This document shows positions 1-64,000 of a stretch of DNA of 64,000 bases, one piece after another. The stretch covers positions 9,559 to 73,558 of the forward strand of contig JAHCSE010000001.1 in the NCBI GenBank assembly GCA_018609195.1. The letters run 5' to 3'. This stretch comes from Patescibacteria group bacterium (GTDB lineage Bacteria; Patescibacteriota; Minisyncoccia; Minisyncoccales; RBG-13-36-15). Position numbers and translations under genes: made by a program. The notes under the pieces were generated by a model, which saw nothing but the letters and a program-made list of their open reading frames with translations, made no database searches and had not been told where the DNA came from. Numbering within the stretch: the stretch's first letter is position 1; each line of letters begins with the position of its first letter.

Positions 1-310
1 CTCTAAAAACTAAAGCCAATTGGCAAGAAAGTAAGACCTCTTCTAAAACTCGCTCTTTCCAGCTGTAAAATTTTCTATTTTGATAAGCAATTTTCTTTAG
101 GAAAAATCTCCCTCCTTCACCCTTTCTTAGAATAACGATAGCTACCGGGAAATTCGGTTCCTTCCCAGAAGAGGAATCGCATCCAACAATGATATCATAA
201 AATTTTTCTGGATGCTGCATCATATAACCAATTAACTCTCCCATAACTTCCTTTACACTCAGTTTTCCCTTCGTGGGATTGTAAAAATAACCTTGTTGAA
301 ATCTTTCCAT
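1..310 (-). CDS. YkuK/DUF458-like RNase H-fold protein (3' end cut by window edge)
   Basis: Own translation from ATG at 310: MERFQQGYFYNPTKGKLSVKEVMGELIGYMMQHPEKFYDIIVGCDSSSGKEPNFPVAIVILRKGEGG..., open to position 1. Family call is from memory of the DUF458 N-terminus. Confidence 0.45.
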   Translation of the reverse strand, partial: MERFQQGYFYNPTKGKLSVKEVMGELIGYMMQHPEKFYDIIVGCDSSSGKEPNFPVAIVILRKGEGGRFFLKKIAYQNRKFYSWKERVLEEVLLSCQLALVFR

Positions 311-343
311 GTTACTAAATAATAGCAAGAAGCTTTAAGGAAG

Positions 344-1105
344 TCAACTTCTACTAACTGCTTTTACTAATATAACAAATTCTCTGGGATCTAATGAGGC
401 TCCCCCAACTAATAAGCCTTGAAAATTTGCCTCAAAAATGTAGGAGGCGGCGTTCTTGCCATTCACGCTTCCTCCGTAGAGAATTTTTATGGTTTTAGCT
501 AATTTTTTGTCATAGATTTTGGAAATAACTTTTTTAATAACATCGAGAGATTTTTTAGCTTCCCTTGGTGAACAAGCTTTTCCTGTTCCTATTGCCCAAA
601 CAGGTTCATAAGCGATTGCTAATTTTGAGTTTTGAATGTTGAATGCTGAAATTTTTGATAGAGCTTTTTTTAATTGATTTTTTAATATTGTTTGTGTTTT
701 GCCCTGTCCTCTCTCTTTTCGAGTTTCACCAATACATAAAATTGGGCTTAATTTTCTCTTGAGAGTCACTTTCAATTTTTTATTTATCATTTCATCAGTT
801 TCCTTTAAATATCTTCTCCGTTCAGAATGACCAATAATAACATATTTACAACCTGAATCTTTTAGCATTTTAGGAGAAATTTCTCCTGTAAAAGCTCCCT
901 TTTCTTCCCAGAATACATCTTGTGCGCCTAAATGGGGTTTGTAGTTTGTAGTTTGCAGTTGGGATAAATAAAGAAATGGTGGACAGATAACCACTTCTAC
1001 ATTTTTAACATTTTTTATCCCTTTCTTAAGTGAATTAAAAAGCTGCTTAGCTTCAGTCAAAGATTGAGGGTTCATTTTCCAATTTGCGACAATGAGTGGT
1101 TTCAT
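344..1105 (-). CDS. tpiA: triosephosphate isomerase
   Basis: 253 aa with VANWKMN, IGHSERR and AYEPVWAIGTG motifs. Confidence 0.92.
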   Translation of the reverse strand: MKPLIVANWKMNPQSLTEAKQLFNSLKKGIKNVKNVEVVICPPFLYLSQLQTTNYKPHLGAQDVFWEEKGAFTGEISPKMLKDSGCKYVIIGHSERRRYLKETDEMINKKLKVTLKRKLSPILCIGETRKERGQGKTQTILKNQLKKALSKISAFNIQNSKLAIAYEPVWAIGTGKACSPREAKKSLDVIKKVISKIYDKKLAKTIKILYGGSVNGKNAASYIFEANFQGLLVGGASLDPREFVILVKAVSRS

Positions 1106-2208
1106 TGTTTCCTTAAATATTCAGCTGCTTTTTCCGGCTCAATAGTCGAAATTTCTATCCCTGTTCCCAGTTCAAAACCGGCCCAGACCCCAGTTTTAGG
1201 TAATACTTCAAAATGCCAGTGATAGTGATCATAATTTTTGCCATCGCAGGGAGCAGTATGTAAGAAAAAATTATAGGCAGGGTCATTTAAACCCTTAAAG
1301 ACTCTTTTGAGAGTCTGTTGAAGAGCTTCCGCCAAAGCCCATTTTTGCTCCTCATTTACTCGTTCAAAATAGGCGTGATGTTTGAGGGGGAAAATTCTGG
1401 TCTCAAAAGCCACTCTGGAAGCAAAAGGACACAATACCACAAAATCTTTATTTTTAAAGATAATCCTTCTGCCGTCTTTGAGATCCCAGTCAATCATTAC
1501 GCAATGGACGCACTTTTTATTTTCTTCAAAAAAGCGTTCAGATCCTTGAAGACTGGATTGAATATCAGGATCGGTTAAGGGCATGGCAATAATTTGAGAA
1601 TGGGGGTGGAAAACTGATGCTCCAGCTTCTGCTCCCTGATTATGGAAAATGGAAACGTAATTAACAAATTTCTCATTCATTAAATTCAAATATCTCTCTT
1701 GATAGGCATCTATTACCTCTTTAATTTGCTCTATTGAAAATTGAGCAATCTGTTTTACATGATCTCGGGTGATAACTACCTCATGAAAACCCATAGCATC
1801 CATTAACTGATAAGGACCTTCGGTTCTTTCATTTAAACTGGTATCTCTGGCAAAAGCTGGAAATTTATTAGGAATAACAATAGTTGTCCAGTTTTTAGGG
1901 ATGTCTAGGGGCCCGTCTTTAGCAGGAGGGCGGAGGGTGGGTTGGAGACCAAAGGGTACTTTTTTGCCTTCAGTGAAAATCAAAGTTGGTTTTTCTTGAG
2001 TTTCCAAATGACAAAAAGGGCAGGTCTTTTTTGGGGCGATAACAACTTTCCTTTTTTCTCTTTTAAAGGTCTCTGGCCGCTTAGCTCTGGCTGTAGCAAT
2101 AGTTATCCAGTCTTTAGAAACAAGGTCAAAACGAAGTTCGGAGGGACAAACTCCTGGGGGGCAAACCTTTAATTCTTTTTCGATCATTTTGATATGTTTT
2201 TTAGCCAT
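1102..2208 (-). CDS. galT: GalT-type hexose-1-phosphate uridylyltransferase (HIT superfamily)
   Basis: 368 aa with CPFC zinc knuckle, IPNKFPAF and FHPHSQ (HxHxQ) active site. Overlaps tpiA by 4 nt. Confidence 0.75.
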   Translation of the reverse strand: MAKKHIKMIEKELKVCPPGVCPSELRFDLVSKDWITIATARAKRPETFKREKRKVVIAPKKTCPFCHLETQEKPTLIFTEGKKVPFGLQPTLRPPAKDGPLDIPKNWTTIVIPNKFPAFARDTSLNERTEGPYQLMDAMGFHEVVITRDHVKQIAQFSIEQIKEVIDAYQERYLNLMNEKFVNYVSIFHNQGAEAGASVFHPHSQIIAMPLTDPDIQSSLQGSERFFEENKKCVHCVMIDWDLKDGRRIIFKNKDFVVLCPFASRVAFETRIFPLKHHAYFERVNEEQKWALAEALQQTLKRVFKGLNDPAYNFFLHTAPCDGKNYDHYHWHFEVLPKTGVWAGFELGTGIEISTIEPEKAAEYLRKQ

Positions 2209-2932
2209 ATTTTTTCGTGATCACATTCCATCTTATTTGGAAAACCTCAAAAAGCATCTTTATCATTCCTTTCAGTTTTACCTTGCTTTCAGGATCATTA
2301 ATCCACTTTACCGGGATCTCTTTTACTTTATAACCTAATGTCTTAGCTATTACTAAAATTTCAACATCAAAAGCCCAGCGATTAATTTTACATTTTGGTA
2401 AAATATCATCTACCGCCTTTTGTGTAAATCCTTTAAAACCACATTGAGTATCCCAAATCCCCCACAAGCCAGAAACTACCTGAACAATTAAATTAAAAAT
2501 ATCCCCCAATCTCCTTCTTATGAAAGATTGAGGAACAGCAATGACAGCTCCCTTGATATCTCTCGACCCAATAACAACTTCAAAACCCTTTTCAAGCTCT
2601 GGCCACATTTTCTCAACTTGATCAATAGAAGTAGCATTATCAGCATCAGTAAACAATCTGTACTCCCCTTTTGCCTCTAACATTCCTTGCCTTACCACAA
2701 AACCTTTCCCATTATTTTCTTTATTATCAATCAATCTCAGATTTTTTATTCGACTTTGTAAATTTTTTACAACTTCGGCAGTCTTATCTTTTGAGCCATC
2801 ATTAACCACAACTATCTCAGAATCATAATTTTGCTTTCTTAAATACTTATCAATCTCAGTCAAAGTTTTTGGCAAACGCCTTTCTTCATTATAAACAGGA
2901 ATGATAACGGATAAATAAGTTCTATTTGGCAT
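2201..2932 (-). CDS. family 2 glycosyltransferase (polyprenyl-phosphate hexosyltransferase-like)
   Basis: 243 aa with SVIIPVYNEE, VVNDGSKD and TDADN (DxD), indicating a GT-A fold. Confidence 0.8.
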   Translation of the reverse strand: MPNRTYLSVIIPVYNEERRLPKTLTEIDKYLRKQNYDSEIVVVNDGSKDKTAEVVKNLQSRIKNLRLIDNKENNGKGFVVRQGMLEAKGEYRLFTDADNATSIDQVEKMWPELEKGFEVVIGSRDIKGAVIAVPQSFIRRRLGDIFNLIVQVVSGLWGIWDTQCGFKGFTQKAVDDILPKCKINRWAFDVEILVIAKTLGYKVKEIPVKWINDPESKVKLKGMIKMLFEVFQIRWNVITKKYG

Positions 2933-2970
2933 TAGATTATTTTAGCACAAAAATTTTTAGAAACAAAAAC

Positions 2971-2995
2971 GGGGCGTTCAGCTAGCTGACACCCC
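2971..2995 (-). terminator. intrinsic terminator of small gene 3019..3246
   Basis: GGGGCGTTCAGC/GCTGACACCCC hairpin followed on the minus strand by GTTTTTGTTT. Confidence 0.6.
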
Positions 2996-3018
2996 TTTTA
3001 AGATAGGTATTTTGTGAA

Positions 3019-3246
3019 TTAGAAGGTGATGAGATAGATCTGATCCCCTCTCGGTGTTTTACAGGATTTCACTTCACGGTACTTATCGGCGAAGAATACT
3101 CGAATCCACTTTATTGCTTGGAGTGCATCATCATCAGGATTGCCTTTATTTGGCTCAGCGCTCATTGAAAGCGTTACATTGCCAGGTCTATCATGCTGGA
3201 CTACTTGAACTCGGAGCTGAACTGTCTTGTCGAACAAAACTGTCAT
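3019..3246 (-). CDS. hypothetical small protein (75 aa), cassette 1
   Basis: ORF with strong SD (AAGGAGGT 8 nt before ATG), its own TTGACA-N17-TATATT promoter and its own terminator. Locally GC-richer than the flanks. No family recognised. Confidence 0.55.
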   Translation of the reverse strand: MTVLFDKTVQLRVQVVQHDRPGNVTLSMSAEPNKGNPDDDALQAIKWIRVFFADKYREVKSCKTPRGDQIYLITF

Positions 3247-3309
3247 TCCCAGAACCTCCTTTTCTCCTCTGCCAAATGATCAGGACTTATGGAATTTTGT
3301 GCTGATTGT

Positions 3310-3338
3310 AATATAATCTATTGTTATAATTCTGTCAA
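3310..3338 (-). promoter_or_regulatory. sigma70-like promoter of cassette 1
   Basis: Minus strand TTGACA-gaattataacaatagat-TATATT. Shares AATAGATTATA and the leader AGCACAAAWTTCCA with the promoter at 3710..3738. Confidence 0.6.
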
Positions 3339-3347
3339 TAAAAAAAT

Positions 3348-3373
3348 GGGGCGCTCAGCCACTCGAGCGCCCC
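3348..3373 (-). terminator. intrinsic terminator of small gene 3422..3655
   Basis: Perfect 9-bp stem GGGGCGCTC/GAGCGCCCC followed by a T-run on the minus strand. Confidence 0.7.
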
Positions 3374-3421
3374 TTTCGGATGTGAACCCATTTTAGGCCT
3401 GGGTGAAGGATGAGAGATTTC

Positions 3422-3655
3422 TTATCTTCTTTTCCCGAACTCTAACTCTTTTGTTATAACAGCTATCGCTTCCTCCCTGTTTTTAGCAAATCTTATCGTC
3501 TGACCGGAGACCCAGGCAGTCCATGGGCGCTGGCGCCAAGAGTAATGCGTTATACCAGTAAAAAATTCCCTCGGGAAGTTTTGCATTTGTTCCTTAGTAG
3601 GGTCTTCAATGATTTTTATCGTCCTCCCAGCCACTATTATCTCTCCTGGCTGCAT
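3422..3655 (-). CDS. hypothetical small protein (77 aa), cassette 2
   Basis: ORF with purine-rich SD (GGAAAGGGAGAG), its own promoter and terminator. GC-richer than the flanks. No family recognised. Confidence 0.55.
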   Translation of the reverse strand: MQPGEIIVAGRTIKIIEDPTKEQMQNFPREFFTGITHYSWRQRPWTAWVSGQTIRFAKNREEAIAVITKELEFGKRR

Positions 3656-3709
3656 TTCTCTCCCTTTCCTATCTATAAAATGCAGGGCGTGGAAATTTGT
3701 GCTAACTTC

Positions 3710-3738
3710 CCTATAATCTATTATTCCAAATTTGTCAA
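3710..3738 (-). promoter_or_regulatory. sigma70-like promoter of cassette 2 (inside the 3' end of map)
   Basis: Minus strand TTGACA-aatttggaataatagat-TATAGG, homologous to the promoter at 3310..3338. Confidence 0.5.
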
Positions 3739-4470
3739 TACTCGGCTGCCATTTTTTGTTACCGCAATTGTTTGTTCAAAATGGGCTGAAAGAGAACCAT
3801 CTTGAGTTTCATAGCCAAACCCATCTTTTGTTTTTTTAAGTTTCCAATCCCCTATTGTTACCATAGGTTCAATGCAAATTACCATACCTTCTTTTAGCTC
3901 AATTCCTTTATGTCTTTTCCCATAGTTTAAAATTTTTGGGTCCTCATGTAATTCTTTGCCAATTCCGTGGCCACAGAGTTCTCTTACTACATTGTATCCT
4001 TGAGATTCCACATATCTTTGAATGGTATTTGAGATATCCCCTATGGTATTTCCTGGCCTTACTTTTTTAATTCCTCTTTTTAAAGCCTTTTTTGTTACTC
4101 TTATTAATCGTAATGTTTCCGGATTAACTTTTCCTACTGGTAAGGTCACCGCCATATCATTGTGAAAACCCTTATATAAAATCCCCAAATCCAAAGTTAA
4201 AACATCTCCTTCTTTCAAAACTCGATTAGAAGGAACAGAATGGACAATCTCTTCGTTGATTGAACTACAGAGACAGGTTGGAAAACCTTCATATCCTTTG
4301 AAAGAACATTTCCCCCCATATTTTAAAATCAGGCTCTCTGCGAGCCTGTTCAGTTCTTTAGTCGTTATTCCCGGTCTTACTTTCCCTATCAATTCTTTCA
4401 TTATCTTGCCAAGAATTTTTCCACCTTCTGTCATGATTTGAATTTCTTCTGAGGATTTAATCGTTATCAT
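3721..4470 (-). CDS. map: methionine aminopeptidase type I
   Basis: 249 aa with pita-bread motifs DLGILYKGFHNDMA, CGHGIG and ICIEPM. Canonical position after adk. Confidence 0.92.
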   Translation of the reverse strand: MITIKSSEEIQIMTEGGKILGKIMKELIGKVRPGITTKELNRLAESLILKYGGKCSFKGYEGFPTCLCSSINEEIVHSVPSNRVLKEGDVLTLDLGILYKGFHNDMAVTLPVGKVNPETLRLIRVTKKALKRGIKKVRPGNTIGDISNTIQRYVESQGYNVVRELCGHGIGKELHEDPKILNYGKRHKGIELKEGMVICIEPMVTIGDWKLKKTKDGFGYETQDGSLSAHFEQTIAVTKNGSRVLTNLE

Positions 4471-5159
4471 TTTAAAGCCTTTAAAATATCTTGAAAAACT
4501 GCCTCCACCGATTGTTCGCCATTAACTTCTTTTATTTGTAATCCGTGTTTTTTGAAATAATCTATCAAAGGAAGTGTTCTTTCTTGATATTCTTTTAATC
4601 TAACTTTAATCACTTCTCTGGTATCATCCTTACGAATTATTAATCTTGAACCATCTAAGGGACATTTTCTCAATTTGGCGGTTTCTTGTGTATACAAAAT
4701 CGGATGGCGCATTAACTTACAGATTCTTCTTCTTGTGCCTCTCCAGATAGATTGTTCTGGGCTTAATGTGATAAGAATTATTTTTATATTTGAGGCCTTA
4801 TATAATTTTTTTAGAAAAGGGGTAACTTCTTTCCCTTCGTATAGAGTCCGAGGAGAGCCGGCTATCGACAGTCCCTTCCCCACCTTTGCTAGTTCTTTAA
4901 TCTTATTTTTTATCCAAAAAACAATTAAAGGAGGACTCATTAGTTTTCCCCTCTCTCGCATTTTTTTTTCTTCAATTAAAAAATATTTCTTTCCTTTAAC
5001 AATAATAAAATCGTCTTTTTTAATATTTTTTAAATTAGCGTCGATAATCCTACTTGTCTCCAAGTAATACAAATTCAATTTCTCAGCTAATAACTCAGCT
5101 TGGGTCCCTTTCCCAGATCCCGGCGGCCCTAATAATATAATCACTTGTTTATTACTCAT
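4467..5159 (-). CDS. adk: adenylate kinase
   Basis: P-loop GPPGSGKGTQ and a LID segment. Canonical secY-adk-map order. Confidence 0.88.
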   Translation of the reverse strand: MSNKQVIILLGPPGSGKGTQAELLAEKLNLYYLETSRIIDANLKNIKKDDFIIVKGKKYFLIEEKKMRERGKLMSPPLIVFWIKNKIKELAKVGKGLSIAGSPRTLYEGKEVTPFLKKLYKASNIKIILITLSPEQSIWRGTRRRICKLMRHPILYTQETAKLRKCPLDGSRLIIRKDDTREVIKVRLKEYQERTLPLIDYFKKHGLQIKEVNGEQSVEAVFQDILKALK

Positions 5160-5178
5160 TACTTTCTTTTTGAGAACA

Positions 5179-6465
5179 TTAAAAAGTTTCGTATTCTCGC
5201 ATTTGAAGTTGGGCTCTGACTTGACGCATAGTCTCTAAAACCACTGAAACCACAATAAGCAAGGCTGTCCCCCCCACCAGAAACTGGAAAAGCACCACCC
5301 CAGTTATACCTTGAACAATAATGGGTAAAACGGCAATTGTCCCTAAAAATAAAGCCCCAATTAATAAGATTCGATTTAAAACATAATATAAAAAGTTGGC
5401 GGTTGAAGGTCCTGGCCTGATGCCTGGGATAAATCCTCCCATTTTTTGCAAATTAGAGGAAATGGCTTTGGGGTCAAAGGTGACAGCTGTATAAAAATAG
5501 GTAAAAAGGCCGACTAAAAGAAAATAGAGAATTCCGTAACTCCAAGGGTTTCTGGCAGGGTCCACAATACTTCCTATGGTTTGAGCTATATTTGAAATCA
5601 TACCTTCCCCACCCGCTAAAAAACTGGCAATCATTCCTGGGAAAAGTAAGATAGATAAGGCAAAAATGATTGGAATAACACCAGCTGGATTGATATTTAA
5701 GGGTAAATAGGTGGAAACACCACCGTACATTCGCATACCCCTGACTCTTTTTGCATAAGAAACCGGAATATTTCTTCTGGCCTCATTTACTAAAACCACT
5801 CCGGCAATAATAGCTAAGGCCCCAGCAAAAAAGAGCAAATAGGCGGGAATCCTTGAAGGATCATAAGTAATAATCAGTTGGCGGATATTATTTGGAAGAG
5901 CAGAAACAATCCCAGCAAAAATTAAAAGGGAAATACCATTGCCAATCCCTTTTTCTGAGATTAACTCCCCGAGCCACATTAAAAAAACAGCTCCAGCAGC
6001 GACAGTCAAAAGAGAAGTTAAAAGAGAGATTGGAGAAAGAGTCCCAATAATATTTTGACGCTGAAGTAAAATGAGAAGCCCGTACCCTTGAAGAGTAGCG
6101 AAAGGAACAGTTAAAAGGCGCCCATATTGATTAAATTTTTGGCGCCCCGTCTCCCCCTCCTCTTTATAAAGCTTCTCTAGCTGAGGAAAAATCATTGTGA
6201 GCAACTGCAAAATAATAACTGAAGTAATATAAGGCCCCAATCCCAGCATGATAATGGAAAGGTTATCAAGGGCACCGCCGGTAAAAATATTTAATAATCC
6301 CAAAAGTTGATTGGCCTCAAAAAATTCCCTCATTCTTGCGAGATCAATTCCTGGAATAGGAATATTAGCCATTATTCGAAAAATGACAAAAATTCCCAAG
6401 ATAAACAAGATTTTGTTGCGGAGATCACGGATCTTAAATATTTGGATGATTTTTTGATACCACAT
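5179..6465 (-). CDS. secY: preprotein translocase subunit SecY
   Basis: 428-aa polytopic membrane ORF directly after rplO, with typical SecY N-terminus and length. Confidence 0.95.
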   Translation of the reverse strand: MWYQKIIQIFKIRDLRNKILFILGIFVIFRIMANIPIPGIDLARMREFFEANQLLGLLNIFTGGALDNLSIIMLGLGPYITSVIILQLLTMIFPQLEKLYKEEGETGRQKFNQYGRLLTVPFATLQGYGLLILLQRQNIIGTLSPISLLTSLLTVAAGAVFLMWLGELISEKGIGNGISLLIFAGIVSALPNNIRQLIITYDPSRIPAYLLFFAGALAIIAGVVLVNEARRNIPVSYAKRVRGMRMYGGVSTYLPLNINPAGVIPIIFALSILLFPGMIASFLAGGEGMISNIAQTIGSIVDPARNPWSYGILYFLLVGLFTYFYTAVTFDPKAISSNLQKMGGFIPGIRPGPSTANFLYYVLNRILLIGALFLGTIAVLPIIVQGITGVVLFQFLVGGTALLIVVSVVLETMRQVRAQLQMREYETF

Positions 6466-6468
6466 GTT

Positions 6469-6900
6469 TTATTTTATTACGCCTCCTGCTTTCTCAATTT
6501 TCTCTTGAGCTTGCTTTGAAACCTGACATTCTTCAATTGATAACTTTTTTGTCAGTTTCCCTTTTCCTAGAATTTTAACCTGGGGCAATCTTCCTTTTAT
6601 TTTACGAAATATTCTTTTCTCATGCAAGACTTTAGGAGTAATTGTATCTCCCTCTTTAAATTTTTTTTCTAAAATTTCAACATTAATTACAGTTGGTTTT
6701 AATTGAAAACTCTTAAATCTATATCCTCTCAATTTTGGATACCTTTTTATCAATTCTCGAATAATGGGCTTTAATCTTCTGCCTGCTCTCGATTTTTGAC
6801 CTTTCATTCCCTTACCAGAATAAGTTCCGCGTTTACCCCCTCGGCCAACGCGCTTTTTTCTCTTTCTTTTATAATTTGGTTTTAGCTGATGAAGTTGCAT
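6469..6900 (-). CDS. rplO: 50S ribosomal protein L15
   Basis: KRVGRGGKRGTYSGKGMKGQKSR motif; position in the spc operon. Confidence 0.93.
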   Translation of the reverse strand: MQLHQLKPNYKRKRKKRVGRGGKRGTYSGKGMKGQKSRAGRRLKPIIRELIKRYPKLRGYRFKSFQLKPTVINVEILEKKFKEGDTITPKVLHEKRIFRKIKGRLPQVKILGKGKLTKKLSIEECQVSKQAQEKIEKAGGVIK

Positions 6901-6975
6901 AAATAATGGCTAAATGGCTCAATGGTTAAATGGTTATTTTTAACATAGCCATGTAGCCATTTAACCATGTAACCA
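6901..6975. repeat. degenerate short tandem/inverted repeat spacer (AATGGYTAAATGG units)
   Basis: aatggctaaatggctcaatggttaaatggtta ... tagccatgtagccatttaaccatgtaaccatt. Occupies the slot where rpmD (L30) normally lies. Confidence 0.7.
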
Positions 6976-7449
6976 TTATCTCGGTGCTTTTAACTGTTTT
7001 AACGCCTCGATGGTCGCTCTCGCATTATTCAACTTATTGCTTGTCCTTCCCAGAATCTTTGATGAAACATTTTTTATTCCAGCTAAAGTACAAATCACTC
7101 TTACTGTTCCTCCTGCTACCAGTCCCCTTCCTCTTCTTTGAGGTTTCAATAAAACTTTAGCTGGCCCAAATTTAGCATAAACTTCATGGGGAATAGTATC
7201 TTCAACAATGGGAATGGTAATTAAATTTTTCTTAGCTAATCTGGTAGCTTTTTCAATGGCTTGAGCAACATTAAGGCCTTTCGCCACTGCCACCCCAATT
7301 TTCCCTTCTTTATTACCAGTCACCACCACTGCCCGAAAGCTAAAACGCCGACCACCGGCTGTCACCCGAGTCACTCGAGCCAAATCTAAAAGCTTTGATT
7401 CAAATTCTTCCTTTTTTTCTTCTGCAATTATTTCTACCATATAGAACAA
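6976..7449 (-). CDS. rpsE: 30S ribosomal protein S5
   Basis: RVTRVTAGGRRFSFRAVVVTGN and GIKNVSSKILG motifs. Confidence 0.93.
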   Translation of the reverse strand: MFYMVEIIAEEKKEEFESKLLDLARVTRVTAGGRRFSFRAVVVTGNKEGKIGVAVAKGLNVAQAIEKATRLAKKNLITIPIVEDTIPHEVYAKFGPAKVLLKPQRRGRGLVAGGTVRVICTLAGIKNVSSKILGRTSNKLNNARATIEALKQLKAPR

Positions 7450-7860
7450 TTAAAATTTTAATCCTCCTTCTCTTGCTCCTTCGGCTAGCGCTTTTACTCT
7501 TCCGTGGTATTTGTAACCTCCTCTATCAAAAACTACTTTTTCAATTTTCTTTTTTAAAGCTTTTTCCGCAATTAATTTCCCGACCTTATAAGCTACGGCA
7601 ACTTTTCTCGTCAATTGCTTTTGGGTCTTTTTTATTTCAGTTTTTTGCCTGCCCCGCATCGAATTTTTGCTGGTGCGAGGTTTTTGAATCTCTTGGTCGC
7701 TGGAAGCTGCAAGAGTCTTGCCATTTTCATCATCGATTAATTGAGCATACATATGCTTTGCTGATCTAAATACACAAAGCCGAGGCCTCTGAGCGATGCC
7801 ATAGATCTTGGCTCGTACTCGTCTGTGGCGTCTAAATTTTTTTTGTTGCTTTTCTCGCAT
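7450..7860 (-). CDS. rplR: 50S ribosomal protein L18
   Basis: [16 protein letters not shown] and [26 protein letters not shown]. Start moved to MREKQQ (ATG ending at 7860) because the upstream 32 codons of the track ORF are encoded by a repeat spacer. Confidence 0.88.
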
Positions 7861-7956
7861 AAGATTTATAGCTGGTATTTTGTAGCTGGTAGTTCGGGAT
7901 ATTCGAATTTTTTCAAAATCTTCCCAAACTACAAACTGCCAACTACTAACTGCCAA

Positions 7957-8544
7957 TTAAGCTTCAGTTGCCGCCTTCTTTCCTGCCTTTCTTCGAATAA
8001 CTTCCCCAAAATATCTAATTCCTTTCCCTTTATATGGTTCAGGGGGCTTAACCTTTCTTATTTTAGCTGCAATCTGCCCCACCAACTCTTTATCAATTCC
8101 TGAAACAGAAATTACATTCTTTTCTACTGAAAATTTTATTCCCTCTGGAGCTTTTATTTTTACAGGATGAGTAAATCCAACTCGCAAAACTAAATCTTCT
8201 CCCTCAATTAAAGCTCGATAGCCCAAACCCTCTATTTCTAATTTTTTTTCGTAACCCGTAGTCAATCCCTCAATGGAGTTAGCTAAAAGACTCCTAGTTA
8301 AGCCCCAAAGAGCTTTAGTTCGCTTGGTTTCTATTCGGGGAGAAACCACTAAAATTTTTCCCGAGGGGCGAGCTTGAGGCGGGAGGGTGATCGAAGGAGT
8401 AGCGTCCTTCAATTCAATTTTAATTTCAGGCGGAAGCTCTTTCGAAAGCTCGCCCTTTGGACCTTTAATCGTCACTTTCTCCCCTTCAATTTTGACTTCA
8501 ACCCCTTGAGGTATTTCAATTGGTTTTTTGCCTACACGACTCAT
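7957..8544 (-). CDS. rplF: 50S ribosomal protein L6
   Basis: SRVGKKPIEIPQGV N-terminus, two-domain L6 length, operon position. Confidence 0.92.
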   Translation of the reverse strand: MSRVGKKPIEIPQGVEVKIEGEKVTIKGPKGELSKELPPEIKIELKDATPSITLPPQARPSGKILVVSPRIETKRTKALWGLTRSLLANSIEGLTTGYEKKLEIEGLGYRALIEGEDLVLRVGFTHPVKIKAPEGIKFSVEKNVISVSGIDKELVGQIAAKIRKVKPPEPYKGKGIRYFGEVIRRKAGKKAATEA

Positions 8545-8548
8545 AAAT

Positions 8549-8938
8549 TTACCAAATTTCGCAAATAACTTCTCCTCCTATTTTCTGCTTCCTTGCTTCT
8601 TTATTAGTCATTAACCCTTTTGAAGTTGAGATAATTGCTATTCCATAACCTCCTCTTACTAGTTTTAACTCTTTTGTACTCTTGTAAATTCTCTGACCAG
8701 GTTTTGAAATCCTTTTGAGACTAGAGATAGAGGGTACCTTTCCTTCATACTTTAAAGTAATTTCAATAATTTTATTTATATTTTTTCCTTTCTTCTCCAC
8801 TTTTTCTAAAAAACCTTGATGTTCTAAAATTTTAGCAATTTCATATTTCAAATTAGAAAAAGGCACATTTACCTTCGGATGCGAAACAGCTTTCGCATTA
8901 CGTATTCGGTTAAGAAGATCAGTTATTGGATCTGTCAT
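8549..8938 (-). CDS. rpsH: 30S ribosomal protein S8
   Basis: MTDPITDLLNRIRNA N-terminus and GGEVICEIW C-terminus. Confidence 0.93.
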   Translation of the reverse strand: MTDPITDLLNRIRNAKAVSHPKVNVPFSNLKYEIAKILEHQGFLEKVEKKGKNINKIIEITLKYEGKVPSISSLKRISKPGQRIYKSTKELKLVRGGYGIAIISTSKGLMTNKEARKQKIGGEVICEIW

Positions 8939-9005
8939 AATTCATATTAACATTTAAACGTTTAAGTATTTTAACATTTTATTTGTTTGTATGTCTAAAT
9001 AAAAG

Positions 9006-9191
9006 CTACCAGCTGCTTTTCTTAACTCCTGGTATCTCTCCTCTATTTGCCATTTCCCGAAAACAAATCCGGCACAAACCGAATTTTCTCATATATCCTC
9101 TTTTTCTCCCACATCTAAAACATCTGCGAACAATTCGAGTCGAAAACTTTGGTTTCTTTAAAGATTTTGCAATCTGTGCTTTAGTAGCCAT
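9006..9191 (-). CDS. rpsN: 30S ribosomal protein S14, zinc-ribbon (type Z)
   Basis: 61 aa with CFRCGR...CRIC (CxxC-CxxC) and KSSW C-terminus. Confidence 0.92.
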
Positions 9192-9199
9192 GTTTTGTT

Positions 9200-9757
9200 C
9201 TATGTTTTAATTGGGAATCCCAGCGACTTTAACAACTCTATTCCCTCCTCTTTGTTTTTAGCTGTCGTAACCACAGTTATTTCCAAACCGAAATTTAATT
9301 TTGTTTTTTCTGGGGATATTTCCGGAAAGGCAATATGTTCTCGAATACCTATAGTTAAATTTCCTTTTTTATCAACAGAATTTGAATTAATCCCCCGGAA
9401 ATCTCGGGATCTAGGTAGGACAATATTAATTAATCTTTCTAAAAAATCATACATTATTTTTCTTCTCAGGGTGGCTTTCGCTCCTATTGGCTGGTCTTTT
9501 CTAATTCTAAAACCAGAGATTGGCTTTTTAGCCTTACTCAAAATAGGCTTTTGTCCGCAAATTAAAGCTAAATCATTCAAAATACTGTCTGCAATTTTCT
9601 TTTGCTCCTCTGATGTTTTACCAGCTATAAATTTACCAAAGCCAGTATTGACTATCACTTTCTTAATGTTAGGAACAGCCATAGGATTTTTGTAGCCAAA
9701 CCTCTCTTTCATAGCCGGTATCACCTCTTTTTGATACTTTTCTTTTAAACTAAGCAT
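9200..9757 (-). CDS. rplE: 50S ribosomal protein L5
   Basis: 185 aa; PRSRDFRG and [11 protein letters not shown] motifs; operon position. Confidence 0.92.
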
Positions 9758-9769
9758 AAAGTAAAATTA

Positions 9770-10075
9770 TTACACTTCTTGACCACATTTTTTACAGATC
9801 CTATACTTTTTACCCTCAGTCACCTTATATCCAACTCGAGTAGCCTTCTCACACTTTGAACAAATTAGTTTAACACTGGAGACATGAATGGAAGCTGGAA
9901 ACTCTATAACTTGGCCTTTTTCTCCAGATTTGCGAGCTCTGCGATGTTTTTTTCTTACATTAATCCCCTCAACCACAATCCTTTCTTCTTTAGGAAGAGC
10001 CTTCAAAATCTTGCCCCGTCTCCCTCGGTCTTTCCCCGAAATTATTAAAGCTATGTAACCTTTTTTTATTTTCAT
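9770..10075 (-). CDS. rplX: 50S ribosomal protein L24
   Basis: KOW motif (KIKKGY..ISGKDRGRRGKI). Also carries a C-terminal CxxC...CxxC knuckle. Confidence 0.9.
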   Translation of the reverse strand: MKIKKGYIALIISGKDRGRRGKILKALPKEERIVVEGINVRKKHRRARKSGEKGQVIEFPASIHVSSVKLICSKCEKATRVGYKVTEGKKYRICKKCGQEV

Positions 10076-10076
10076 A

Positions 10077-10445
10077 TCAAACGAGTTCCTCTGCTAAAGC
10101 TGCTATTTTTTCAAATCCTTTCTCTCTTAATTCATAAGGCACAGGACCGAAAATTCTTCCTCCCTTAGGCTCTTTCTTTGTCTCTAAAATAACTGCTGCA
10201 TTATCATCAAAACGCACATAGGTCCCATCTTTTCTCCGGTAGGGTTTTCTTTGACGAATAATTACTGCTCTGACTATCTCGTGGGTTTTCACTGATCTTC
10301 TCGGTTCTGCCTTTTTAACTGTGGCCACAATCACATTTCCAATTTGAGCATATCTTCTTCTTGTTCCTCCCAACACTCGAAAACACTGAATAACTTTTGC
10401 TCCAGTATTATCGGCTACTTTTAACATTGTTCTTGGCTGAATCAT
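10077..10445 (-). CDS. rplN: 50S ribosomal protein L14
   Basis: MIQPRTMLKVADNTGAK N-terminus; 122 aa. Confidence 0.95.
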   Translation of the reverse strand: MIQPRTMLKVADNTGAKVIQCFRVLGGTRRRYAQIGNVIVATVKKAEPRRSVKTHEIVRAVIIRQRKPYRRKDGTYVRFDDNAAVILETKKEPKGGRIFGPVPYELREKGFEKIAALAEELV

Positions 10446-10541
10446 AAGCGCTTCGCTAAAATAAAATATTAAATATAAAAGGTAAAATATTTTTTTAACT
10501 TTTGATTTGTGTTTTTTATTTTTGCTTTTTTATCTTTTATT

Positions 10542-10775
10542 TTAGGCTTTGCCGATTACTCGCCATCTCTTCTCTTTACTTATTGGCCGACATTCTTCAA
10601 TAACAACTTTATCTCCCATATTATATTCTTCCTTTTCATCGTGGACTTTATATTTTTTATGGACTTTATATCGCTTTTTATATTTTGGATGTTGTATAAT
10701 CTCTTCAATTTCAACCACTATTGTTTTCTGCATTTTATTAGAAATAACTTTTCCAATTAATTGACGCTTAGGCAT
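10542..10775 (-). CDS. rpsQ: 30S ribosomal protein S17
   Basis: 77 aa; GKVISNKMQKTIVV and HDEKEEYNMGDKVVIEECRPISK motifs. Confidence 0.92.
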   Translation of the reverse strand: MPKRQLIGKVISNKMQKTIVVEIEEIIQHPKYKKRYKVHKKYKVHDEKEEYNMGDKVVIEECRPISKEKRWRVIGKA

Positions 10776-10787
10776 AAAAATTGTTGG

Positions 10788-10967
10788 CTAACTTTTTAAC
10801 ACCGTTAATATTCTCGCAATACCTTTTCTTATTTTTCTTAGCTCTCTAACATTTTTTATTTTCTTTGAAGATAGGTCAAATCGAAGTTGACGTAACTTTT
10901 CTCGGTTATTTTGGAGTAACCTTTGAAGTTCAGGTGTTGATTTTCCTTTTAACTCTTTAGCTTTCAT
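10788..10967 (-). CDS. rpmC: 50S ribosomal protein L29
   Basis: Own translation (59 aa, below the ORF-track cutoff): MKAKELKGKSTPELQRLLQNNREKLRQLRFDLSSKKIKNVRELRKIRKGIARILTVLKS. Lies between rplP and rpsQ as expected. Confidence 0.88.
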   Translation of the reverse strand: MKAKELKGKSTPELQRLLQNNREKLRQLRFDLSSKKIKNVRELRKIRKGIARILTVLKS

Positions 10968-10993
10968 ATTTTAAGTACAGCTTTCTTAATTAT

Positions 10994-11410
10994 TTATTTA
11001 CGGAAGACAAATTTTGTTTTGATTGGTAATTTATTCCCCGCTCTCCTCAAGGCTTCCTTCGCCTGTTCCATTTTTATCCCTTCTAACTCAAAAATAATCC
11101 GGCCTGGTTTTATTGGAAAGACATAATGATCAACTGATCCTTTCCCCCCACCCATTGGAACTTCTGTCCCTTTCATAGTCACTGGTTTCTGAGGAAAAAT
11201 TCTAATCCAAAGCTTCCCCCCTTTTTTCAAATATCTAATAATCGCTCTCCTCGCTGCCTCAATTTGCCTGGAACTAATCCATCTACTCTCAAGGCTTTTT
11301 AAACCAAAGCTACCGAGGACAAGCTCCGTTCCTCGGGTCTCAATCCCTTTCGATCTCCCCTTTTGCCATTTCCTATGTTTAACTTTTTTTGGGTAAAGCA
11401 TATTATTCAA
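10994..11410 (-). CDS. rplP: 50S ribosomal protein L16
   Basis: [16 protein letters not shown] and GKGSVDHYV motifs. The true start may be the ATG at 11401 (MLYPKK). Confidence 0.92.
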
Positions 11411-12047
11411 ATTTTTCTCCCTTATAAATCCAGACCTTCACCCCTATTACTCCATACGCACAAAAGGCTTCGGCAGTTGCATAATCAATATCCGCTCTTA
11501 AGGTCTGACGGGGAAGCCTTCCTTTTTTCTGCCATTCCTTTCTCGCAATCTCTCTCCCGCCCAATCTGCCCGAAACCTCTACCCTCGCCCCTTGGACTTG
11601 TTTTGAAGCCATGATTCTATCCAAGGCCTGTCTTAATACTCTTCTATAGAAGATTCTCTTTTCTATCTGCTGAGCCATCCATTGGCTAACCAATTGAGCA
11701 TGGGCCCAGGGGTCTCTAATCTCTCGAATTTCAACTTTAACCTCCCTTTTTTTATCTGCAGTTAAAATCTTTTTCGCTAAATCTTTTCTTAGTTTCTCAA
11801 TTCCTTCTCCCCCTCGACCAATAATTAAACCGGGTCGGGATGTCGTTATGATAATATTTAATTTCCCAGCAGATCTTTCAATTTCAATTTTCTCCAGGCC
11901 CATCTGGCTTAATCTTTTTTTTAAAAATTCTCTAATTCGGAAATCTTCCTCTAAAAATTTAGAGAAATCTTTTTTAGTTAGCCACCTCGAACCCCAATCG
12001 GCTGTCTCTTTTATTCTAAAAATTTTGGGATGAACTTTATGAGCCAT
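11403..12047 (-). CDS. rpsC: 30S ribosomal protein S3
   Basis: [12 protein letters not shown]-terminus, KH domain, [13 protein letters not shown]. Confidence 0.94.
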
Positions 12048-12049
12048 TT

Positions 12050-12541
12050 TTAGAAGGCTTTCCGCCTAAAGACCCGTTTAACCTCCCTTTCTACTTTCGG
12101 TCTGGGTAAGACTATCTCTGGCCTTAATTTAGGTTTCTCTTTTTTGAGAATTTTAATCTTTTCCACTTTTTCTACCTTTTTTGCTTCCTTAACTTTTTTA
12201 GGTTTTTTCGTAACCTCCTCTAATATCAAAGTGATGTGGGAAGTCTTTTTTTGAATTTCTGAAACCTGTCCCCGGGCTCGGGGCATCCATCTTTTTAGTT
12301 TTGGTCCCTCGTCAACTGTGATTTTTGAAATATAAAAATTGTCCTCAGTTAATTGGAGAGTATTTTTAGCATTGGAGATCGCTTGCTTTAAAAGCTTAAG
12401 TAAAGGAAGAGCTGCTCTTTTGGTAGTAAAATTTAAAATAGTTTGGGCTTCTAAAACTGACTTTCCCCTAACTAAATCAGTAACTAATCTCACTTTCCGG
12501 GGAGCAATTCGTAAATATCTTAACTTAGCTGTAACTGGCAT
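12050..12541 (-). CDS. rplV: 50S ribosomal protein L22 (Lys-rich C-terminal extension)
   Basis: AKLRYLRIAPRKVRLV N-terminus and KRWMPRARGQ motif, plus a tail of about 50 aa rich in K/E. Confidence 0.9.
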   Translation of the reverse strand: MPVTAKLRYLRIAPRKVRLVTDLVRGKSVLEAQTILNFTTKRAALPLLKLLKQAISNAKNTLQLTEDNFYISKITVDEGPKLKRWMPRARGQVSEIQKKTSHITLILEEVTKKPKKVKEAKKVEKVEKIKILKKEKPKLRPEIVLPRPKVEREVKRVFRRKAF

Positions 12542-12576
12542 AAAATAATAAACAAGATTGGTTATTCTTTTTCCTT

Positions 12577-12888
12577 TTATTTTAGTTTCTCTGTCTCTTT
12601 TGCTCTAGTTTTTTCCTCTAATTCTCTTTGCATCCTACCACCATGTCTAAAAAACTTCGTGGTTGGGGCAAATTCTCCCAATTTATGACCAACTATCTCT
12701 TCAGTTATAGTAACTGGAATATGTTCTTTGCCATTATGAACGCCGAAAGTAAAGCCGACCATTTCCGGAGTGATGGTACAGCTTCTTGACCAAGTCTTAA
12801 TAATTTCTTTCGTACCAGGTTTTAGATTTTTAATTTTTTTTAATAATTTTTGGTCAACAAAAGGACCTTTCTTTAATGAACGTGCCAT
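12577..12888 (-). CDS. rpsS: 30S ribosomal protein S19
   Basis: [19 protein letters not shown] and [10 protein letters not shown] motifs. Confidence 0.94.
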
Positions 12889-12889
12889 A

Positions 12890-13684
12890 TTATTTCTTTT
12901 TTCTTCTTTGAATTATGTATTTATCTGTCCATCTTTTTTTTCTGGTCCTCACCCCTCGAGCTGGTTTTCCCCAAGGAGTTTTTGGATGTTTCAAGCCAAT
13001 GGGAGCCTTCCCCTCCCCTCCCCCATGGGGATGATCAGGAGGAATCATGGCTGTTCCCCGAACAGTAGGTCTCCTTCCTTTTAATCTTGTTCTTCCTGCT
13101 TTGCTAATTATCTCGTAAATTTTTTCAGGGTGAGAGACCATTCCAATTGAAGCGAAACATCGATTGGAAATTTTTCTAATTTCTCTAGAAGGCATCTCCA
13201 AATGAGTAAATTGATCTTCTTGGGCCAAAACCCGAGCTCCGGTTCCAGCCCCCCTGACCAGTTTTCCTCCCCTGCCTGGCTCAATTTCAATATTATAGAT
13301 CATGGTGCCTAAGGGAATATTTTTTAATTTCATTCGATTTCCAGCAGATATTGGGGCTTTCTCTGAAATCTGAACCTCATCTTTAATTTTTAAGTTTTGG
13401 GGAGCTAAAATATATCTCCTCTCTCCATCCTCATATTCCAGAAGAGCTAAAAACCCAGATCTGTAAGGATCGTATTCAAGAGATATGACTTTAGCTTTCT
13501 TTCCCATTTTTTCCTGGCCAAAATCAACAATTCGATAGAGCCTTTTTACCCCTCCCCCTCGGTGCCGCACCGTAATCCTGCCACTTGATCCTCTGCCGGC
13601 CGCACTCTTTAAGTGCAGGAGTAATCTTTTTTCGGGCTCTTTTTTAGATAATATTTTAATTGATGTTGATTTATCTCTTTTCAT
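12890..13684 (-). CDS. rplB: 50S ribosomal protein L2
   Basis: [11 protein letters not shown] and [14 protein letters not shown] motifs. Confidence 0.95.
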
Positions 13685-13696
13685 AAAAATTAAGTT

Positions 13697-14113
13697 TTAT
13701 CTTGGCAACACTTCAATTTTTTGTCCCTCTTTTATTTTGACTATTGCTTTTTTATATCCTTTTCTCCAGCCAGTTATTCTCCCTAATCTTCTCCTTTTTT
13801 GAGGAATCTTTATAATTTTAACATCTACGACCTTCACTCCATAAAGACCTTCAATTACCCTTTTAATCTCAATCTTATTAGATCTGGAATAAACTTTAAA
13901 AACGTATTGATTTTTTTTAGTCAAATCGGTAGCTTTCTCTGTGATATGGAGGGATTTTAATATTCGATAGGCATGAAGGGGAATTCCCTTTCTCTCAATT
14001 CTTTTTTCTTCTGGAGGAATTTCAGGTTCTCTCACTTCCTTCACCTTCTTTTCTGGAATTTCTCTTTTCTCTTTTTTAATTTTTTTCTTTCGAAAACGGT
14101 CTAAAATTCCCAT
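13697..14113 (-). CDS. rplW: 50S ribosomal protein L23 (N-terminal K/E-rich extension)
   Basis: L23 core (YVFKV...IKRVIEGLYGVKVVDVKII) preceded by about 45 extra residues. Confidence 0.88.
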   Translation of the reverse strand: MGILDRFRKKKIKKEKREIPEKKVKEVREPEIPPEEKRIERKGIPLHAYRILKSLHITEKATDLTKKNQYVFKVYSRSNKIEIKRVIEGLYGVKVVDVKIIKIPQKRRRLGRITGWRKGYKKAIVKIKEGQKIEVLPR

Positions 14114-14132
14114 ATTGTTATTACAGAGCGAA

Positions 14133-14271
14133 GTCGCTCGCCCTCCTCCAGCCTTTGGCTGGCGGTCGCCTTCGGCGACCTTCGGGCTCGCTCTTTAGAA
14201 ACCCTCGGTTTCTAACACTCGCTTCGCTTGCTGTTTTCCTACACGGGAGAACCTATGGTTCTCCCGACCCC
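14133..14271 (-). repeat. module A element, copy A1 (4 hairpins)
   Basis: Sense strand: GGGGTCGGGAGAAC-CATAG-GTTCTCCCGTGTAGGAAAACAG..TTAGAAACC-GAG-GGTTTCTAA..GTCGCC-GAA-GGCGAC..CCAGCC-AAA-GGCTGG..AGGAGGGCGAGCGAC. Confidence 0.85.
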
Positions 14272-14923
14272 TCTCCATTTTGGGCAGCAAATTGGGTTTC
14301 AGGAATGTCTCTTTTATTATATTTATTGATTCTTTAGGTATTAATAAATATTTGAAAGAAAGTAAGTCCAAGGGATTTAAATCTTTAGTCTGGGTAGTTT
14401 CTACTTTAGGAATATTTTTTGAGGCTCTAATGACAGCTTCCTCTTTTGTAGGAAGAGCAATCAAACAAGATGCTTTTTTTATTGGTAGATTATTTAAAAT
14501 CTCAACAATCAATTTTGTCTTTGGTTTATCTAATTTTAAAGAATCCAAAAGAACTATTAAATTTTCTTTAGCTTTCGTTGATAATACCATAAACAAAGCT
14601 TTTCTTCTCATTTTTTTAGGAATTTTTTGCTTAAAAACTCTCGTTTTTCTTGGTCCAAAAGTGATTCCTCCTCCTCGCCAGATTGGAGAACGAATAGAGC
14701 CTGCCCTCGCTCTCCCTGTTCCTTTTTGCCGCCAGGGTTTTCTTCCTCCACCCCGAACCTCAGCTCTAATTTTGGTATGAGCGATAGGAATCCTTCTATT
14801 TGCCATCTGGCTCACCACTACCTGATGTACTAAATCAGGATTGATTTTCACATCAAAAATTTCTTTTGGTAATGAAGTTTTCCCAACTTCTTTTCCTTCT
14901 TGATTGTAAGTCTTAATAAACAT
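14195..14923 (-). CDS. rplD: 50S ribosomal protein L4 (C-terminus reads into repeat A1)
   Basis: L4 motifs (RGGGRKPWRQKGTGRAR). There is no stop before the repeat, so the last ~25 codons (..ERGRENHRFSRVGKQQAKRVLETEGF) are encoded by element A1. Confidence 0.9.
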   Translation of the reverse strand: MFIKTYNQEGKEVGKTSLPKEIFDVKINPDLVHQVVVSQMANRRIPIAHTKIRAEVRGGGRKPWRQKGTGRARAGSIRSPIWRGGGITFGPRKTRVFKQKIPKKMRRKALFMVLSTKAKENLIVLLDSLKLDKPKTKLIVEILNNLPIKKASCLIALPTKEEAVIRASKNIPKVETTQTKDLNPLDLLSFKYLLIPKESINIIKETFLKPNLLPKMERGRENHRFSRVGKQQAKRVLETEGF

Positions 14924-14931
14924 AAGTTAAT

Positions 14932-15080
14932 AGCGAGGGTAAGTTTTTCAAAGAGCATCTCGGAGGCATCGCTGGCATGGTGTCCGAGCGCAACGAGGAA
15001 CAGCGACGCCGAGAGTTGAACAAAATTTTCCTCGCTGGGGAAAATTATTGTGTCTCTTTGAGGAAGCTTTGCCCGAACGC
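14932..15080 (-). repeat. module B element, copy B1 (149 nt)
   Basis: About 91% identical (13 mismatches by eye) to 20288..20436. Fills the whole rplC-rplD spacer. Imperfect terminal inverted repeats GCGTTCGGGCAAAGC / GCTTACCCTCGCT. Confidence 0.85.
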
Positions 15081-15674
15081 TTATCCTCTAATTTCAAGCA
15101 GTGTTCCTTTTGCTCCTGGTACTGCTCCCTTCACTGCTAATAAATTATTTTCTGCATCAACTTTCACAACTTTTAAATTTTTCACTGTAACTCTTTCAAA
15201 GCCCATTCTGCCTGGCATTTTTTTTCCTTTAATCACTCTCTCTGGGAATGAAGAACCAACAGATCCCGGAGTTCTGGCTTCATGCTTTACTCCGTGAGAA
15301 GCTCCTCTTCCAGCAAATCCCCATCTTTTGACTACTCCGGCAAATCCTTTTCCTTTTGAGATACCAGAAATTTTCACTTTTTCTCCTTCCTCAAAAATTG
15401 AAACATCAATCTTTTGCCCTTCTTTAAAATCCTTTGCTTTATTTTTAAATTCTCTTAGAAATCTGAAAGGTTTTTTCCTCAGTGGTTTTTTAATCCGCTT
15501 TTTTTTCTCTATTTTTTTAAAACCGAGTTGAATAGCTTCGTACCTATCTTTTTCTTCGGTCTTCACTTGCGTGACAAAACAGGGGCCAGCCTCGATTACT
15601 GTTACTGACAAGACATTACCTTTTTCATCAAATATCTGGGACATTCCTAATTTTTGACCAAGAATAAACTTCAT
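15081..15674 (-). CDS. rplC: 50S ribosomal protein L3
   Basis: 197 aa; GKGFAGVVKRWGF and FKEGQKIDVS motifs. Confidence 0.93.
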   Translation of the reverse strand: MKFILGQKLGMSQIFDEKGNVLSVTVIEAGPCFVTQVKTEEKDRYEAIQLGFKKIEKKKRIKKPLRKKPFRFLREFKNKAKDFKEGQKIDVSIFEEGEKVKISGISKGKGFAGVVKRWGFAGRGASHGVKHEARTPGSVGSSFPERVIKGKKMPGRMGFERVTVKNLKVVKVDAENNLLAVKGAVPGAKGTLLEIRG

Positions 15675-15873
15675 ACTTTCCTACGAATTACTCTATCGCT
15701 AAGCGACTCCCCGGAGGGTTGATATTTGCGAATATACGAATAATAATTTTCCAACAAAATACCGGGCACTAACCCGGTACTTTATTTTGTAGGTTAGTTA
15801 ATTTTATAATTTTATAAATTTTTGAAATAATTATTTCTTATCATAATGAGATAAAAAATATATTCGTAGGTAT

Positions 15874-15900
15874 CTACATTTTTATTTCGATATCACCTCC
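15874..15900 (-). repeat. orphan duplicate of the last 8 codons + stop of rpsJ
   Basis: ctacatttttatttcgatatcacctcc versus 16010..16036 ctacatttttatttcgatgtcaactcc (25/27 identical). Lies on the far side of element A2. Confidence 0.85.
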
Positions 15901-15990
15901 GTCGCTCCGCTCCTTAGAAACCCGCGGTTTCTAACGCTCGCTTCACTCGCTGTTTTCCTACACGGGGAGACACCCAGTCTCCCCGACCCC
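15901..15990 (-). repeat. module A element, copy A2 (short form, hairpins 1-2)
   Basis: Sense: GGGGTCGGGGAGAC-TGGGT-GTCTCCCCGTGTAGGAAAACAG..TTAGAAACC-GCG-GGTTTCTAA-GGAGCGGAGCGAC. Confidence 0.85.
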
Positions 15991-16009
15991 TTCTGTGCGG
16001 AGTTGCCAT

Positions 16010-16354
16010 CTACATTTTTATTTCGATGTCAACTCCGGCTGGTAAATTTAAATTCATCAGAGAATCGATCACTTTTGAGCTAGGATTTAAAATATCAATG
16101 AGTCTTTTGTGAATTCTCGTTTCAAACTGTTCTCGGGCATCTTTGTGGATAAAAGAAGATCTATTGACGGTGTATTTGTGAATTTCAGTTGGTAAGGGGA
16201 CAGGTCCCGAGACCTCCGCCCCATATCTTAAAACAGTCTCCACAATCTGCCGAGCACTGCTATCTATAACTTTGTGGTCATAGGCTTTAAGCCTTATCCT
16301 AATCCTTGGCTTAACTTCTTCCTCAATTTCTTTTGATTTTTCCTTAACTTTCAT
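16010..16354 (-). CDS. rpsJ: 30S ribosomal protein S10
   Basis: 114 aa; [15 protein letters not shown] and [14 protein letters not shown] motifs. N-terminal K/E extension. Confidence 0.94.
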
Positions 16355-16376
16355 CTTAAAAAGGACAAAAAATTTT

Positions 16377-16447
16377 TAGGTTTTAGCGTTTAGGATCTAG
16401 GTCTATTAAGTGATATTAAATTTAAAAAAACTCGACGCTAAAACCTA
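16377..16447 (-). terminator. long hairpin between tuf and rpsJ (attenuator/terminator candidate)
   Basis: 12-bp stem TAGGTTTTAGCG/CGCTAAAACCTA followed on the minus strand by AAAATTTTTT. Confidence 0.4.
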
Positions 16448-16458
16448 GGCGCTAGACC

Positions 16459-17658
16459 CTATTTCACTATCTTCGTCACCACTCCTGCCCCCACTGTCTT
16501 TCCTCCCTCTCTGATGGCAAATCTTTGTTTTTCTTCCAAGGCGATAGGAAAAATTAATTTGATCTTCAAATTAACCGTATCCCCTGGCATAACCATTTCT
16601 GTACCTTCTAGTAAAGTTACCTCTCCTGTAACATCGGTGGTCCGGAAATAAAATTGGGGTTTATAACCAGAAAAGAAAGGAGTATGCCTTCCCCCTTCTT
16701 CTTTCGTTAGCACATAGACTTCTCCTTCAAAATCAGTATGGGGGGTAATTGAACCCGGTTTAGCTAGAACCTGACCTCTTTCCACTTCTTCTTTTTTTAA
16801 TCCCCTTACTAAGATTCCAACATTATCTCCTGCTCTTCCTTCGTCAAGTATTTTGTTAAACATTTCAATACTCACAACCACAGTTTTAATAGTAGGTCGC
16901 AAACCAACCAGTTCAACTTCTTCATTAGGGTGAACTATTCCCCGTTCGATTCTGCCCGTAGCCACCGTTCCTCTCCCTGCAATAGAGAAAACATCTTCAA
17001 TAGCCATCAAAACGGGTTTATCAATTTCTCTCACTGGTTCTGGAATAAAATCATCTAAGGCTTTAACCAAATCCAAAATTGGTTTAGCTTTTTCATCATC
17101 AGGGGAACTGGCCTCCAAGGCTTTCAAAGCCGATCCTCTAATTATTGGAGTTTTATCTCCTGGGAAACCATATTTTTTCAAAAGCTCCCTGAGTTCTGAC
17201 TCCACTAAGTTAATCATCTCTTGATCTTCTACGAGATCGCATTTATTCAAGAAAATAACAATTGAAGGCAGACCAACCTGTCTTGCTAATAAAATGTGTT
17301 CTCTAGTCTGGGGCATGGGGCCATCAGGAGCAGAAACTACTAGAATTGCTCCATCCATTTGAGCAGCTCCCGTAATCATGTTTTTGATGTAATCTGCATG
17401 GCCTGGACAATCAATATGAGCGTAGTGTCTTTTCTCGGTCTCGTATTCAACGTGAGTAATATTGATAGTCAATCCTCGAGCCCTTTCTTCGGGAGCTGAA
17501 TCAATTTCCTCCACTGTCTTTTTTGAGGTCCGCAATCCTTTTAACCCCAAGATTTTCAAAATAGCGGCAGTCAGCGTAGTCTTTCCATGATCGACATGGC
17601 CAATTGTCCCTACGTTGAGATGGGGTTTTACCCTTTCAAATTTTTCTTTCTCTGCCAT
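16459..17658 (-). CDS. tuf: elongation factor Tu
   Basis: [18 protein letters not shown] and NKCD GTPase motifs; 399 aa. Confidence 0.97.
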
Positions 17659-17748
17659 TTTGTAAGAGCTTCTAGGTTCTCGCTTCTAGGTTTTAGAAAT
17701 TTACTAATTATCTATAAGCTGAAAGCTAAAAGCTGATCTTATATTATT

Positions 17749-17776
17749 ATCTTAGTAAACCCTGAAAAATAGTCAA
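17749..17776 (-). promoter_or_regulatory. candidate sigma70-like promoter for tuf
   Basis: Minus strand TTGACT-N16-TAAGAT about 90 nt upstream of the tuf ATG. Confidence 0.4.
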
Positions 17777-17847
17777 GCTAGTTTACTAACTAATTTCCTT
17801 TGTATCAAAAATTCCTAACGGGGTCAATAGATTGGTTGTGGATTATC

Positions 17848-17925
17848 CTATTTCCTCTTTCCCTCAATGATCTCCTGAGTAATATTCTGAGGTACTTCTC
17901 CGTAATGGTCGAATTCCATCGTAAA
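17848..17925 (-). pseudogene. orphan second copy of the last 25 codons + stop of fusA
   Basis: Encodes [25 protein letters not shown] versus the fusA end [25 protein letters not shown] (22/25 aa identical, 54/78 nt identical). Confidence 0.85.
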
Positions 17926-18089
17926 GTCGCTCCGCTCCTCCAGTCTTCGGCTGGCGCTCCCCGCCAACATCTTCGAAGTTGTGGCGGGTCGCTTCGCTCC
18001 GCTCCCCAGACACCTCTCGGTTTCTGGCGGTCGTCGCTTCGCTCCTCCCTGTTTTCCTACACGGGAAAACACCCAGTTTTCCCGACCCC
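17926..18089 (-). repeat. module A element, copy A3
   Basis: Sense: GGGGTCGGGAAAAC-TGGGT-GTTTTCCCGTGTAGGAAAACAG..CCAGAAACC-GAGA-GGTGTCTGG..two further hairpins..GGAGCGGAGCGAC. Confidence 0.85.
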
Positions 18090-18120
18090 TTTCTGCTTCA
18101 CTATGGAGTTTTATCTAAAA

Positions 18121-20256
18121 TTATCTCCGTTTGCCTTCTATAATTTCTTGTGCGATGTTCCCTGGCACTTCACCGTAGTGATCAAACTCCATAGTAAACG
18201 TTCCTCGGCCTTCGGTCATCGATCGCAAAGCTGTGGCATAACCAAACATCTCAGCCAGAGGAACTTTAGCTGAAATTATTTTCAAATTTAACCTATCTTT
18301 TGTTTCTTCAATCTTCCCCCTCCTCGCTCCTAAATCCCCAATAGTATCTCCAAAAAATTCAGAAGGAATAATTACTTCTAATCTCATTATCGGTTCAAGT
18401 AAAATAGGTTTTGCTCTTTTGGCGGCCGTTTGCAAAGCAGCAGATGCAGCTATCTTGAAAGCAAATTCTGAGGAATCAACCTCATGATAGGAACCATCAT
18501 AAAGAGTCACTTCGATGTCAACCATAGGATAGCCTGCAGTTATCCCTTTTTCCATAGCTTCCTTCACTCCTTTTTTCACAGCGGGGATAAATTCTTTTGG
18601 GATGATTCCTCCTTTAATCTCGTCGATAAATTCAAATCCCTCTCCTCGTGTTTTGGGCCGAATTTTCAAGAAAACATGACCATATTGGCCTCTGCCGCCT
18701 GATTGTCTAATATATTTTCCTTCAGCTGAAGTTTCCTCTTTTATTGTTTCTTTATAGGCAACCTGAGGTCTTCCGGATGAAGCTTCCACCTTAAATTCTC
18801 TTCTCATTCGATCATTAATTATCTCTAAATGGAGCTCCCCCATTCCTGAGATAATAGTTTCTCCCGTTTCTAAATCACTTTTAATTTTAAAAGTGGGGTC
18901 TTCCTCAGCCAATCTTTTCAAAGCTAAACTCATTTTCTCTTGGTCGGCCTTCGTTTTCGGTTCAATTCGAATGGAAATGACAGGTTCTGGAAAGGTAATT
19001 TTTTCTAAGACAATGGGGTTATCAGGGTCACAAAGAGTATGACCAGTACTAGTTTTTTTTAATCCAACCGTAGCCCCAATATCTCCAGCGAAAAACTCTT
19101 GTACTTCCTCACGATCTGCCGCATGCATCCTTAAAATTCTCCCAATTCTCTCTTTCTCGCCCGTAGTTGCATTTAATACATAAGAACCTCTTTTTAAGCT
19201 ACCTGCATAAACTCGGAAATAATTTAAAGTTCCAACATAAGGATCAGCAGCAGATTTAAAAACCAAAGCGGAAAATGATTCTGAATCTAAAACTTTTCTT
19301 TCAATTTCCTGACCATTTCGAGGATCAACTCCTCTCACCGGAGGTAAATCCAAGGGGCTAGGCAAAAAATTCACAATTCCATCTAAGAGAGGCTGAATTC
19401 CTTTATTTCTCAAAGCTGATCCACAAAATACCGGGATGAGTTTGTAGGAAATTGTGGCTTTTCTCAATACTTCTCTCAATTCATTGATTGAAATTTCCTT
19501 TTTGGCTAAGTATTTCTCTAAAAGTTTCTCATCTTCAGCTGCAATTTTCTCCACTAATTTTTCTCGCCACTCTTTAGCGATCTTGCGCAAATTTTCAGGT
19601 ATCTCTTCTTCAACAACATTCTGGCCAAAGTCACCTTCAAATTTTAAGGCTCGCATTGTAAAGAGATCAATCACTCCTTCAAAATTTTCCTCGCTACCAA
19701 TTGGTAATTGAAGAACCACCGCCTGGGGAGATAATTTTTCCCAAATTGATTGCAAGCTCTTTTCAAAAGAAGCTCCTGTCCTATCCATTTTATTGATAAA
19801 GCAAATTCTGGGAACAGAAAATCTATCTGCTTGATGCCATACCGTCTCAGATTGAGGTTCTACTCCTGCTACTCCATCGAAAATCACTACCGCCCCATCC
19901 AAAACTCGCAAAGATCTTTGTACTTCCGCTGTAAAATCAATATGGCCAGGAGTATCAATAATGTTTATTCGATACTCATCTTTTTTGCTTTTTTCTTTGG
20001 ATTGACCGGGGGCGGTGTGTGGGTGATAGGTGGATGGAGTCCAAAAACAAGTAGTGGCTGCAGCTGTAATAGTAATTCCCCTTTCTTTTTCTTGAATCAT
20101 CCAATCCATTATTGCCTCCCCTTCATGAACTTCTCCAATTTTATGAGAAATTCCAGTATAGAAAAGCACCCGCTCAGTAACGGTTGTTTTCCCAGCATCG
20201 ATATGAGCAATAATACCAATATTGCGAGTTCGTTCTATTGGATACAAACGAGGCAT
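18121..20256 (-). CDS. fusA: elongation factor G
   Basis: [17 protein letters not shown] and NKMD motifs; 711 aa. Confidence 0.97.
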
Positions 20257-20287
20257 AATTTGTAGAAGCGGATTTACGCGGATCTAA

Positions 20288-20436
20288 AGCGAGGGTAAGC
20301 TTCTCAAAGAGCATCTCGGAGGCGTCGCTGGCAAGGTGTCCGAGTAAAGCGAGGAACAGCGACGCCGAGAGTTGAACAAAATTTTCCTCGCTGGGAAAAA
20401 TTATTGTGTCTCTTTGAGGGGGCTTTGCCCGAGCGA
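20288..20436 (-). repeat. module B element, copy B2 (149 nt)
   Basis: See B1. Contains a 10-bp stem GGCGTCGCTG/CAGCGACGCC and a long-range stem CTCAAAGAG/CTCTTTGAG. Confidence 0.85.
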
Positions 20437-20452
20437 ATCACCAAGCCAAATG

Positions 20453-20603
20453 GTCGCTCGCCCTCCTCCAGCGCAGAGCGCTGGCGGACGCCTTTGGCGT
20501 CCTTCGGGCTCACTCCCCAGACACCTCTCGGTTTCTGGCGCTCCTTCGCTTTCGCTCAGTCACTGTTTTCCTATACGGGGAAACACCCAGTTTCCCCGAC
20601 CCC
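20453..20603 (-). repeat. module A element, copy A4
   Basis: Sense: GGGGTCGGGGAAAC-TGGGT-GTTTCCCCGTATAGGAAAACAG..CCAGAAACC-GAGA-GGTGTCTGG..GACGCC-AAA-GGCGTC..CCAGCGC-TCT-GCGCTGG..AGGAGGGCGAGCGAC. Confidence 0.85.
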
Positions 20604-20609
20604 TTTCTG

Positions 20610-20635
20610 CCACTTTGCGTTACCACGCAAAGTGG
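20610..20635 (-). promoter_or_regulatory. 10-bp hairpin enclosing the rpsG stop codon
   Basis: CCACTTTGCG-TGGTAA-CGCAAAGTGG on the sense strand. The stop codon is in the loop, and the 3' arm abuts element A4. Confidence 0.7.
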
Positions 20636-21087
20636 GCAAAAGCTCTATTCGCCTCTGCCATCCTGTGAGTATTTTCTTTCTTTTTCACTGCCCAGCCAGT
20701 GTTATTTGCGGCTTCTATCATTTCTTCAGCCAATTTCTCTCTCATTGGTTTTCCTTTTCTTGATTTGGCAGCTTGGATAATCCAACGCATAGCTAAAGTT
20801 AGCCTTCTTTCCCCTTTCACTTCTCTCGGAACCTGATAGGTAGCACCTCCAATTCTTTTCGCTTTAACCTCAAGTAAGGGGGAGGCATTTTTCAGAGCCT
20901 GATCAAAAACTTCCAAGGGGTCTTTTTTCGTTTTTCCTTTAATTATATCAAAGGCCTGATAAACAATTCTTCTCGCCAGCATCTTTTTCCCTCGCCGCAT
21001 TACCTGATTGATAAACTTTGATACAATGATGTTATTGTAAACCGGGTCAGATGTAATTTCCCTTTTTTCTTTTTTCTTCCTCCTCAT
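20620..21087 (-). CDS. rpsG: 30S ribosomal protein S7
   Basis: 155 aa; [14 protein letters not shown] and RAFAHFAW C-terminus. Confidence 0.95.
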
Positions 21088-21090
21088 AAA

Positions 21091-21501
21091 TTATTTTTCT
21101 TTTTTTGTTCCATACCTTGATCTTCTTTGTTTTCTCTCCTCCACTCCTCCCGCATCTAAAACCCCCCTGACCACATAATATCTTACTCCTGGTAAATCCT
21201 TCACTCTTCCTCCCCGAAGTAAAACTATTGAGTGCTCTTGCAAATTATGGCCTTCCCCAGGTATGTAAGCTGTAACCTCCATACCATTGGTCAATCTTAC
21301 TCTCGCTACTTTTCTTAAGGCAGAATTTGGTTTCCTGGGAGTAACGGTAAATACTTTTAGACAAACTCCTCTTTTGAAAGGAGAAGGATAAAATTTTGGT
21401 CTATTTTTTAATACATTAAAGCTAAATTCCAAAGCTGGCCTCTTTCCAGGTTTTTTAATTCTCTTTCTCCCTTTTTTGATTAGTTGATGAATAGTTGGCA
21501 T
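21091..21501 (-). CDS. rpsL: 30S ribosomal protein S12
   Basis: [29 protein letters not shown] and [12 protein letters not shown] motifs. Confidence 0.96.
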
Positions 21502-21618
21502 AAACCCTACGAATTACGAATCAGTACGAATATACGAATAAATTTCCCCGACCCCTTCCGACGTGGGCTGCTATTTCTGTTTCGCAGACAATAGTAACAT
21601 TATCCTCTCAAAAATAAT

Positions 21619-21636
21619 TAAGCGGCTGACCGCTTA
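21619..21636 (-). terminator. terminator after the M50 protease gene
   Basis: TAAGCGG-TCAG-CCGCTTA followed by ATTATTTTT on the minus strand. Confidence 0.55.
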
Positions 21637-21671
21637 CATTTGAGATTATCAAATATTTTAATTTAAGTCAA

Positions 21672-22370
21672 TTAAATTCCAATAATAAACTTGAAAACTG
21701 CAAATATTAATGAAAATAAAGGTATTACGCCAGAGATTACCAGAAAAAGAAAAAATATCAAAATAAACATTCCATATGTTTCTAAATAAAATTTAATATG
21801 TTCTAAACGATAAGGTAAAATACTATAAAGAACTTTTGAACCATCTAAAGGTGGAATGGGAATTAAATTAAAGATAGCTAAAAGAACATTTAAAAAGACA
21901 ATGAAGCTAAAAATAAGAAAAACTGGAGCGAGGGGAGAAGCCTGAAGCAAGGAAGGTAAATCTTCTGTTCTCGCAGAAAAGAAAGCAAAAATTAAACTTG
22001 TTTTCAACTCTTGAGAAAGAGGCAAAATCCGGCTCAAAACCCCAAAAAGCATCGCTAACAAAAGGTTGGCAGCAGGTCCTGCTAGGGCAATTTTAGCTGG
22101 TCCCCATTTCTGATCTCTCAAGTTATAAGGATTGAAAGGAACAGGTTTTGCATAGCCAAAAAGGATTGGGCTTCGAAACAAAATTAAGAGTAAGGGTAAA
22201 AAAATGGAACCGAAAGGATCTAAATGCTTTATTGGATTTAAAGTAAGCCTGCCTGCGTATTTTGCCGTAGGATCACCCAAAAAATAAGCCGCTTGCCCAT
22301 GGGAAACTTCATGAATAACAACTGAAAAAAGTAAAACAATTAAAGAGAAGAGCAATAAGATAATTTCCAT
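21672..22370 (-). CDS. site-2 protease family (M50) zinc metalloprotease
   Basis: 232 aa, polytopic, with HEVSHG (HExxH) in the first TM helix. Confidence 0.8.
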   Translation of the reverse strand: MEIILLLFSLIVLLFSVVIHEVSHGQAAYFLGDPTAKYAGRLTLNPIKHLDPFGSIFLPLLLILFRSPILFGYAKPVPFNPYNLRDQKWGPAKIALAGPAANLLLAMLFGVLSRILPLSQELKTSLIFAFFSARTEDLPSLLQASPLAPVFLIFSFIVFLNVLLAIFNLIPIPPLDGSKVLYSILPYRLEHIKFYLETYGMFILIFFLFLVISGVIPLFSLIFAVFKFIIGI

Positions 22371-22434
22371 ATTATTTCATTTTAGCAAATTAAAAGTTAC
22401 TTGTAAAAACTGGAAACTCTGTTAAGTTTAATAT

Positions 22435-22623
22435 ATGTCTAAAAAATGCTCAATCTGTAGCAAGGGCTCCATGTTGGTTTGGCGAAGAGTTAAACTCCGG
22501 GGAAAATATAATCCAACTATAAAAAGAAGGCAATACCCTAATTTACAATGGGCAAAGTTGCCTTCTGGAAAAAGAGTTTTAGCTTGTACAAAATGTATTA
22601 AGGCGATGGGGAAAAGAAAATAA
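22435..22623 (+). CDS. rpmB: 50S ribosomal protein L28
   Basis: 62 aa; CSICSKG...NPTIKRRQYPNLQ...CTKC. One of few plus-strand genes. Confidence 0.85.
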   Translation: MSKKCSICSKGSMLVWRRVKLRGKYNPTIKRRQYPNLQWAKLPSGKRVLACTKCIKAMGKRK

Positions 22624-22697
22624 AAAATAATTAGCATATAAACACCCTATCTATTTTTTATCTTTTATATTTTATATTTGATTTTGAGCGAAGCGAA

Positions 22698-22770
22698 CGG
22701 GGCATAGTGTAATGGTTAACATTTGCGCATGGGGTGCGTAAGATTCTGGGTTCGAATCCCAGTGCCCCGA
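22698..22770 (+). tRNA. tRNA-Pro (anticodon GGG)
   Basis: Manual cloverleaf: acceptor CGGGGCA/TGCCCCG, D arm GTGT-AATGGTTA-ACAT, anticodon arm TGCGC-ATGGGGT-GCGTA, T arm CTGGG-TTCGAAT-CCCAG, discriminator A. CCA is not encoded. Confidence 0.88.
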
Positions 22771-22845
22771 CTAAAAGCAATTTCTCTCAATCCTAAGGAA
22801 AACATCTCTGAGAGATGAAAAAATTGAGGAACATGGTTTACAAAT

Positions 22846-23895
22846 ATGAGTAATAAATTTATTGTATCCTTAACTTTTATCATCTTTCTGGTTATTGTCG
22901 GAGGCCTTTTGTGGTTAGCCATTCAAAGTGACAATGCCGTTAGTGCCTTGCTTTCTTTTACCGCTGGGCTTTCCATGATATTTTTGCCCTGCACCTTGCC
23001 GTTAGCTTTTGTTATTATTCCTATTGCTGCCAAAGAACAAAAGCAGGGTCGAGCCCTGGGTATTGCGGTAGCTTTCGGTTTGGGGCTTTCGGTGACTCTG
23101 GCGCTTTATGGAATTGTCACAGCTTTCTTAGGTGATTACTTTGGACTTGATCAATTCACAAGAGTAATGTTTGTTGTAGCTGGAGCAATGGCTCTCATTT
23201 TTGCCTTGACCGAACTTAAGCTTTTGCAAATCCCACTTCCGATATTTACGCATCGTATTCCTAATTGGATTACGGGAGGATACGGCAAAACTTTTCTTTT
23301 AGGGATGTTTTTAGGAAATGCAGGAATTGGGTGTCCCAATCCTGCTTTTTATGTACTCTTAACCTACATCGCCTCTACAGGTTCATTGGTAACGGGAGGC
23401 TGGTTGGGCTTGGTTCACGGCCTCGGTCGAGCCACGCCTCTTATATTCCTCGTTCTTTTGACAATACTGGGAATCAAAAGTATCCAGTGGATGGGTAAAG
23501 CATCAGCAAAAATTCATATTTTAACTGGCGTAGGGTTAGTTCTTGCCGGAGCATTTATCCTTACCTATGGTCTTTTTGGTATGCACTGGTGGGAAGATTC
23601 TATATTTCATGCTTCATGGAATAGATCTGTATATAACATAGCTCCGAATCTTGCCGAACAACCCGGCCATCCTGTTGCCGAAGGAGTATGGGAGGCGCCG
23701 TCATGGGTAGGATGGTGGTCGCTAATCATATTCATGCTGATTCCTTTCATTTGGTATAAGCTCAGACACGGGGTGAAAAATAAAGTGTTTTGGATTGTGA
23801 GTGCATTCTTGATTCTTCTGGGGCTTTCTGCATCAGCTGGACTTATAGAGGTTGAGCATGGGCACGGAATTGAAGTTGAACAGGAACAACTTTAA
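22846..23895 (+). CDS. CcdA/DsbD-like thiol-disulfide transporter family membrane protein with Trp-rich C-terminal extension
   Basis: 349 aa, polytopic, with intramembrane Cys motifs LPCTLP and GCPNP. Confidence 0.6.
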   Translation: MSNKFIVSLTFIIFLVIVGGLLWLAIQSDNAVSALLSFTAGLSMIFLPCTLPLAFVIIPIAAKEQKQGRALGIAVAFGLGLSVTLALYGIVTAFLGDYFGLDQFTRVMFVVAGAMALIFALTELKLLQIPLPIFTHRIPNWITGGYGKTFLLGMFLGNAGIGCPNPAFYVLLTYIASTGSLVTGGWLGLVHGLGRATPLIFLVLLTILGIKSIQWMGKASAKIHILTGVGLVLAGAFILTYGLFGMHWWEDSIFHASWNRSVYNIAPNLAEQPGHPVAEGVWEAPSWVGWWSLIIFMLIPFIWYKLRHGVKNKVFWIVSAFLILLGLSASAGLIEVEHGHGIEVEQEQL

Positions 23896-23967
23896 TTATA
23901 GGCGTTACGATACAATAATTTTTTTTCAAAATAAGTTTGTACAAAATTTAGTAAATGCAACAAAAAA

Positions 23968-23990
23968 GCGCCACAATGTGGTGCCTTTTT
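23968..23990 (+). terminator. terminator after 22846..23895
   Basis: gcgccacaatgtggtgc hairpin followed by CTTTTT. Confidence 0.55.
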
Positions 23991-24135
23991 GAAGCCCTGC
24001 CTTCTTTCTAGAGAATCTTCCGGTAAATCATTTCTAGTGGGTGTCCGCACCCTGAGCCCACGGGCTCAAGAAATGTAGGACTCCCGAGAAAGAACTTTTG
24101 TTCCAGAATCTGGCTAGAAAAAACGAACAGGGCTA
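23991..24135. ncRNA. candidate structured small RNA of unknown class
   Basis: GC-rich ~145-nt block between convergent genes. Closing stems AGCCCTG/CAGGGCT and TTTCTAG/CTAGAAA. Inner stem CATTTCT/AGAAATG encloses hairpins GGGTG-TCCG-CACCC and GAGCC-CACG-GGCTC. Strand undetermined. Confidence 0.4.
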
Positions 24136-24251
24136 ATTTTATTGTAGCAGTTTAAGAAACTCAGTCAAGGTTTAAAATTTTACATATTTCTTCAGGATAT
24201 CCACAGTTTATTAACTATTTCCAAAAATTTTATTAGCTTTCTAAAGTATTT

Positions 24252-25325
24252 TCAGAAATGTAAAACATCTACCATTTGTTTAATTAAAGAAAGAACCACT
24301 GCCGGAGGCAATAAACTGTAAGAAGGAACTCCTTTATCATCAGGAAAAACCCAGGGTTTTTCAATTATTTCCACCTTTTTATCTTCCTCTATCCACTTAT
24401 AGTTATATTCGGGAGTAATTTCATAATCATCTACATATTCTTTTACCCTCTCTACAGGAACTGAATTTCTCAGAAGAATCCTGGGAATTCCATAAAGAGC
24501 GAAGGCTTGTTTAATCAACCGTTCATCCATTGTAAAACGCCTCTTTATTGGCTCTATTCCTCGCTCATCTCCTTCTTTTGCGACCATTTTTATTTCCTGA
24601 CAAGTGGGATTATCACAAATAAAGAAAAACTTTTTGCTCAGTTCATCGTATCTAACTTCTTTCGCTGGATGAAGCCTTAAATTTCTGGGGGTTTGACAGT
24701 TAGGACACACTACTCGAAATTTCATTCTCTCGTCAATTACTTTTCCAGGAACATCAATCAAAATAAAGACATCAGGGTCAGATCTGTAACCAATAAGGTC
24801 TCGGAAAAATAAAGAATATGAGATCTGATCCAAATCTCTCGGAAAACCATCTATAAAAAGGGCTTTTCTTTCCATTTTGTCTATCTCTCCTTTCGCTAAG
24901 GCTAAAATAAATTCAGTTGGCAAAAGAGTCTCCGTATTTCTACTCAAGAGTTTTTCAATTGCTTTCTCAATGGGAAGGAAGCCTCGATAATTTGAGGAAA
25001 GCCGGTGTATCAATTCTTCTTTGTTTTTTTGTTCTAAAATTTCTTGGTGCGATTTTCGAACGATATCTCCAATCGAAACGTGACTCACGCGTTCTTTATT
25101 AACAATCTCTGCAAATATCTTTGAGTAAGTTCCTTTGCCAGAATTCTTTTTCCCCAAGAGATAAGCAATGAAAGTATTTTTCTTGAGATACTCTCTTAAT
25201 TTCTTGATTTCCGATCCCGCCTTGAACTCAAAATATTCCTGTATCTCTTTGGGATCAGCTAAATTGAATTTCCGAGTGGGACCTTTAATTTTTGTTTTAA
25301 AAATCGGGAAGTTAATATCCCTCAT
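24252..25325 (-). CDS. long adenylate-kinase-family nucleotide kinase
   Basis: 357 aa; P-loop GKKNSGKGT and a zinc-type LID (CPNC...CDNPTC). Much longer than the canonical adk at 4467. Confidence 0.6.
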   Translation of the reverse strand: MRDINFPIFKTKIKGPTRKFNLADPKEIQEYFEFKAGSEIKKLREYLKKNTFIAYLLGKKNSGKGTYSKIFAEIVNKERVSHVSIGDIVRKSHQEILEQKNKEELIHRLSSNYRGFLPIEKAIEKLLSRNTETLLPTEFILALAKGEIDKMERKALFIDGFPRDLDQISYSLFFRDLIGYRSDPDVFILIDVPGKVIDERMKFRVVCPNCQTPRNLRLHPAKEVRYDELSKKFFFICDNPTCQEIKMVAKEGDERGIEPIKRRFTMDERLIKQAFALYGIPRILLRNSVPVERVKEYVDDYEITPEYNYKWIEEDKKVEIIEKPWVFPDDKGVPSYSLLPPAVVLSLIKQMVDVLHF

Positions 25326-25364
25326 AGTCCTACGAATTACGAATATTTACGAATATACGAACAG

Positions 25365-26219
25365 TTATTTTATTTTTAGATTTGTTCCGTCAGAAATAAT
25401 TTTAATATCTCCGTCTTCATCAGTCCTCAGCACTTTTATACCATGTTTCTTTAAAGTTTCCAAAGTTTCTTGATGGGGATGTCCGTAGCGATTATTCCTG
25501 CCGACCGGGATTACGGCGATCTCAGGAGTAACAGCTTCCAGAAACTCTTCGGCAGTTGAGGTCCTGCTGCCTTGATGAGCTACTTTTAAAATATCAGAAT
25601 CAATGAAAATGTTTTTCTCAACCAATGTTTTCTCCACTGATTTATAGATATCACCAGTCAGCAAAAAAGAATTTTCTCCAAAAACTAATCGAGCGACAAT
25701 TGAAGTATTGTTCGTATTTTTCACCGTTTTTCCTTCTAAATTTTCAGATGGATGTAAAATGTCTAAACGAGCTCTAGATGCCCCTATCCTTTGGCCAGCT
25801 TTGGCAATGAAAATCTGAGCTCCCTCTTTTTGAATTAACTTTTGCCATTCTCGAGCTTCGGACGTATCTTTCACAATTCCCGTCCATAAAATATTTTCCA
25901 CTTTATATCTTTTTAACACCTCCAAAAGCCCAGCAAGATGATCTTTATCAGGATGAGTTAAAATTATAAGATCAATCGTTCTATCGAAAAAAGGTATTTC
26001 CTTTCCCAGTTTTTCCAAAATAGTGGAATCCGGTCCCCCATCAATTAAAATTTGATGCGATTGCGGGGTTTCAATAAAAATAGCATCACCTTGGCCGACA
26101 TCAAAAAAAGTAACCTCAAGGAATCTTGGCTGGCTTAAATCGTAAACAGCAATCCAGGCTAAGATATTAAGGAAAAACAGAATACCTAAAATAATAAAAG
26201 CACTGTTATGCTTTTTCAT
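25365..26219 (-). CDS. membrane-anchored MBL-fold hydrolase (ComEC C-terminal-domain-like)
   Basis: N-terminal TM helix; DVGQGDAIFIE and ILTHPDKDHLAG metallo-beta-lactamase motifs. Confidence 0.75.
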   Translation of the reverse strand: MKKHNSAFIILGILFFLNILAWIAVYDLSQPRFLEVTFFDVGQGDAIFIETPQSHQILIDGGPDSTILEKLGKEIPFFDRTIDLIILTHPDKDHLAGLLEVLKRYKVENILWTGIVKDTSEAREWQKLIQKEGAQIFIAKAGQRIGASRARLDILHPSENLEGKTVKNTNNTSIVARLVFGENSFLLTGDIYKSVEKTLVEKNIFIDSDILKVAHQGSRTSTAEEFLEAVTPEIAVIPVGRNNRYGHPHQETLETLKKHGIKVLRTDEDGDIKIISDGTNLKIK

Positions 26220-26298
26220 TGATTTTATTATAACGAACTATGTTCGATATATCACGCTGCGCGTGCTATAGGTTAGTTTATTGTGATTGAAAACAAAA

Positions 26299-26317
26299 AA
26301 CCGCCTTCTTGGCGATT
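26299..26317 (-). terminator. family terminator AATCGCCAAGAAGGCGGTT(T)n, copy a
   Basis: 7-bp stem AATCGCC/GGCGGTT, loop AAGAA, then a T-run. Downstream of 26339..26704. Confidence 0.6.
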
Positions 26318-26338
26318 AGAATGGTATTTTAGTAACTT

Positions 26339-26704
26339 TTATTTTTTATACCTTCGTTCATTAGTTTTATAACCAGTATCTGATGACCAAATAAGAAACA
26401 GCCTCTTTTTAAACCCTCCCTTAATCTTTGTACCCTCTTTCTGGGCATTTTTTATTTGCTGATTTGTAATTCCCTTAAATCTCTTTATTTCCTGAACAAC
26501 ATCTAAAACATCGGCTAACTCTGAAATCAATTTCTTTTTAGTTTTTGCGGCAAGTAAACCGTCTGCTTCTTCCCCTACTTTTTTTATGAGTTCTTTTTCA
26601 AAATCTTTTGCGTTTAATTTTCTTATTTTAAAATCGCCCCCGCTCTTTTTAATCTTTTCTGGTATTTTGTCACGAATTAGCTTATTGTAGCATATCTTTT
26701 TCAT
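26339..26704 (-). CDS. MazG-like nucleoside triphosphate pyrophosphohydrolase
   Basis: 121 aa; YNKLIRDKIPEKI N-terminus and EEADGL...ELADVLDV helices. Confidence 0.65.
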   Translation of the reverse strand: MKKICYNKLIRDKIPEKIKKSGGDFKIRKLNAKDFEKELIKKVGEEADGLLAAKTKKKLISELADVLDVVQEIKRFKGITNQQIKNAQKEGTKIKGGFKKRLFLIWSSDTGYKTNERRYKK

Positions 26705-26722
26705 TATTTCATTCTATCAAAA

Positions 26723-26741
26723 AACCGCCTTCTTGGCGATT
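26723..26741 (-). terminator. family terminator, copy b
   Basis: Identical 19-mer aaccgccttcttggcgatt. Downstream of 26823..27479. Confidence 0.6.
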
Positions 26742-26822
26742 TTTTTGTGGCTTCATCTATGAAAAGAAAAAGGCGACACGATAACCTCGGGTCGCCACTA
26801 AAAAAGAACAATTATAGTTTTG

Positions 26823-27479
26823 TTATTCAAGCCTATAATCCATAATATCCAAGAACCAATAACCTTCCATTTTAACTGGCCTGCTTTTCAGTATCCTTAT
26901 TTTCTTCTTAAATAGCGGGCCATCTACTACAAGGGTATGGTATTCGCCGTTCTCACCGCAAGGGTCAATATGTTTATATGCTCTCAAGTCTTTAAGAAAT
27001 TCCATATCCAGTCTTCTTCCAATCCACTCTTCACCAAGAAGACTTGCTTGGGTGCTTACTATTATTGCCTCAAATCCCGAATCTATGAATTCTAAAAGAA
27101 TTTCTTCTGGATTGCGACCCCAGAGAGGTTCAACCAACCGAAGACCGAGTTCTCCGCAAATCTTCTCTGCCCACTCTAAACAGTGCTGGAGGTGAATATC
27201 ACCAAAGACCATTCCCGATACTCCTCCTGGAAGCAATCTCCGCACGGCTTCCTTAAATTCTTGTTCGTATCCATCGGGCGTAGTCTCTACTTGCAAAATG
27301 GGAATACCCATTACTTGGGCTTGTGTTTGGATAAGCCCGGCTTCTATGCCGTGGAATCGGACACGCTTGAATTCTCTGGAAATAGTGTTGAAGAGATACG
27401 AAATATCATATCCTTCACGCTTTGCCTTATAGACGGCAAGGCAACTATCTTTGCCGCCGCTCCAAGAGGAAATATACAT
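26823..27479 (-). CDS. Dph6/MJ0570-type PP-loop ATP pyrophosphatase
   Basis: 218 aa with SWSGGKDS PP-loop. Paralog of 34119..34805. Confidence 0.7.
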   Translation of the reverse strand: MYISSWSGGKDSCLAVYKAKREGYDISYLFNTISREFKRVRFHGIEAGLIQTQAQVMGIPILQVETTPDGYEQEFKEAVRRLLPGGVSGMVFGDIHLQHCLEWAEKICGELGLRLVEPLWGRNPEEILLEFIDSGFEAIIVSTQASLLGEEWIGRRLDMEFLKDLRAYKHIDPCGENGEYHTLVVDGPLFKKKIRILKSRPVKMEGYWFLDIMDYRLE

Positions 27480-27728
27480 TTTTCTCTTCCCTCCTTAACT
27501 GCAGATGTATTTTAAGTTAATTTAGATATTTGTAAAGAGTTAGGTTATATAGATTTTCACAAAAACAATCATTCAATAAAGAGTGGCGTTTTATTTTTTT
27601 AGGCTCCCAGACGGCGACTCAAACCCTTAAACCCTCACCTCCAACTCAAATTTAAGCCAATTATTGGACCATTGTCTATGGTCTCTCAGATTACGAACGG
27701 TGGTCTACTAATGGTTATTAAGGATAAA

Positions 27729-27747
27729 AACCGCCTTCTTGGCGATT
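27729..27747 (-). terminator. family terminator, copy c
   Basis: Identical 19-mer. Downstream of 27842..28087. Confidence 0.55.
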
Positions 27748-27841
27748 AAGTTGGCTCCCCAGTCTAAATCTTATTATAATTTTGGAGGATTGGGAATATG
27801 TGCAACATCTAAGAAATCGGGTAAGTGGTCTGACTCCCAAC

Positions 27842-28087
27842 TCATACCTGTAGAAAAACCCCAAAGAACTGAAGGCCAAATCCAATAGTAAAAAGGATAA
27901 AGCCAACTTTTCCCAACTTCCTACCTTTTAGGTGTCTCTTTTGCTTGTAATTACCTTTGTGATCCATATCTACGATAAGATCATCATCGACATTCTCATG
28001 TGCTCGCAAATAAGGATATAGCATCACTAACGATGCCGCTGTATTAAATAAGAGTCCTACCAAAATTAAAATGATAGAAAGGTCCAC
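27842..28087 (-). CDS. small two-TM membrane protein
   Basis: 81 aa; two hydrophobic helices flank a charged loop (ENVDDDLIVDMDHKGNYKQKRHLKGRK). Lies 5 nt after the 28093 gene. Confidence 0.5.
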   Translation of the reverse strand: MDLSIILILVGLLFNTAASLVMLYPYLRAHENVDDDLIVDMDHKGNYKQKRHLKGRKLGKVGFILFTIGFGLQFFGVFLQV

Positions 28088-28092
28088 AAATT

Positions 28093-28917
28093 TTATTCTT
28101 TAACCCGTGGAATTAAATCTTTTAACGACTGCTCATCCATTGGCCCAGCAAACTCAACAAGAATGTTATCTACTTCCTTATAACTCTCCGGGTCTTTTAA
28201 CTCCATGTAAGTCATTTTCAAAGCAATTAAAGTGGTCACCATAGCATTTTTTAGAGCCTCCATATTTCTCAAGGTATAATGTGCACCGCCATACCTATTC
28301 CAATCAAAATCTTCATTGAAAACATCTACACTATCCAAAAGTGCGGCGTAAGAACAATGTGTATACTTAGAAAAACCTCTATATACATCTGTGGCCATGC
28401 TGTAAGGTGACAAACCATGCTCTTCCACAGATTTAATGGATCCCTTCTTAATAAATTCATCTGACAACCGGCGAGCTACTCTATTCGTAATTATTTCACC
28501 CTCAAACCATTTTTTAAGATGCGTCTGTTCTTTGTCTAAATGAAATGTGTGAATTAGATCTAAATTTTCGTTGATTGATCGAGTCAACTCCATTATCTCA
28601 AAGTTATATCCTCTCCTAGCTAAAAGAAAAATTGCCTCCCATGTCTGAAGTACCTTCCCATATATTAAGTAAACAGCGCACAGAGTGGTTTGTTCTGATA
28701 TCTCCGGTATTAGACTTTTTAATTTTCTAACTTTCTCCTCTATCTGAAAGTGAATAGACTCCAATCCTTTTAACTTTTCTTGAATGTCCTGCAAATCTTT
28801 TCCTTGTTGTTGTTGAGGATAAGATGGATTCTGCTCAAAATATTTCCTCCCTCTGTGCGCCCTCATCTTAGCAACACGATCTTGAATAAGCTGCTTTATT
28901 TTTTCATCGAGACTCAT
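28093..28917 (-). CDS. hypothetical protein (274 aa)
   Basis: ORF trimmed to MSLDEKIKQL (ATG ending at 28917), because the track's TTG-start extension runs across the family terminator at 28938. No family recognised. Confidence 0.5.
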   Translation of the reverse strand: MSLDEKIKQLIQDRVAKMRAHRGRKYFEQNPSYPQQQQGKDLQDIQEKLKGLESIHFQIEEKVRKLKSLIPEISEQTTLCAVYLIYGKVLQTWEAIFLLARRGYNFEIMELTRSINENLDLIHTFHLDKEQTHLKKWFEGEIITNRVARRLSDEFIKKGSIKSVEEHGLSPYSMATDVYRGFSKYTHCSYAALLDSVDVFNEDFDWNRYGGAHYTLRNMEALKNAMVTTLIALKMTYMELKDPESYKEVDNILVEFAGPMDEQSLKDLIPRVKE

Positions 28918-28937
28918 ATATATAATTCTAACAAAAA

Positions 28938-28956
28938 AACCGCCTTTTTGGCAATT
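28938..28956 (-). terminator. family terminator, copy d (variant)
   Basis: aaccgcctttttggcaatt. Downstream of the 29072..29224 gene. Confidence 0.5.
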
Positions 28957-29071
28957 TGTGCAGCTGAAAACATCAGACCAAAATTTGATGCCCTTGAGCT
29001 GTTTCAATAAAAATAGAAAACCCAAAACCCTTTTAAGGCCTTGGGCTAAATAGTTTATAGTCTAAGGTTAT

Positions 29072-29224
29072 TTACTTTCCCAAAATTCTATACATTTTGG
29101 TGCCACATTTCGGGCAGGTTCCAGTCAAAGCTCTTCTCGTTGTTCCTCCCTTTCCCTTCATAGATACTTCTTTCTCATCTTGTATTTCTCTTTTGGCTTT
29201 ACATTTTACGCAATAAGCTTCCAT
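29072..29224 (-). CDS. DUF5679-like zinc-ribbon micro-protein (50 aa)
   Basis: Own translation: MEAYCVKCKAKREIQDEKEVSMKGKGGTTRRALTGTCPKCGTKMYRILGK. CxxC...CxxC pattern; below the track cutoff. Confidence 0.65.
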   Translation of the reverse strand: MEAYCVKCKAKREIQDEKEVSMKGKGGTTRRALTGTCPKCGTKMYRILGK

Positions 29225-29391
29225 AATTTTTTTATAGGTTGTAGTTTTAAGTTTTTAGATTTGATCGACCTTTTCCCTTTTTGTTCGTGGATTCCTTTGC
29301 CCCGTATCATCCGCCCAGGGCGGATTGGTGTGGGGTACTTATCCACAGGTTTATTTTAGCTTAATTTAAGCTAAAGATATAGTCAAGCCCC

Positions 29392-30594
29392 TTAAACTAT
29401 CTGAACAGAGGAATTTTTTACTGCCTCTTTAACTAATTTTTCAATATTTAGTTTTTTTTCTGTTTTTAAAATATCCTCTACTCTAGATTTCGTTTCAGGA
29501 TGTTTTGGTAAGAATCGAGAACAGCAATCTTGATGAGGCAAAATGGAAACATCAAAAGTGCCAATTTCTTTGGCTTTTTGTATTATCTCTTCTTTATCTT
29601 GGGAAATTAAAGGCCTGAAAACCGGGAGTTCAATTGTCTCTTCAATTACTTTTATATTCTCCAAAGTCTGGGAAGCAACTTGTCCAATACTTTCTCCGGT
29701 GAAAATTCCCAAAGCCTTTTCTCTTTTTGCTATCTCCTCCGCTATCTTTAACATAAATCTCCGATAGAGAATTACTCTTAATTTTGCTTGAGTTTTCATT
29801 AAAATCTCCTTTTGAATGTCAGCAAAAGGAATTAAATAGAGTTTTGATTTTCCCTGATAATCGCTTAAAATTCTGACTATTTTTATTGCCTTTTCAATAG
29901 AGGCTTTAGAGGCGAAAGGGTAGGCATGGAAATGTAAAAAAATAACTTTTACTCCTCTTTTCATTGCCAAAAAAGAAGCTACTGGTGAATCAATTCCACC
30001 TGAGAGCAGAGAAACTGCCTTTCCACTGGCACTAATTGGTAATCCTCCCTGGCCTCTGATTTTCTCCAAATATAAAAAAGCATAGTTTTCAACGATTTCA
30101 ATAAAGCAAGTTACATCTGGATTTTCCAAATCAACTTTAATTTTCGCTTGCGAGCCTAAGCCTTGGCGAAGGCGGGGTTTTTGAGTCTTTAATTTTTTTA
30201 AAACGTACGCCCCTACCCGCTCGTTGATCTGTGGGGAAGTTAACGAGAATTCTTTTTTTGATCTTTTGGTTGCAATTTTAAAAGTTTTAAATTTTTTATC
30301 CCTTAAAAGCTCAAGGGCCTTCTCTTGTATATTTTTTATTTTTTGAGGACAGCTAACAGCTAAAGCAGAATAGGCGATACCAAAAACCTTCTTGATATTT
30401 TCCTTAATCTCTTTTTCGTTTTCCTTTCCTTTTTTAGTTAATTTCACAATTATTCTCCCAGAAATTCTTTTAACAAATTCAAAAGAAGCGGATCCTAGGC
30501 TCCGCTTAATATTCTCCACTAATTTTTTTTCAAAAAATCTTCTATTCTTTCCTTTCAATCCAATCTCATGATAATGGCAGATAACAAAATCCAT
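29392..30594 (-). CDS. thiI: tRNA 4-thiouridine synthase ThiI
   Basis: SGGIDSPVA PP-loop and THUMP-like N-terminal half. Start set at MDFVICHYHEIGLKGKNR; the track ORF begins at an upstream TTG. Confidence 0.85.
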   Translation of the reverse strand: MDFVICHYHEIGLKGKNRRFFEKKLVENIKRSLGSASFEFVKRISGRIIVKLTKKGKENEKEIKENIKKVFGIAYSALAVSCPQKIKNIQEKALELLRDKKFKTFKIATKRSKKEFSLTSPQINERVGAYVLKKLKTQKPRLRQGLGSQAKIKVDLENPDVTCFIEIVENYAFLYLEKIRGQGGLPISASGKAVSLLSGGIDSPVASFLAMKRGVKVIFLHFHAYPFASKASIEKAIKIVRILSDYQGKSKLYLIPFADIQKEILMKTQAKLRVILYRRFMLKIAEEIAKREKALGIFTGESIGQVASQTLENIKVIEETIELPVFRPLISQDKEEIIQKAKEIGTFDVSILPHQDCCSRFLPKHPETKSRVEDILKTEKKLNIEKLVKEAVKNSSVQIV

Positions 30595-30657
30595 CTTGTT
30601 TAGGATAACAAAAAAAATCTCTTGAGCCAAGAGTTATTTCGTTCTTTTTAATTTAAA

Positions 30658-30679
30658 CTGCCCTTTTATAAAAGGGCAG
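30658..30679 (-). terminator. terminator after cobO
   Basis: CTGCCCTTTTATAAAAGGGCAG palindrome. Confidence 0.55.
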
Positions 30680-30731
30680 TCTTTGTTACATTTATTGGTA
30701 AGCTCTCGATGGTTTTACTTTTTCGTACCAT

Positions 30732-31253
30732 TTAGTATTCAACCCCTATTTTTGCTAAAACCCCTTTTTTAAAAGGGTGTTTTATTTCTTTACATTCAGT
30801 TGCCAAATCAGCAATCTTAATTAACTCTTTGGGGGCACCTCTCCCAGTAAGAATTAAATCTACTTCAGAAGGAGCTTTTTTTAGAATTTCCAAGACTTCT
30901 CTTAATTTAATGAGATTTAAAGAGATGGCAACATTTACTTCATCTAAAATTATCAAGTCAAATTCTCCAGAATGAATCGCATTTTTGGCAATTTTTAAGG
31001 TCTCTCGGGCTGCAAGTTCGTGAACTTCTCGGGGAAGCTTGTCCCCCATTATCCCAACAAAACCTTCTCCGCCTTTTATCAATTGAAATTTTGGTTCTAG
31101 GCTTTGGATGGTCTTTTCCTCGCCAGTTGGCCATTTTTTACTTTTAATGAACTGAATCATCAAAACTCGCTTTCCCTGGCCAACTGCCCGAATTCCCTGG
31201 CCAATGGCAGCTGTCGTTTTCCCTTTTCCATTCCCAGTAAAAACAAAAATCAT
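30732..31253 (-). CDS. cobO: ATP:cob(I)alamin adenosyltransferase (CobA/CobO/BtuR type)
   Basis: 173 aa; P-loop GNGKGKTTAA and ILDE motif. Overlaps nrdJ by 4 nt. Confidence 0.85.
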   Translation of the reverse strand: MIFVFTGNGKGKTTAAIGQGIRAVGQGKRVLMIQFIKSKKWPTGEEKTIQSLEPKFQLIKGGEGFVGIMGDKLPREVHELAARETLKIAKNAIHSGEFDLIILDEVNVAISLNLIKLREVLEILKKAPSEVDLILTGRGAPKELIKIADLATECKEIKHPFKKGVLAKIGVEY

Positions 31254-33553
31254 GTTTGAGGTATTTGAGCAGGTACACTCCCTTCTTCAGAGTCAAACTC
31301 ACACACACCTCCTACACAGGCTAACTCTTTGAAACCTGTGGTTTCATCTTCTTTCTCATAAACGATAATCTGGGCAAAGTCAACTTTTGGTAGTTTCTCT
31401 ACCAGTTCTTGATATTTTTCCTCATCGATTTCCTCGTAGGGAGCAAGTCGATAGACATGTTCTGCGCGTGGAATAAAAGAGAGCCCTCCTAAAATATTCC
31501 AGTTATCATAAAGCCAGTATGTAGCTTGAATCCACTCGTTCTCACCTACAGAAACGGTAACTGAGGGATTATGCTCGGTGAAATTTTCCTTCACCATCTT
31601 CCAGTGTCTAAGTTGATCGAGTGCTGTTAAATCATTTCGGAAAACAGCTCTCTCGGGAGATTTTACTGGAAACTCAAGCACAAAGGTCGTGGCCGAGTCC
31701 TCGAGCTGTCCAACTTCAGGATGATATGGAAATTTTTGTTCTTTCAACATTTGGAAAAGAGGGTCATTTGCCGATATACGAACTCGTCTAATATAAAAGG
31801 GAGAGTGTCGAGGGTGCATACCAGAGGCAGCATCCACAAGTTGAGATAATGTACCTGAAGGTTTGACACAGGTGATGCAGGTTGATTCCGAAATCCCAAA
31901 TTTCTTGGCATATTCACGATTGATTTCGAGCGATCTTTCCCGAAGTTTCCTGAGGGTTTCGGCTGATCTAGCTGCAGGACAATCCCACTGACCGGTTATC
32001 GAAATTCCTAAAAGCCTTTCCTCCTCGCAGTTTTGCTTCCATTCTTTTGAAAGATAAGAAAAATTGGTGAGAGTAGATTGATAGGTACCGAGCAAGGTGG
32101 CGATTTCGATCTTTTTCAGAAGAGATTCTTCAGTATCCTCGGGTCTGGCCACTACCTCGGTTAAATTGCAAAATTGTTTGGATCTTAATATAATTTCTCC
32201 GCATGGATTTGTGCCGGCAGTGGCCCAATATTTTTTAAATGTCTTCCAGCGCCTCTCTGGTAATTGATGTTTTAATCCTCCTCTATTAAAAATGCCTCTC
32301 TCGCCAGTTCCACTTTTAGCGAGCGCTAACCATTCTTCAAGAAACTGGATTGCGCTGGGTTTCTCATTATAAACCGCGGAGTTGTTGGCCATCGATCTCT
32401 GAGGATCAGTAACATAAAACTGGCCAGCTTTAGCTCCCCTCATATCTTCATCGTCGAGATCAGAAAGGGATATTAAAGCAGATCTTCGCACTCCACCCAT
32501 CACTACAATTTCCCCAATTTTGCAGATAATGTCATGAACATCAAGATTGGAGAGGCGTTTTCCTTGACGACTCAAAACTTTAGAGCGAACAAAATCTAAA
32601 AGTGATTTAAGTGCCCCAGGGCCTGAACTTCGACCTCCCATGGTCTTTAACTTTGATCCTGCTGGCCGAATCTTGGAGTAATCAAATATAATATCTTTAC
32701 CATTATACCAGGCTTTAAGTCCGATAGTTAACGCATCTCCCCATCCCTCTTTGCTGTCTAAAATTACATGGGCAGGTAATACTTGACCGGTCTGGCGTTT
32801 CACAATTGGTAGCTGCTGGACCGTTTGACTCTCCACTGAGAAGCCAACTCCTGTACCGCACATTAAAAGATATATAATTTCAGCAAAATCACGAAACTCG
32901 CTTGGTGCAATAAAAGAACAGTTATACACTGAGACATTGGAAGCCCTCGCTGCTTTCCCGGCAGCCCATAAAAGTCTCATCGATGGCATCACTTGATGAT
33001 TTAGGATTGCCTCTTTTATTTCCTGGTATTCGTTATCTCTTAACTTCTTGCCAAGATTCTCTCTCATGAAATCCACATAGCGATTGACCGTCTCAATCCA
33101 GGTTTCTCTCCTTCCCTCCTCTTCAATCCAGCGAGAATAAGTACGATAATAAATAAACTCAGCCAGCTCATTCCTGAAATATTTCCTACTCTTTCGCACA
33201 AGACCCTGCACCCGCTCGGGAATTAACTTCTTTTTTTCCCGAACTTCAGCTCTTGCTTGCCGATAGAGAATGTAAGCTTTTGCTGTCTTTGGAAAATCTC
33301 TCAGAATCAGAGTTTCTTCTACTAAGTCTTGAGTCCCCTCCACTTGAGGAATGTGAGGAGGAGGATAACGCTTCTCGAGTTTTTTCACTACCCTGTCTGA
33401 AATTCGAAGAGGATCTCGCGAAAGATTCCCTTCCCCAGCAGCTTGCATTGCTTTGGAGATTGCATTGGTAATTCGATTTTGGTCAAACGGAACAATATTG
33501 CCTTCTCTTTTTCGAATTTCTTTAATTTTATTTTTCAATTTTGGAAGCTGCAT
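31250..33553 (-). CDS. nrdJ: class II (adenosylcobalamin-dependent) ribonucleotide reductase with N-terminal ATP-cone
   Basis: 767 aa; ATP-cone (VRKREGNIVPFDQNRITNAI), TNPCGEI active-site loop, C-terminal Cys pair. Confidence 0.88.
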   Translation of the reverse strand: MQLPKLKNKIKEIRKREGNIVPFDQNRITNAISKAMQAAGEGNLSRDPLRISDRVVKKLEKRYPPPHIPQVEGTQDLVEETLILRDFPKTAKAYILYRQARAEVREKKKLIPERVQGLVRKSRKYFRNELAEFIYYRTYSRWIEEEGRRETWIETVNRYVDFMRENLGKKLRDNEYQEIKEAILNHQVMPSMRLLWAAGKAARASNVSVYNCSFIAPSEFRDFAEIIYLLMCGTGVGFSVESQTVQQLPIVKRQTGQVLPAHVILDSKEGWGDALTIGLKAWYNGKDIIFDYSKIRPAGSKLKTMGGRSSGPGALKSLLDFVRSKVLSRQGKRLSNLDVHDIICKIGEIVVMGGVRRSALISLSDLDDEDMRGAKAGQFYVTDPQRSMANNSAVYNEKPSAIQFLEEWLALAKSGTGERGIFNRGGLKHQLPERRWKTFKKYWATAGTNPCGEIILRSKQFCNLTEVVARPEDTEESLLKKIEIATLLGTYQSTLTNFSYLSKEWKQNCEEERLLGISITGQWDCPAARSAETLRKLRERSLEINREYAKKFGISESTCITCVKPSGTLSQLVDAASGMHPRHSPFYIRRVRISANDPLFQMLKEQKFPYHPEVGQLEDSATTFVLEFPVKSPERAVFRNDLTALDQLRHWKMVKENFTEHNPSVTVSVGENEWIQATYWLYDNWNILGGLSFIPRAEHVYRLAPYEEIDEEKYQELVEKLPKVDFAQIIVYEKEDETTGFKELACVGGVCEFDSEEGSVPAQIPQT

Positions 33554-34122
33554 TATTTTATTGTACCAAATTTTGTTTTGGGCAACAAAATGGCTCTCTT
33601 TAATAGATAGTATATGAGTCTTTTATTCAAAACGAACTCGTAAACTCCGAAAAACAAGGTGACATAGAAAAGATTTCCTAAAATTGTATTTTTAAAAAAT
33701 AGTAAAGCCATGTAATAAGAAAGAAGCAATCCAGAAAGATCCTCTGGATACCAAGGGGTAAAAGCCCAGACAGCAAAATTAGTGATGAGATAAAACAATA
33801 GCGCTGCAAATAAAGAACTACTCAATATCATTCCCGGGCCTTTGTGTTTCCTCAACCAAAGGCCTATTAGACCGATTATACCAAAGCTCCCATATACTGC
33901 AATCATTAATTTTAAGCTATAAAACCCGATAAAATAATCACTTATCAACATGGCGAGAAGAGGCGCAACCAAGAAATACTTTTTTCTAAGATAAACACCG
34001 CCAAACAAAGAAATAGCTGCAATGGGAGCAAAATTAGGGGGGTGGGGCAAAAGCCTTAGACTCACTCCGATGATAATTAAGACCAATACACCTAAAATTT
34101 CTAAAATTTTTTCTTTTTTCAT
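33553..34122 (-). CDS. ECF-S-component-like membrane protein (DUF6580-type); putative corrinoid transporter by context
   Basis: 189 aa, about 6 TM helices, LLPHPPNFAPI motif. Translationally coupled to nrdJ. The function is an inference. Confidence 0.5.
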   Translation of the reverse strand: MKKEKILEILGVLVLIIIGVSLRLLPHPPNFAPIAAISLFGGVYLRKKYFLVAPLLAMLISDYFIGFYSLKLMIAVYGSFGIIGLIGLWLRKHKGPGMILSSSLFAALLFYLITNFAVWAFTPWYPEDLSGLLLSYYMALLFFKNTILGNLFYVTLFFGVYEFVLNKRLIYYLLKRAILLPKTKFGTIK

Positions 34123-34805
34123 TTATTTTTTAGGGATACTTTTTGTATATTCATATACATTAGCGAATCTTTTGCATGCTTCGAATAAACATTTATATGA
34201 ATGCTTTTCTTAAATGGTGGCCCATCTACAACCATGGTATGATACTCCCCTTGTTCCCCACAAATATCAAGCCCCGTTTCGGCATTTATTGCCCGCAACC
34301 GCTCTAAAGAATCCTTCTTAAGTTCCATTCCAAGCAAATTATCATCCGTAAACCAAGGTTTCTTTATACAAGTAAAAATTAATTTAAATCTGTATGAAAG
34401 AAGTCGATTAAGAAGTTCTAATCTATCACGTCCCCACAGTGGAGTTAGGACACCAATACCTGAATATTTACTGCATTCTCTTACCCAATTAGGGTGGCCA
34501 TCAACTTCTGCAATATCGCCAGTTATTAATGTAGCTATTCCGTGTTTTTCTTTTAAAGAATGAATAGCTTTTTCATAGCTTTCTTTGAATGGCTCATTAA
34601 CCTCCAATGCATAATGTGGAATACCCAAAGCTTCTGCTTGATATTTCATAAAACTAAGAGGATGAGCAAGAAATTCTGGTTCACTGGGAATGAACGTAAC
34701 TAGACTTATAACTCTATATCCCAACAACTTTGCTTCATAAAGAGCCAAAGAAGAATCTTTCCCACCAGTCCACGATACGGCTGCGTTCCTCATCACTTTA
34801 TTCAT
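34119..34805 (-). CDS. Dph6/MJ0570-type PP-loop ATP pyrophosphatase
   Basis: 228 aa with SWTGGKDS PP-loop. Paralog of 26823..27479. Confidence 0.7.
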   Translation of the reverse strand: MNKVMRNAAVSWTGGKDSSLALYEAKLLGYRVISLVTFIPSEPEFLAHPLSFMKYQAEALGIPHYALEVNEPFKESYEKAIHSLKEKHGIATLITGDIAEVDGHPNWVRECSKYSGIGVLTPLWGRDRLELLNRLLSYRFKLIFTCIKKPWFTDDNLLGMELKKDSLERLRAINAETGLDICGEQGEYHTMVVDGPPFKKSIHINVYSKHAKDSLMYMNIQKVSLKNK

Positions 34806-34829
34806 AATTTAATAATTCCCAATTTTATA

Positions 34830-35297
34830 TCATTCAAATTGAGATTGAAAAAATTTCCATTCTACGATATCTCCATCTTCTAACTGAAACTGGCTTGCTC
34901 CAACTTGCGCGTATTCATTGTTGACCCAATACTGCCAGTATTTATTATCTTTACCATTTTCTTTATCACCAATTTGTTTAATAAAGGAGCCAAATTCTGG
35001 GTGCAAATCATAATCTAACGCAAAAGGATTTTCTGTATCACTTGAGCAAATCTCTAATAAATCAAGTACAGTTCTTTTTTCTTTTAGTTTCTGATTATTG
35101 CAAGTGATAATTTTCCCATCTGAAAAATCAAGCATCAAAGAAACACTAATTTCTTCTTTTGGTTGAACAGATTTCTCAAAATCTTGAACTGGAGGAGGCG
35201 CAATCTCTCCTTGAAAAATAAAAGAGCCTGCTGTTAAACCTAAAGCAAAACCAGCTCCGAAAATGATGATAGTTTTCATTCCATTAAACATCTTCAT
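34830..35297 (-). CDS. membrane-anchored DUF4430 (transcobalamin-beta-domain-like) protein, putative B12-binding
   Basis: 155 aa; N-terminal TM helix; YWQYWVNNEYAQVGASQFQLEDGDIVEWKF C-terminus typical of DUF4430. Confidence 0.65.
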   Translation of the reverse strand: MKMFNGMKTIIIFGAGFALGLTAGSFIFQGEIAPPPVQDFEKSVQPKEEISVSLMLDFSDGKIITCNNQKLKEKRTVLDLLEICSSDTENPFALDYDLHPEFGSFIKQIGDKENGKDNKYWQYWVNNEYAQVGASQFQLEDGDIVEWKFFQSQFE

Positions 35298-35308
35298 AGA
35301 AATAAAAA

Positions 35309-35605
35309 TTAAAATCGAGGAATTAAACTCATAATTCCTTTCGAACCAACTAAAACGGCAGCAATCAGGAAAAGGAAGTTAGGAAGAACTACCCAAAAAC
35401 TTAAGAGAAGCAATCCTCCTCCCGTAATATCCATCAGGCCTCCGATATCTAAGGGAAAAAGAAAACCTTTTATCAATAAATAGCCCCCGAAAATAATTAA
35501 AATGAGTAGAGAAACATCCACTTGAAAGGCTCTTGATAATAATAAGCCTGCACTCGCGATGTCCATTAATCCCAAGGAGAACATAAAAGAAATTAAAAAT
35601 CCCAC
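35309..35605 (-). CDS. small polytopic membrane protein (98 aa)
   Basis: First ORF after the cobalamin riboswitch. GTG start (an alternative ATG lies 7 codons in). About 3 TM helices. Confidence 0.5.
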   Translation of the reverse strand: MGFLISFMFSLGLMDIASAGLLLSRAFQVDVSLLILIIFGGYLLIKGFLFPLDIGGLMDITGGGLLLLSFWVVLPNFLFLIAAVLVGSKGIMSLIPRF

Positions 35606-35679
35606 CTCGAGTGGGATGGAAACTCCCCAAGCTTAGTCGCTTGGGTTGGCCTTTCCCTTTGCTCGAAGGTAGAGGTTAA

Positions 35680-35826
35680 AAAAATGTGTCCTCCTCCGTT
35701 AAAACTTTGGAGGACATGGATGGCATTCTGACTTTCACAGTTACGGCATAGTCCCGGATTTCCTGCCCGCATCGCTATACGAAGTATTGCAGGCGGGTCA
35801 CCGGAGTTCCCCATCCGTTTTCAAAG
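35680..35826 (-). promoter_or_regulatory. cobalamin riboswitch with terminator expression platform
   Basis: Sense strand: GGATGGGGAACTCCGGTGA...GGAAATCCGGGACTATGCCGTAACTGTGAAAGTCAGAATGCCATCC (B12-box-like AGTCAGAATGCC; P1 stem GGATGG/CCATCC). This is followed by the hairpin TGTCCTCC...GGAGGACA and T7. Confidence 0.78.
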
Positions 35827-35837
35827 TCCGTTAATAA

Positions 35838-35867
35838 ATAATATCAGCTTGCACGAAGTAGTGTCAA
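35838..35867 (-). promoter_or_regulatory. sigma70-like promoter of the riboswitch operon
   Basis: Minus strand TTGACA-N18-TATTAT just upstream of the aptamer. Confidence 0.6.
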
Positions 35868-35915
35868 GAGAAAATCTGGGGATAACTGATTTAATTTGGA
35901 GAGATTTCTTAAAAT

Positions 35916-36494
35916 CTAAATTTTACCTACTAATTTTAATCCGGGTTTTAAGGTTCTCTTTCCAGGTTCCCAACTGGCTGGGCAAACCAATCCTTTGTGT
36001 TCTCTGACAAATTTAGCTGCCTGCAATTTTCGTAAGATTTCTTTGACCGATCTGCCAATGCTATTGTTGTGCATTTCAAAAGCTTTAAGCTGACCATCAG
36101 GATCAATAATGAAAGTTCCTCGTAAAGAAAGACCTTCTTTTTCAATGTAGGTACCAAATTCTTGGCAAAGCTTTCCCGTTGGATCAGCTACCATCGGGAA
36201 TTTAATCTTTTTAATCGAAGGAGAATTATCATGCCAGGCCTTATGTACAAAAGCCGTATCGGTGCTCACACTTAAGATCTCTGCTCCCAATTTCTTAAAT
36301 TCAGAATAATATTTCGCAGCTTCTTCTAATTCTGTTGGGCAAACAAACGTAAAATCAGCAGGATAAAATAGCAATATAATCCATTTTCCCTTGTAATCAG
36401 AAAGTTTAATTTTTTTTATTTTTCCACTATGAAAAGCTTCCAACTCAACATCAGGTACTTTTTGATCAATTTTAACCATAGTTTTGTTAAACAA
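35916..36494 (-). CDS. 2-Cys peroxiredoxin (AhpC/Prx1 type)
   Basis: 192 aa; FTFVCPTEL peroxidatic Cys motif and a resolving Cys (GLVCPASW). Confidence 0.9.
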   Translation of the reverse strand: MFNKTMVKIDQKVPDVELEAFHSGKIKKIKLSDYKGKWIILLFYPADFTFVCPTELEEAAKYYSEFKKLGAEILSVSTDTAFVHKAWHDNSPSIKKIKFPMVADPTGKLCQEFGTYIEKEGLSLRGTFIIDPDGQLKAFEMHNNSIGRSVKEILRKLQAAKFVREHKGLVCPASWEPGKRTLKPGLKLVGKI

Positions 36495-36588
36495 TTTTAA
36501 TTTTTATTGCGACCTTTTACCCCGTTAGAAATTTGTTCTTTCTACACTTTCTCCATTGTATTTGGTATTTCTAACGGGGTTTACTTTA

Positions 36589-36957
36589 TTAAATAAATAT
36601 TATTTTCCCTAAAACTAAATTTTTATTCACTTGACCAAAATTTTTACTCGATTCTGACCAGGAAACAGTGCCTTCTACAAAATAAAAATTATTTTTTATT
36701 TCTTTCACTTTTTTCACAAATATTTCTTTTCGGTTTTTTGGGTTTTGAAAAACAATAAAATCAGAAACTTTGGGTTTCAACAAATTAGTGGCCAAATACC
36801 TTTTCTCCGGAACTAAATTTGGCCAAGCTGATTCCCCTTCAACTTTTACCAGAAAAATCAATCCCAAAATTTTAGTAAAGTTTATCAGTGATTTCTTTAT
36901 AGGATTTAAATCTCTCTGGGACATTTTTAACCTCATAGAAGATTTTCGCAATTTCAT
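36589..36957 (-). CDS. sodX: S26-family peptidase, Ni-SOD maturation protease SodX-like
   Basis: GESAWP (catalytic Ser) and FVKKVKEI (Lys) motifs. Immediately downstream of sodN. Start uncertain because the ORF overlaps the sodN 3' end. Confidence 0.6.
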   Translation of the reverse strand: MKLRKSSMRLKMSQRDLNPIKKSLINFTKILGLIFLVKVEGESAWPNLVPEKRYLATNLLKPKVSDFIVFQNPKNRKEIFVKKVKEIKNNFYFVEGTVSWSESSKNFGQVNKNLVLGKIIFI

Positions 36958-37345
36958 CTACTGCATCTAATAATTTCTTGGCAGCTGTTTCATTTACTTC
37001 CTGTTTATTTTGAGAGCAAAGTTTTACTGCCTTCCAGAAAAGTTCATGAAGATTAGGAAACTTCTCGAGATGTTCTTCTTTGAAGAAATCAGACCACAAA
37101 ATCTCAAGTTCCTTTTTGCAAAGCTCTGCATGGTCTTCCTTATTTTTGATTCTTCTTGCCACGCTATTGAAATACTGCAAAAGAGAGTCTTTGTCCATAA
37201 TATCTCTTGGTAATTCCAATTCCTTCAATTGTTGAATCATCCTGGCAACGGTTTTCGCAGCAATTTTGGCAGGAGTAGGTTCATAAATTGCACAAGGAAT
37301 ATCACAATGCGCTTGAGCTATAATTTTTGGAAAAAAATTCATCAT
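36872..37345 (-). CDS. sodN: nickel superoxide dismutase precursor
   Basis: MMNFFPKIIAQA pro-peptide followed by the HCDIPCAIYEP Ni-hook. Start trimmed from the track ORF, whose extension crosses an upstream hairpin. Confidence 0.82.
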   Translation of the reverse strand: MMNFFPKIIAQAHCDIPCAIYEPTPAKIAAKTVARMIQQLKELELPRDIMDKDSLLQYFNSVARRIKNKEDHAELCKKELEILWSDFFKEEHLEKFPNLHELFWKAVKLCSQNKQEVNETAAKKLLDAVDEIAKIFYEVKNVPERFKSYKEITDKLY

Positions 37346-37498
37346 AATCTTCGATCTATTTAAAGGAAAACTGACCTCGACCTTTCCCCCCACCACTTCT
37401 GCACTCGCTTTATGATACTTGTGCCAAAGGCACAAGTAGAAAAGTGGTGGGGGGTTTATCTAAGATTTTTATCATTTTGAATAAAAAAATCAAGTTTT

Positions 37499-38530
37499 TC
37501 AAAAAATCTCTGCGAAAAGTTTATTTGAAAAATAAATAACTTGCCAGAAATCTTTAGAAAATAAATCTTTTAAAGATGGTCTTTCTGGAGAAACGTGGCC
37601 GTACTTTTCAGATATTACTACCGTCTTTTTGCCAGAGTAAATTTCAGAAAGAAAAAGAGAATGAGGAAAAGGAATTAATTGATCCTTTTTTCCATGGAGA
37701 ATAAAGAGAGAGGCTTTAACTTCTGGAACCACGGTTTTTGGCGAGAGCGATTCGAGAATTTCATTGGTATAAGGTGGCAAGTCTCGAAAAAGTTTTTCTA
37801 ACTCTTCTCTCTGTTTGCTTTCCATAATTTTTTCAATAATTATTTTTCCTTCCAGAGTTTTTTCTTCTTCAAAAAATCTTTGAAGATTTTTTTCCACTAC
37901 CTCTTTAATTCTCAATGAAGGATCCCAAGAATTTACCTTTTCTTGATAAACAAAACTTTCAGAAAGCACCTCTTGAATAAGTTGCTTTGCATCAAAGTAT
38001 CCACCACTCCATAAAATGTATTTAACTTTCTCTTGAATCTCAGGATCTGCAGCTGCCAAGAAAGCAAGAGAGGAACCTACGGAAAGACCAAAAAAACCAA
38101 TTGTGCTAGAATCAATATAAGGTTTCTTTTCAAGGAATTGAAAGGCCTCTACAAGATTTTTTATTTCTTTTTTATCAATCAAGGAATCTTTTAAAGCTGA
38201 CGAGTCAACAGTGATAACCACTACTCCATTTTGTACCAATCCTTGAAAAAGTTTTTGTAAATTTTTCTCCTCAGCTCCTTGAGGATGAATACCAAGAGAA
38301 ATAACAACCCCCGGGTGCCTATTGTCATCAGCTGGACGGAAAATATAAAAGGTGGAGTCTTTATCTTTGGGGTAAATTTCTTGAATTACATCTTCTGAAA
38401 GTTCGGTTGCCTCTATTGGTAAAATAGAGAAGAGGAAGCTCAATGTTTTGAATGTCATTCCCAAGGGAGTAGCAACGAAAAGAAAGGTAATTACTGCCAA
38501 AAAAATAAATATTACAATAAAGAGCCTCAT
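37499..38530 (-). CDS. alpha/beta hydrolase (membrane-anchored)
   Basis: 343 aa; GLSVGSS nucleophile elbow; C-terminal GHV; N-terminal TM helix. Confidence 0.6.
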   Translation of the reverse strand: MRLFIVIFIFLAVITFLFVATPLGMTFKTLSFLFSILPIEATELSEDVIQEIYPKDKDSTFYIFRPADDNRHPGVVISLGIHPQGAEEKNLQKLFQGLVQNGVVVITVDSSALKDSLIDKKEIKNLVEAFQFLEKKPYIDSSTIGFFGLSVGSSLAFLAAADPEIQEKVKYILWSGGYFDAKQLIQEVLSESFVYQEKVNSWDPSLRIKEVVEKNLQRFFEEEKTLEGKIIIEKIMESKQREELEKLFRDLPPYTNEILESLSPKTVVPEVKASLFILHGKKDQLIPFPHSLFLSEIYSGKKTVVISEKYGHVSPERPSLKDLFSKDFWQVIYFSNKLFAEIF

Positions 38531-38555
38531 TGATTATTCTTAAGTAAATACAAAT

Positions 38556-39476
38556 ATGCCTTGGCTTATTTTTGCAATTTTAGCTTATTTCTTTTTTGCT
38601 ATCAGCGTTTTTATTGATCGATTTTTAATGAAAGGTCCCCTGAAAAGTCCTTTCGCCTACGCCTTTTACGCAGGAGTGTTGACGAGTAGCGCAGTCTTTT
38701 TGCTTTTTTTGGATCTCGTATTTGATTTTTTTGAACCAGTATCTGTCACAACAATCACTCTTGGGCTTCTGGCTGGTTTTTTCGCAGTATGGACCTTATT
38801 GGTCTGGTTTACTTTGGTGTTAAAAGAAGAGGTATCGAGAGCAAGCCCAACGGTAGGGGCAATTCAGCCTATTTTTATAGTTGGAATTTCTTTATTATTC
38901 TTTCTCAAACAGGCCCTCCCTTCTCTTAATGAACTTTCTGCCTTTGTATTATTTTTGATAGGAAGTGTGATAATAATGCAAAAACCTGGAGAATTTCCTT
39001 TATTAAAAAATCACACAGCTCTTTTTATCTTGAGTGCTTTTTATTTTGCCTTTAGCTGGGTGATGCTAAAAACTATTTTTTTGTTAACTAATTTTTGGAC
39101 TGCTCTCTTTCTTTTGGGCGCGGGGGCTGTAATTGGAACAGCAGCCTTGCTTGTATTTCCAGAAACTCGCTCAGATTTAGCTAAAAAAGGTTTGCCAATT
39201 CAAAAAAGGGTTTTTCTCCCTTTTCTGATTGGTAGGGTCACCGGGGCATTGGGAGCAATTTTCCAATTGGTTGCTATCCGTTTTGCAACAATCACCCAGC
39301 TCCCTCTCATTGGAGCATTAACAGGAATTCAGTTTCTCTTTCTTTATGTAATTCTTTTCTTTTTTATCGGTCGATTCCCTCAAATGGAAGAACAAATGAC
39401 AGGTAAAGCCTTTTTCCAAAAACTCGGAGGAGTGGCAATTATTGGCCTTGGATTCTTAGCTTTAACTTTTGGATAA
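38556..39476 (+). CDS. DMT/EamA-like 10-TM transporter
   Basis: 306 aa with two-fold repeated hydrophobic architecture. Plus strand. Confidence 0.5.
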   Translation: MPWLIFAILAYFFFAISVFIDRFLMKGPLKSPFAYAFYAGVLTSSAVFLLFLDLVFDFFEPVSVTTITLGLLAGFFAVWTLLVWFTLVLKEEVSRASPTVGAIQPIFIVGISLLFFLKQALPSLNELSAFVLFLIGSVIIMQKPGEFPLLKNHTALFILSAFYFAFSWVMLKTIFLLTNFWTALFLLGAGAVIGTAALLVFPETRSDLAKKGLPIQKRVFLPFLIGRVTGALGAIFQLVAIRFATITQLPLIGALTGIQFLFLYVILFFFIGRFPQMEEQMTGKAFFQKLGGVAIIGLGFLALTFG

Positions 39477-39499
39477 TTATTTATGGTGAGCTTGTCGAA

Positions 39500-40279
39500 C
39501 TACTGAACGGTTAATTCTCCTTTCATGCCGTTTGCCCGGTGGCCAGGAACTGAGCAGAAAAAGGTATAAGTTCCGGAGGCTGAAGCAGTAAATTCAATCG
39601 TATCTGTCTTGCCAGAACCAATAGTTTTTGTTCCTACTCCTAATTCAGTAATTTTAAAATTGTGGATAATACTGCCATCGTTCCTGAAAGTTATTTTCAG
39701 TTGATCCCCAGCTGAAACAGTGATGGAAGCTGGGCTAAGACTAAATTCAGTACCACTGACGGTAATCTCTCTCACTATCGATGCTGGAGCAATACTCTTT
39801 GTAACCGTCATTGACTTTACCACAATCTTATCATCAACTTTCACTGGTACATCATCTCCTGGAAACTCATAGATGTCATCTCCATCATCAATATGGATCA
39901 TGGCAAAAAGGAAATTCTCTCCTTCTTGAAGCTCACTTACCACAACAGAAATGTTATTGTAGGTTCCAGATTCAACGAAATCAGAATTCCCAAGAACTTT
40001 CCCTGGTTTTCCATCTTCTGAAAGGTGAATCACAACATAGCCTGGGTCTTTAAAGCTTACCTCTTGGATAGTCACTTGATCTTCTGTAACCTGCTGATCC
40101 TGAACAGTAATCGCAGCCTGGGTTACTGGTGGTAGGAGTACTGTAGGTAGTGCTTCTGGTGGCTGATATCCTCCTTTCAATAGAAAATAGCCACCAATAA
40201 TAACCACCAAAATAATCACTATCACCCCTATCCACTTACACCCGCACATCTTCTCTGATTTACAAATTAGACATTTCAT
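39500..40279 (-). CDS. membrane-anchored type-1 copper (cupredoxin/plastocyanin-like) protein
   Basis: C-terminal domain with Cu ligands H (IHNF), C-x2-PGH-x4-M (FFCSVPGHRANGM). Cys-rich N-terminus plus a TM helix. Confidence 0.75.
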   Translation of the reverse strand: MKCLICKSEKMCGCKWIGVIVIILVVIIGGYFLLKGGYQPPEALPTVLLPPVTQAAITVQDQQVTEDQVTIQEVSFKDPGYVVIHLSEDGKPGKVLGNSDFVESGTYNNISVVVSELQEGENFLFAMIHIDDGDDIYEFPGDDVPVKVDDKIVVKSMTVTKSIAPASIVREITVSGTEFSLSPASITVSAGDQLKITFRNDGSIIHNFKITELGVGTKTIGSGKTDTIEFTASASGTYTFFCSVPGHRANGMKGELTVQ

Positions 40280-40377
40280 AATTTTTTATCTTTAATTTTT
40301 TATTTTAAAGCTCGACCTTTTACATCCTAATTATATTCTAACAAAAATTAAATAATTTCAAATATCCCTGGCCTTTT

Positions 40378-40842
40378 TTATTTTTCCTCAATTCTTTTTA
40401 TTTTTTTAATTCGCCTTTTATGGCGAGGTAATTGGCTAAATTTTGTTTTTAAAAATTTCTTCACAATCTCTCTTGCTTTTTTCTCTCTGATTTCCCAACC
40501 ATCAAGGCATAAAATATTAATGTCATCTTCCTCTCTTAGTTTTTTTGCCTGTAAAGGGGTAAAAGCTTGAGCTGCCCTAATACCTTTGATTTTGTTTGCT
40601 ACAATACATACTCCAGCTCCAGAACCACAAATTAAAATTCCTTTATCTTTTGTTTTAGCCACTTTTTTGGCAACGGGAATTGCAAAGTCTGGGTAGTCAT
40701 CTTTTGGATCAAATTTTGTGTTTCCCAAATCTCTATAATCAATACCTAATTTTTTGAGGTATTTTTTTATTACCTTTTTTAGCTTAAAACCATTATGGTC
40801 AGCTCCCAGAAGAATTTTCATCTCGTTAAAAATTTCTTTCAT
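40378..40842 (-). CDS. rpiB: ribose-5-phosphate isomerase B
   Basis: LGADHNGFKLK and ILICGSGAGVCIVANK motifs. Confidence 0.88.
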   Translation of the reverse strand: MKEIFNEMKILLGADHNGFKLKKVIKKYLKKLGIDYRDLGNTKFDPKDDYPDFAIPVAKKVAKTKDKGILICGSGAGVCIVANKIKGIRAAQAFTPLQAKKLREEDDINILCLDGWEIREKKAREIVKKFLKTKFSQLPRHKRRIKKIKRIEEK

Positions 40843-40858
40843 GTTTTTATTGAACCAA

Positions 40859-41692
40859 TTAACCTATGCACAGCTCTCTCGCTTCCTTCTGAAGTTTTTT
40901 GACAGCCCTTGGCTGAAGGCCAATTATTTGAACTAAATCGTATAATGAATATTTTAATATATCTTTAGCTAACATCAGTTTCTTTTCAGCTAATCTCTGT
41001 CTGGCGTATTTCGTAAGCGAAGGTAAAATCGTAATCGGGTAAAGTCCCTTCTTCTCAATTAAATACTCCAAGCTTTCATCTCTCGGATAGTGCCAACCAA
41101 TGATTTTCAAACCGACACAGCGAGCATAGCCAATTGCCTCACTCGTGCATCTGGTATTCGTTACCAACCAAGCTTGATGAAAATGCTGCCCTTTTTCTCT
41201 GATTTTTTCCCAAGCCTTTTTTATATCTAAAAATCTGGCAAAAGTATACAAAGCTACTTTTATATCAGAACGGCTCCCCCGGCTATTGTGATATTTGCAC
41301 TCAACCATAAAATGCTTTTTTCCTTTCTGGGCAATGACATCAATTTCATGACGAACACAATATCCCCTCACTATTCTTCCTATTTTTGTATTATAACCAT
41401 ATCCTCTTAAAATTTCTGAAACGTATTTTTCAAAAAGAAAACCAGCTGGCCCCAATTTCATAATCGCTCTTTTTAGATTATATCGAGCAGCTAATATGGG
41501 ATTTTCTCTTCTCAGGCATTGCGTAACTTGACTCAAAATCTTTCCCGAACTATCGCCGGGGACAATAGTTCTGGCCACCTCCTGACAAACTTCTTGAGCC
41601 AGTTTTGGCTGAACGCCAACCCGTTTGAGGGAGCTATAGATTTTCTCTTTGCTGAATTTTTCTTTCTCACCTGAAGCTTTGATTATATCCAT
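40859..41692 (-). CDS. ATP-cone domain fused to Mrr/PD-(D/E)xK restriction-endonuclease-like domain
   Basis: N-terminal ATP-cone (IIKASGEKEKFSKEKIYSSLKRVGV), core HEIDVIA...FMVECKYH, and a C-terminal HhH-like tail. Confidence 0.65.
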   Translation of the reverse strand: MDIIKASGEKEKFSKEKIYSSLKRVGVQPKLAQEVCQEVARTIVPGDSSGKILSQVTQCLRRENPILAARYNLKRAIMKLGPAGFLFEKYVSEILRGYGYNTKIGRIVRGYCVRHEIDVIAQKGKKHFMVECKYHNSRGSRSDIKVALYTFARFLDIKKAWEKIREKGQHFHQAWLVTNTRCTSEAIGYARCVGLKIIGWHYPRDESLEYLIEKKGLYPITILPSLTKYARQRLAEKKLMLAKDILKYSLYDLVQIIGLQPRAVKKLQKEARELCIG

Positions 41693-42405
41693 TATTTATT
41701 TCGGATAGGTGTCTTTTTAATAATAGCAAAAGCCTCTTCTGCTGAATCAACAAGATGAAAAATTTGCAGATCCTTTCTCCTCACTGCTTTTTGTTTTTTG
41801 AAAACCTCGTTTTCAATCCAATGAAATAATGGCTGCCAATACTCTTTGCCAACAGCAACAACAGAAACTTGCTGAGGTAATTTTCTCGTTTGGATTAAAG
41901 TCACCATTTCAAAAAATTCATCCAAAGTACCAAAACCACCAGGAAAAAAGACATAGCCGCAACAAGCAGAAGAAAGCATTACTTTCCGAGTAAAAAAATA
42001 GTGAAAACCAATTGGGCTTTTGACATATTCGTTCATGCTCTGGCCTTCGGGAAGTTGGATGTTAATGCCAACCGATTCTCCCCCGACTTCAAAGGCTCCC
42101 CGATTGGCAGCTTCCATGATTCCGGGCCCCCCGCCAGTCATTACCGCATAACCTGCTTTAGCCAATAATTGAGCTAATTTTCTGGCTTCTTGATAATAAG
42201 GATTTTTGGGAGAAAAGCGAGTTGAGCCAAAAATAGCTACTGATTTTTTAAAATCTGCGATAAACTGAAAACCCTCCACAAATTCAGCCATTATTCTAAA
42301 AATTCTCCACTGGAAGGTCTTTCTAAAATCCTCTTTTACTGGAGGGAGTTCACTTTCTGGCAGACAAATTATTTTTTTTAATTTTGGAACTTTTGATTTT
42401 TTCAT
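41692..42405 (-). CDS. LOG family (TIGR00730) nucleotide phosphoribohydrolase
   Basis: GGGPGIMEAANRGA and PGGFGTLDE motifs. Confidence 0.85.
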   Translation of the reverse strand: MKKSKVPKLKKIICLPESELPPVKEDFRKTFQWRIFRIMAEFVEGFQFIADFKKSVAIFGSTRFSPKNPYYQEARKLAQLLAKAGYAVMTGGGPGIMEAANRGAFEVGGESVGINIQLPEGQSMNEYVKSPIGFHYFFTRKVMLSSACCGYVFFPGGFGTLDEFFEMVTLIQTRKLPQQVSVVAVGKEYWQPLFHWIENEVFKKQKAVRRKDLQIFHLVDSAEEAFAIIKKTPIRNK

Positions 42406-42416
42406 TATTCGTAGGA

Positions 42417-43328
42417 TTATCTCTTCACTTTATGGTGGCCGAATTGTTCTCTGAGAGCGGAAAGGATTTTTCCAGTATAGTTTGGTTTCTTCTGGCTTGA
42501 GACGCGGAATTGAAAAGAATCTTCAATCACTTTCACTTTAATTTTCCATTTTTTAGCTACTTTCACCGTCCACTCCCCTTCCCCGGTATGAGAAACCTTA
42601 CCTGAAACATCTTGAAGATTCTCACCATGTTTTTCAAAGGCTTTTTTTAACCAATCCATTAAGCGAGATTGAATGACGCTGCCGTAATTATAAACATCAG
42701 CCACTCTTTTTAAATCAAGTTTAAAAGGAGCGCTTCGTATCAAATTAAAACCTTCTGCAATTGATTGCATCATTCCATACTCAATCCCGTTGTGAACCAT
42801 TTTCACAAAGTGGCCAGCTCCCACTCCCTCAAAAAATTGAAAACCATTTTTCGTTGCCAAATCTCTAAAAAGGGGTTTTAACTTTTCAAAGTTTCTTTTC
42901 TTCCCTCCAATCATTAAGCAAGCGCCTTTCCGAGCTCCCTCTGGACCTCCTGATACCCCCACATCGAAAAACTCAATTCCTTTCTTAGCAAGTTTTTTTG
43001 ATCTTTTTATTGAATCTAAATAAAAAGAATTGCCTCCATCAATCACTATATCTCCTTTTTTTAAAAAATATATTAAGCCGCCCTTCCTAAATAAAACCTC
43101 ATCTACTGGTTTTCCAGCGGGTATCATTAACCAAATCAATCTTGGAGGAGAAAGTCTTTTTATTAAATCTTCTGGAGAATCAACAGAAATTGCTCTTTTC
43201 TTTGACAATTCTTTTTTCGGTCTAGGATTTTTATCGTAAACAATAACTTTCCAATTTCTTCCCAGTAATCTCAAAGCCATATTTTTCCCCATTTTCCCTA
43301 AACCGATAAGACCTATTTCTTTTTTCAT
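42417..43328 (-). CDS. gnd: 6-phosphogluconate dehydrogenase, short (decarboxylating) type
   Basis: IGLIGLGKMGKNMA Rossmann motif and GAGHFVKMVHNGIEYG. Confidence 0.82.
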   Translation of the reverse strand: MKKEIGLIGLGKMGKNMALRLLGRNWKVIVYDKNPRPKKELSKKRAISVDSPEDLIKRLSPPRLIWLMIPAGKPVDEVLFRKGGLIYFLKKGDIVIDGGNSFYLDSIKRSKKLAKKGIEFFDVGVSGGPEGARKGACLMIGGKKRNFEKLKPLFRDLATKNGFQFFEGVGAGHFVKMVHNGIEYGMMQSIAEGFNLIRSAPFKLDLKRVADVYNYGSVIQSRLMDWLKKAFEKHGENLQDVSGKVSHTGEGEWTVKVAKKWKIKVKVIEDSFQFRVSSQKKPNYTGKILSALREQFGHHKVKR

Positions 43329-43348
43329 ATTTTTTTAATTCTCAAATT

Positions 43349-44602
43349 TTATTTTCGTAAAATTTTCCTGGTCTCTTTTTTATACAATTCAACTCCTGGT
43401 TGGTCAAAGGCATTCACGCGCATCAACTTTGCCAAAAAGATAATTTCTATCATTTTCATTTGAAAGAGCGCTCCCAGACTTCTTTCATCCAATTCTGGCA
43501 AAATTGTCTCGGTAAAAGGGAGTTTTTTCTTGATATAGGCCTTTTTCACTCCCTCAAAAATTGCCAAAGTGAGTTCCCAGATTTTCTTTCCTTCGCTCCC
43601 CGGAAAAAGGAAATCAAGATCTCTATTTGGAGGAATCTGAAAGTCATGATTTAAATTTTTAACAAAAACAAAATTGATTAATTTATCCCTTGGCCCATCA
43701 AAATAAAGTTGAGCTAAAGAGTGAAAGTCAGTAGTGCCAACCGTAACAGTTGGAGTAATACCCTTTTTATCTTTGCCTAAACTTTCTGCCATTAATTGAC
43801 AATACCATCTCCCAAAGAATTCCAAATCCGGGGGAAAGACAAAATTACTATAAATGTTTTTCCCTTCCTTGTAGTGATAAAAAATGATTAAAGCTGAAGC
43901 TAAGGCTGGGTTTTTTAAAGGATTTGCTATCAAACAAATTTTATTTACCTCCTTAGCTCCCGCAAGCAACTCTTTTGGGTCAACCCCTGCCAAGGCTAAG
44001 GGAAAAATGCCAACATTACTCAAAACAGAATATCTCCCAGAAACCTCTTTCGGAATGGAAAGTATGGAGTAATTTCTTTTTTTCGCAAAATCCCAAAGAA
44101 TTGATCCTTCATTAGTGATGACAAAGATTTTAGGTTGATATCTTTTCAGAACTCTCAAAAGAACAAAAAAATTGGCAATGGTCTCAAAAGTCTTGCCTGT
44201 TTTACTCACCAGACAAACTGCAATCTCATCTCTTTTAAGAGGAGCTAATTTCAATTTTGAAATAAGTTCAGAAAAAGAAAGAGGGTTAAGAGTGTCAAGG
44301 AAAAAAATTTCAACTAAATCTGCTTTCTTTCTTTTCAGTGCTTTATAGACTGCCTCCGTCCCCAAACTCGATCCTCCAATTCCTACTACAATAATCAACT
44401 TGAGATTTTTTGGAATTTTTTTTAAAAAAATTGGCTTTTCAGTAGGTAACAATAAAAAACTTTCTGGAAATTTATAATTCTTTTCTTTTAAAATATTTTT
44501 AATCTTTTTCAGATAATTACTAATTTCTCCTTTTTTGTGAAAAAAAGTCAAAGGTACTTGGCTAATTTTTTGGAAGTTAAATTGGAACATGGGTCTCATC
44601 AT
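43349..44602 (-). CDS. pgi: glucose-6-phosphate isomerase
   Basis: 417 aa; VGIGGSSLG and SKTGKTFET motifs. Confidence 0.85.
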   Translation of the reverse strand: MMRPMFQFNFQKISQVPLTFFHKKGEISNYLKKIKNILKEKNYKFPESFLLLPTEKPIFLKKIPKNLKLIIVVGIGGSSLGTEAVYKALKRKKADLVEIFFLDTLNPLSFSELISKLKLAPLKRDEIAVCLVSKTGKTFETIANFFVLLRVLKRYQPKIFVITNEGSILWDFAKKRNYSILSIPKEVSGRYSVLSNVGIFPLALAGVDPKELLAGAKEVNKICLIANPLKNPALASALIIFYHYKEGKNIYSNFVFPPDLEFFGRWYCQLMAESLGKDKKGITPTVTVGTTDFHSLAQLYFDGPRDKLINFVFVKNLNHDFQIPPNRDLDFLFPGSEGKKIWELTLAIFEGVKKAYIKKKLPFTETILPELDERSLGALFQMKMIEIIFLAKLMRVNAFDQPGVELYKKETRKILRK

Positions 44603-46030
44603 TTAAAATTTGCTTTTCGGCCCCTCAGATCCTGGTTTATACATTTTCAAAGGGGAAAGATTTTTTTGCCAACCTTTTAAAATTTGATCAATAAATCGCC
44701 AGCTATTCAGAGTCTCTCCGGTACTGACAAACAAAGTCTGATCACCCAAAAAAGAATCAATTAAAAGTTTTTCATAGGCTTCTAAAAGTTTTGCTTTGGG
44801 ATAGGCTTCTTGATAAATAAAGTGGAAAGTTTTTTTCTCAATTTCCATTTTTGGTCCTGGCTTTTTGACATTAAAACAATAGGATATGCCTTCTTTAGGT
44901 TGAATTTGAAAACATAAAGTATTTTTATAATGTTCTAACTCAGCTGGTGGACAAAAAAGACAAGGAGTGGTTTGTCTAAAAGTGATTAAAATCTCAGCTA
45001 CGTCCTGGTTTAATTTTTTACCACTTTCTAAATAAATAGGGACTCCCTCCCACCTTGGATGATGTAAAAAAGTCTTGATTTTAAAATAAGTCTCTCTCCG
45101 GGAATGGGGTTTAACTCCTGGGATTTCCAAATAGCCCTGGTATTGCCCTCTTACCGTATTCATTTTAATATCTTTTTTCGTCATTTTGGGGAGATATTTC
45201 AAAATCTCCGCTTTTTTTTCTCTAATCTCTTGGGGAGCTAAGTTAGGAGGAGCATCCATTGTGATTAAAGCCAGCATTTGTAAAAGGTGGTTTTGGCCAA
45301 CATCTCGTAAAGCCCCGAGGGGATCATAGAATAATCCTCTCTTTTCCACACCTTCTTTCTCCAAAAGCCTTATTTCAATTTTTTCAATAAAATCTTTGTT
45401 CCAGAGATTCTCAAAAACTGAGTTGGCAAAACGGAAAACTAATAAATTGGAAATCGTCTCTTTGGCTAAATAATGGTCAATTCGGAAAACCTGAATTTCT
45501 TTAAATAATTTGCCTAAAAGTTGATCCAACTTCTGAGCTCTCTCTAAATCTTGGCCAAAAGGCTTTTCCACCAAAACTCGAGTCCACCCTTCCTCAGGAC
45601 TACAAGGTTGCGTCAAACCGGATTTAGCTAAATTTTTAAAAATTATTTCATAATAATTTGGCGGGACAGCCAAATAAAATAATTTATTGGCACAAGTTCG
45701 AAATTTTCCATCAATGTGGCCTAATTTTTTACCTAGTGCAAAATAGCTTTCCATATTTTCAAAAAGCCCTGGTTGGTAGGAGAATTTTTTCAAAAGATCC
45801 TCAACCTTTGGGCTTTTTTTTAATAAATTTTTTCTTAACCAACCTTGATATTCTTTTTCTGTAAAATTTTCTTTTGCAAAACCAATAACTTGAAACATCT
45901 TTGGCAGAAAACCAGTTTGAGACAAATGCAAAATGCTTGGGAGTAATTTCCTTTCCATCAAATCTCCAGTGGCTCCAAAAATTATTAAAATCGTTGGGAA
46001 ATTTTCTAATTTCCTTTCAAGATTTTTCAT
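44603..46030 (-). CDS. zwf: glucose-6-phosphate 1-dehydrogenase
   Basis: FGATGDLMERKL, RIDHYLAKE and EKPFG motifs. Confidence 0.92.
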   Translation of the reverse strand: MKNLERKLENFPTILIIFGATGDLMERKLLPSILHLSQTGFLPKMFQVIGFAKENFTEKEYQGWLRKNLLKKSPKVEDLLKKFSYQPGLFENMESYFALGKKLGHIDGKFRTCANKLFYLAVPPNYYEIIFKNLAKSGLTQPCSPEEGWTRVLVEKPFGQDLERAQKLDQLLGKLFKEIQVFRIDHYLAKETISNLLVFRFANSVFENLWNKDFIEKIEIRLLEKEGVEKRGLFYDPLGALRDVGQNHLLQMLALITMDAPPNLAPQEIREKKAEILKYLPKMTKKDIKMNTVRGQYQGYLEIPGVKPHSRRETYFKIKTFLHHPRWEGVPIYLESGKKLNQDVAEILITFRQTTPCLFCPPAELEHYKNTLCFQIQPKEGISYCFNVKKPGPKMEIEKKTFHFIYQEAYPKAKLLEAYEKLLIDSFLGDQTLFVSTGETLNSWRFIDQILKGWQKNLSPLKMYKPGSEGPKSKF

Positions 46031-46287
46031 AGATACTTAAGTTCTTTTACGTATGTGAGCCAGGGTTTTATCTCCACTGTCACCTGCTTTCCAGCGAATT
46101 CGTTTCGCTTCATATCTTCTAAAATCTCAGTATTTATCTCGCATTCTTTGCATTCACTCTTTATTGTAATGCCGAATTTACTTCCTGCCCAGCACCAGAG
46201 CGAAGCTCGGTGCTGGGCTAGTCCCGCACCGAAACAAAGTTTCTGGTGCGGGGCCCAGAGATACATTGTAATTTTTACTGATTTCAT
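46027..46287 (-). CDS. small protein (86 aa) carrying an in-frame palindromic GC-rich insertion
   Basis: ATGA overlap with zwf. Residues ~13-35 (APHQKLCFGAGLAQHRASLWCWAG) are encoded by two GC hairpins. Confidence 0.45.
   Translation of the reverse strand: MKSVKITMYLWAPHQKLCFGAGLAQHRASLWCWAGSKFGITIKSECKECEINTEILEDMKRNEFAGKQVTVEIKPWLTYVKELKYL
46186..46258. repeat. double-hairpin GC-rich palindromic element inside a CDS
   Basis: CCCAGCACC-AGAGCGAAGCTC-GGTGCTGGG and CCCGCACC-GAAACAAAGTTTCT-GGTGCGGG. Shares the GCGAAGC motif with module A. Confidence 0.75.
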
Positions 46288-46304
46288 ATTCTAATCCGGA
46301 GTTT

Positions 46305-47420
46305 TTACCCAAAAGTAAATGTAAAGACCTGAAGTCCTGGTGAGTGAATTATTATTTCTAACGTGTGCCATCCGTACTCCTTCCCCGTATCTACAAGATT
46401 ATAGAGTTTTGATTCTTTGACCTTCGCGAATGACTTCCCCTCTTTAAAAAACGAGTCAGCCCCTTTGTTTTGCTCGGTAAGATATTCTCCATCGAGCTTT
46501 ACTTCAAGCGTAATCTCTGAATTTTCTCGATTTTCGAGCACTACATTTACCTTATTGGCCTTGTAGCGAAGGATGAGTTTTCCTTTCTCATCCACAAATT
46601 CTGCAAATTCAGGGTTAATACTCCAAGTGCCCACAAAATAAAAGCGGTTTCGCGCGATGCGCTCAGGTTCTACAAATGTATGTGGTTCATTCGGGCGAAC
46701 ATTTTTATCTTTATTACCAAGATTATTTATGCGCAAATACCCGAGATATATTTCCGGAGTCCCAATTTTTCGGAACTCAACACCAAGAGGTGCTTCTTTG
46801 ATTTCTGAAATTTTGTCAATCGAGAGAAATCCAGCTTCCAAAAGAAGCTGTTGAATTGCTCGTTCGGTTTCTGCATAACGGCCCTCTCCGAAATGATGGT
46901 AACGAATATTTCCATTAACGTCTATCAAATATTCAGCCGGCCAGTATTGGTTTTGAAAGGCATTCCAGGTTTTGTGATCGTTGTCCAAGGCAACGGGATA
47001 TTCCAGATTATATTTGCGAACTTCTTGTAAAACATTTTCCTTCTTTTTTTCAAAATCAAATTCCGGAGAATGAACGCTTAAAAGAACAAAGCCGCTATCT
47101 TTATATTTTCGATGCCACTCCGAAAGATGCGGAAAGGTACGGATGCAGTTAATGCAGGTGTAGGTCCAAAAATCGACCAAAACTACTTTGCCTCTTAGTT
47201 CCTCGAGGGTCAATGGCTCGGAATTAATCCAATCTTCAATACCTACCAACTCAGGTGCCTTTCTTTCAATGGGCAATTTTTGTAATTGCGGAATGGGCAT
47301 GATTCCTTTGAAAGTAATAAGACCTTTTTTATTTAGATATGAAATAGTACCCGCGATCAAAAGAAGCGCTAAAAGAAATAAAAAAATATACCTCATTGAA
47401 GTAATTTGCTTTGCAAACAA
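46305..47420 (-). CDS. membrane-anchored thioredoxin-fold protein with C-terminal beta-sandwich (DipZ C-terminal-like)
   Basis: VVLVDFWTYTCINCIRTFPHL (CxxC) redoxin domain plus about 170 aa of C-terminal domain. Confidence 0.7.
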   Translation of the reverse strand: MFAKQITSMRYIFLFLLALLLIAGTISYLNKKGLITFKGIMPIPQLQKLPIERKAPELVGIEDWINSEPLTLEELRGKVVLVDFWTYTCINCIRTFPHLSEWHRKYKDSGFVLLSVHSPEFDFEKKKENVLQEVRKYNLEYPVALDNDHKTWNAFQNQYWPAEYLIDVNGNIRYHHFGEGRYAETERAIQQLLLEAGFLSIDKISEIKEAPLGVEFRKIGTPEIYLGYLRINNLGNKDKNVRPNEPHTFVEPERIARNRFYFVGTWSINPEFAEFVDEKGKLILRYKANKVNVVLENRENSEITLEVKLDGEYLTEQNKGADSFFKEGKSFAKVKESKLYNLVDTGKEYGWHTLEIIIHSPGLQVFTFTFG

Positions 47421-47429
47421 ATGTGCTTT

Positions 47430-48185
47430 TTAGTTTTCTTGAACCCAATTAAGTTTTGCTATATGCGGAATCCACCCCTCTTTATCGACAGGCATATAGA
47501 TAGCTTCATACGTTTGCCCTGGCTTCAATCTCGGTTTTGGCTTAGGTTCATGATAATAGTAGGGCACCTCCACATCTATATCCGGAAAGCGCCACTTCTG
47601 TAAAAGTGAATAAATACCAGTTACCATTTTCTTGCCATCATTAATCAATAAAAATGATATCCAATAGGGATGCCCCTGCTCTTTTGGCCACGAAAATTCT
47701 GGTTCTTTTTGTTTTGAAATTGAGAGAACATCATTCTTTTGAATTGACGGTAGGGTATCAATTTTACCAAGAACAGTATTAGAGGCGATAATTTTCCTCC
47801 CTTTTCGAGCTCTTATTATGTAATGTGCACGGTCCTTATAATTATCGGTTACAAAGGCATAAAGGGAACCCTCAAACATTGGGAGTAATTTCGCATTAAT
47901 CTTCTTAAACGAATTGTAATTCTTGCAATCTTGATCCTTGCTTAACCTGCATTCCCATAACTCAAAATCTCTCGCTTTCACTGCTGGCCGAAATAGAATA
48001 GTGGTTGGTTCTGATTCACCCTTTTTTAACAAATCTACCTTCCCGCCGTATACACAGGCAAGAATAAATTTTGAACCAAAAAGAATCTTCGCCCGATGCG
48101 CCAAAACAGATTTATACGAAATCCATGCCGCTAACTTAATAAAAGTGCGACCTAAGATATTTTTTGTATCAAAAAGGAAAAACAT
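47430..48185 (-). CDS. hypothetical protein (251 aa)
   Basis: Intact ORF packed between the Trx-fold gene and ccdA. No family recognised. Confidence 0.5.
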   Translation of the reverse strand: MFFLFDTKNILGRTFIKLAAWISYKSVLAHRAKILFGSKFILACVYGGKVDLLKKGESEPTTILFRPAVKARDFELWECRLSKDQDCKNYNSFKKINAKLLPMFEGSLYAFVTDNYKDRAHYIIRARKGRKIIASNTVLGKIDTLPSIQKNDVLSISKQKEPEFSWPKEQGHPYWISFLLINDGKKMVTGIYSLLQKWRFPDIDVEVPYYYHEPKPKPRLKPGQTYEAIYMPVDKEGWIPHIAKLNWVQEN

Positions 48186-48202
48186 TAATACGGATCCTTC
48201 TA

Positions 48203-48979
48203 TTACAAATAATCAAGTATCCGCTCGTAGTCTATAAATTGCAAAGCTCTAAACCCCCAGGAAATTAAGAGCACCATCTTATTAGTAAGAAGCAGGATAC
48301 CAAGGAGGATAAGGAATGCGCCTCCGATAATTTCTACCCAGTGTAAATATCGAGTTATTTTTGTAATCGCAGAGGATACTGCTCCAATACCAGCGGCAAT
48401 AAGTAAAAAAGGGATAGCTAACCCCATAGAGAAAACGAAAAGGAGAAAGCCGCCCTGAAAGGCGGTAGAAGAAGTCGAAGCAAGAAAGAGAATTGCACCA
48501 AGAATTGGTCCCACACATGGTGTCCAGCCAGTGGCAAAAGCTGAACCAAGTAGAGCTGAACTCAATGGATTTCCGCGTCTGACTTGAAAAGGGAGTCTTA
48601 CCTTTCGTTCTTTGCTGAGGAATGAGGTAAGAAAAGGAATCCTGAAAATTCCTAACATAGAGAGACCGAAAAGTATGACAAATACGCCGGCAATACGCGT
48701 GAGCCAAATGCGATAAGCGCCAAAGGCTTGCCCTGCAAGACCTGCTAACGTTCCGAAGAGAACAAAAATAACCGTGACTCCCGCCATAAAAAATAGGCCG
48801 TTCAAAAAAATCTTCCTGCGGGCACTTCTTGCTTTTGTAGGATCTCTGAGTTCTTCAGCAGAGGTTCCACTGATAAAACCTAAATAAGCCGGTATAAGAG
48901 GAAGAGTGCAAGGGGCTAAGAACGTAATAATGCCGGCAATAAAAGCCGGGATAATGAGGGCAATTACTTCAGGGGTCAT
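48203..48979 (-). CDS. ccdA: cytochrome c-type biogenesis/thiol-disulfide transporter CcdA
   Basis: Canonical motifs LAPCTLPLIPAYLGF and WTPCVGPILGA; 258 aa. Confidence 0.85.
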   Translation of the reverse strand: MTPEVIALIIPAFIAGIITFLAPCTLPLIPAYLGFISGTSAEELRDPTKARSARRKIFLNGLFFMAGVTVIFVLFGTLAGLAGQAFGAYRIWLTRIAGVFVILFGLSMLGIFRIPFLTSFLSKERKVRLPFQVRRGNPLSSALLGSAFATGWTPCVGPILGAILFLASTSSTAFQGGFLLFVFSMGLAIPFLLIAAGIGAVSSAITKITRYLHWVEIIGGAFLILLGILLLTNKMVLLISWGFRALQFIDYERILDYL

Positions 48980-49506
48980 AATGCAAAAAGTTGTTGTACC
49001 TTAGATTTCATCTCATCAAAGGTCATGGGGCCCCGCTTATGGAAGAGGATATTTCCTTCTCCATCAACAAAAATTGTCTCTGGCATAGAAAATCCTCCGA
49101 TTGAGCGATAAAAAGAATCTTTGGGATCGAGGAGGAAAATAAGGGTATCTGTCACACCGAGATCATCTGTATAGCTCTTGGTTAGCTCAAGAGATTCAGC
49201 TCGGTCAATTGGAATAATGGTGATTTTATCTCCAAATTCCTGTTGGAGTTTTGCAAAATCCCCCAGTTCCTTAACGCAGAATGGACACCACACTGCCCAG
49301 GAATTTACAATAATGGATTTGCCTTGGAAATCGGAAAGAGCCACTGTGTTGCCACTATAGTCTTTCAAACTGAAATTGGGCGCTGGCTCAGGTTTTGGGG
49401 GCGTAAGAGTTTGAGTATCCTGTTTCTGACCCCCGCCCGAAACTATAAAAAAGATGATAATGGAGGCAAGAATAATAATTCCCACCACTACAAAGATTTT
49501 ATTCAT
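48976..49506 (-). CDS. TlpA/ResA-like membrane-anchored thioredoxin
   Basis: VNSWAVWCPFCVKE CxxC motif and N-terminal TM helix. Overlaps ccdA by 4 nt. Confidence 0.82.
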   Translation of the reverse strand: MNKIFVVVGIIILASIIIFFIVSGGGQKQDTQTLTPPKPEPAPNFSLKDYSGNTVALSDFQGKSIIVNSWAVWCPFCVKELGDFAKLQQEFGDKITIIPIDRAESLELTKSYTDDLGVTDTLIFLLDPKDSFYRSIGGFSMPETIFVDGEGNILFHKRGPMTFDEMKSKVQQLFAL

Positions 49507-49562
49507 AATAAATGCTAAAGCGAACCCACGGATGTATCACATTGCCGTGGGTTTGCTAAGAA

Positions 49563-49721
49563 TTATGCACATCCACCGCAGCCCCCTTTTTCTTTATGAG
49601 TATGTCCGCACTTCGAACATTTTTCCTGACGCTCCGCTCCACAGCAGGTCCCAGGGCTTTCAGTAGACTCTGAACCACAGCCGGGACAAATATGTGTTTT
49701 TTCGGTTGTTTCTTCTGCCAT
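49563..49721 (-). CDS. 8-Cys micro-protein 1 (52 aa), unannotated
   Basis: Own translation: MAEETTEKTHICPGCGSESTESPGTCCGAERQEKCSKCGHTHKEKGGCGGCA. Paralog of 51189..51338. Confidence 0.6.
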   Translation of the reverse strand: MAEETTEKTHICPGCGSESTESPGTCCGAERQEKCSKCGHTHKEKGGCGGCA

Positions 49722-49778
49722 ATTTTATATTTTTTGAAAATTTAATTTTACAATTTTTTCGACCTTTTCTTGGTTGTA

Positions 49779-50834
49779 TTATTTATACAATTCGGTATCT
49801 GGATAAGCTGCCACCCACGAAAACCAAAAAGCAGAAAAGGGATTGATGCGCTCCTCGCTGCCATCTGGCAATATCTTAAACATCCTGATCACATCAAGTT
49901 CTTTATCAGGCCGCAAGATAATAGTGGTATCTTGAAAAACATCCTCTACAGTGCCTTTTTCTTTTACTGCATCAATGTGGTATGCCTTAGCTTCTCCATT
50001 GATAACAATCCCGAATACAAAAGCATCATTAGGAAGTCGGGTATCAGTAGGTTTGGCAAGGGATAATGCCAAGTTTGTAGTTGAAAAATAATCGCCATAA
50101 GGCTTTGAGCCATAAAAGCGAAGAGCTCCCGTATCTTTGGAAAGAATTTCGCCATCAGGATGTAATTTTTTCCAGTTGCCGTAGCGCATCTGGTCTGAGG
50201 GCAATACTTTGAGTTTTGTTCCTGTCATTTCTCCTACAGCGGCTTCTCCCAAAATTTGCGGCCACAGGCTATCTGTCTTCCTATCATACATCACCAAGTT
50301 TGCCTTCCAGAGTTTTCCTGAGGTTCCAAACTCAACTCTCTCCCCTTTTACCAGAGGATCAAATATATACCCAGTGAGACAGAGAGGACAATAAGTAACA
50401 AGAACGCGTTCTCCCTCCACAATATCATTGACGATTTCATGCCAGACAGTAATCTGATAGGGATAAAAACGGTGAGTGTTTCCTCTCGAAAAAGCAATAC
50501 CTGGCTCTTCATCACTTAACCACTGATTTGCCTCTGTAATAGAAATAAACTTTGGATTATCAATAGAGGGAATGCCGTCTTTGGGCGGACCTCCACTAAT
50601 AATTTCTTCCAAAGGTATACTATGTTTAACTCCATCCGTCACCATAATTTCTTTTTCGGTTACCACAATTTCTTTTTCTCCTTCTTTGGTGATAATTTCC
50701 TCTTCTATGAGAACTTTTTCCTCTCGTGTTTCTCCTTTCGGCAGTTCAAACCTTTCTTTTCCAAATCTTTGGAAAATTAAAAAACCTACTCCTAAAAGAA
50801 TTAAAACTAAAATAGCAATATTAATAATCTTCAT
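49779..50834 (-). CDS. DUF3179 domain protein (membrane-anchored)
   Basis: GGPPKDGIPSIDNPKF motif, WHE...VTYCPLC, and an N-terminal TM helix. Confidence 0.7.
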   Translation of the reverse strand: MKIINIAILVLILLGVGFLIFQRFGKERFELPKGETREEKVLIEEEIITKEGEKEIVVTEKEIMVTDGVKHSIPLEEIISGGPPKDGIPSIDNPKFISITEANQWLSDEEPGIAFSRGNTHRFYPYQITVWHEIVNDIVEGERVLVTYCPLCLTGYIFDPLVKGERVEFGTSGKLWKANLVMYDRKTDSLWPQILGEAAVGEMTGTKLKVLPSDQMRYGNWKKLHPDGEILSKDTGALRFYGSKPYGDYFSTTNLALSLAKPTDTRLPNDAFVFGIVINGEAKAYHIDAVKEKGTVEDVFQDTTIILRPDKELDVIRMFKILPDGSEERINPFSAFWFSWVAAYPDTELYK

Positions 50835-50844
50835 TGGAATCTTT

Positions 50845-51099
50845 TTACTTTTTAGCCCACTGTTTTACCCTTTCGTAATCAACTTCGCCACAAATGAAAT
50901 CTTCGTTTGCAGTGTTGAAGAAAAATGGTACTCCCATACACCTCCCCTCCGCATATTCTCTCATTTTTTGAGCACTGTCTTTATTATGCCACACTTCGTA
51001 TTTTTCAACTTTTACCCCTTCTTCTTTCTCTAATCTCTCTATCAAAGGGTGCATATTCATACAATGAGGGCATTCTTCCCCGTAAAATTCCAAAAGCAT
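50845..51099 (-). CDS. small thioredoxin/glutaredoxin-like protein
   Basis: 84 aa; FYGEECPHC CxxC; GVPFF cis-Pro region. Confidence 0.75.
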   Translation of the reverse strand: MLLEFYGEECPHCMNMHPLIERLEKEEGVKVEKYEVWHNKDSAQKMREYAEGRCMGVPFFFNTANEDFICGEVDYERVKQWAKK

Positions 51100-51188
51100 G
51101 AGGTTAAAAAATCTGAAAGGCGCCTTAAAAACGAACCAGTCGCTCAGCTCCTTGTAATGCTTCGTATTAAAAGGCGTCTCAGGCTATT

Positions 51189-51338
51189 TTAAGCTGCGCA
51201 ACACTCTTTGGCGTACTTACCCGAACCACATCCACAAACCTTTTCTCTTGATGCACCACAACACGTTCCTCCTTCTTCACCCTCGGGAGGTGTACTGCCA
51301 CAGCTTTGGCATTTGTACTGGTCTTTTTCTTCAGCCAT
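51189..51338 (-). CDS. 8-Cys micro-protein 2 (49 aa), unannotated
   Basis: Own translation: MAEEKDQYKCQSCGSTPPEGEEGGTCCGASREKVCGCGSGKYAKECCAA. Confidence 0.6.
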   Translation of the reverse strand: MAEEKDQYKCQSCGSTPPEGEEGGTCCGASREKVCGCGSGKYAKECCAA

Positions 51339-51465
51339 AAATTGCTAAAAATTTAACGGTATTTTTGTTTTTTCGACCTTTCCCCGTAGAGAAATTTTGA
51401 CATCCGCCTTTGGCGGAAATAGTGTTTTGTTTAACAAAACACCAGTCAAAATTCTTCTACGGGGT

Positions 51466-51780
51466 TTATTTTAATAATCCTTTAATTTTTTCAGCAAGGG
51501 AGTAGCAAGCCATTCTCCCAATCTTCACCCTTCTTACCAAACCTGCTCTCTCAAGTAAACTCAATTGATGGGAAACAGCGCTTATACTAATATGTAAAAT
51601 TTGTGAAAAGTCAGTAGGACACAATTTTTTATAGTGTTTGAGCAAAAAAATAATTTTAAGGCGGGTGGGGTCAGAACAAAGATAATAAAAACTGCTTTTT
51701 TCTTTAATTTTTTGAGAAAGTTTTGCTAATTCTCTCTGGGAATTTTTGATTTCTCTTCCCTTAAGAAGCATTAATTGCAT
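51466..51780 (-). CDS. ArsR/SmtB-family transcriptional regulator
   Basis: 104 aa; winged HTH (DPTRLKIIFLL...ISISAVSHQLSLLERAGLV). Confidence 0.8.
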   Translation of the reverse strand: MQLMLLKGREIKNSQRELAKLSQKIKEKSSFYYLCSDPTRLKIIFLLKHYKKLCPTDFSQILHISISAVSHQLSLLERAGLVRRVKIGRMACYSLAEKIKGLLK

Positions 51781-51798
51781 ATTTGCTCAACTATTTAA

Positions 51799-51826
51799 AT
51801 ATTATCTGGATAAAAAAACTTGTCAA
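51799..51826 (-). promoter_or_regulatory. promoter of ArsR-1 with TTATC-N2-GATAA inverted repeat in the spacer
   Basis: Minus strand TTGACA-agtttttttatccaga-TAATAT. Confidence 0.5.
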
Positions 51827-51941
51827 GTGGTAGGTTGTGGAAAACTCAACCTTAAGAAATAAAAAGCCACTTTAAAACTTGGGGGTTTAAACTTTTGAAT
51901 CAACATGTTTTTGTCTTATTACTCTTTTTCCTTAAGATTAA

Positions 51942-52799
51942 CTACGGCAGAATTTGAAGTAGCCGTTCGCTTAACGTGATTACAATATTAAAGGCACCCA
52001 TAAGGATGAGGAAAAAGCCTCCTAATAACCTGATAGGTTTCATTTGCCTAACCAATGTTTGTGTCAAGGATTCTCTCGCAAATCCAGCTATAACTGAAAG
52101 TGATATCATGAGCAAAGCCATAACAGTACTTGCAAGTATAAAGACAGTTAAAGCAGAGGATAACCCGCCGCCACTCAAGGCAAAAAGAGAAAGTCCACCA
52201 ACTAAGGGAGCTACACAACCTATCCCAGCTAAAGTATATCCAAATCCAAACATAAAAAATTTACCAAACATTCCGCGGCCTCTTTTCGATATTTCAGTGC
52301 CAAGATGTTCCACTTTTCCTAAACTGACGAATACTTTATTGGTTACCAATGCCAACCCAAGTCCTATCAACAAAACACCAATGATTCGTCTAAACCATAG
52401 CAGTGCCGTTGTTCCTGGTTTAATAAAATTAATAAATGTTTCTCCCAAAAGTCCGATGACAATTCCGAAAAGAATCATAAACGCTAAAAGACCTAATGCA
52501 GCATAGAATCCATTACGAATCAGTTTTCCTCGAGAAAGTACTCGCCCTCCCCCACTCACCACCTCTGTTTGATAAACCAAATAAGATGGGAGGATCGGTA
52601 AAACACACGGATTAAAGAAAGCCGCTATCCCGACACCTAAGCCAGCGACAATAAGCGTAACCAAGGATATATCCGATGGTTTCATAAAACTTTTTGTAGC
52701 CGAAAAGAGGTAAAATCCGATAACTGCTATAACAATAAAAAACACTGCTAAGCCGATGTAAAGTAGAACAGGATGAGTTTTTGTCTGAGTATTATTCAT
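51942..52799 (-). CDS. CcdA/DsbD-like thiol-disulfide transporter paralog
   Basis: 285 aa; FFNPCVLPILPSYLVY and GIGCVAPLVGG motifs. Confidence 0.72.
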   Translation of the reverse strand: MNNTQTKTHPVLLYIGLAVFFIVIAVIGFYLFSATKSFMKPSDISLVTLIVAGLGVGIAAFFNPCVLPILPSYLVYQTEVVSGGGRVLSRGKLIRNGFYAALGLLAFMILFGIVIGLLGETFINFIKPGTTALLWFRRIIGVLLIGLGLALVTNKVFVSLGKVEHLGTEISKRGRGMFGKFFMFGFGYTLAGIGCVAPLVGGLSLFALSGGGLSSALTVFILASTVMALLMISLSVIAGFARESLTQTLVRQMKPIRLLGGFFLILMGAFNIVITLSERLLQILP

Positions 52800-52896
52800 A
52801 GGTACTATTTGAAGTTATAAGCTATTAGTTAATCATTTTAGAACTCGACCTTTGATTTCTTTTTCTTTAACTAATGCCCTCGTGGTTATAATAGGT

Positions 52897-53064
52897 TTAT
52901 TGATGCCTGTCCTGTAGGACGTGCTTATTAATTTCGAGATTGCAGCTTTTGTGTTCTCTGCACCAAGCCTCACATTTCTCTGCCCACTCTTCATCTTCAT
53001 ACTTATATCCACATTCCTCGCATTGATATAATTCTTTGTTTTCTTGTTCTATTTTCTTAACCAT
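52897..53064 (-). CDS. Cys-rich zinc-ribbon protein (55 aa), unannotated paralog of 57515..57700
   Basis: Own translation: MVKKIEQENKELYQCEECGYKYEDEEWAEKCEAWCREHKSCNLEINKHVLQDRHQ. Overlaps the upstream gene by 8 nt. Confidence 0.65.
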   Translation of the reverse strand: MVKKIEQENKELYQCEECGYKYEDEEWAEKCEAWCREHKSCNLEINKHVLQDRHQ

Positions 53065-53332
53065 TTTGGGGAGATAATTCTTTTAATTTTTCTACTAACT
53101 TATTTTTATCAAGCCCTCCAACTGCAAAAAGCTCTCCATTAACGACAATACCAGGCGAAACCATAATACCGTATTCCTGAACCATTTTCTGGCCTTGTTC
53201 AGAAAACATATCAATGTATTCAATTTCCGCATCTGGAAATTGGGGTTTAATTTCTTCTTCTAAAGTTTTCTTTGCCGTGGCACAGTGACTACACCCTGGT
53301 GTTGAAAGTTCTTGAATTTTTATCTTATTCAT
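53057..53332 (-). CDS. small thioredoxin-fold protein (redox-active disulfide protein 2-like)
   Basis: 91 aa; TPGCSHCATAKK CxxC; SPGIVVNGE. Confidence 0.75.
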   Translation of the reverse strand: MNKIKIQELSTPGCSHCATAKKTLEEEIKPQFPDAEIEYIDMFSEQGQKMVQEYGIMVSPGIVVNGELFAVGGLDKNKLVEKLKELSPQNG

Positions 53333-53882
53333 ATTCTCTTAAGGCTTGGAAAGAATTATCTAATATATTATTGACCTTATCCCAATATCCTTGACTGATA
53401 GCATCATTCAACTCCTCTTCAATAAATACTTCGAGAGAGACTCCTCGTTCTGCAAGTCCTTGAGCGAGTATGCTTAATTTGAATTCAATTTCTTGAGGAA
53501 TTTCTGTTACTTGCCCCCGAGAAGTAGTGCCGGTATATGCCTGGTCAGCAAGGATACGAGCAGAATATGCTTGAAAAATTGAAGCATCTATAATTTGTTC
53601 TTTCGTAATGCTCGTAGAATCATATATTACCCAACCAGAATCAGTTCTCGGGTCAGCATCTGCTTGCACAACTCCTGGTATGCCCAATAAGGAATTTACC
53701 ACACTTGAACGACATCCCAGACAAAACATATTGTTAATCTCCAAATCCACCTTCCGAAGGTTTGCTTGGACAACATCTCCTCCAAGAGAAGTATCCTTAC
53801 TGCTGCCACCGAATAGAAACACTCCTCCGATAATTGCCCCCACAATAATTATTGACAATGGTATGAGAAGACTCTTATTCAT
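53325..53882 (-). CDS. membrane-anchored heavy-metal-associated (HMA) domain protein
   Basis: N-terminal TM helix; NNMFCLGCRSSVVNSLLGIPGVVQADAD is an MxCxxC ferredoxin-like metal-binding domain. Confidence 0.65.
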   Translation of the reverse strand: MNKSLLIPLSIIIVGAIIGGVFLFGGSSKDTSLGGDVVQANLRKVDLEINNMFCLGCRSSVVNSLLGIPGVVQADADPRTDSGWVIYDSTSITKEQIIDASIFQAYSARILADQAYTGTTSRGQVTEIPQEIEFKLSILAQGLAERGVSLEVFIEEELNDAISQGYWDKVNNILDNSFQALREYE

Positions 53883-53905
53883 AGAGGTTTAATAATAGTG
53901 TAAGT

Positions 53906-54075
53906 CTACTACATCCCCCAAATAAAAAATATAGTAAACATCCACATGCTTGTTAAAACTAATATTCCGCCTGCAACCTTTTTCATTGTTTCTGTTTTTC
54001 CAATCATTGTTTTGAAAAAAGTGTGCTTACCCTGTCCGATAAATACGGTAACTGCAATAAGAAATAGGGCTTGAA
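53906..54075 (-). pseudogene. orphan 3'-terminal fragment of a CcdA-like gene
   Basis: About 93% identical (about 12 mismatches in ~170 nt by eye) to 55384..55553, the 3' end of 55387..56214. No upstream coding part remains. Confidence 0.8.
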
Positions 54076-54077
54076 AT

Positions 54078-54200
54078 TTAAAAACCCGCAGCTCGTTCCA
54101 TGACTTCAGCCACTTGTTCTTTTGTAATGTTTTTTGCTATTTTGATTACACTTTCGCAGCAGGTGCAATCTTTTATATGGATTATAGTTAGCGTTGTCAT
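54078..54200 (-). CDS. 40-aa ORF resembling a truncated HMA domain
   Basis: Own translation: MTTLTIIHIKDCTCCESVIKIAKNITKEQVAEVMERAAGF. May be a gene fragment. Confidence 0.3.
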   Translation of the reverse strand: MTTLTIIHIKDCTCCESVIKIAKNITKEQVAEVMERAAGF

Positions 54201-54235
54201 AATATGTGTTTAATTAGTTATTATTTTTCTATACA

Positions 54236-55357
54236 TTACCTTACTGAAGTATATTCTCCGAGCAGACCTTTTTTCGATAATACTATCTGCCATTGCTGGG
54301 CTTTTCGAGCCCGGAAGGATCCTGCAGCCGAGAGAAGATAGTATTTCCACATTCGATAAAATCTATCCCCATATTTAGTGCGCAATTCATTCCAGTGCGA
54401 ATTAAAGTTGTCCCACCAGTGCATAAGAGTCGTATCGTAGTGAGTACCAAAGCTATGCCAGTCCTCAAGAACAAACAGCCCTTCCGCTGCCTTTGCGATC
54501 TGTTTGTATGACGGAAGCATTGTATTCGGAAAAATATATTTCAAATACCACGGATCCAATCCAATTGAGGACGTACTAACACCTCCTGCGTCTAAGAGAA
54601 AAAGTCCATCATCGCTAAGCATGGAGTGAACCTTTTCCATGTAGAGTCGGTAATTTTTGTATCCGACATGCTCAAACATCCCTAACGAAACAATATGGTC
54701 AAACGTTCCATCAATATCACGATAATCCTGTAGACGAGTTTCTGTCGGCAAATCACCGCGCTGTGCGTTCGCATAGTCCGCCTGCTCTTTCGACACCGTA
54801 ATCCCTACACATTGAGCCCCGTAGCGCTCAGCAGCAAAGTTGATAAAGCTGCCCCACCCTGAGCCAATATCGAGAATTCGATCGCCTTTTTGTATTCCAA
54901 GTTTCCTGCACGTAAGGTCGAGTTTTAATTCCTGTGCCTCGTCAAGTGTTTGCGCATTCTTCCAGTACCCACATGTGTAGGTCAGTCGTTTGTCGAGCAT
55001 TGCCTTAAATAAGTCATTGCCAATGTCATAGTGATCTTCTCCAACCTGAAACGCGCGCAAACGCGGCATGTTGATGAGCTTTGCCTTGAGATAATTCCAT
55101 ACCAATACTGGATTTATGCGTGCCTGTTTTTCAAGTCTCGAGCGAAGAACTTTGTTAAAAAATTCATCAAGCTCTTTCACGTCCCACCAGCCGTCCATAT
55201 ACGACTCACCAAGCCCGAGAGAGCCCTGGCTTAGGACACGACCGTAGAATTTCTCGTTGTGCACTTGAATATCCCATGGTCGATCGCCATTGATTGTAAT
55301 ACCTGCCTCCGAAGCTAATTGTTCAATAACTACTTTAGGTGTAAACGGCATATTCAA
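54236..55357 (-). CDS. cfa: cyclopropane-fatty-acyl-phospholipid synthase
   Basis: 373 aa, colinear with classic Cfa (GSLGLGESYMDGWWD, VLDIGSGWG, GMFEHVG, YDTTLMHW). Visibly GC-richer than its neighbours. Confidence 0.88.
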   Translation of the reverse strand: MNMPFTPKVVIEQLASEAGITINGDRPWDIQVHNEKFYGRVLSQGSLGLGESYMDGWWDVKELDEFFNKVLRSRLEKQARINPVLVWNYLKAKLINMPRLRAFQVGEDHYDIGNDLFKAMLDKRLTYTCGYWKNAQTLDEAQELKLDLTCRKLGIQKGDRILDIGSGWGSFINFAAERYGAQCVGITVSKEQADYANAQRGDLPTETRLQDYRDIDGTFDHIVSLGMFEHVGYKNYRLYMEKVHSMLSDDGLFLLDAGGVSTSSIGLDPWYLKYIFPNTMLPSYKQIAKAAEGLFVLEDWHSFGTHYDTTLMHWWDNFNSHWNELRTKYGDRFYRMWKYYLLSAAGSFRARKAQQWQIVLSKKGLLGEYTSVR

Positions 55358-55386
55358 TTATTTTTCTACAAACGTTAGAAAGATTA

Positions 55387-56214
55387 CTACATTCCCCATA
55401 TAAAGAATATAGCAAACATCCACATACTTGTTAAGACTAATATTCCGCCTGCGACCTTTTTCATTGTTTCTGTTTTTCCAATCATTGTTTTGAAAAACGT
55501 GTGCTTTCCCTGCCCGATAAATACGGTAACTGCAATAAGAAATAATGCTTGAGCAAGACTAAAAATCAGAAAGCTTGAAATACTGACTAAAAATTCTCCA
55601 CCCACAAGAGGGAAGAATACCAATGGTAAAAAGATGGGCAAGAAACACATCAATCCTCCAGCCCCATATACAATGCCAAAGCCAAAAAGATTAACGCTTT
55701 GTGAACGCCCACGACTCATTTTATTAACTTTATCTCTGAAGGAAGAAAGAAAATTAATATTGATAGATTTGCCACGCAAAAAAGCAATGCCGATAAACAA
55801 AATGAGAATTGCAACGGCAAATTTCAATTGGCTAGCATAGGAAGCCAGAAATGTCCCGATAGTCGCAAAAAGTAAACCAAGGACAATAAAGAAGCTGAAT
55901 ACACCGAGTGAGGCAATAATGCCAAGCTTGATACTTCTTTTAATTGGCGAGTGTTTTTCTTCTCCCTCGTCCATTCCAAGATAAAAAGACATATAAGCCG
56001 GAAGCACTCCTAAGGAACAGGGTCCAAAATTCACAATAAGCCCGGCAATGAAAGCAAAGCCCAAAATACCAAGCGTGCTAAAGGCAGCAAGATTGCTTGT
56101 CTGGGGAATAATAATCCCATACAGAACTTTCCAGCCAAAGATACTGGCAACCACAAAAATAGTAAGTGCTGCCAATATCCAAATGCTATAAGTTACTATT
56201 TTTGACTTAATCAT
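55387..56214 (-). CDS. CcdA/DsbD-like thiol-disulfide transporter paralog
   Basis: NFGPCSLGVLPAYMSFY motif. Start set at MIKSKIV (4 nt after the stop of the upstream gene) rather than the track's 56286. Confidence 0.68.
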   Translation of the reverse strand: MIKSKIVTYSIWILAALTIFVVASIFGWKVLYGIIIPQTSNLAAFSTLGILGFAFIAGLIVNFGPCSLGVLPAYMSFYLGMDEGEEKHSPIKRSIKLGIIASLGVFSFFIVLGLLFATIGTFLASYASQLKFAVAILILFIGIAFLRGKSININFLSSFRDKVNKMSRGRSQSVNLFGFGIVYGAGGLMCFLPIFLPLVFFPLVGGEFLVSISSFLIFSLAQALFLIAVTVFIGQGKHTFFKTMIGKTETMKKVAGGILVLTSMWMFAIFFIWGM

Positions 56215-56218
56215 AAAA

Positions 56219-57076
56219 TTAAGGAAAAAGAATTTTTGTAAATGGAGTGATGAAAACAGAAGAAAGAATAAGGAAAATTCCGACAATAAGAAGTAGAACG
56301 CCGCTTACTCTTTTGATAGCAACGGTTGATTGGCGAAGACTTTGGAGTAAAGTTTCTTTGGAAAAAGCAATGAGCAGTGATACAACAATCATCAGAAGTG
56401 CCATTACTAATGAATAAACCACAAAAGCCAGAAACGCATCTGAGAAGCCACCTTGAGATAGTGCAAATACAATGAGCCCACCCATGATTGGGCCTCCACA
56501 ACCGATACCAAGTAGTGGATAGCCAAAACCATAGCCATAGAGTTTTCCAAATCCCGCTTGTTTTTCTTCCGGCAATGATTTCGGATGCCATAAATGCCCT
56601 AATCTCCCAAAAGGATTCCCTCTCCCTGTGGCGTGGCTAAAACCAAGATACAGAAGAAACACTCCTACAATGCCACGCAGCCATCTTACTGGTATGCTTG
56701 GGTTTTCTCCTGCAAGCCCTAATGATTTCCCAAAACCAGCTCCTAAAATACCAATGCCAATACCGAGTAAAAGATTAAAGGTGATAAGACCTAATGCTGC
56801 TGCTAATCCAGAGAGGAGTAGTTTCGTTGCTGACTTTTTACTTTCACCTTCTTTTGTTGTGTAGTATTGAGCAAAGTAGGCAGGAAGCAATGGAAAAGCA
56901 CAAGGGTTAAAGAAACTTGCCACTCCTGCAACTACCGCAACAAATAGTAACCCAAAAGCAGCACCTCCCTTCATTATGTTGATAACAAACCAGATAAATA
57001 ACCCATACCCGCCTGCTACCAAAACAAAAATAATAAAAAAAAGAAAAATGAGCTTGCTCCAATCTTTTAACGACAT
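56219..57076 (-). CDS. CcdA/DsbD-like thiol-disulfide transporter paralog
   Basis: 285 aa; FFNPCAFPLLPAYFAQY and GIGCGGPIMGG. Overlaps ArsR-2. Confidence 0.72.
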   Translation of the reverse strand: MSLKDWSKLIFLFFIIFVLVAGGYGLFIWFVINIMKGGAAFGLLFVAVVAGVASFFNPCAFPLLPAYFAQYYTTKEGESKKSATKLLLSGLAAALGLITFNLLLGIGIGILGAGFGKSLGLAGENPSIPVRWLRGIVGVFLLYLGFSHATGRGNPFGRLGHLWHPKSLPEEKQAGFGKLYGYGFGYPLLGIGCGGPIMGGLIVFALSQGGFSDAFLAFVVYSLVMALLMIVVSLLIAFSKETLLQSLRQSTVAIKRVSGVLLLIVGIFLILSSVFITPFTKILFP

Positions 57077-57369
57077 AGCTTTTTGCAGAATTTGTTAATA
57101 TGCTTATCCATTAACCCAAGAAGCGGCTTTGTTGTTTCTTTGTTTAGAGTATAAATGCGTTCTTTTCCATTTCTTTCCATGCTTACAAAACCACATTTTT
57201 GAAGCCGTCCTAAGTGATGCGAGACAAGACTTTGCTCATAGCCAAGTTTCTTGGCAATAGCAGTTACATTTAGCTTTCCTTTTCGAAGCAAATGGATAAT
57301 ATCCCACCTTGTTTTATTCCCCAGGGTTTCAAAAAAGATTTTATATGGTTCGCGAATAATTCTCTTCAT
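57067..57369 (-). CDS. ArsR/SmtB-family transcriptional regulator
   Basis: 100 aa; LGNKTRWDIIHLL...QSLVSHHLGRLQKCGFV winged HTH. Confidence 0.82.
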   Translation of the reverse strand: MKRIIREPYKIFFETLGNKTRWDIIHLLRKGKLNVTAIAKKLGYEQSLVSHHLGRLQKCGFVSMERNGKERIYTLNKETTKPLLGLMDKHINKFCKKLCR

Positions 57370-57376
57370 AGTATGA

Positions 57377-57404
57377 ATTATATTTCATATGAAACTTATG
57401 TCAA
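57377..57404 (-). promoter_or_regulatory. consensus promoter of ArsR-2 with palindromic operator; transcript probably leaderless
   Basis: Minus strand TTGACA-taagTTTCATATGAAA-TATAAT. The 12-bp perfect palindrome fills the spacer, and the -10 box ends only 7 nt before the ATG. Confidence 0.65.
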
Positions 57405-57457
57405 GTGTATTTTTCCACAAGAGTTCTCATTGTTTTGTTTTGTATAGAGATATAAAA

Positions 57458-57476
57458 AACCGCCTTCTCGACGATT
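57458..57476 (-). terminator. family terminator, copy e (variant)
   Basis: aaccgccttctcgacgatt. Downstream of 57515..57700. Confidence 0.5.
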
Positions 57477-57514
57477 GATTAAGATTTCAGCCTACCCTGT
57501 TGCTCCCTATTTCT

Positions 57515-57700
57515 TTAGCTCTCTGACTTCTCAAGGAAAGCAGGTTCTTTCACAGCGTGCTCGGTAATCTCAAGGTTACAGCTTTTGTGTTCCAAGCACC
57601 AAGCCTCGCATTTCTCTGCCCACTCTTTTTCTCTATAAGTAAAACCGCACTCTCTGCACTGGTAATACGTTTTATTGTTTTGAGTAATAACTTTTGGCAT
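57515..57700 (-). CDS. Cys-rich zinc-ribbon protein (61 aa)
   Basis: YYQCRECGFTYREKEWAEKCEAWCLEHKSCNLEI. Paralog of 52897..53064. Confidence 0.65.
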   Translation of the reverse strand: MPKVITQNNKTYYQCRECGFTYREKEWAEKCEAWCLEHKSCNLEITEHAVKEPAFLEKSES

Positions 57701-57729
57701 AAATCACTTATATAAAAAGCAAAAGTAAA

Positions 57730-58107
57730 TTATTCATTACTTCTTCTCCAAAATCTAAAATTTTCTGGCCAGGCACTAATCGCTAAAGCCAAGGCTGCAG
57801 TAAATAATCCAATATCGCGAACTGTAATTGTATTAATACCAGAGACTGTAAGAACGGTGACTAAGTGCAAAGCTCCAAGAAGTGCTGCTAACCAAGTGAA
57901 GTAATCTATTAAAAGCAAAGCACCAATAATAATATCAAAAAGGGCTGTTCCAATCATTACTCCTTTTAAGGAGATTGGTAAAAGATTAGCTGCCCAGGGT
58001 TGCACGTAGCCTCCCCACCCTACTGGGTCCCGTAAAATGAGAATGCCAATCCACAAGAAAGTAATGGCCATTCCCACTCGTAATATGTGAAATGCACTTG
58101 ATTTCAT
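57730..58107 (-). CDS. DoxX-like 4-TM membrane protein
   Basis: 125 aa; ILRVGMAITFLWIGILIL N-terminus and four hydrophobic helices. Confidence 0.5.
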   Translation of the reverse strand: MKSSAFHILRVGMAITFLWIGILILRDPVGWGGYVQPWAANLLPISLKGVMIGTALFDIIIGALLLIDYFTWLAALLGALHLVTVLTVSGINTITVRDIGLFTAALALAISAWPENFRFWRRSNE

Positions 58108-58175
58108 AAATAATACTAGATTTTAAAGAATATGAACTTTATCTTCGATAAAGACCGTATAATTTTCGTTTCGCT

Positions 58176-58589
58176 TCAAATTATAAGCTCGCTAATTAAT
58201 ACAATAAGTCCCATAGCAAAAACGGTAAAGGCAGACAGTACACACCAAAAACACCAAGCTTTGATAACCCGCCATTGAAGATAGGTCAAAATGATTGATA
58301 TAACTACTCCAGCTCCAATAAGAATCTTTACCAACATATCCCAAAAGATCAGTGGTTCAACCCCAATTATCAAAAAAGCAGTGAAAAGGGAAATTAAAAC
58401 ATAAAATGTAAATCCCAAAACTTCATTATGAATACCAATAATTTTATTGTACTTACTTCCCAAGACTTCATAGCACTCCTCGCCGAAAATACAGACAGGT
58501 TCCTCTTTTGCTATTCTTTTACGAATTAAATAAACTGTCTCTGAAATACCTATGGCGGCGAGTGTGAAAAGAAGGGCATGTGGAGTCAT
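58176..58589 (-). CDS. vitamin K epoxide reductase (VKOR) family protein
   Basis: 137 aa; loop Cys pair (PVCIFGEEC) and a TM CxxC (AWCFWCV). Confidence 0.68.
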   Translation of the reverse strand: MTPHALLFTLAAIGISETVYLIRKRIAKEEPVCIFGEECYEVLGSKYNKIIGIHNEVLGFTFYVLISLFTAFLIIGVEPLIFWDMLVKILIGAGVVISIILTYLQWRVIKAWCFWCVLSAFTVFAMGLIVLISELII

Positions 58590-58594
58590 GGTTG

Positions 58595-58810
58595 TTATTT
58601 TCGCTCTTGATCACGGTGGATGAGCGTCCCTACACCAAAGGCAATGGAAACAAGTAATAATGTTATTGCGTCATTGTAAAAATCTCCTTGAGACAATCCA
58701 AGAAAAGTGCCATACGTTCTCACAATCCAAGCGCCAAAGAGCGATAATATGCCTAAAATTCCAGAAATCATGGCAACGTGGTGTAAAATTGGTGACCATT
58801 TCATATTCAT
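58595..58810 (-). CDS. small two-TM membrane protein (71 aa)
   Basis: ORF between the SPFH and VKOR genes with two hydrophobic helices. Confidence 0.45.
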   Translation of the reverse strand: MNMKWSPILHHVAMISGILGILSLFGAWIVRTYGTFLGLSQGDFYNDAITLLLVSIAFGVGTLIHRDQERK

Positions 58811-58837
58811 AGAATGTATCTAATAAATTTACGTTTA

Positions 58838-58895
58838 GGCCTGCCTGCCCCGTAGGGAAGCGAAGCTTCTCCTTCGGGGCTTAATCTTACAGGCC
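58838..58895 (-). terminator. nested GC hairpin after the SPFH gene
   Basis: GGCCTG..CCCCG..GGAAGC-GAA-GCTTCTCC..CGGGG..CAGGCC. Contains the GCGAAGC mini-hairpin motif. Confidence 0.5.
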
Positions 58896-58917
58896 ATTTA
58901 TTGTTCAATAGGGTCTC

Positions 58918-59703
58918 CTATTTTTCATTTCCCTCGTTCTTGTTCTCTTCTGGTAATTTTTTGCCAAATCTTTCAAAGGCTCTAAGAATTTCCAAAGGCA
59001 CAGCAAAAATAATCGTATTTGATTTATCAGAGCTTATATCATTGATTGATTGAAGAGTTCTTAAATGAAGGGCTCCCTTAGCCTCAGATAGAGTCCGGGC
59101 AGCTTTTGCCAGATTACCGGAGGCAATTACTTCTCCTGCGGCCTTAATAATTATTGCTCTTTTTTCCCTTTCTGCTTCAGCTTGCTTTCCAATTACCCTC
59201 TTCATTCCTTCTGGTAAAGTTATATCTTTTAATTCCACATTGAGAACTTTAATTCCCCAAGGATCGGTAGCCTTATCTATAATGCTTCTTATGTTTTCTG
59301 AAACCCTGTCTCTTTGAGAAAGGAGGCCATCTAAATCTACTTGACCTACGGCATTTCGCATTGTTGTTTGGGCTAACTGAGAAATGGCAAAGAAAAAATC
59401 CTCTACTTCCAAAACTGCCTTATCAGCTTCTTGGACTTTATAATAGATAACAGCATTAACCCTAACTGAGATATTATCCTTGGTAATTGCCTCCTGATCT
59501 GGTACATCTACCGCCTTTACTCTTAAATCTATTTTTCGATAAAACTGAACAATAGGCAAAACTATTCTCCAGCCAGGTTCCATCAAACCGATATACTTAC
59601 CCAGCATAAACTTAACTCCCTTTTGATACTGATTAATCTGCTTAATGGAGGTTAAAATAATCAAGACAATTATTGCTAAAATTACCCAACCTATATTTGG
59701 CAT
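58918..59703 (-). CDS. SPFH/band-7 (stomatin/slipin-like) protein
   Basis: 261 aa; N-terminal TM helix, KDNISVRVNAVIYYKV, and an EAEREKRAII coiled region. Confidence 0.85.
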   Translation of the reverse strand: MPNIGWVILAIIVLIILTSIKQINQYQKGVKFMLGKYIGLMEPGWRIVLPIVQFYRKIDLRVKAVDVPDQEAITKDNISVRVNAVIYYKVQEADKAVLEVEDFFFAISQLAQTTMRNAVGQVDLDGLLSQRDRVSENIRSIIDKATDPWGIKVLNVELKDITLPEGMKRVIGKQAEAEREKRAIIIKAAGEVIASGNLAKAARTLSEAKGALHLRTLQSINDISSDKSNTIIFAVPLEILRAFERFGKKLPEENKNEGNEK

Positions 59704-59723
59704 ATTTTTTTGAAGTTAATTAA

Positions 59724-60359
59724 TTATTCGACCTTTAAGGAACCCAGCATTCCATTGGCGCGGTGACCAGGGATAGCACAATAATACTCAAAGGTACCTA
59801 GCTTATCGGGTATGAAAGAGACAGTTTTCGATCCAGTACCATAGTAACCACCAGATAGTGAGTAGTTAACTCCTAGTTCATCGATAGTAAAAGTATGGGT
59901 GCCAGAGATGGAAAAGTTAATCTTAAGTTCTTGTCCTTTTTGAACCGTTGCTGAATTTGGAATAAACGCAAAGTTGCGTGCCGTCATTGAAATCTCTTTA
60001 GTTGGAAGTGGCTCAGGAGTAGGTTCAGGTTCAGGGGTTGGCTCAGGCTCTGGAGTAGGTTCTTGCATAGGTTCAGGTTCAGACTCTGGTTCTGGGGTTG
60101 GTTCGGGTGTAATCATCTGTTCTTCTGTCAGTGCTGGAGCGATTGCCTCTTCTTCATCTGGGAGAGACACCTCCTCGGGTGGACTAGGAATTTGTTCTCC
60201 TGGGGCGACTTTTTCTGGTGCTAGAGGCCCGGTTGGAGTTGGAGTTGGGGCTTGATAACCTCCTTTTAAAATAAAATATCCACCCACAATGACTGCAAAC
60301 GCCACCGCTGCAATAATAATACCCCACGTTACTTTATCCATATATTCCCTACCTTTCAA
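59724..60359 (-). CDS. membrane-anchored cupredoxin with Pro/Glu/Thr-rich linker
   Basis: C-terminal domain with GTHTF...YYCAIPGHRANGM type-1 Cu ligands. The true start may be MDKVTW (ATG ending at 60341). Confidence 0.75.
   Translation of the reverse strand: MKGREYMDKVTWGIIIAAVAFAVIVGGYFILKGGYQAPTPTPTGPLAPEKVAPGEQIPSPPEEVSLPDEEEAIAPALTEEQMITPEPTPEPESEPEPMQEPTPEPEPTPEPEPTPEPLPTKEISMTARNFAFIPNSATVQKGQELKINFSISGTHTFTIDELGVNYSLSGGYYGTGSKTVSFIPDKLGTFEYYCAIPGHRANGMLGSLKVE
60007..60108 (-). repeat. coding tandem repeat (PEPTPEPEP linker)
   Basis: ggttcaggt/ggctcaggc-type 6- to 9-nt periodicity encoding (T/E)PEP repeats. Confidence 0.7.
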
Positions 60360-60891
60360 TAAATTCTTTTATTTTATCTTCATCAAAACCATCTAAAATT
60401 TCTCTTTTGTTAAGCTTGGTTAAGATAATTTTCCCATCATAATTATTGGGAGCTAAATAAACATTGTCTGGGTATTGTTTTACTAAAGCTGTGATCTTTT
60501 CTATTAAACCTAATTTACACTTAAACTTATCACAGTTGTATTGAATGATAACTCCTGGTTTGCCTCTGCCATCGGCATGCTCTAACATGTGTTTTTGGAT
60601 GACTTCTGGTATAGGTTGCGAAAGAATGTGAGCTGGGGGTATTGCTTCTGAATGATTAAGGAGTGTCGTTGGAGGTAAATCAGGACTGCTGGTTAAAAAC
60701 CATCCTAAACCAAAAATTCCTCCTCCTATCACCAAGACAATTAAGCTTAAATTTAGTGTCTTTTTAAATCGCAGTCTCCGTCTTCCCCCCTCTTGTTCTT
60801 TTTGTCTAAGTTTTCTTTTGAGAAGTCGACGCTCTTTTTTTGTCAGTTGTTGATCCTCAACGAGAACCTTGTTTTTCTCTAATTCCTCCAT
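60349..60891 (-). CDS. membrane-anchored DUF3105-like protein
   Basis: 180 aa; basic N-terminus plus a TM helix; HMLEHADGRGKPGVIIQYNCDKFKC core. Family assignment is tentative. Confidence 0.4.
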   Translation of the reverse strand: MEELEKNKVLVEDQQLTKKERRLLKRKLRQKEQEGGRRRLRFKKTLNLSLIVLVIGGGIFGLGWFLTSSPDLPPTTLLNHSEAIPPAHILSQPIPEVIQKHMLEHADGRGKPGVIIQYNCDKFKCKLGLIEKITALVKQYPDNVYLAPNNYDGKIILTKLNKREILDGFDEDKIKEFIER

Positions 60892-60917
60892 TTTCCTTTA
60901 AGTAAAACCGGATCCTT

Positions 60918-61613
60918 TTATTTCAGATCAGCCAATGCCTGATCTACTGCGGCCTTGAAGGTTGAGTAAGGAACTGCTCCAGGAATGGATCGCCCATTTA
61001 CAAAACTTCCCGGAGTCCCTCTTACTCCTGTCTTTATCCCCTCTTGATAATCAGCGGCTACCTTATCTTTGTATTTTCTGGAAGAAAAACAACTATTAAA
61101 CTGATCTATATTAAGCCCGAGATTTCCTGCTAATTCTTGATAAAGTGCTTTTCCCAATCTGGATTGATTTTCAAATGCGCCATCTACAAACTGCCAAAAT
61201 CCATCATTTCCCGTTTGTTCCCAGACGCACTCGGATGCTTCAGCTGCAGGGGTTGCCTGAGGATGAATTTGGTCTAAAGGAAAGTGCTTGTACACCCAAC
61301 GGACTTGACCGGAATACTCTGCCAAAATCTGCTTCAGAGTGGGATGAAGTCTATCGCAAAATGGACACTCAAGATCAGAATATTCAACAATAGTTACGGG
61401 GGCCTCAAAATCTCCTCGGATATGATCTTTCTCGGAAATAGTAAGCGTTCCTCCTGGACTTCCTTTTTGAGACTCTGTTTGAGAAATATCAGCCTGCGAT
61501 TTTTGAGTTAATCCAGTGGATTGTTGAGGGCTTTTTGTATAAATCAAAGCTCCAACAATCAGTAAAGCACCTACAATTATTGAGACTGGTAAATATAATT
61601 TTTCTCCTCTCAT
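60918..61613 (-). CDS. DsbA-family thiol:disulfide oxidoreductase
   Basis: YSDLECPFCDRLHP CxxC, GTPGSFVNG cis-Pro loop, N-terminal TM helix. Confidence 0.82.
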   Translation of the reverse strand: MRGEKLYLPVSIIVGALLIVGALIYTKSPQQSTGLTQKSQADISQTESQKGSPGGTLTISEKDHIRGDFEAPVTIVEYSDLECPFCDRLHPTLKQILAEYSGQVRWVYKHFPLDQIHPQATPAAEASECVWEQTGNDGFWQFVDGAFENQSRLGKALYQELAGNLGLNIDQFNSCFSSRKYKDKVAADYQEGIKTGVRGTPGSFVNGRSIPGAVPYSTFKAAVDQALADLK

Positions 61614-61730
61614 AGATTTATTTGAATAAAGTATAATCCGACCTTTTCCCCCACCACTTTTTGATTCGCTTCGCGAATGAGTCCATGAATATATCCAAAA
61701 GTGGTGGGGGATTTTTATCTCATATCAACT

Positions 61731-62225
61731 TTACCAAGTATTTTTAATCTTGGCAAGCCCGCCTAAGTTTTTTTTCAAAAAATTTGGGTGGGCAAGGATT
61801 TTTGAAATAGCCTCCCTTGGTCTAATTTTATCTGTATTTATAGAAAGATCAGGTTTTAAAGGTTTTTCCATTTCTCGGTTTAAAATGTGAATAACTTTAT
61901 CTGGAAGGCTTGGCTTCCTTTCTTTATTTCTTTTGAGACAAGTTTCTAAAGAGCAATAAAGATAAATAGTTAAAGCTTTCTTTGAATTTACTAATTTGTA
62001 CACCATATTTTGCCACTTTCTTTTATAAAAAGTGGCATCAATTAAAAGAAAATCTACCTTGTTTTTATTCTCCTTAACAATTTTCCCAATTTTTTCGTAG
62101 ATTCTGCCTGAAATTTTATCAGAGGAGAAAAGCTTTACAGTCCCGAGCTTTTGGAGTTTTCTGGCCAAAAGCCGAGCAATAGTCGATTTTCCCACGCCGG
62201 GAATTCCAGAAAAAATTATAATCAT
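61731..62225 (-). CDS. P-loop kinase-like ATPase
   Basis: 164 aa; IIIFSGIPGVGKST Walker A motif. Confidence 0.5.
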   Translation of the reverse strand: MIIIFSGIPGVGKSTIARLLARKLQKLGTVKLFSSDKISGRIYEKIGKIVKENKNKVDFLLIDATFYKRKWQNMVYKLVNSKKALTIYLYCSLETCLKRNKERKPSLPDKVIHILNREMEKPLKPDLSINTDKIRPREAISKILAHPNFLKKNLGGLAKIKNTW

Positions 62226-62337
62226 AATATTTTAAATCTGCCAAAATCATTCATATCTTAGGGCATCGGCTGGTTTAAATCTGGCTGCTCGGATTTATTT
62301 ATACAAAGTCTGCTCCTCTACGATGCGAAACTAGAGG

Positions 62338-62664
62338 CTATTTTAATTCTCCTTTTATCCAATTGATATAATCTTTGTTCATGCCTTTAATTTCAATAAA
62401 CCCAATAAAGGGAAGCTTGTCTGAATGAAGTCTTTTTACTTCCTTTGCCACCAAATTATATTTCTCTTTGAAGGTTTCAATAATTAAAGTGGCCCCTTTC
62501 GCTTTCTCAATCTTTCCACTTTTTGGGGGCCAATAGTAAACAGCCAAGTGCCGGGGAATGATATCAAAACAAACTGAGGACCTCTTTTTTAATATTTTCT
62601 CCCCTATGAATTTTGCTTCTTTTATACTATTGCAATTGACTAAAATCCAAATTACTTGAGTCAT
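62338..62664 (-). CDS. cutA: CutA-like divalent-cation tolerance protein
   Basis: Core VIWILVNCNS...VCFDIIP...YYWPPKSGKIEKAKGATLIIET. Start trimmed to MTQVIW, since the track ORF overlaps nth by more than 100 nt. Confidence 0.55.
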   Translation of the reverse strand: MTQVIWILVNCNSIKEAKFIGEKILKKRSSVCFDIIPRHLAVYYWPPKSGKIEKAKGATLIIETFKEKYNLVAKEVKRLHSDKLPFIGFIEIKGMNKDYINWIKGELK

Positions 62665-62668
62665 AAAA

Positions 62669-63346
62669 TTAACGTGATGTAAACCAACGATTGGCAGCAG
62701 GAGGATAGATTTTTGTGAGAGGGTGAGATTTACAATCGTGCGATCTCGCAGGACAAATTTTTCTTCCATAGTCAATCATCCGATAGGTAAAATCGGACCA
62801 TTCTTTTTTTGGTAAAATTCTCATGAGATCTTTTTCGATCTTATCTGGATTTTTTGAGTCGGTTAAATCAAATTTTAAGGAAAGGCGCCTTACATGTGTA
62901 TCAACAGCTATCCCCTCTACTATTCCGTAAACATTACCTAAGACAATGTTTGCAGTCTTTCTGCCAATTCCAGGAAGCTGAGTTAATTCCTCCATACTTT
63001 TTGGAATCTTTCCTTTGTACTTTTCTTTAATAATTTTGGCAGTTGAAAGTATATTTTTTGCTTTCGTTTTATAAAGTCCTATTTCTCTGATATCTGCTTC
63101 AAATTCTTTCAAATTAGCTTTTGCATAATTATCAAGAGTTTTGTATTTTTGAAAAAGACTTTTCGTAACCTCATTAACTTTTTTATCAGTCGTTTGGGCA
63201 GACAAAACTACAGTTACCAGCAGCGCCCAATTGTTTTTATAATGTAAAGCAATTTTTGTTTTAGGAAATAATCTTTTTAACTCTTTCACAATTTTTAAAA
63301 TTCTTTCTTTTCTCTCTTGAAATTTTTTATCCTCTTTAGCGTTCAT
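62669..63346 (-). CDS. nth: endonuclease III
   Basis: HhH-GPD (LTQLPGIGRKTANIVL), catalytic K/D region, C-terminal Cys cluster. Confidence 0.85.
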   Translation of the reverse strand: MNAKEDKKFQERKERILKIVKELKRLFPKTKIALHYKNNWALLVTVVLSAQTTDKKVNEVTKSLFQKYKTLDNYAKANLKEFEADIREIGLYKTKAKNILSTAKIIKEKYKGKIPKSMEELTQLPGIGRKTANIVLGNVYGIVEGIAVDTHVRRLSLKFDLTDSKNPDKIEKDLMRILPKKEWSDFTYRMIDYGRKICPARSHDCKSHPLTKIYPPAANRWFTSR

Positions 63347-63390
63347 TCTCTTTTATTGTATTGGAATTTTAATTCCGATACAACACAGGA

Positions 63391-63512
63391 GGGGTCGGGA
63401 GGATTGGGTATCCTCCCGTATAGGAAAACAGGCTTTCAGGTGAGCGAAGCGAAGACTGAAAACGTTAGAAACCGTGGGTGTCTAAAGAACATGGTGCCGA
63501 GCGTTAGCGAGG
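63391..63512 (+). repeat. module A element, copy A6 (opposite orientation)
   Basis: Plus strand: GGGGTCGGGAGGAT-TGGGT-ATCCTCCCGTATAGGAAAACAG..GAGCGAAGCGAAG..TTAGAAACC-GTG-GGTGTCTAA.. Confidence 0.8.
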
Positions 63513-63550
63513 TCTATGTTCTTATACCGCATTTTATTCACAAACAAAAA

Positions 63551-63567
63551 AGACCCGAAACGGGTCT
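63551..63567 (-). terminator. terminator after thyX
   Basis: GACCCGTTTCGGGTC followed by TTTTTT on the minus strand. Confidence 0.65.
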
Positions 63568-63583
63568 TTGAAATACTGGCCAA

Positions 63584-64000
63584 TTACTTGTAGAGAGAAT
63601 CAATTGCATCACTTTCCCCTGTCCAATACTCTTTATACCAAGTTTGGAATAAAATTGGGAATTGCTCGGCAAAAATTTCGGCGATTTTCATAGCATACCG
63701 GCGGTGTTCCTCTTGGGCATGCCAATCACAGCGCAGGTTGAGAAAGTTAAAGAGCTCTATTCCATCGCTGTTGCGCAAAACTTGAACATAAAAACAGTAA
63801 GGAAGGAATCGTTCAGCGTACTTTGGAGGTATCCCCTTTAGTAAAAATTCTCCATAGCGGTTTCTCCGCTCTTCCACATATTCGTTAAAAGCTTGGGTTA
63901 ACGCGGTGTTCTCTCTCTGATTAAATTGTTCGAAGACATATCTCGATCCTTTGGTCTGTGCTCTCCATTGTTGGGGAATATAAAAGTGGTCAGTAATTTC
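63584..64000 (-). CDS. thyX: FAD-dependent thymidylate synthase ThyX (5' end outside window)
   Basis: The frame is open to the window edge upstream of the track's GTG start. C-terminal FLNLRCDWHAQEEHRRYA matches the ThyX NLR..LR....AQ.EIR.YA signature. Confidence 0.6.
   Translation of the reverse strand, partial: EITDHFYIPQQWRAQTKGSRYVFEQFNQRENTALTQAFNEYVEERRNRYGEFLLKGIPPKYAERFLPYCFYVQVLRNSDGIELFNFLNLRCDWHAQEEHRRYAMKIAEIFAEQFPILFQTWYKEYWTGESDAIDSLYK

Follow-up and report, generated by a model that had tools for sequence, protein, structure and literature searches.

The hairpin that encloses the rpsG stop codon in the window analysed here (a stretch of 64,000 nt) is probably the left-junction signature of an inserted cassette, a member of a Patescibacteria-wide family of small, non-autonomous, GC-rich structured elements in which the linker, a segment that repeats the start of the target in inverted orientation, would serve as a guide. 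The window belongs to a Nealsonbacteria-like Patescibacteria genome. Its GC content is 37.7%, that of the rpsG-fusA spacer is 57-59%, and several long spacers within the str/S10 cluster reach 55-60%. The genes concerned are arranged as follows:

Minus strand: str/S10 ribosomal gene cluster, with rpsL, rpsG, fusA and tuf, then rpsJ, rplC, rplD and rplW
21091-21501, minus strand: rpsL
20620-21087, minus strand: rpsG, an open reading frame
20257-20619, minus strand: rpsG-fusA gap, 363 nt
18121-20256, minus strand: fusA
16459-17658, minus strand: tuf

At the 3' end of rpsG the sense strand reads CCACTTTGCG-TGGTAA-CGCAAAGTGG and continues directly with CAGAAAGGGGTCGGGG. This is exactly the sequence given in the preliminary description, which reported a 10-bp hairpin over the stop codon with its 3' arm abutting a GC-rich element; an extra U-A pair beyond the 10-bp arms brings the stem to 11 bp. 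The 5' arm consists of the first 10 nt (P) of what we call tail copy 1 and codes for the last codons (..H F A), and the loop, which contains the stop codon (TAA, 20620-20622), is the end (q) of the same copy. The linker begins at the first base 3' of the stop codon and is followed by the element core (E), a second copy of the tail, another repeat (module B) and the native spacer:

20610-20635, minus strand: stem of 11 bp with a 4-nt loop, enclosing the stop codon
20626-20635, minus strand: 5' arm, CCACTTTGCG, seen by direct reading, as inverted repeat I1 and in the predicted fold
20620-20625, minus strand: loop TGGTAA, Trp codon plus rpsG stop TAA, from the open reading frame and the fold
20610-20619, minus strand: 3' arm (the linker), CGCAAAGTGG, which repeats P in inverted orientation without a mismatch
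20454-20609, minus strand: core E, covered by repeat families D3, D13 and D19 and a 38-sequence alignment
20438-20453, minus strand: displaced rpsG tail (copy 2), CCATTTGGCTTGGTGA, 16 nt, in-frame H-L-A-W-stop
20288-20437, minus strand: module B, a separate 150-nt MITE-like element with TIR-like ends
20257-20287, minus strand: native rpsG-fusA spacer up to the fusA ATG, 31 nt, of which one position in 31 differs from the end of the spacer in L080, the closest relative

These coordinates also bear out the distances reported before, namely a gap of 363 nt, 16 nt between modules A and B and 31 nt before the fusA ATG.

The rpsG stem is stable, with a predicted folding energy of -17.5 kcal/mol as RNA and -12.5 as DNA, and the 213-nt stretch around it is predicted to fold with -98.8 kcal/mol (z = -5.7 versus shuffles). 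REP-type hairpins near stop codons can affect upstream translation. A stem of this stability that includes the stop codon could accordingly be a pre-existing regulatory or terminator hairpin, acting in attenuation, mRNA 3' protection or the control of S7/EF-G coupling, beside which the element landed or which such elements target. We regard this as highly improbable, and it is already largely refuted by the relatives. Seven of them (L080-L086), retrieved through their S7 proteins (85-94% identical), were searched for a stem standing after rpsG without an element, and all seven lack both the stem and an A-type element at this position. The joint absence of the two argues that the stem goes with the element rather than with the gene and is not a pre-existing terminator. 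Furthermore, the stem is followed by CAGAAAGGGG instead of the U-tract of an intrinsic (rho-independent) terminator, it is not conserved in L080-L086, and a scan of 20603-20642 called no terminator- or promoter-like site. The position of the 3' arm also speaks against a hairpin that was there before, as it starts right after the stop codon and ends at the fixed module-A distance, just as in about 30 insertions with unrelated stems.

Where no element sits between rpsG and fusA, the gaps in these relatives measure about 10, 26, 61 and 82 nt, so the str-operon spacer of the window is indeed abnormally long, as had been proposed; relatives with other inserts have gaps of 212, 212 and 613 nt. In this comparison, the A-type cassette at rpsG is specific to the lineage of the window (L001 is the same organism). 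In a metagenome scan the predicted pre-insertion rpsG allele had no match, no empty and filled pair of rpsG sites was found within one species, and a second metagenome scan, for other W-stop + linker + A insertions, yielded no further rpsG case, most of its matches being due to chance in GC-rich DNA.

An inserted cassette should leave the resident end of the gene behind it. The preliminary description had found no duplicated rpsG tail, but one exists at 20438-20453, and it is the feature that explains the structure. It differs from the functional tail, CCACTTTGCGTGGTAA (H-F-A-W-stop), at four of 16 nt (12/16 identical) and follows directly after ..GCGAC, where E ends with GGGCGAGCGAC, which is exactly the place that the family architecture predicts. 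A 16-nt duplicate with 12 matches would be weak alone; it counts because its position is exact. Native rpsG tails in the relatives read CAT TTT/C GCC/T TGG TAG/TAA/TGA, and copy 2 carries an F-to-L change in this conserved HFAW tail. It is presumably the resident rpsG tail, displaced downstream by the cassette. As for ancestry, the two tails show 3 versus 4-5 differences from L080, and at 16 nt they are too short to decide which one is resident and which imported; for that question we rely on fusA (see below).

The core consists, in order, of the spacer CAGAAAG, GGGGTC, hairpin 1 (GGGGAAAC/GTTTCCCC) and GTATAGGAAAACAG, and it continues with the purine-rich GAGCGAAAGCGA, hairpin C (CCAGAAACC..GGTGTCTGG), and a 3' domain with two GC hairpins that leads to the terminal GGGCGAGCGAC. 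Variable GC hairpins are interposed between GAGCGA-type purine motifs, and the family members range from about 95 nt, the minimal element, to about 250 nt. In the 38-sequence alignment hairpin 1 shows compensatory A-U/G-C switches at five positions, and hairpin C (AGAAACC..GGTTTCT) shows covariation at its two basal pairs. Among 61 distinct hairpin-1 sequences there are four G.T pairs and no A.C pair, from which it follows that the sense strand is the strand that folds. The invariance of GGGTCGGG and CCGTRTAGGAAAACAG, on the other hand, is a consequence of the pattern with which the copies were collected and proves nothing.

Three other ideas about this region were tried and set aside. Pairing of CAGAAAG with the sequence before P occurs at rpsG but not at fusA, rpsJ or L009, and was taken as coincidence. 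A tRNA-like identity of module A, hinted at by GGATTCGAACC beside it, gave way once the motif proved to be an inverted T-arm copy, with the real tRNAs placed upstream by ARAGORN. A DGR template/variable repeat pair does not fit differences between tail copies that are not limited to adenines, nor tRNAs among the targets.

The rpsG cassette has sisters in the window. Module A is found at 14263, 15982, 18081, 20595, 21547 (partial) and 63391, and GGGGTCGGG has six matches versus 0.2 expected. At rpsG, fusA and rpsJ the same order recurs, that is, the tail with its stop codon, a linker that repeats the first bases of the tail in inverted orientation, the element, and tail copy 2. The stems measure 11 bp at rpsG, 19 bp at fusA and 13 bp at rpsJ, with loops of 4, 64 and 14 nt and displaced tails of 16, 78 and 29 nt, respectively. 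The sister copies below include one each of two further subfamilies that share the core but lack a target-derived stem:

17926-18198, minus strand: fusA cassette, with copy 1 running from 18198 past the stop codon at 18121-18123, the linker at 18097-18115 and E at 18096-17926
17848-17925, minus strand: displaced resident fusA tail (copy 2), 78 nt, reading frame intact, running into the native fusA-tuf spacer
15872-16037, minus strand: rpsJ cassette, with P at 16025-16037, the stop codon at 16010-16012, the linker at 15998-16010, E to 15901 and copy 2 at 15872-15900
14114-14290, minus strand: subfamily-2 copy at the rplD-rplW junction, its 3' end adjoining the rplW ATG
63356-63521, plus strand: subfamily-3 copy with a fixed 13-bp 5' hairpin, TTGTATTGGAATT/AATTCCGATACAA, which includes one T.G pair

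Subfamily 2 has a fixed 5' end, (T)AACATCCCAYATCGG (CCCAYATCGG), that overlaps the upstream stop codon, and a fixed 3' end, ...GCGAC-TGACTTTGTATTACCAC, that adjoins the next start codon (GTATTACCAC-ATG), a 16S gene or a tRNA; in the window the rplD reading frame extends about 32 codons into such a copy. Since neither subfamily 2 nor subfamily 3, with its fixed 5' hairpin, has a target-derived stem, the putative guide is not universal in the family.

That the rpsG stem parallels the guide-like linkers at fusA and rpsJ had been noted before, and the parallel extends well beyond the window. Copies were collected by an exact-pattern scan with one genome per species, and 81 of them were parsed. A strong stem ending 4-8 nt before GGGTCGGG, together with an in-register duplicate of the 5' arm plus loop located 86-270 nt downstream, is present in 30 of the 81 copies, whereas 362 random anchors in these sequences gave no such case. 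The duplicate starts where the 5' arm starts, to within a few bases and in 14 cases at exactly the same base, and in every parsed copy the 3' end of E is GCGA(C), right before the tail duplicate. The duplicated tail has no fixed length; it measures 16, 29 and 78 nt at the three sites of the window and reaches 113 nt at other loci.

The clearest view of which DNA came in is provided by fusA. Compared with L080, the fusA gene of the window is 87-98% identical along its length up to P. Over its last ~80 nt, which make up copy 1, identity to L080 falls to 74% and identity to L081 rises to 88-89%. Copy 2, behind the element, is 91% identical to the native L080 tail and continues into an L080-like spacer, and the two copies of the window are only 69% identical to each other. 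The switch takes place within 1-2 nt of P, between GGCCGAGGAAC and G TTTACTATGG, so that the breakpoint lies at the base of the stem. These identities mean that the inserted unit comprises tail copy 1, the linker and E, joined precisely on the 5' boundary of the resident P, and that in the case of fusA the unit was imported from a different lineage. Between the two tail copies of L006 and L009, identity is 93% to nearly 100%, implying that cassettes are also made, or homogenised, locally.

Direct repeats around a small, repeated, non-coding, intergenic element, some of them nearly identical as in L009 and L006, would also be expected of an ordinary MITE moved by a classical transposase, where the tail copies would be a staggered-cut target-site duplication and the stem a chance or secondary feature. 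However, the A-type element has no terminal inverted repeats, its sole inverted repeat being that of target and linker, and its duplications span 16-113 nt, whereas the length made by any one transposase does not vary. Nor does a MITE account for the inverted first bases of the duplicate that mark the left junction in more than a third of the copies (30/81) versus none of the controls (0/362), and two fusA tails from different lineages are impossible for a fresh target-site duplication. We therefore consider a MITE origin of the A-type element very unlikely.

The cassette family is widespread. Module A was found in 77 loci, all of them in Patescibacteria MAGs (Parcubacteria/Paceibacteria, Nealson-, Niyogi-, Staskawicz-, Jorgensen- and Colwellbacteria), and had no match in a viral collection. 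Its more than 30 unrelated target sequences include tRNA T-arms, EF-G, S7, S10 and an rRNA spacer. About a dozen copies lie behind tRNA genes, in the order tRNA, terminator hairpin, inverted T-arm copy, E and duplicated tRNA 3' end from the T-loop on. In L016 copy 1 carries the terminator and the resident flank has none, and the tRNA-Lys gene of L033 is followed by two tandem cassettes and three tail copies, a re-insertion that fits a target regenerated by insertion. The window, L004 and L006 have an insertion at the C-terminal FTMEF motif of fusA, while L009, L064 and L069 have an antisense element in the rpsG-fusA spacer, with a duplication of 86-113 nt that includes the start of fusA and its AHIDAG codons. 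Throughout, P is located within the conserved gene end, q lies outside (past stop codons by 0-16 nt, or immediately past tRNA terminators), and copy 1 is contiguous with the gene body, so that the gene stays intact, also in the antisense cases at the fusA 5' end. No conserved motif in the 8 nt before P, and no TAM/PAM-like motif, was recognised by eye in about 15 junctions.

The supply of a new gene end, the T-loop junctions and the sharp breakpoint recall the islands that integrate into tRNA and gene 3' ends. The cassette could then be a miniature integrative element served in trans by a tyrosine or serine integrase, with the tail copies as attL and attR and the stem as binding-site symmetry or accident rather than the trace of a guide; a large serine recombinase gene does lie near the str operon in the relative L082. 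We judge this to be improbable, if slightly less so than the MITE. A sequence-specific integrase would not recognise more than 30 unrelated targets of a single family, the stems are target-specific and not conserved, and the elements, only 95-250 nt long, have no integrase recurring near their copies. More generally, no mobility ORF recurred within 3.5 kb of 80 copies, the 10 large ORFs of the window are all housekeeping genes with no mobility gene among them, and no autonomous copy of the element was found in the flanks of the 80 copies, the ORFs of the window or the viral collection.

How, then, might a guided cassette have been inserted? According to the model we favour, the inserted unit would consist of the gene tail from P to q (16 nt with the stop codon at rpsG), the inverted first 10 nt of this tail as the linker, and E with its two conserved hairpins, its conserved single-stranded segments and its 3' end ...GCGAC. 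Its junction with the chromosome would fall exactly on the 5' boundary of the resident P, after which the gene would read into the tail and stop codon of the cassette, and the resident tail would remain as a dead copy behind E. The hairpin exists because tail and linker adjoin. Pairing between the linker and P, on RNA or on single-stranded DNA, may set the point at which the 3' end of E is joined, with the enzyme supplied in trans. Such a guide would explain why the junction is always opposite the last base of the linker, why the targets are highly conserved (tRNA T-arm, EF-G G1 and C-terminal motifs, S7 and S10 tails), and why the same sites are used in distant lineages. The arms, near-perfect over 9-23 bp, are too long for chance, suggesting that new specificities, that is, new linkers, are copied from the target.

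The joint between q and linker could, speculatively, arise by snap-back copying, a template jump or circularisation, the evidence for the first two being microhomologies of 3-5 nt at fusA (GATAA) and rpsJ (GAT). A circular or concatemeric form made of P to q, linker and E, exchanging its E/P junction with X/P, would yield the observed product. The guide's target, X/P with copy 1, is intact in the occupied allele, which is awkward for a simple homing-nuclease model. On a DNA route, a hairpin-dependent recombinase or an HUH enzyme might act in trans, comparable to the guide logic of IS200/IS605, folded attC or CTX sites; on an RNA route, cleavage 5' of the guide helix might be followed by reverse transcription. 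The RNA route is favoured by the position of q just after stops and terminators and by targets that are abundant RNAs, and disfavoured by the terminators in tRNA cassettes, by the antisense insertions and by the lack of group II introns in the Patescibacteria surveyed (PMC13011429). That survey covered introns, not reverse transcriptases in general, and detected no group II intron in its Patescibacteria genomes. Neither an enzyme nor an intermediate of insertion was found in the window or in the flanks of the copies. A programmable, nucleic-acid-guided insertion, in which a ~95-nt module, a target-copied segment of 9-23 nt and a spare gene end are mobilised by a trans-acting or host enzyme, of a kind not so far connected with guided integration, or by RNA catalysis, and which would thereby open essential, highly conserved genes across the phylum to colonisation, is a tentative reading of the family, and we would not yet give it even odds.

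A stronger role of RNA can also be imagined, namely an intron-like or self-processing RNA that cuts 5' of P at both copies, excises copy 1, linker and E, and joins the gene body to copy 2, spreading by reverse splicing or through circular RNA and recombination of its cDNA. The helix with the internal guide has the joining point at its 5' base, a topology also used by the P1/P10 helices of group I introns, by HDV-like and hatchet ribozymes, and by RNase P substrates. In line with it, the reading frame of copy 2 is still open at fusA and rpsJ, the elements hit RNAs of very high abundance (tRNAs, r-protein mRNAs, EF-G mRNA, rRNA spacer), q sits 0-16 nt past stops or just past tRNA terminators, and hairpin 1 tolerates G.T but not A.C pairs. 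Yet there is no intron or ribozyme match in Rfam even at E <= 5, the terminal base of E is C or A and not the terminal G of group I introns, a terminator stands upstream of E in the tRNA-gene cassettes, antisense insertions at gene 5' ends would require antisense transcripts, and rpsG copy 2 has lost the conserved HFAW through its F-to-L change. A self-processing RNA is thus unlikely, although it is the least improbable of the alternatives we weighed.

If the stem marks the left junction of a guided cassette, its presence over the rpsG stop codon needs no function of its own. Structurally, it is a by-product of how the cassette is built. Effects on S7 termination or EF-G coupling, which had been suggested, are possible, since the terminating ribosome must melt the stem and 363 nt part S7 from EF-G; relatives manage without the stem, and any such effect would be a side effect that nothing we found requires.

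The cassette combines features of several known systems and falls outside each of them. As in integrase-borne islands and prophages in tRNA or gene 3' ends, the insert provides the target with a new 3' end, the old one is moved to the far junction as a direct repeat, junctions lie in tRNA T-loops and the target gene stays functional, the functional copy coming from the element. Unlike them, the cassette is about 100-250 nt long, has no ORF, integrase or other element-encoded tyrosine or serine recombinase, and uses dozens of unrelated targets in place of one att specificity per family; it carries an inverted copy of the target start beside the new tail, and it also occurs antisense at gene 5' ends. 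Homing-endonuclease inserts offer another likeness. In those of the Allomyces mitochondrial atp6 type, a free-standing homing-endonuclease insert carries a foreign gene tail. Here, too, a foreign C-terminal segment replaces the resident one in a conserved essential gene, and the old tail survives downstream as a pseudo-copy, but those inserts are kilobases long, encode an endonuclease and lack a guide-like inverted copy.

Elements of the IS200/IS605 group and their PATE derivatives (TnpA Y1) are likewise hairpin-rich and without terminal inverted repeats, and they move through single-strand intermediates. Their sites are recognised by pairing with an internal guide near a hairpin, and retargeting by a change of the guide has been demonstrated. 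However, their guide is 4 nt long, their target is a fixed tetra- or pentanucleotide and they make no duplication, whereas the cassettes have 9-23 nt of complementarity, 16-113 nt duplicated and no fixed motif in the 8 nt before P; neither TnpA nor TnpB was found in the 8-kb flanks of the copies or in the 64-kb window. IS110 bridge RNA and the omega RNA of IscB/TnpB resemble the cassette in that a structured non-coding module adjoins a target-complementary segment at the element boundary, and differ in having no target duplication and no gene tail; an IS110, IscB or TnpB gene was absent at the cassettes examined.

REP/BIME, RPE and mitochondrial GC-cluster or double-hairpin elements are small GC-rich hairpin modules of mosaic, modular build in the spacers of compact AT-rich genomes, often just after stop codons, but they lack target-derived stems and long gene-end duplications. 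REPs in particular measure 20-40 nt, begin with a 5' GTAG and are associated with a RAYT gene; the cassettes measure 95-250 nt, contain several different hairpins, have GTAG 3' of hairpin 1 and form no inverted pairs. As to introns, group I does not fit, since Intron_gpI had no match at E <= 5, the junction lacks a U.G pair and lies 5' of the sequence with which the guide pairs, and the end is ...GCGAC. Group II introns and retroelements are no closer, with no Rfam match and no RT among the neighbouring ORFs. Overall, no Rfam match overlapped the elements at the gathering threshold in the whole window, at E <= 5 in 13-22.5 kb or at E <= 1 in eight other loci. What the cassette unites is the gene-end replacement of islands, a guide recognition of the IS200/IS605 type and mosaics like those of REP and GC-cluster elements. 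The family is apparently undescribed, as our literature search found no description of such an element; the nearest paper (PMC13011429) deals with group I introns in anticodon loops.

If this reading is true, the ultra-small genomes of Patescibacteria carry tiny non-coding mobile cassettes that enter essential genes in an unusual way, by bringing with them a spare gene end and an inverted copy marking the point of joining. This would explain bloated GC-rich spacers at ribosomal-protein, EF-G/EF-Tu, tRNA and rRNA loci, as well as assembly breaks at such loci and ORFs that run into repeats, such as rplD here. Because a target-complementary segment regularly goes with an exact junction, integration guided by pairing, through an enzyme or an RNA, becomes a hypothesis open to testing, of interest to mobile-element biology and possibly to genome engineering. 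It is also a warning for annotation, in that gene 3' ends in Patescibacteria genomes may be imports from another lineage.

The remainder of the rpsG-fusA spacer has a separate history. The spacer had been described as filled by one composite A+B element, but module B is an independent, older and unrelated MITE-like insertion and not part of the A-type element. It is 92% identical to positions 14932-15079 of the window, is predicted to fold into a single long imperfect hairpin (-48.5 kcal/mol), and starts on the base next to rpsG copy 2, that is, right behind the old stop codon. L080 lacks A and has the order rpsG-TAG, CC, the last 28 nt of module B and the 31-nt spacer; this 28-nt remnant indicates that B predates the split of the window and L080 lineages and was truncated in L080. 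The resemblance to GCGTAA at 20262-20280, once considered as a trace of a tail, belongs to native spacer that is common to L080. By this reconstruction the spacer without A and B would be 31 nt long, its original length. Elements related to module B are also found 3' of the rpsG stop codon in L083 and L085.

Module B, the second element in the rpsG-fusA spacer, lies downstream of the A-type cassette and is separate from it. Its ends are TIR-like (AGCG..GGGCAAAGC / GCTTACCC..CGCT), its fold is a single long hairpin of -48 kcal/mol, and in every case a stop codon precedes its start by 0-3 nt. Related sequences were also present in relatives whose loci were fetched via their S7 proteins, including the closest one (L080).

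Module B and related sequences
Window 20288-20437, minus strand: module B, a 150-nt MITE-like element
Window 14932-15079, minus strand: module B, second copy
L083 4469-4680: related element directly after rpsG
L085 1969-2180: related element directly after rpsG
L080 2071-2098: module B remnant of only 28 nt

Copies of the A-type family, retrieved from other Patescibacteria genomes by a module A pattern scan, include two in rRNA operons and one in which a GC-rich insertion of ~150 nt is nested between module A and hairpin C, indicating that the elements are able to insert into each other. In relatives, a third GC-rich repeat family, whose units contain TTCGCTAACGCTCGG and a hairpin (GAAGAAGAT../..ATCTTCTTC), fills the rpsL-rpsG spacer of L086 with three tandem units and occupies part of the fusA-tuf spacer of L082.

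Family copies outside the window and the third GC-rich family
L059 about 3850-4040 (element orientation), minus strand: nested insertion
L046 4395-4435: family copy flanked by the 16S gene on one side and spacer tRNAs on the other
L052 2646-2800: family copy directly upstream of the 16S 5' end
L086 1297-1500: third family
L082 6670-6790: third family

At rplD (L4), the reading frame runs for ~32 codons inside an element of subfamily 2, the members with fixed 5' and 3' ends, so that the L4 C-terminus (...MERGRENHRFSRVGKQQAKRVLETEGF) is element-encoded; the rplW ATG adjoins the 3' end of this element. Directly 5' of the start codons of rpsL, rplC and the gene at 24252-25325 lies a TTCGTA-rich motif (TTATTCGTATATTCGTA..TTCGTAATTCGTAGG), which also precedes fusA/tuf in relatives L081, L083 and L085. 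No obvious Shine-Dalgarno sequence was seen at the genes that it precedes, and the motif may represent a leader or promoter, or else a further small repeat. Upstream of rpsL it is joined to a truncated module A start, probably the leftover of a deleted element.

Features at rplD and upstream of start codons (window, minus strand)
14195-14290: rplD frame extension into the subfamily-2 element
21502-21545: TTCGTA-rich motif
25329-25343: TTCGTA-rich motif
15675-15740: TTCGTA-rich motif
21547-21555: truncated module A start (GGAAGGGGTCGGGGAAA)

An AdoCbl-II riboswitch match scoring above the gathering score was detected at 35713-35827 (minus strand), a few kb downstream of the gene for a B12-dependent ribonucleotide reductase (31250-33553) on the same strand, a position that rules it out as the leader of the reductase gene. 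Five copies of a short repeat (AAAAAACCGCCTTCTTGGCGATT) follow genes at 26286-26317, 26710-26741, 27716-27747, 28925-28956 and 57445-57476; the repeat resembles a terminator-type hairpin common to these genes and has no connection with the rpsG stop-codon hairpin and element. Finally, two adjacent genes, one for a CMAS-type methyltransferase and one for a DsbD-like membrane protein, have at their ends a 173-nt direct repeat (53902-54074 and 55380-55552) whose copies share 92% identity.

Follow-up and report, generated by a model that had tools for sequence, protein, structure and literature searches.

This locus raises the question of why a single short sequence, the AAAGGTCGR box, recurs on the sense strand ahead of redox, metal and Cys-rich genes, and whether it would be read there as DNA or as RNA. 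In the window, by which we mean the whole 64,000-nt stretch of DNA analysed, AAAGGTCG was found in 11 copies against 2.0 expected, a number matched by none of 100 dinucleotide-preserving shuffles. The gene-sense strand holds ten of the 11 copies, the sole antisense copy (at 31682) lying within the RNR gene. Eight copies of the box are intergenic and stand 25-46 nt 5' of the ATG of redox, metal or Cys-rich genes. These are the eight sites listed in an earlier, sequence-only reading, all of which were recovered at their positions on the minus (sense) strand; its motif-to-start range of 25-70 nt held at the lower bound, but not at the upper, and two further sense copies (59728-59736 and 55451-55459) had been overlooked. 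As it had claimed, neither the translation block (1-29 kb) nor the pentose-phosphate block (40.4-49.7 kb) contains a copy.

Box copies and their genes

29265..29273, minus strand: AAAGGTCGA box, 41 nt 5' of the ATG of the DUF5679 Zn-ribbon gene (29072-29224)
36509..36517, minus strand: AAAGGTCGC box, 30 nt 5' of the ATG of the peroxiredoxin (Prx) gene (35916-36479)
37377..37385, minus strand: AAAGGTCGA box, 32 nt 5' of the ATG of sodN (36872-37345)
40312..40320, minus strand: AAAGGTCGA box, 33 nt 5' of the ATG of the DUF7282-cupredoxin gene (39500-40279)
49759..49767, minus strand: AAAGGTCGA box, 38 nt 5' of the ATG of the 52-aa 8-Cys peptide 1 (49563-49721)
51373..51381, minus strand: AAAGGTCGA box, 35 nt 5' of the ATG of the 49-aa 8-Cys peptide 2 (51189-51338)
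52845..52853, minus strand: AAAGGTCGA box, 46 nt 5' of the ATG of the gene for a 285-aa CcdA/DsbD-like membrane protein (51942-52799)
61638..61646, minus strand: AAAGGTCGG box, 25 nt 5' of the ATG of DsbA (60918-61613)
59728..59736, minus strand: AAAGGTCGA box in the final codons (LKVE*) of the cupredoxin gene 59724-60359
55451..55459, minus strand: AAAGGTCGC copy within a DsbD_TM-like CDS (55387-56286), 100 nt 5' of the CMAS gene

The copy at 59728..59736, which lies 25 nt 5' of the ATG of an SPFH/Band-7 gene (58918-59703), is probably functional, and that at 55451..55459 is probably a chance occurrence. Only the copy at 40312..40320 is near-palindromic (AAAGGTCGAGCTTT), and the box at 49759..49767 stands 20 nt past the DUF3179 stop. 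Pfam upheld the gene names proposed earlier (DUF5679, AhpC/Prx, Sod_Ni, DUF7282 plus cupredoxin, DsbA, and two Cys-rich peptides of ~50 aa), and tblastn showed similarity of the 285-aa membrane protein to DsbD/CcdA. The sodN gene is followed by a sodX peptidase gene.

Conservation in related genomes

The host genome of the box is of the Parcubacteria type within the Patescibacteria. At least 13 further Patescibacteria contigs (33-55% GC) carry the exact 8-mer ahead of orthologous or similar genes, without exception in the sense orientation (contigs with the exact sense 8-mer: L004, L005, L006, L008, L010, L013, L014, L016, L017, L026, L084, L085, L090 and L097). Its genes in these relatives include sodN, DsbA, cupredoxin, CcdA/DsbD, DoxX, ferritin, a rubrerythrin-like gene and about 12 small Cys/His-rich peptides. 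The box thus precedes genes of extracytoplasmic thiol-disulfide exchange (DsbA, CcdA/DsbD, DoxX), of metal handling (cupredoxins, small Cys/His-rich peptides, ferritin) and of oxygen-radical defence (Ni-SOD, peroxiredoxin, rubrerythrin-like), and the proposal that it marks a functionally coherent redox, metal and thiol gene set was borne out both in the window and in diverged relatives.

Individual sites were also compared. The sodN box is kept in L003, L004 and L085 and occurs as one-off variants in L084 and L086; the 8-Cys peptide 2 box is kept together with its leader in L004 and L097, and the DsbA box in L004, L094 and L097. A box follows DUF3179 at the same position in L008, L010, L013, L016, L017 and L097, that of the CcdA-like gene in L005 stands 16 nt before the ATG, and that of the DUF7282-cupredoxin orthologue in L004 and L094 is shifted relative to conserved flanks. 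Strain L003 lacks the entire block of hairpin, box and Prx.

Among intergenic copies in the window and relatives, 33 were sense and none antisense. The edges of the box are sharp, with 8/8 identity and zero degenerate positions; all one-mismatch variants of the 8-mer were at background, as was the exact 8-mer in non-CPR control sequences. The distance to the start codon is 16-52 nt once self-folding insertions are discounted, every case above 52 nt being accounted for by a stable insertion of this kind, and at L005 site 8494, where the ATG follows after 16 nt, the box occupies the loop of a 7-bp stem. There was no Rfam match to the element, and no Rfam family or paper describing the box was found. 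AAAGGTCGR is a lineage-specific, strictly strand-specific, stand-alone 9-mer cis-element without a partner box. A box so strictly conserved and strand-specific in leaders of thiol, metal and oxygen-defence genes is probably the mark of a regulon not described before.

Hairpins beside the box

Five hairpins had been described earlier as adjoining the motif. Four are strong (z = -5.2 to -10.2), whilst the fifth (29285-29350), with z = -0.95, is weak and is not contiguous with it. The four strong ones are listed below as MITE-like palindromes.

36519..36580, no strand assigned: palindrome, arms ACCCCGTTAGAAAT / ATTTCTAACGGGGT, following the sodX stop and preceding the Prx box
37386..37454, no strand assigned: palindrome, arms beginning CCCCCCACCACTT and ending AAGTGGTGGGGGG, directly abutting the sodN box on its 5' side
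51382..51464, no strand assigned: branched palindrome, arms beginning CCCCGTAGA and ending TCTACGGGG, between the ArsR stop and the 8-Cys peptide 2 box
61647..61711, no strand assigned: palindrome, arms TCCCCCACCACTTTT / AAAAGTGGTGGGGGA, directly abutting the DsbA box on its 5' side

No other GC-closed inverted repeat in the window is as long, and all four are directly followed by the motif. Hairpin and motif could on these grounds form one structured RNA or unusual terminator tail, the motif being the 3' flank of the preceding genes' terminators, and AAAG... also follows related hairpins elsewhere. We find this reading hardly credible, however, as most motif sites have no hairpin at all, a close strain keeps the motif without one, and across the relatives compared the motif follows the identity of the downstream gene whatever gene lies upstream. 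Moreover, the hairpins lack a U-tract, whereas canonical U-tract terminators are present in the same window, and have no Rfam match. A single unit or terminator tail was ruled out by the comparisons with L003, L004 and L097.

The arms of the palindrome at 36519..36580 recur in L005, L008, L011, L084 and L085 with loops of 4-260 nt, and the palindrome is missing in L003. Strain L003, which precisely lacks that at 37386..37454, keeps the motif and has CTTAAATAAAGGTCGA as the empty site. In L004 the position of 51382..51464 is taken by an unrelated, AT-rich stretch containing TATAAT boxes, and 61647..61711 is missing in L004 and L097, both of which have another hairpin 12 nt 3' of the box. The hairpin is therefore not part of the element, being polymorphic by insertion or deletion between strains and having arms that also occur away from the motif; nor did the pairing of hairpin with motif survive comparison with relatives, in which the hairpin is missing, is a different one or stands on the motif's other side. 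Insertions are flush with the 5' edge of the box at the four window sites, in L084 and at 8-Cys peptide 1 of L097, and lie 0-13 nt from its 3' edge at 8-Cys peptide 2 of L097, in L014, in L005 and at DsbA of L004 and L097, the 9-mer being intact each time. These long G-capped hairpins look like MITE/REP-like palindromic insertions, separable from the box, which settle beside it probably owing to an AAAG-type target preference and to the scarcity of other neutral space.

Promoters and partner elements

The leading idea of the sequence-only reading was that the box is a -35 element or class II activator site, with TTAAAT/TAAAnn 13-18 nt downstream as the -10, which would yield leaderless or short-leader mRNAs. 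All eight listed window sites do have a TTAAA-like box 13-18 nt past the 9-mer and an ATG 25-46 nt past it, the 30 nt that follow the box are enriched in TTAAA-type boxes (45% versus 18% in controls), and a motif-17-TTAAAT arrangement at 8-Cys peptide 2 is common to the window and L004. The TAAAnn box, placed earlier at 15-18 nt downstream, holds as a tendency but not as a fixed register, since its position shifts over 6 nt or more and, as a partner at set spacing, it does not reach significance (p = 0.09 for a -10 at 15-19 nt); across 29-30 sites no partner element was found at a fixed distance on either side. Against a -35 role, L097 carries a hairpin of ~47 nt between the box and the conserved TTAAAT leader of an intact 8-Cys peptide 2 gene, at three DoxX sites and the L005 CcdA site the ATG follows only 16-25 nt after the box, and in sodN orthologues the spacing of a TTTAAA box is 7-21 nt to the motif, as against 6-14 nt to the ATG. 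With no fixed partner, motif-to-ATG distances of 16-21 nt and a hairpin tolerated before TTAAAT, a -35 role is very unlikely, and this alternative-sigma reading is largely refuted.

Candidate sigma-70 promoters were predicted upstream, for example:

61728..61756, minus strand: TTGCCA-17-(TG)TAAAGT, upstream of the DsbA hairpin and box
37474..37502, minus strand: TTGAAA-17-CAAAAT, upstream of the sodN hairpin and box

In L004 and L097 the former is non-coding and kept as TTGTCA-17-TAAAGT/TAACGT, and the latter is identical in strain L003, with its end 17 nt short of the box. The mean predicted sigma-70 score over the 65 nt that precede the box, or hairpin and box together, was 8.2, compared with 7.6 in genuine promoter regions of other genes (p = 0.04, a modest excess) and 7.5 in tight operon junctions (p = 0.002), all promoters and transcription starts being predictions in AT-rich DNA where -10-like hexamers are frequent. 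Predicted sigma-70-type promoters would lie 0-35 nt upstream of the box or of the inserted hairpin, with no phase in the gap from the -10; at L084 2133, a TGnTATAAT promoter is predicted ahead of the hairpin itself, and conserved ...LYK* codons of DUF3179 supply part of the upstream TATAAA signal. The enrichment of such predicted promoters just upstream suggests that the box lies in the transcribed leader. The genome is almost without Shine-Dalgarno sequences.

The 9-mer could alternatively be a -10-type, single-box alternative-sigma promoter that needs no -35 and starts transcription a few nucleotides downstream. The strict orientation and sharp edges accord with this, as do hairpins flush with the 5' edge, which imply that nothing upstream is required; downstream insertions would fall in the 5' UTR, the minimum of 16 nt to the ATG still leaves space for a start site, no strong canonical promoters occur between box and ATG in the motif-bearing intergenic regions, and stress regulons are typically sigma-controlled. 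A self-sufficient promoter, however, needs none of the upstream sigma-70-like promoters that are enriched here and kept at DsbA and sodN. The box is also not AT-rich, unlike a melting element, GC-rich hairpins begin 0-6 nt after it in L014 and L097, exactly at the would-be melting and initiation site, and no sigma-like ORF turned up in ~600 kb of CPR sequence sampled as genome fragments, which is a crude test. On balance we judge such a promoter unlikely.

A DNA operator in the initially transcribed region, at which a repressor (e.g. a redox- or metal-sensing monomer) blocks RNA polymerase at or just after the start, appears similarly improbable. Its position 0-35 nt downstream of predicted -10 boxes, the coherent gene set, and ArsR- and Fur-family regulators encoded in the neighbourhoods are consistent with it. 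Yet the site is non-palindromic, identity of 8/8 with no degenerate positions is atypical of a protein-dsDNA site, and the 33:0 orientation bias, unexpected under simple steric repression, disfavours a plain operator. At four window genes, palindromes of 64-84 bp separate the predicted promoter from the box, moving the operator to about +75 to +95, where it is workable only as a roadblock, and ArsR homologues were found with or without the box.

The box as a proposed leader operator

Of the three mechanisms offered earlier (alternative-sigma or activator site, operator, 5'-leader RNA motif), the last fits best. We tentatively favour, as a plausible and the best reading of these sequences, an RNA-level operator in the leader for a putative regulator. 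Transcription from ordinary sigma-70-type promoters would place the box within the first tens of nucleotides of the transcript, where it may be read as a single-stranded operator by an RNA-binding regulator or small RNA, which could co-ordinately control the translation and/or stability of the box-bearing mRNAs. Several points count against this reading. Control of regulons for oxidative and metal stress is usually exerted on the DNA, linear 9-nt RNA operators of such strict conservation are to our knowledge unusual, and the single-box promoter model also passes most tests. No complement of the box was found in the 23S, 5S or tRNAs examined, nor an intergenic antisense copy able to serve as an sRNA seed, nor a trans factor, no RNA-binding regulator being consistently linked to the box.

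Comparison with known systems

The ECF sigma-R/SigH thiol-oxidative stress regulons overlap in gene content with the present set (thioredoxin-fold, thiol-disulfide and oxidative-defence genes), but their promoters, of the GGAAT-N18-GTT type, have two boxes at fixed spacing, whereas the present element is one box with no fixed partner. Closer in form are the single-box promoters of streptococcal ComX (sigma-X), with its cin-box TACGAATA, and of phage T4 late genes (TATAAATA), in which one strict, orientation-specific 8-9-mer without a conserved -35 likewise defines a regulon; the present box differs in not being AT-rich, in having predicted sigma-70-type promoters upstream, and in that no candidate sigma was found.

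The hairpins resemble MITEs and REP/BIME palindromes in length (60-85 nt), conserved terminal arms with variable interiors, several copies per genome, presence or absence differing between close strains, location right after stop codons, and a possible 3-nt AAA duplication, seen in one filled versus empty site only. No cognate transposase or RAYT gene was identified, however, and it is unusual for such palindromes to favour the edges of a single regulatory box. There is also a superficial likeness to integron attC sites, in the succession of stop codon, imperfect palindrome, short conserved core, ~30 nt and next ORF, and in one block (hairpin, box and Prx) that differs between strains. The box nevertheless lies outside the palindrome, there is no inverse core at the 5' end, most boxes have no palindrome, and the unit of insertion or deletion is the hairpin alone. 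The sodN high-identity tract reaches ~55 nt upstream of the box, which is thus not a recombination junction.

Leader boxes targeted by sRNAs or proteins define post-transcriptional regulons, examples being the GGA sites of CsrA/RsmA and the targets of RyhB or OxyS. Whilst the present box, with a putative partner, differs from these in being far stricter (one copy of 8-9 invariant nucleotides) and in usually lying ~30 nt upstream of the AUG without overlapping a ribosome-binding site, it would be like them a short, strand-specific, single-stranded 5'-leader sequence linking functionally related mRNAs, placed where ribosomes load but at no set distance from the start codon, and possibly presented beside stems or in stem loops.

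Distribution of the box in the window

The box, a strand-specific AAAGGTCGR 9-mer with an 8-mer core, was strongly over-represented: the 64-kb window holds 11 copies of AAAGGTCG, where 2.0 were expected, and in 0 of 100 shuffles were 11 copies reached. Ten of the 11 copies were on the minus strand, the sense strand of nearly all genes in the window, and 8 of these 10 fell in intergenic DNA, which makes up about 10% of the window; none was found among the 29 kb of translation genes. The sequence-only reading had listed eight sites, all of which proved to be intergenic with an ATG 25-46 nt downstream, and its identifications of the downstream genes were upheld by Pfam. That list was incomplete, however, having overlooked sense copies at 59729 and 55452. 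The former constitutes the last codons of a cupredoxin gene, with the ATG of an SPFH gene 25 nt further on, and the latter, within a coding sequence, is probably due to chance.

Genes downstream of the box in the window, and hairpins adjoining it
DUF5679 Zn ribbon (Pfam)
AhpC-type peroxiredoxin (Pfam)
Ni superoxide dismutase (sodN), followed by its S26 peptidase (Pfam)
DUF7282-cupredoxin (Pfam)
49563-49721, 8-Cys peptide 1, about 50 aa
51189-51338, 8-Cys peptide 2, about 50 aa
DsbD/CcdA-like membrane protein
DsbA (Pfam)
36519-36580, long G-capped hairpin
37386-37454, long G-capped hairpin
51382-51464, long G-capped hairpin
61647-61711, long G-capped hairpin

Strand-skewed architectural oligomers (Chi, KOPS/AIMS or uptake sequences) are scattered over coding and non-coding DNA alike, whatever the gene function. 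The box does not fit this description, since it is concentrated in intergenic DNA, is absent from translation genes and follows orthologous genes from one genome to another.

The window, in which the str and S10 operons lie at 5-21 kb, is bacterial DNA of about 37% GC, and its nearest distinct relatives are MAGs labelled as Patescibacteria or Parcubacteria-type phyla. Canonical sigma-70 promoters are present, including a perfect TTGACA-16-TATAAT ahead of an ArsR gene, as are canonical stem and T-run terminators (29047, 35617 and 63569). Shine-Dalgarno sequences are nearly absent: of 89 crude gene calls, no more than about 12 have so much as a 4-nt match upstream. This absence was dropped as a sign of leaderless mRNAs, given that the whole genome lacks such sequences. 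Tandem (T)ATTCGTA units ending in ATTCGTAGG were observed on the minus strand at 15680-15700, 21506-21545 and 25329-25365, 4-6 nt ahead of the ATG of three genes. Four units precede an rpsL-like gene of 136 aa, and three to four a gene of 357 aa with an adenylate-kinase domain; the third gene, of 197 aa, belongs to the ribosomal protein block. A single 9-mer of this type is not enriched, the striking part being the tandem array directly 5' of start codons. Similar GCGAATG/ATTCGTAG repeats fill the leaders of thioredoxin and Cys/His peptide genes in the related locus L010 (9650-9690 and 11060-11140).

Conservation of the box in related genomes

The comparison set comprised 80 loci around DUF3179 homologues, about 25 of them from the CPR and the others from other phyla as controls, together with 10 loci around sodN and four around 8-Cys homologues (locus handles L003 to L097, L003 being a close strain). 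The search with the 8-Cys peptides returned only three further homologues, as the protein is short. An exact 8-mer on the sense strand was found 5' of sodN (L003, L004, L085), DsbA (L004, L097), cupredoxin (L004), CcdA-like (L005), DoxX (L016, L026, L090), ferritin (L084) and rubrerythrin-like (L085) genes, and 5' of small Cys/His-rich peptide genes in eight loci (L005, L008, L010, L013, L014, L016, L017 and L097), where the latter directly follow DUF3179. The GC content of these box-bearing relatives ranged from 33 to 55%. In CPR intergenic DNA the exact 8-mer was present in 24 copies under a crude filter, against at most nine for each one-mismatch variant, and in the non-CPR control loci it was no higher than background. 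All 33 intergenic copies were in the sense orientation and none was antisense, clear chance copies (one each in 23S rRNA and a U-tract terminator, and several in coding sequences) being left out. The box is, on this sequence comparison, lineage-specific, as more distant sodN genes carry ordinary TTGACA/TATAAT promoters in its place.

Several of these loci had further features. The 8-Cys-1 gene is missing after DUF3179 in L004 (11040-11130), where a short copy of the DUF3179 3' end (...HPDTELYK*) is followed by AAAGGCTTT, possibly the scar of a lost box and gene. In L084 (7880-8290) the closing codons of a Fur-family-like gene include a box copy. Just 3' of it is the gene for a 109-aa protein whose match to the anaerobic ribonucleotide reductase NrdD is confined to the C-terminal, glycyl-radical end; the box-bearing ferritin gene and sodN, with the variant AAATGTCGA, come next. 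Between L003 and window positions 36589-37460, identity rises from about 90% to 99.9% in a tract that holds sodN and sodX along with the box and the predicted sodN promoter and that stops at the sodX stop codon. As this jump spans the promoter, box and both genes, it suggests that the whole sodN expression unit was recently exchanged between strains by recombination.

The Cys/His-rich peptides, of 32-64 aa, include the two 8-Cys peptides of the window and others in L008 (about 11060-11240), L010 and L013-L017. They matched no Pfam or NCBIfam family and occur in two flavours, CxxCGS...CCG...C and repeated CMACxCPCDxHKxHTH, their genes nearly always adjoining ArsR-thioredoxin-DUF3179-redoxin-DsbD clusters. 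They look like metallothionein-type metal binders.

Hairpins adjoining the box

Five hairpins had been reported to accompany the box. Four were strong (z = -5 to -10), and no other GC-closed inverted repeat in the window was as long, but the fifth was weak and apart from the motif. The arms of these palindromes recurred: CCCCGTTAGA/TCTAACGGGG arms were found in six genomes (twice in the window, and in L005, L008, L011, L084 and L085), mostly remote from any box and with loops of 4-260 nt; CCCCCACCACTTTT arms occurred twice in the window; and AGGCTCAG..CTGAGCT arms were found in L004 and L097. Multicopy conserved terminal inverted repeats with a variable interior are the mark of MITE/REP-like elements. 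Where related hairpins were found elsewhere, AAAG followed them and the rest of the box was absent.

The sodN site provided a filled and empty pair. L003 was 99.9% identical to the window over a tract that starts about 55 nt 5' of the sodN box and runs to the end of sodX, and the 69-nt sodN palindrome was precisely missing from it, the empty site reading CTTAAATAAAGGTCGA and the filled one CTTAGATAAA, the palindrome CCCCCC...GGGGGG and AAAGGTCGA. The filled site has AAA on both sides, although with a single such pair this 3-nt duplication of an A-run could be coincidence. L003 also lacked the block of hairpin, box and peroxiredoxin gene. At 8-Cys peptide 2, an AT-rich stretch with TATAAT boxes replaces the hairpin in L004 and the leader from box to ATG is kept; in L097 the leader is likewise retained, and a hairpin of about 47 nt from another family sits right 3' of the box. 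A third kind of hairpin is flush with the 5' edge of the L097 8-Cys-1 box. At DsbA the hairpin lies 12 nt 3' of the box in L004 and L097, as opposed to 5' of it in the window.

Two other identities were considered for the hairpins. As intrinsic terminators they have strong stems, but the sense strand continues with AAAGG and not with a U-tract. As integron attC sites of gene cassettes they would carry TCGACCTTT on the 5' side, where R' would pair with R'', and none did; in addition, most boxes have no hairpin and the hairpin is by itself the unit of insertion or deletion. The cassette reading, in which every cassette would end in an attC, was rejected because high identity between the window and L003 sets in about 55 nt 5' of the box, and because only the hairpin is inserted or deleted. 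The hairpins are separate from the box and, judging from their repeats and insertion sites, behave as MITE/REP-like palindromes with a preference for an AAAG-type target. That all four hairpins in the window abut boxes may reflect the large share of intergenic AAAGG targets that box sites make up in a compact genome. No cognate transposase or RAYT is encoded in the window.

In L011 (5015-5045) the arms of the hairpin at 36519-36580 recur with a loop of only 4 nt in a perfect palindrome, ACCCCGTTAGAAAT-ggcc-ATTTCTAACGGGGT, set between TTGAC and TTGACA. This may be a minimal form of the MITE or a palindrome bound by protein.

Position of the box relative to promoters and start codons

The box-aligned profile held extra information only at position 9 (A in 20 and G in 6 of 29 sites), and the alignment showed no conservation 5' of the box, nor any 3' of it that kept a fixed register. 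TTAAA-type boxes were enriched within 30 nt 3' of it (45% against 18% in controls) with a drifting register, and in the sodN orthologues their spacing was constant to the ATG and not to the box. Distances from box to ATG ranged from 16 to 135 nt with a median near 34, and wherever they exceeded 52 nt the leader carried a stable, self-folding insertion that explained the excess. When these stems are discounted, counting only leader folds with an MFE of -12 kcal/mol or below, the effective distance to the AUG is about 16-52 nt. In L005 the box at 8494 occupies the loop of a 7-bp stem, 16 nt 5' of the CcdA-like start codon. A Shine-Dalgarno role was ruled out, as it requires 5-10 nt to the start codon against the 16-135 nt found; it would also entail use by most genes, in a genome nearly free of such sequences.

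The proposal of a two-box promoter with the box as its -35 element is contradicted. A -35 role in a sigma-70-family promoter requires the start codon at least about 26-28 nt past the box, yet the ATG lies only 16, 21 and 25 nt away at three DoxX sites and 16 nt away at the L005 CcdA site. It also requires a -10 partner at fixed spacing (±1 nt), and none emerged across 29-30 sites from a position profile, a TAnnnT histogram or a scan for 4/5-mers in flexible windows, which showed no more than weak TTAAA enrichment and a clustering of the ATG; the -10 score 15-19 nt past the box had p=0.09. Finally, the L097 insertion of about 47 nt at 8-Cys peptide 2 separates the box from the conserved TTAAAT leader, that TTAAAT being the best-looking such box in the window and L004; hairpins likewise begin 5-13 nt past the box in L005 and L004.

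Sigma-70 promoters were predicted upstream. Over the 65 nt 5' of the box or its abutting hairpin the mean score was 8.2, compared with 7.6 for genuine upstream regions of other genes (p=0.04) and 7.5 for tight operon junctions (p=0.002), all promoters here being predictions in AT-rich DNA. The gap from predicted -10 to box was 0-35 nt without phase. The predicted promoter 5' of the DsbA box (TTGYCA-17-TG-TAAAGT) is conserved and non-coding in L004, that 5' of the sodN box (TTGAAA-17-CAAAAT) is identical in L003, and in L084 a predicted TGnTATAAT promoter lies ahead of the hairpin itself. As predicted promoters are enriched and conserved just upstream of the box or hairpin, the most economical reading is that the box lies inside a transcribed leader. 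Palindromes inserted on either side would then do no more than place extra stems in the 5' UTR, and the single-stranded 9-mer would remain about 16-52 effective nt ahead of the AUG.

Given this placement and stems that would leave the 9-mer single-stranded, we tentatively favour the box as an RNA-level operator for an RNA-binding protein or sRNA, at somewhat short of even odds. A single-box promoter for an alternative sigma factor, akin to the cin-box, would need no partner element and is a live but clearly less likely rival; a loose region 2/4 signature scan found no sigma-like ORF in the sampled genome fragments. A DNA repressor site within the leader is a rival of about the same likelihood: it would share the leader position, but the strict sense orientation (33:0) speaks against a simple repressor. 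Symmetric or dimeric operators of the Fur/PerR, ArsR/SmtB, MerR or CsoR types were rejected, the profile being one asymmetric 9-mer with no dyad or direct repeat; only the site at 40313 has a near-palindromic copy.

Candidate trans-acting factors and RNA families

Rfam 15, scanned at gathering thresholds and at E<=1, matched only a tRNA-Pro and an AdoCbl-II (cobalamin) riboswitch in the whole window, the boxes and hairpins having no match even at E<=1, and nothing in five related loci. The riboswitch (35713-35827, minus strand) has a TTGACA-18-TGnTATTAT promoter at 35867-35838 and precedes an operon whose last genes are CobA/BtuR-like and for a ribonucleotide reductase of class II type; its internal hairpin is swapped between the window and L003. 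Dense AATGGCTAAATGG-type direct and inverted repeats in a 75-nt gap between two ribosomal-block genes (6905-6977) yielded a spurious sub-threshold mir-5736 match.

The complement UCGACCUUU was not found in the 23S, 5S or tRNA genes of the fetched loci, none of which contains a 16S gene, and there was no intergenic antisense copy usable as an sRNA seed. ArsR was rejected as the regulator, as its homologues precede DUF3179 in nearly all CPR loci whether or not the box is present. A 61-aa CxxC...C...C zinc-finger protein (57515-57700, minus strand), with weak similarity to DUF7128 and the rubrerythrin C-terminus, has counterparts of 56-70% identity in seven further loci, including a contig labelled Methanosarcinales, and its gene is always close to DUF3179/DsbD genes.

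An extended version of the RNA-level reading, which we regard as quite improbable, is a Parcubacteria-wide post-transcriptional regulon in which a redox- or metal-responsive RNA-binding factor acts on the box and MITE families home to box edges. The factor might be a small Zn-ribbon or Cys-rich member of the regulon, and so autoregulatory, or alternatively an sRNA whose seed is UCGACCUUU. Bound some 30 nt 5' of the AUG, it would control ribosome loading where genomes have no Shine-Dalgarno sequences. Several unrelated MITE families would be involved, with regulon leaders as the preferred landing pads for mobile palindromes.

Significance

Patescibacteria have tiny genomes and few recognisable regulators and are not growable alone, and to our knowledge almost nothing is known of gene regulation in this group (CPR). 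In the literature, the 9-mer appeared only as primer sequence in unrelated papers, and Patescibacteria regulons were represented by LexA/SOS only. The box is well supported as a regulon-defining cis element with no Rfam family or literature match, and its most frequent members are the Cys/His-rich peptides, which have no curated family. It would link Ni-SOD, peroxiredoxin, DsbA/CcdA/DoxX, cupredoxins, ferritin-like proteins and these unannotated peptides, giving functional context to DUF5679, the DUF3179 neighbours and the peptides of the 8-Cys and CMACxCPC types. It would also offer an entry point, the first at regulon scale, to how Patescibacteria deal with oxygen, thiol and metal stress, and a simple sequence probe for metatranscriptomics. 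Conspicuous intergenic hairpins in these genomes can, moreover, be mobile palindromes as opposed to terminators or riboswitch-like leaders.

Follow-up and report, generated by a model that had tools for sequence, protein, structure and literature searches.

A class-II corrinoid riboswitch with an OFF-type transcription-termination platform probably heads a single six-gene unit that would equip a B12 scavenger to run a B12-dependent reductase. The unit lies in a 64,000-nt stretch of DNA (hereafter the window) from a Patescibacteria group bacterium with a tiny genome, where six tightly packed genes on the minus strand stand behind a promoter and a cobalamin aptamer. Judging from their arrangement, uptake, B12-activating and B12-dependent reductase genes most likely share one operon behind a B12-sensing RNA. 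The individual parts are already known; a B12-dependent enzyme behind a repressing B12 switch is unusual. Sequence elements, conservation, stem covariation, energetics, folds and synteny were obtained directly; what the switch binds, whether it represses or activates, and that the genes are co-transcribed are our inferences, as are the protein functions, which we deduce from families, folds and neighbouring genes.

Operon organization

In order from the riboswitch, the genes encode a small membrane protein, a DUF4430 protein, a DUF71-B12 PP-loop ATPase, a DUF6580 protein, NrdJ and CobO, as assigned with Pfam and NCBIfam. Their junctions are, in the same order, an 11-nt gap, a 24-nt gap, a 4-nt overlap, a 1-nt overlap and a 4-nt overlap, a spacing that suggests translational coupling. 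An earlier note on this DNA had placed the promoter, the aptamer, a hairpin with T7 and the genes where we find them, all on the minus strand. It had also described a seven-gene operon; the tight packing, with overlaps or gaps of 24 nt or less, held up, and the number of genes is six. A 73-aa open reading frame (35814–35593) sits atop the riboswitch and is spurious.

The stop codon of DUF6580 and the ATG of nrdJ share 1 nt (TAATG). Downstream of the riboswitch leader, convincing terminators occur only 3′ of cobO, where two hairpins (30680–30657, and 30633–30619 followed by U8) mark the operon end (30610–30680, minus strand). Among the loci compared (numbered with the prefix L), the riboswitch precedes DUF6580–nrdJ in L083, L086, L087 and L213, which with the window makes five leaders, and cobO lies 3′ of nrdJ in every close relative whose contig reaches that far. 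L214 has DUF4430–DUF6580–NrdJ–CobO, and no riboswitch is detectable there. Junction, terminators and synteny support the earlier suggestion of one switch over the uptake genes and nrdJ–cobO, which are most likely co-transcribed.

Promoter and aptamer

All leader features lie on the minus strand. The σ70-type promoter (35838–35867), TTGACA-N18-TATTAT with a TG extension, has 11 of 12 matches; taken by itself, such a pattern is no rarity, as the window has 5 and 2.7 are expected. A TTGACA −35 box is found at an equal distance from the aptamer in L083, L086, L087, L112, L115 and L213, and the transcript probably starts a few bases 5′ of the aptamer.

The class-II cobalamin (corrinoid) aptamer occupies 35712–35834. 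An Rfam scan of the whole window, in which one overlapping same-clan match with a lower score was suppressed, identified RF01689 (AdoCbl-II) at 35827–35713 with 39.1 bits (E 9e-6), only 2.6 bits over the gathering score of 36.5; the homologous aptamers of L083 and L087 reach 56 and 51 bits. The aptamer recognized earlier is thus real, but its family is not RF00174, the one named for the check. Its elements include P3 (GGAUGG/CCAUCC), L5 (GCC(G)), a B12 box (AGUCAGAAUGCCAUCC), a minimal P6 without extension and a J1/3 of 7 nt. P1 is weak, the best candidate being GGACUU/AUGUCC with 4–5 pairs. A hairpin of about 36 nt (35762–35797) is inserted within the L4 loop, which spans 40 nt in the Rfam alignment against 4 in the model, and shorter insertions occupy the identical site in L005, L011, L033, L046, L059, L066, L071 and L086. 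The closest relatives, L213 and L086, have almost the same aptamer core, apart from a long extension of P6.

Expression platform

The leader holds two terminator-like hairpins. The linker hairpin T1 (35678–35716) pairs UGUCCUCC with GGAGGACA and is followed by CA and U7 (−13.1 kcal/mol). This is the hairpin that the earlier note took for the terminator; it is present, but the conserved intrinsic terminator is the second one, T2 (35594–35617), consisting of AUCCCAC-UCGAG-GUGGGAU and U5. Between them lie the P13 hairpin (35655–35670), with a CCUU/AAGG stem and an invariant loop, L13 (CGAGCA), and a variable spacer hairpin, B (35626–35645; CCCAAGC/GCUUGGG), found in all relatives with differing sequence and length. 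P13 and T2 are kept in 13–15 leaders and both stems covary (P13 across 13 leaders); six base pairs have changed on both sides, and none of 500 shuffles matches the score. L13 may form a kissing loop with L5 (GCCG with CG(A)GC), for which there is one compensatory example, in L009. In L003 and L009, the RF01482 model extends over the P13 hairpin.

The loop and flanks of T2 are complementary to UUCGAG in the 5′ half and loop of P13, a pairing that would form an antiterminator. In the window, T2 is worth −9.0, P13 −2.7 and the antiterminator duplex −15.0 kcal/mol (3 of 300 shuffles as good), and minimum-free-energy folding of the platform gives the antiterminator. In all 15 leaders the duplex (−7 to −15 kcal/mol; 0–17 of 300 shuffled controls as good) is stronger than P13 alone (−0.9 to −6.1 kcal/mol). 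The antiterminator columns are 94.5% paired; their changes are one-sided only (G-C to G-U), a sign of conservation and not covariation that would prove pairing. An ON-type platform, one of the options raised earlier, is not supported, because the conserved second hairpin fits a repressing and not an activating layout: P13 and T2 share no sequence and are instead related by complementarity. The repressing design of corrinoid riboswitches has been demonstrated by mutagenesis, and the layout described here agrees with that tested model, not with the activating one (PMC10327014).

Reductase, adenosyltransferase and predicted uptake proteins

NrdJ (31250–33553, minus strand, as are the genes that follow) is assigned by Pfam and NCBIfam to the AdoCbl-dependent (class II) ribonucleotide reductases; it is of the RTPR type and has an ATP-cone at its N terminus. 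It carries an NPCGE motif, and its best PDB sequence match is the L. leichmannii RTPR (1L1L, E 7e-48); no second ribonucleotide reductase was seen in the 64-kb window. CobO (30732–31253), whose gene overlaps nrdJ by 4 nt, is an ATP:cob(I)alamin adenosyltransferase of the CobA/CobO/BtuR type (PF02572, E 1e-57; TIGR00708, 173.2 bits with the cut-off at 167.75).

The first gene past the riboswitch (35309–35584) encodes the 91-aa small membrane protein, which has no family assignment and has homologues only in L083–L085, there too immediately 3′ of the riboswitch. The membrane-anchored DUF4430 protein (34830–35297; PF14478, E 8e-13) had earlier been called a B12-binding fold; its AlphaFold model indeed matches the beta domain of transcobalamin, intrinsic factor and haptocorrin (E ~1e-6), so that binding is predicted and the protein is a candidate extracytoplasmic corrinoid binder, a counterpart of CbrS. 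Among 80 species loci, 33 have DUF4430 immediately 5′ of DUF6580, and 13 have CobO within 2.5 kb of DUF6580. The DUF71-B12 subfamily PP-loop ATPase (Dph6-like; 34119–34805; PF01902, E 2e-36) scores under the Dph6 equivalog cut-off, its EQGEYH motif carries the His diagnostic of DUF71-B12, and it is predicted from its family to be a corrinoid salvage or remodelling enzyme. Another DUF71-B12 copy, 7 kb away, has the canonical ENGEYH.

The protein formerly described as ECF-S-like (33553–34122) belongs to Pfam DUF6580 (PF20221, E 1e-45), and the S-component fold is present in its model (pLDDT 84). The best PDB fold match is BtuM with hydroxycobalamin (8OVV; probability 1.00, TM 0.56–0.60), followed by ECF S-components; at the sequence level, the family profile finds only CbrT in the PDB (6FNP_A, E 0.032). 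Invariant residues include His27. In diderm phyla the order is riboswitch, TonB receptor and DUF71, then DUF6580, to which L033 adds a BtuF-like binding protein; DUF6580 lies downstream of a TonB-dependent receptor in L033, L047 and L066, and by gene order it appears to occupy the slot expected for an inner-membrane B12 transporter in these loci. Fold and neighbourhood together make DUF6580, whose modelled S-component fold resembles those of CbrT and BtuM, a candidate transporter of corrinoid. The earlier note had remarked on missing ECF A/T genes; none is seen in the window, which is explained if DUF6580 resembles its best fold match, BtuM, an S-component that does not depend on an ECF module.

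Proposed regulation

The best reading of the operon is a B12 supply-and-demand homeostat, a logic already among the options in the earlier note. The DUF4430 protein would capture extracellular corrinoid for import by DUF6580, perhaps aided by the small membrane protein; the DUF71-B12 enzyme would salvage or remodel the corrinoid, and CobO would adenosylate it for use by NrdJ. When free corrinoid is scarce, the weak P13 would open, UUCGAG would pair with the terminator loop and flanks at 35617–35599, and RNA polymerase would read through the six genes. Free corrinoid bound by the aptamer would lock P13 through the L5–L13 kissing loop, so that T2 forms and most transcripts stop ahead of the first gene. 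Because such a switch would sense the free corrinoid pool only, the operon would balance supply against demand: synthesis of the uptake proteins, the adenosyltransferase and apo-reductase would continue up to the point at which cofactor saturates the reductase and begins to build up in free form, after which leaky read-through and protein stability would sustain dNTP synthesis.

Two departures from this scheme concern which genes the switch controls and what it senses, and we consider each of them unlikely. The riboswitch might control the uptake and salvage genes only, with nrdJ–cobO transcribed also or mainly from a promoter inside the DUF6580 coding region, so that the reductase is not meaningfully repressed by B12. 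Such internal promoters had been suggested earlier, and L087 does have TTGACA-N18-TAGAAT in a 165-nt gap ahead of nrdJ; L083 has an 87-nt gap there. Linkage to the switch is also not universal. Of 80 species loci, 13 have cobO close to DUF6580 in the same orientation, and in L016, L032 and L041, where its placement relative to a riboswitch is visible, cobO is found upstream of that element. The window itself, however, leaves no gap at nrdJ, and no promoter-like site of at least 9/12 occurs on the operon strand in the 570 nt upstream of nrdJ (33553–34122); across the whole region such matches are at chance (14 against 14.8 expected). Weak internal promoters may nevertheless exist, because the genome is AT-rich and without Shine–Dalgarno sequences. 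As to the ligand, the aptamer might sense incomplete corrinoids or cobalamin without the adenosyl group (aquo- or methylcobalamin), and the operon would then answer to unprocessed corrinoid and not to coenzyme B12. The lack of a P6 extension and the match to RF01689 point this way, and class-II aptamers range from AdoCbl-selective to MeCbl-selective members, with J1/3 decisive (PMC6158498). Class membership does not reveal selectivity, however, the P6 extensions of L213 and L086 show that the 'minimal' type does not hold throughout the clade, and repression of cobO at high unprocessed cobalamin makes less physiological sense than repression by AdoCbl.

Far less probable is a leader with two terminators of opposite sign, in which T1 forms with an empty aptamer and is blocked by ligand-stabilised P1 (ON) and T2 is ligand-induced (OFF); expression would then occur mainly at intermediate corrinoid, or net activation would result if T1 dominates. 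T1 with its U7 resembles an intrinsic terminator, is stable and could terminate constitutively, and GUCC is common to its 5′ arm and the candidate P1 3′ strand, AUGUCC, an overlap through which relief by ligand could complicate a simple OFF model. Against this, P1 has few pairs, forcing it costs about 12 kcal/mol relative to T1, a 14-nt loop and a 2-nt spacer before the U-run argue for low termination efficiency, and L083, L086, L213, L011 and L020 retain the hairpin without the U-run, which is found in the window genome only. T1 looks like a structural linker conserved in the lineage, with a U-run gained in this genome alone.

Comparison with known systems

The closest known system to the proposed operon is the nrdJ-cbrS-cbrT-pduO cluster of Lactobacillus, which in Lactobacillales encodes the ECF-CbrT vitamin B12 transporter (PMC5997447). 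In both, an RTPR-type class II reductase, a cobalamin adenosyltransferase, a small membrane protein of the S-component type and DUF4430 proteins (one or two) are encoded next to one another. In the Lactobacillales cluster, however, nrdJ comes first, the membrane protein is PF12822 and not DUF6580, the adenosyltransferase is PduO-type and not CobO-type, and there is no DUF71-B12 gene or small membrane protein. CbrT requires an ECF module, of which the 64-kb window shows none, and no cobalamin riboswitch was found in two of the Lactobacillus loci at E up to 0.1.

In the Priestia megaterium metE riboswitch (PMC10327014), as proposed here, an L5–L13 kissing loop stabilises P13 upstream of an intrinsic terminator, and in the ligand-free state a segment of P13 and the terminator form an antiterminator more stable than P13. 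There, the P13 3′ side pairs with the terminator 5′ arm, whereas in the window the P13 5′ side and loop pair with the terminator loop and flanks; the window also differs in the bulged A of its proposed kissing loop, its class II aptamer with an L4 insertion and a B12-dependent enzyme among the regulated genes. With the env8 type of RF01689 it shares the core sequence, the absent P6 extension, the 7-nt J1/3 and a score over the gathering threshold; it differs in the 40-nt L4 hairpin, the weak P1 and the extra linker hairpin between aptamer and P13, and its platform is transcriptional with a terminator whereas env8 is a translational riboswitch (PMC10327014).

BtuM of Thiobacillus denitrificans, a solitary S-component, needs no ECF module to import B12, and its gene adjoins that of BtuB in diderms (PMC6072759). 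DUF6580 resembles it in fold, in being a small membrane protein and in adjoining a TonB-dependent receptor in diderm loci, but has 17% identity and no sequence-level match to it, and lacks the conserved cysteine that serves as cobalt ligand and defines BtuM chemistry. In the DUF71-B12 subfamily of COG2102, His replaces the Dph6 catalytic Glu in E-x-G-E-[FY]-H and the genes adjoin B12 transport genes (PMC3541065); the window ATPase shares the PP-loop, the His and such a neighbourhood, but has EQGEYH in place of ENGE[FY]H and DUF6580 in place of BtuCDF or CbiB. Finally, canonical B12 riboswitches repress the B12-independent nrdAB or nrdDG and leave nrdJ alone (PMC545781, PMC3848588). Here too a B12 riboswitch would make the choice or amount of reductase depend on the corrinoid level, but with the opposite arrangement, the B12-dependent reductase itself lying behind the putative repressing switch.

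Operon organization

The operon comprises six head-to-tail ORFs on the minus strand, joined successively by an 11-nt gap, a 24-nt gap and overlaps of 4, 1 and 4 nt. The first encodes a 91-aa membrane protein (35584-35309) without a Pfam or NCBIfam match. The others were assigned by Pfam/NCBIfam to DUF4430 (35297-34830), a Diphthami_syn_2 PP-loop ATPase (34805-34119), DUF6580 (34122-33553), a class II ribonucleotide reductase with an ATP-cone (NrdJ; 33553-31250) and CobA/CobO (31253-30732). The start codon of nrdJ overlaps the stop codon of the DUF6580 gene in a TAATG junction, and cobO overlaps nrdJ by 4 nt. The tight packing described in the earlier note is therefore borne out, whereas its count of seven genes falls to six. 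A 73-aa ORF in the public annotation (35814-35593) was rejected as a gene, as it overlies the riboswitch. Two terminators follow cobO on the minus strand, at 30680-30657 and at 30633-30619, the latter with a U8 tract; an internal terminator was rejected, as weak hairpins alone were seen within the operon (33749-33729 and 35423-35403). The GC content of the window is ~37%; among named organisms, those closest to it are Patescibacteria (Candidate Phyla Radiation) such as Nealsonbacteria.

Promoter and aptamer

A TTGACA-N18-TATTAT promoter is present ahead of the aptamer at 35867-35838 (minus strand), as first read. The pattern by itself is not statistically unusual in the window, and an equivalent TTGACA box lies 5′ of the homologous aptamers in relatives. 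The sole Rfam riboswitch of the window (35827-35713, minus strand) scores 39.1 bits with RF01689 (AdoCbl-II, clan CL00101), whose gathering score is 36.5 (E = 9e-6 for the 64-kb window); homologous aptamers reach 56.4 bits in comparison locus L083 and 51.2 bits in L087. The cobalamin aptamer proposed previously thus stands, but not in family RF00174, which was rejected because RF01689 is the best clan member. The modest score of the window aptamer stems from a 40-nt hairpin inserted in L4 and from a poorly aligned P1. The Rfam register of P1, ACUUUG/CAUGUC, contains three non-pairs and was rejected; the alternative GGACUU/AUGUCC fits the 7-nt J1/3 better and is still weak (-5 kcal/mol). The conserved core (GGGAA...GGUG, L5 and the B12 box AGUCAGAAUGCCAUCC) is accompanied by a minimal, unextended P6 (CUG-UGAAAGU-CAG). 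Members of the class II cobalamin riboswitches range from AdoCbl-selective to MeCbl-selective (PMC6158498), and the corrinoid form sensed is not readable from class membership; ligand binding itself is predicted from the sequence.

Hairpins of variable length inserted in L4 (35762-35797 in the window; also in L005, L011, L033, L046, L059, L066, L071 and L086) occur in many riboswitches of several phyla and lower their Rfam scores. The L086 aptamer escapes Rfam detection even at E 0.1, and that of L213 scores below the gathering threshold. In L213 (1028-1153) and L086 (about 6830-7025) P6 is extended by a hairpin of ~70 nt, and it is minimal in the window (35713-35827) and in L083; because the cores with and without the extension are near-identical, this cobalamin-riboswitch class feature flips within one clade.

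Expression platform

Two terminator-like hairpins lie between the aptamer and the first start codon. The upstream one, a hairpin with a T7 run that had been taken for the terminator, is present, but the conserved terminator is the second, AUCCCAC-UCGAG-GUGGGAU followed by U5 (35617-35594, minus strand); the first gene's start codon lies 15 nt past the beginning of its U-tract. This terminator belongs to a downstream module conserved in relatives, together with a hairpin at 35670-35655 that has a covarying stem and an invariant CGAGCA loop, and a variable hairpin, hairpin B, at 35645-35626 (both minus strand). The first of these was identified as P13 because the RF01482 model spans its counterpart in L003 and L009. 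L13, the loop of P13, usually forms a kissing interaction with aptamer loop L5. The sequences in 13 leaders, uGCCG for L5 and CGAGCA for L13, would permit GCCG to pair with CG(A)GC around a bulged A, and L009 (uUCCG with CGAGAA) provides the single compensatory case for this candidate kissing loop. Bulged kissing loops have a precedent in env8 (PMC10327014).

Through its 5′ half and loop (YCUUCGAG), P13 also shows complementarity to the conserved terminator, in the loop and flanks of the latter (CUYGRR). Over 15 leaders the resulting antiterminator duplex has energies of -7 to -15 kcal/mol, with 0-17 of 300 shuffles as good, and P13 alone (-0.9 to -6.1 kcal/mol) is weaker than the duplex in every one of them. 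For the window the values are -15.0 (antiterminator), -2.7 (P13) and -9.0 kcal/mol (terminator), and the antiterminator is the platform's minimum-free-energy fold. All leaders carry a U5-U9 tract after the terminator. In a 13-sequence alignment, 86% of the cells in the P13 and terminator stems are paired and six pairs have changed on both sides; none of 500 shuffles matches the observed covariation score, and slid controls are 37-61% paired. Pairing in the antiterminator columns is 94.5%, against 35-54% in slid controls, and, with the P13 side invariant, every change there affects one side alone (G-C to G-U). L019, L025 and L013 use another register, GCAAAG with a CUUUGC/CUUUGU terminator loop, which again suggests that P13 and the terminator have to pair.

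Mutagenesis of the repressing Priestia-type case, the P. megaterium metE riboswitch, has established that ligand promotes the kissing loop, which stabilizes P13 so that the terminator forms, and that without ligand the P13 sequence forms an antiterminator; in the activating A. halodurans cobT riboswitch, P13 and the terminator share sequence (PMC10327014). The window platform has the layout of metE. Unlike in cobT, its P13 (35670-35655) and terminator (35617-35599) share no bases and are ~35 nt apart, with hairpin B between them. From this layout we infer a repressing (OFF) transcriptional platform, which argues against the ON-type platform that the earlier note had offered as a way out of an apparent paradox. 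A scan of metagenomes with the pattern TTAACN{6,8}CTTCGAGCAAAG gave 120 matches, in 13 of which the aptamer-core pattern lies no more than 260 nt upstream. L123 and L179 among these look like chance, and the other 11 include two re-finds and two duplicate platforms. The remaining matches are chance occurrences in coding DNA, and no further nrdJ operon came from the scan.

No operon gene carries a Shine-Dalgarno sequence, and the idea of the terminator 3′ arm as a Shine-Dalgarno sequestor was dropped for this reason. At the eight start codons inspected (the six operon genes, thiI and prx), the upstream sequence is A/U-rich with no recognisable Shine-Dalgarno.

Probable regulation as one unit

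The best reading is that the operon, including nrdJ and cobO, is one unit under the OFF switch, a case that the earlier note had considered; the gene overlaps, the lack of a promoter-like site upstream of nrdJ and the metE-like platform all point this way at the level of sequence. As far as each contig extends, the order DUF6580 - NrdJ(ATP-cone) - CobO is kept in the related loci L083-L085, L086, L087, L213, L214 and, in part, L026, and a riboswitch heads the unit in L083, L086, L087 and L213. That of L083 lies 3′ of DUF4430 and directly 5′ of small-membrane-protein - DUF6580 - NrdJ - CobO, so there the switch precedes the reductase unit and not the binder. No riboswitch was detected at the DUF4430-DUF6580-NrdJ-CobO locus of L214. 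In three more distant Patescibacteria (L016, L032 and L041), cobO lies upstream of the riboswitch, which controls only DUF4430-DUF6580.

Internal promoters, which would give nrdJ riboswitch-independent transcription, are a possible alternative that had also been raised. The gaps before nrdJ in relatives measure 33-165 nt, and the one in L087 contains TTGACA-N18-TAGAAT, so extra nrdJ promoters are indicated in some relatives. In the window, however, the 570 nt upstream of nrdJ (from 33553, minus strand) hold no site with at least 9 of 12 matches, and nrdJ begins within the TAATG overlap; across the whole operon region, promoter-like matches are as numerous as expected by chance.

A different departure from simple repression would involve the upstream leader hairpin, UGUCCUCC/GGAGGACA followed by CA and U7 (35716-35678, minus strand; -13.1 kcal/mol). 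Its 5′ arm overlaps the 3′ strand of the candidate P1, so that a ligand-locked P1 could in principle block it. Two terminators of opposite sign would then make a band-pass device, with the operon on mainly at intermediate corrinoid levels, which we consider very improbable. In this scheme the upstream hairpin would form on an empty aptamer and be blocked once ligand locks P1, and ligand would induce the conserved downstream terminator through the kissing loop. Were the scheme true, the operon would be silent with nothing to import and silent again once the reductase is saturated. Forcing P1 costs ~12 kcal/mol relative to the free fold, and the hairpins at the same position in L083, L086, L213, L011 and L020 are followed by AUUAUACUUUAACC, CAAUAUAUUUAACC or similar, with no U-run in any of the five. 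To our knowledge, no single natural riboswitch leader acts as a band-pass device with two opposite-sign terminators. Our view is that the U7 hairpin is a structural linker to which this genome has added a U-run, and that it may attenuate transcription constitutively.

Relation to known systems

The Lactobacillales nrdJ-cbrS-cbrT-pduO cluster (PMC5997447) contains the same gene set. The cluster as retrieved encodes RTPR, DUF4430 (one or two copies), CbrT and a PduO-type adenosyltransferase, so CbrS is a DUF4430 protein. Unlike the Lactobacillus cluster, in which no riboswitch was found at E up to 0.1 (L208 and L211), the window adds a B12 riboswitch, read here as repressing, and has DUF6580 in place of CbrT. 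According to the literature, B12 riboswitches repress B12 synthesis, uptake and B12-independent isozymes, and B12-dependent pathways either escape their control or are activated (PMC10327014, PMC545781, PMC3848588); a recent paper states that the known corrinoid riboswitches all repress biosynthesis, uptake, B12-independent isozymes or other functions (PMC10327014). The established logic for reductases is repression of B12-independent nrdAB or nrdDG, not of nrdJ (PMC545781, PMC3848588), and a literature search of incomplete coverage found only this opposite logic and no cobalamin riboswitch described upstream of nrdJ. Each part of the operon is of a known kind; what is new is the combination, conserved in a small Patescibacteria clade, of a B12-dependent reductase and an adenosyltransferase behind the same apparently repressing switch as uptake genes.

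Among the options raised earlier, homeostasis logic is the best reading, and the seeming contradiction of a cofactor repressing its own client probably dissolves: most likely, the operon is a supply-and-demand governor. The riboswitch would read only the free ligand pool. At low free corrinoid, the binder, importer, salvage enzyme, adenosyltransferase and apo-reductase would rise together; once the reductase is saturated, free cofactor would build up and all five would be throttled, with leaky termination and protein stability sustaining dNTP synthesis. If confirmed, cofactor supply and the client apo-enzyme would be regulated as one unit, which fits a minimal-genome organism scavenging every corrinoid molecule.

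Encoded proteins

NrdJ scores 297 bits with TIGR02505, below the equivalog cut-off of 340; its best PDB match is 1L1L, the AdoCbl-dependent triphosphate reductase (RTPR) of L. leichmannii (E = 7e-48), and it carries an NPCGE loop, a C-terminal CxxxC cysteine pair and the extra ATP-cone. The L. leichmannii reductase may be derepressed at low B12, though a literature search found no statement of this. No second RNR was found within the 64-kb window. CobO exceeds the TIGR00708 cut-off (173.2 bits vs 167.75), matches PF02572 (E = 1e-57) and has the P-loop GNGKGKTT.

The DUF4430 protein (PF14478, 49 bits vs 23.8) is membrane-anchored at its N terminus. Structure matches to its modelled domain include the cobalamin-binding beta domains of transcobalamin, intrinsic factor and haptocorrin (E = 1e-6 to 3e-5; TM score 0.78 to the isolated beta domain), in agreement with the B12-binding fold first proposed for it. 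For DUF6580, the best Foldseek match of the model (pLDDT 84) is BtuM with hydroxycobalamin (8OVV; probability 1.00, TM 0.56/0.60) and the next-best are ECF S-components, so the modelled fold is that of the ECF-S-like protein originally suspected. The only PDB sequence match of the family profile is a weak one (E = 0.032) to CbrT, the L. delbrueckii B12 S-component, and Pfam places the operon's transporter candidate in DUF6580, not in the CbrT family PF12822. BtuM has a conserved Cys80 as axial cobalt ligand (PMC6072759). In 26 DUF6580 sequences, no invariant or near-invariant position is a Cys, and BtuM family membership was rejected on this ground; His27, within a PHPPNF motif, is invariant. 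ECF A/T components had been noted as not adjacent, and indeed no ABC ATPase combining Walker A and LSGGQ motifs was found in the 64-kb window.

In Ignavibacteriota and Bacteroidota loci, a cobalamin riboswitch is followed, with slight differences in gene order, by a TonB-dependent receptor, DUF71-B12 and DUF6580, and L033 adds a BtuF-like binding protein; an inner-membrane B12 transporter would be expected in the slot that DUF6580 occupies. In a set of 80 species-level loci, the gene immediately 5′ of DUF6580 encodes DUF4430 in 33; 13 have CobO within 2.5 kb, and 11 have an RNR-like gene within 5 kb. A literature search of 8 million papers for DUF6580 found no mention of it. We predict that DUF6580 is an S-component-type corrinoid importer in Patescibacteria, Ignavibacteriota, Bacteroidota and other phyla, working with DUF4430 binders and DUF71-B12 enzymes.

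The PP-loop ATPase had been called Dph6-like. It is a PP-loop ATPase but not Dph6 itself, because it scores far below the equivalog cut-off (121.6 vs 197.3 bits) and has EQGEYH where Dph6 has EGGE/DxE. The DUF71-B12 subfamily, predicted in 2012 to act in B12 salvage, is marked by His for the last Glu (ENGE[FY]H) and by a B12 transport gene neighbourhood (PMC3541065); the operon copy has both the His motif and a B12-transport-type neighbourhood. A second DUF71-B12 paralogue (27479-26823, minus strand; 218 aa, canonical ENGEYH) shares 34% identity with the one in the operon; it is encoded 7 kb away and has no riboswitch. That a reduced genome carries both suggests that they serve different corrinoid-related reactions.

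Neighbouring genes and variant loci

Directly upstream on the same strand (35916-37435, minus) are genes for a Ni-superoxide dismutase, a small S26-like (SodX-type) peptidase and a peroxiredoxin. In L083, L086 and L213, SodN and SodX are found in the same place, and in L087 a peroxiredoxin precedes the riboswitch. Between the peroxiredoxin stop codon and the riboswitch promoter there is a weak AU-rich hairpin only, so read-through into the leader is possible. A TGGACA-N18-TATTAT site with 10 of 12 matches (35565-35536, minus strand) lies just within the first gene, past both leader terminators; were it active, DUF4430 and later genes would be transcribed without passing the riboswitch. Such a site is within the regional chance expectation.

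In several Patescibacteria (L112, L118, L133, L186 and L204), a second riboswitch with the same platform, ~1.4 kb downstream of DUF6580, heads another gene, and the first gene behind the riboswitch encodes a secreted protein in L003, L005 and L011. L087 encodes between DUF4430 and DUF6580 a 754-aa protein (2599-4863) with a weak squalene-cyclase-like (alpha/alpha toroid) match, possibly corresponding to the alpha domain of transcobalamin. In L214, DUF4430-DUF6580-NrdJ-CobO is followed by a thioredoxin-reductase-like flavoprotein (4660-5661), a likely supplier of reductant for the reductase.
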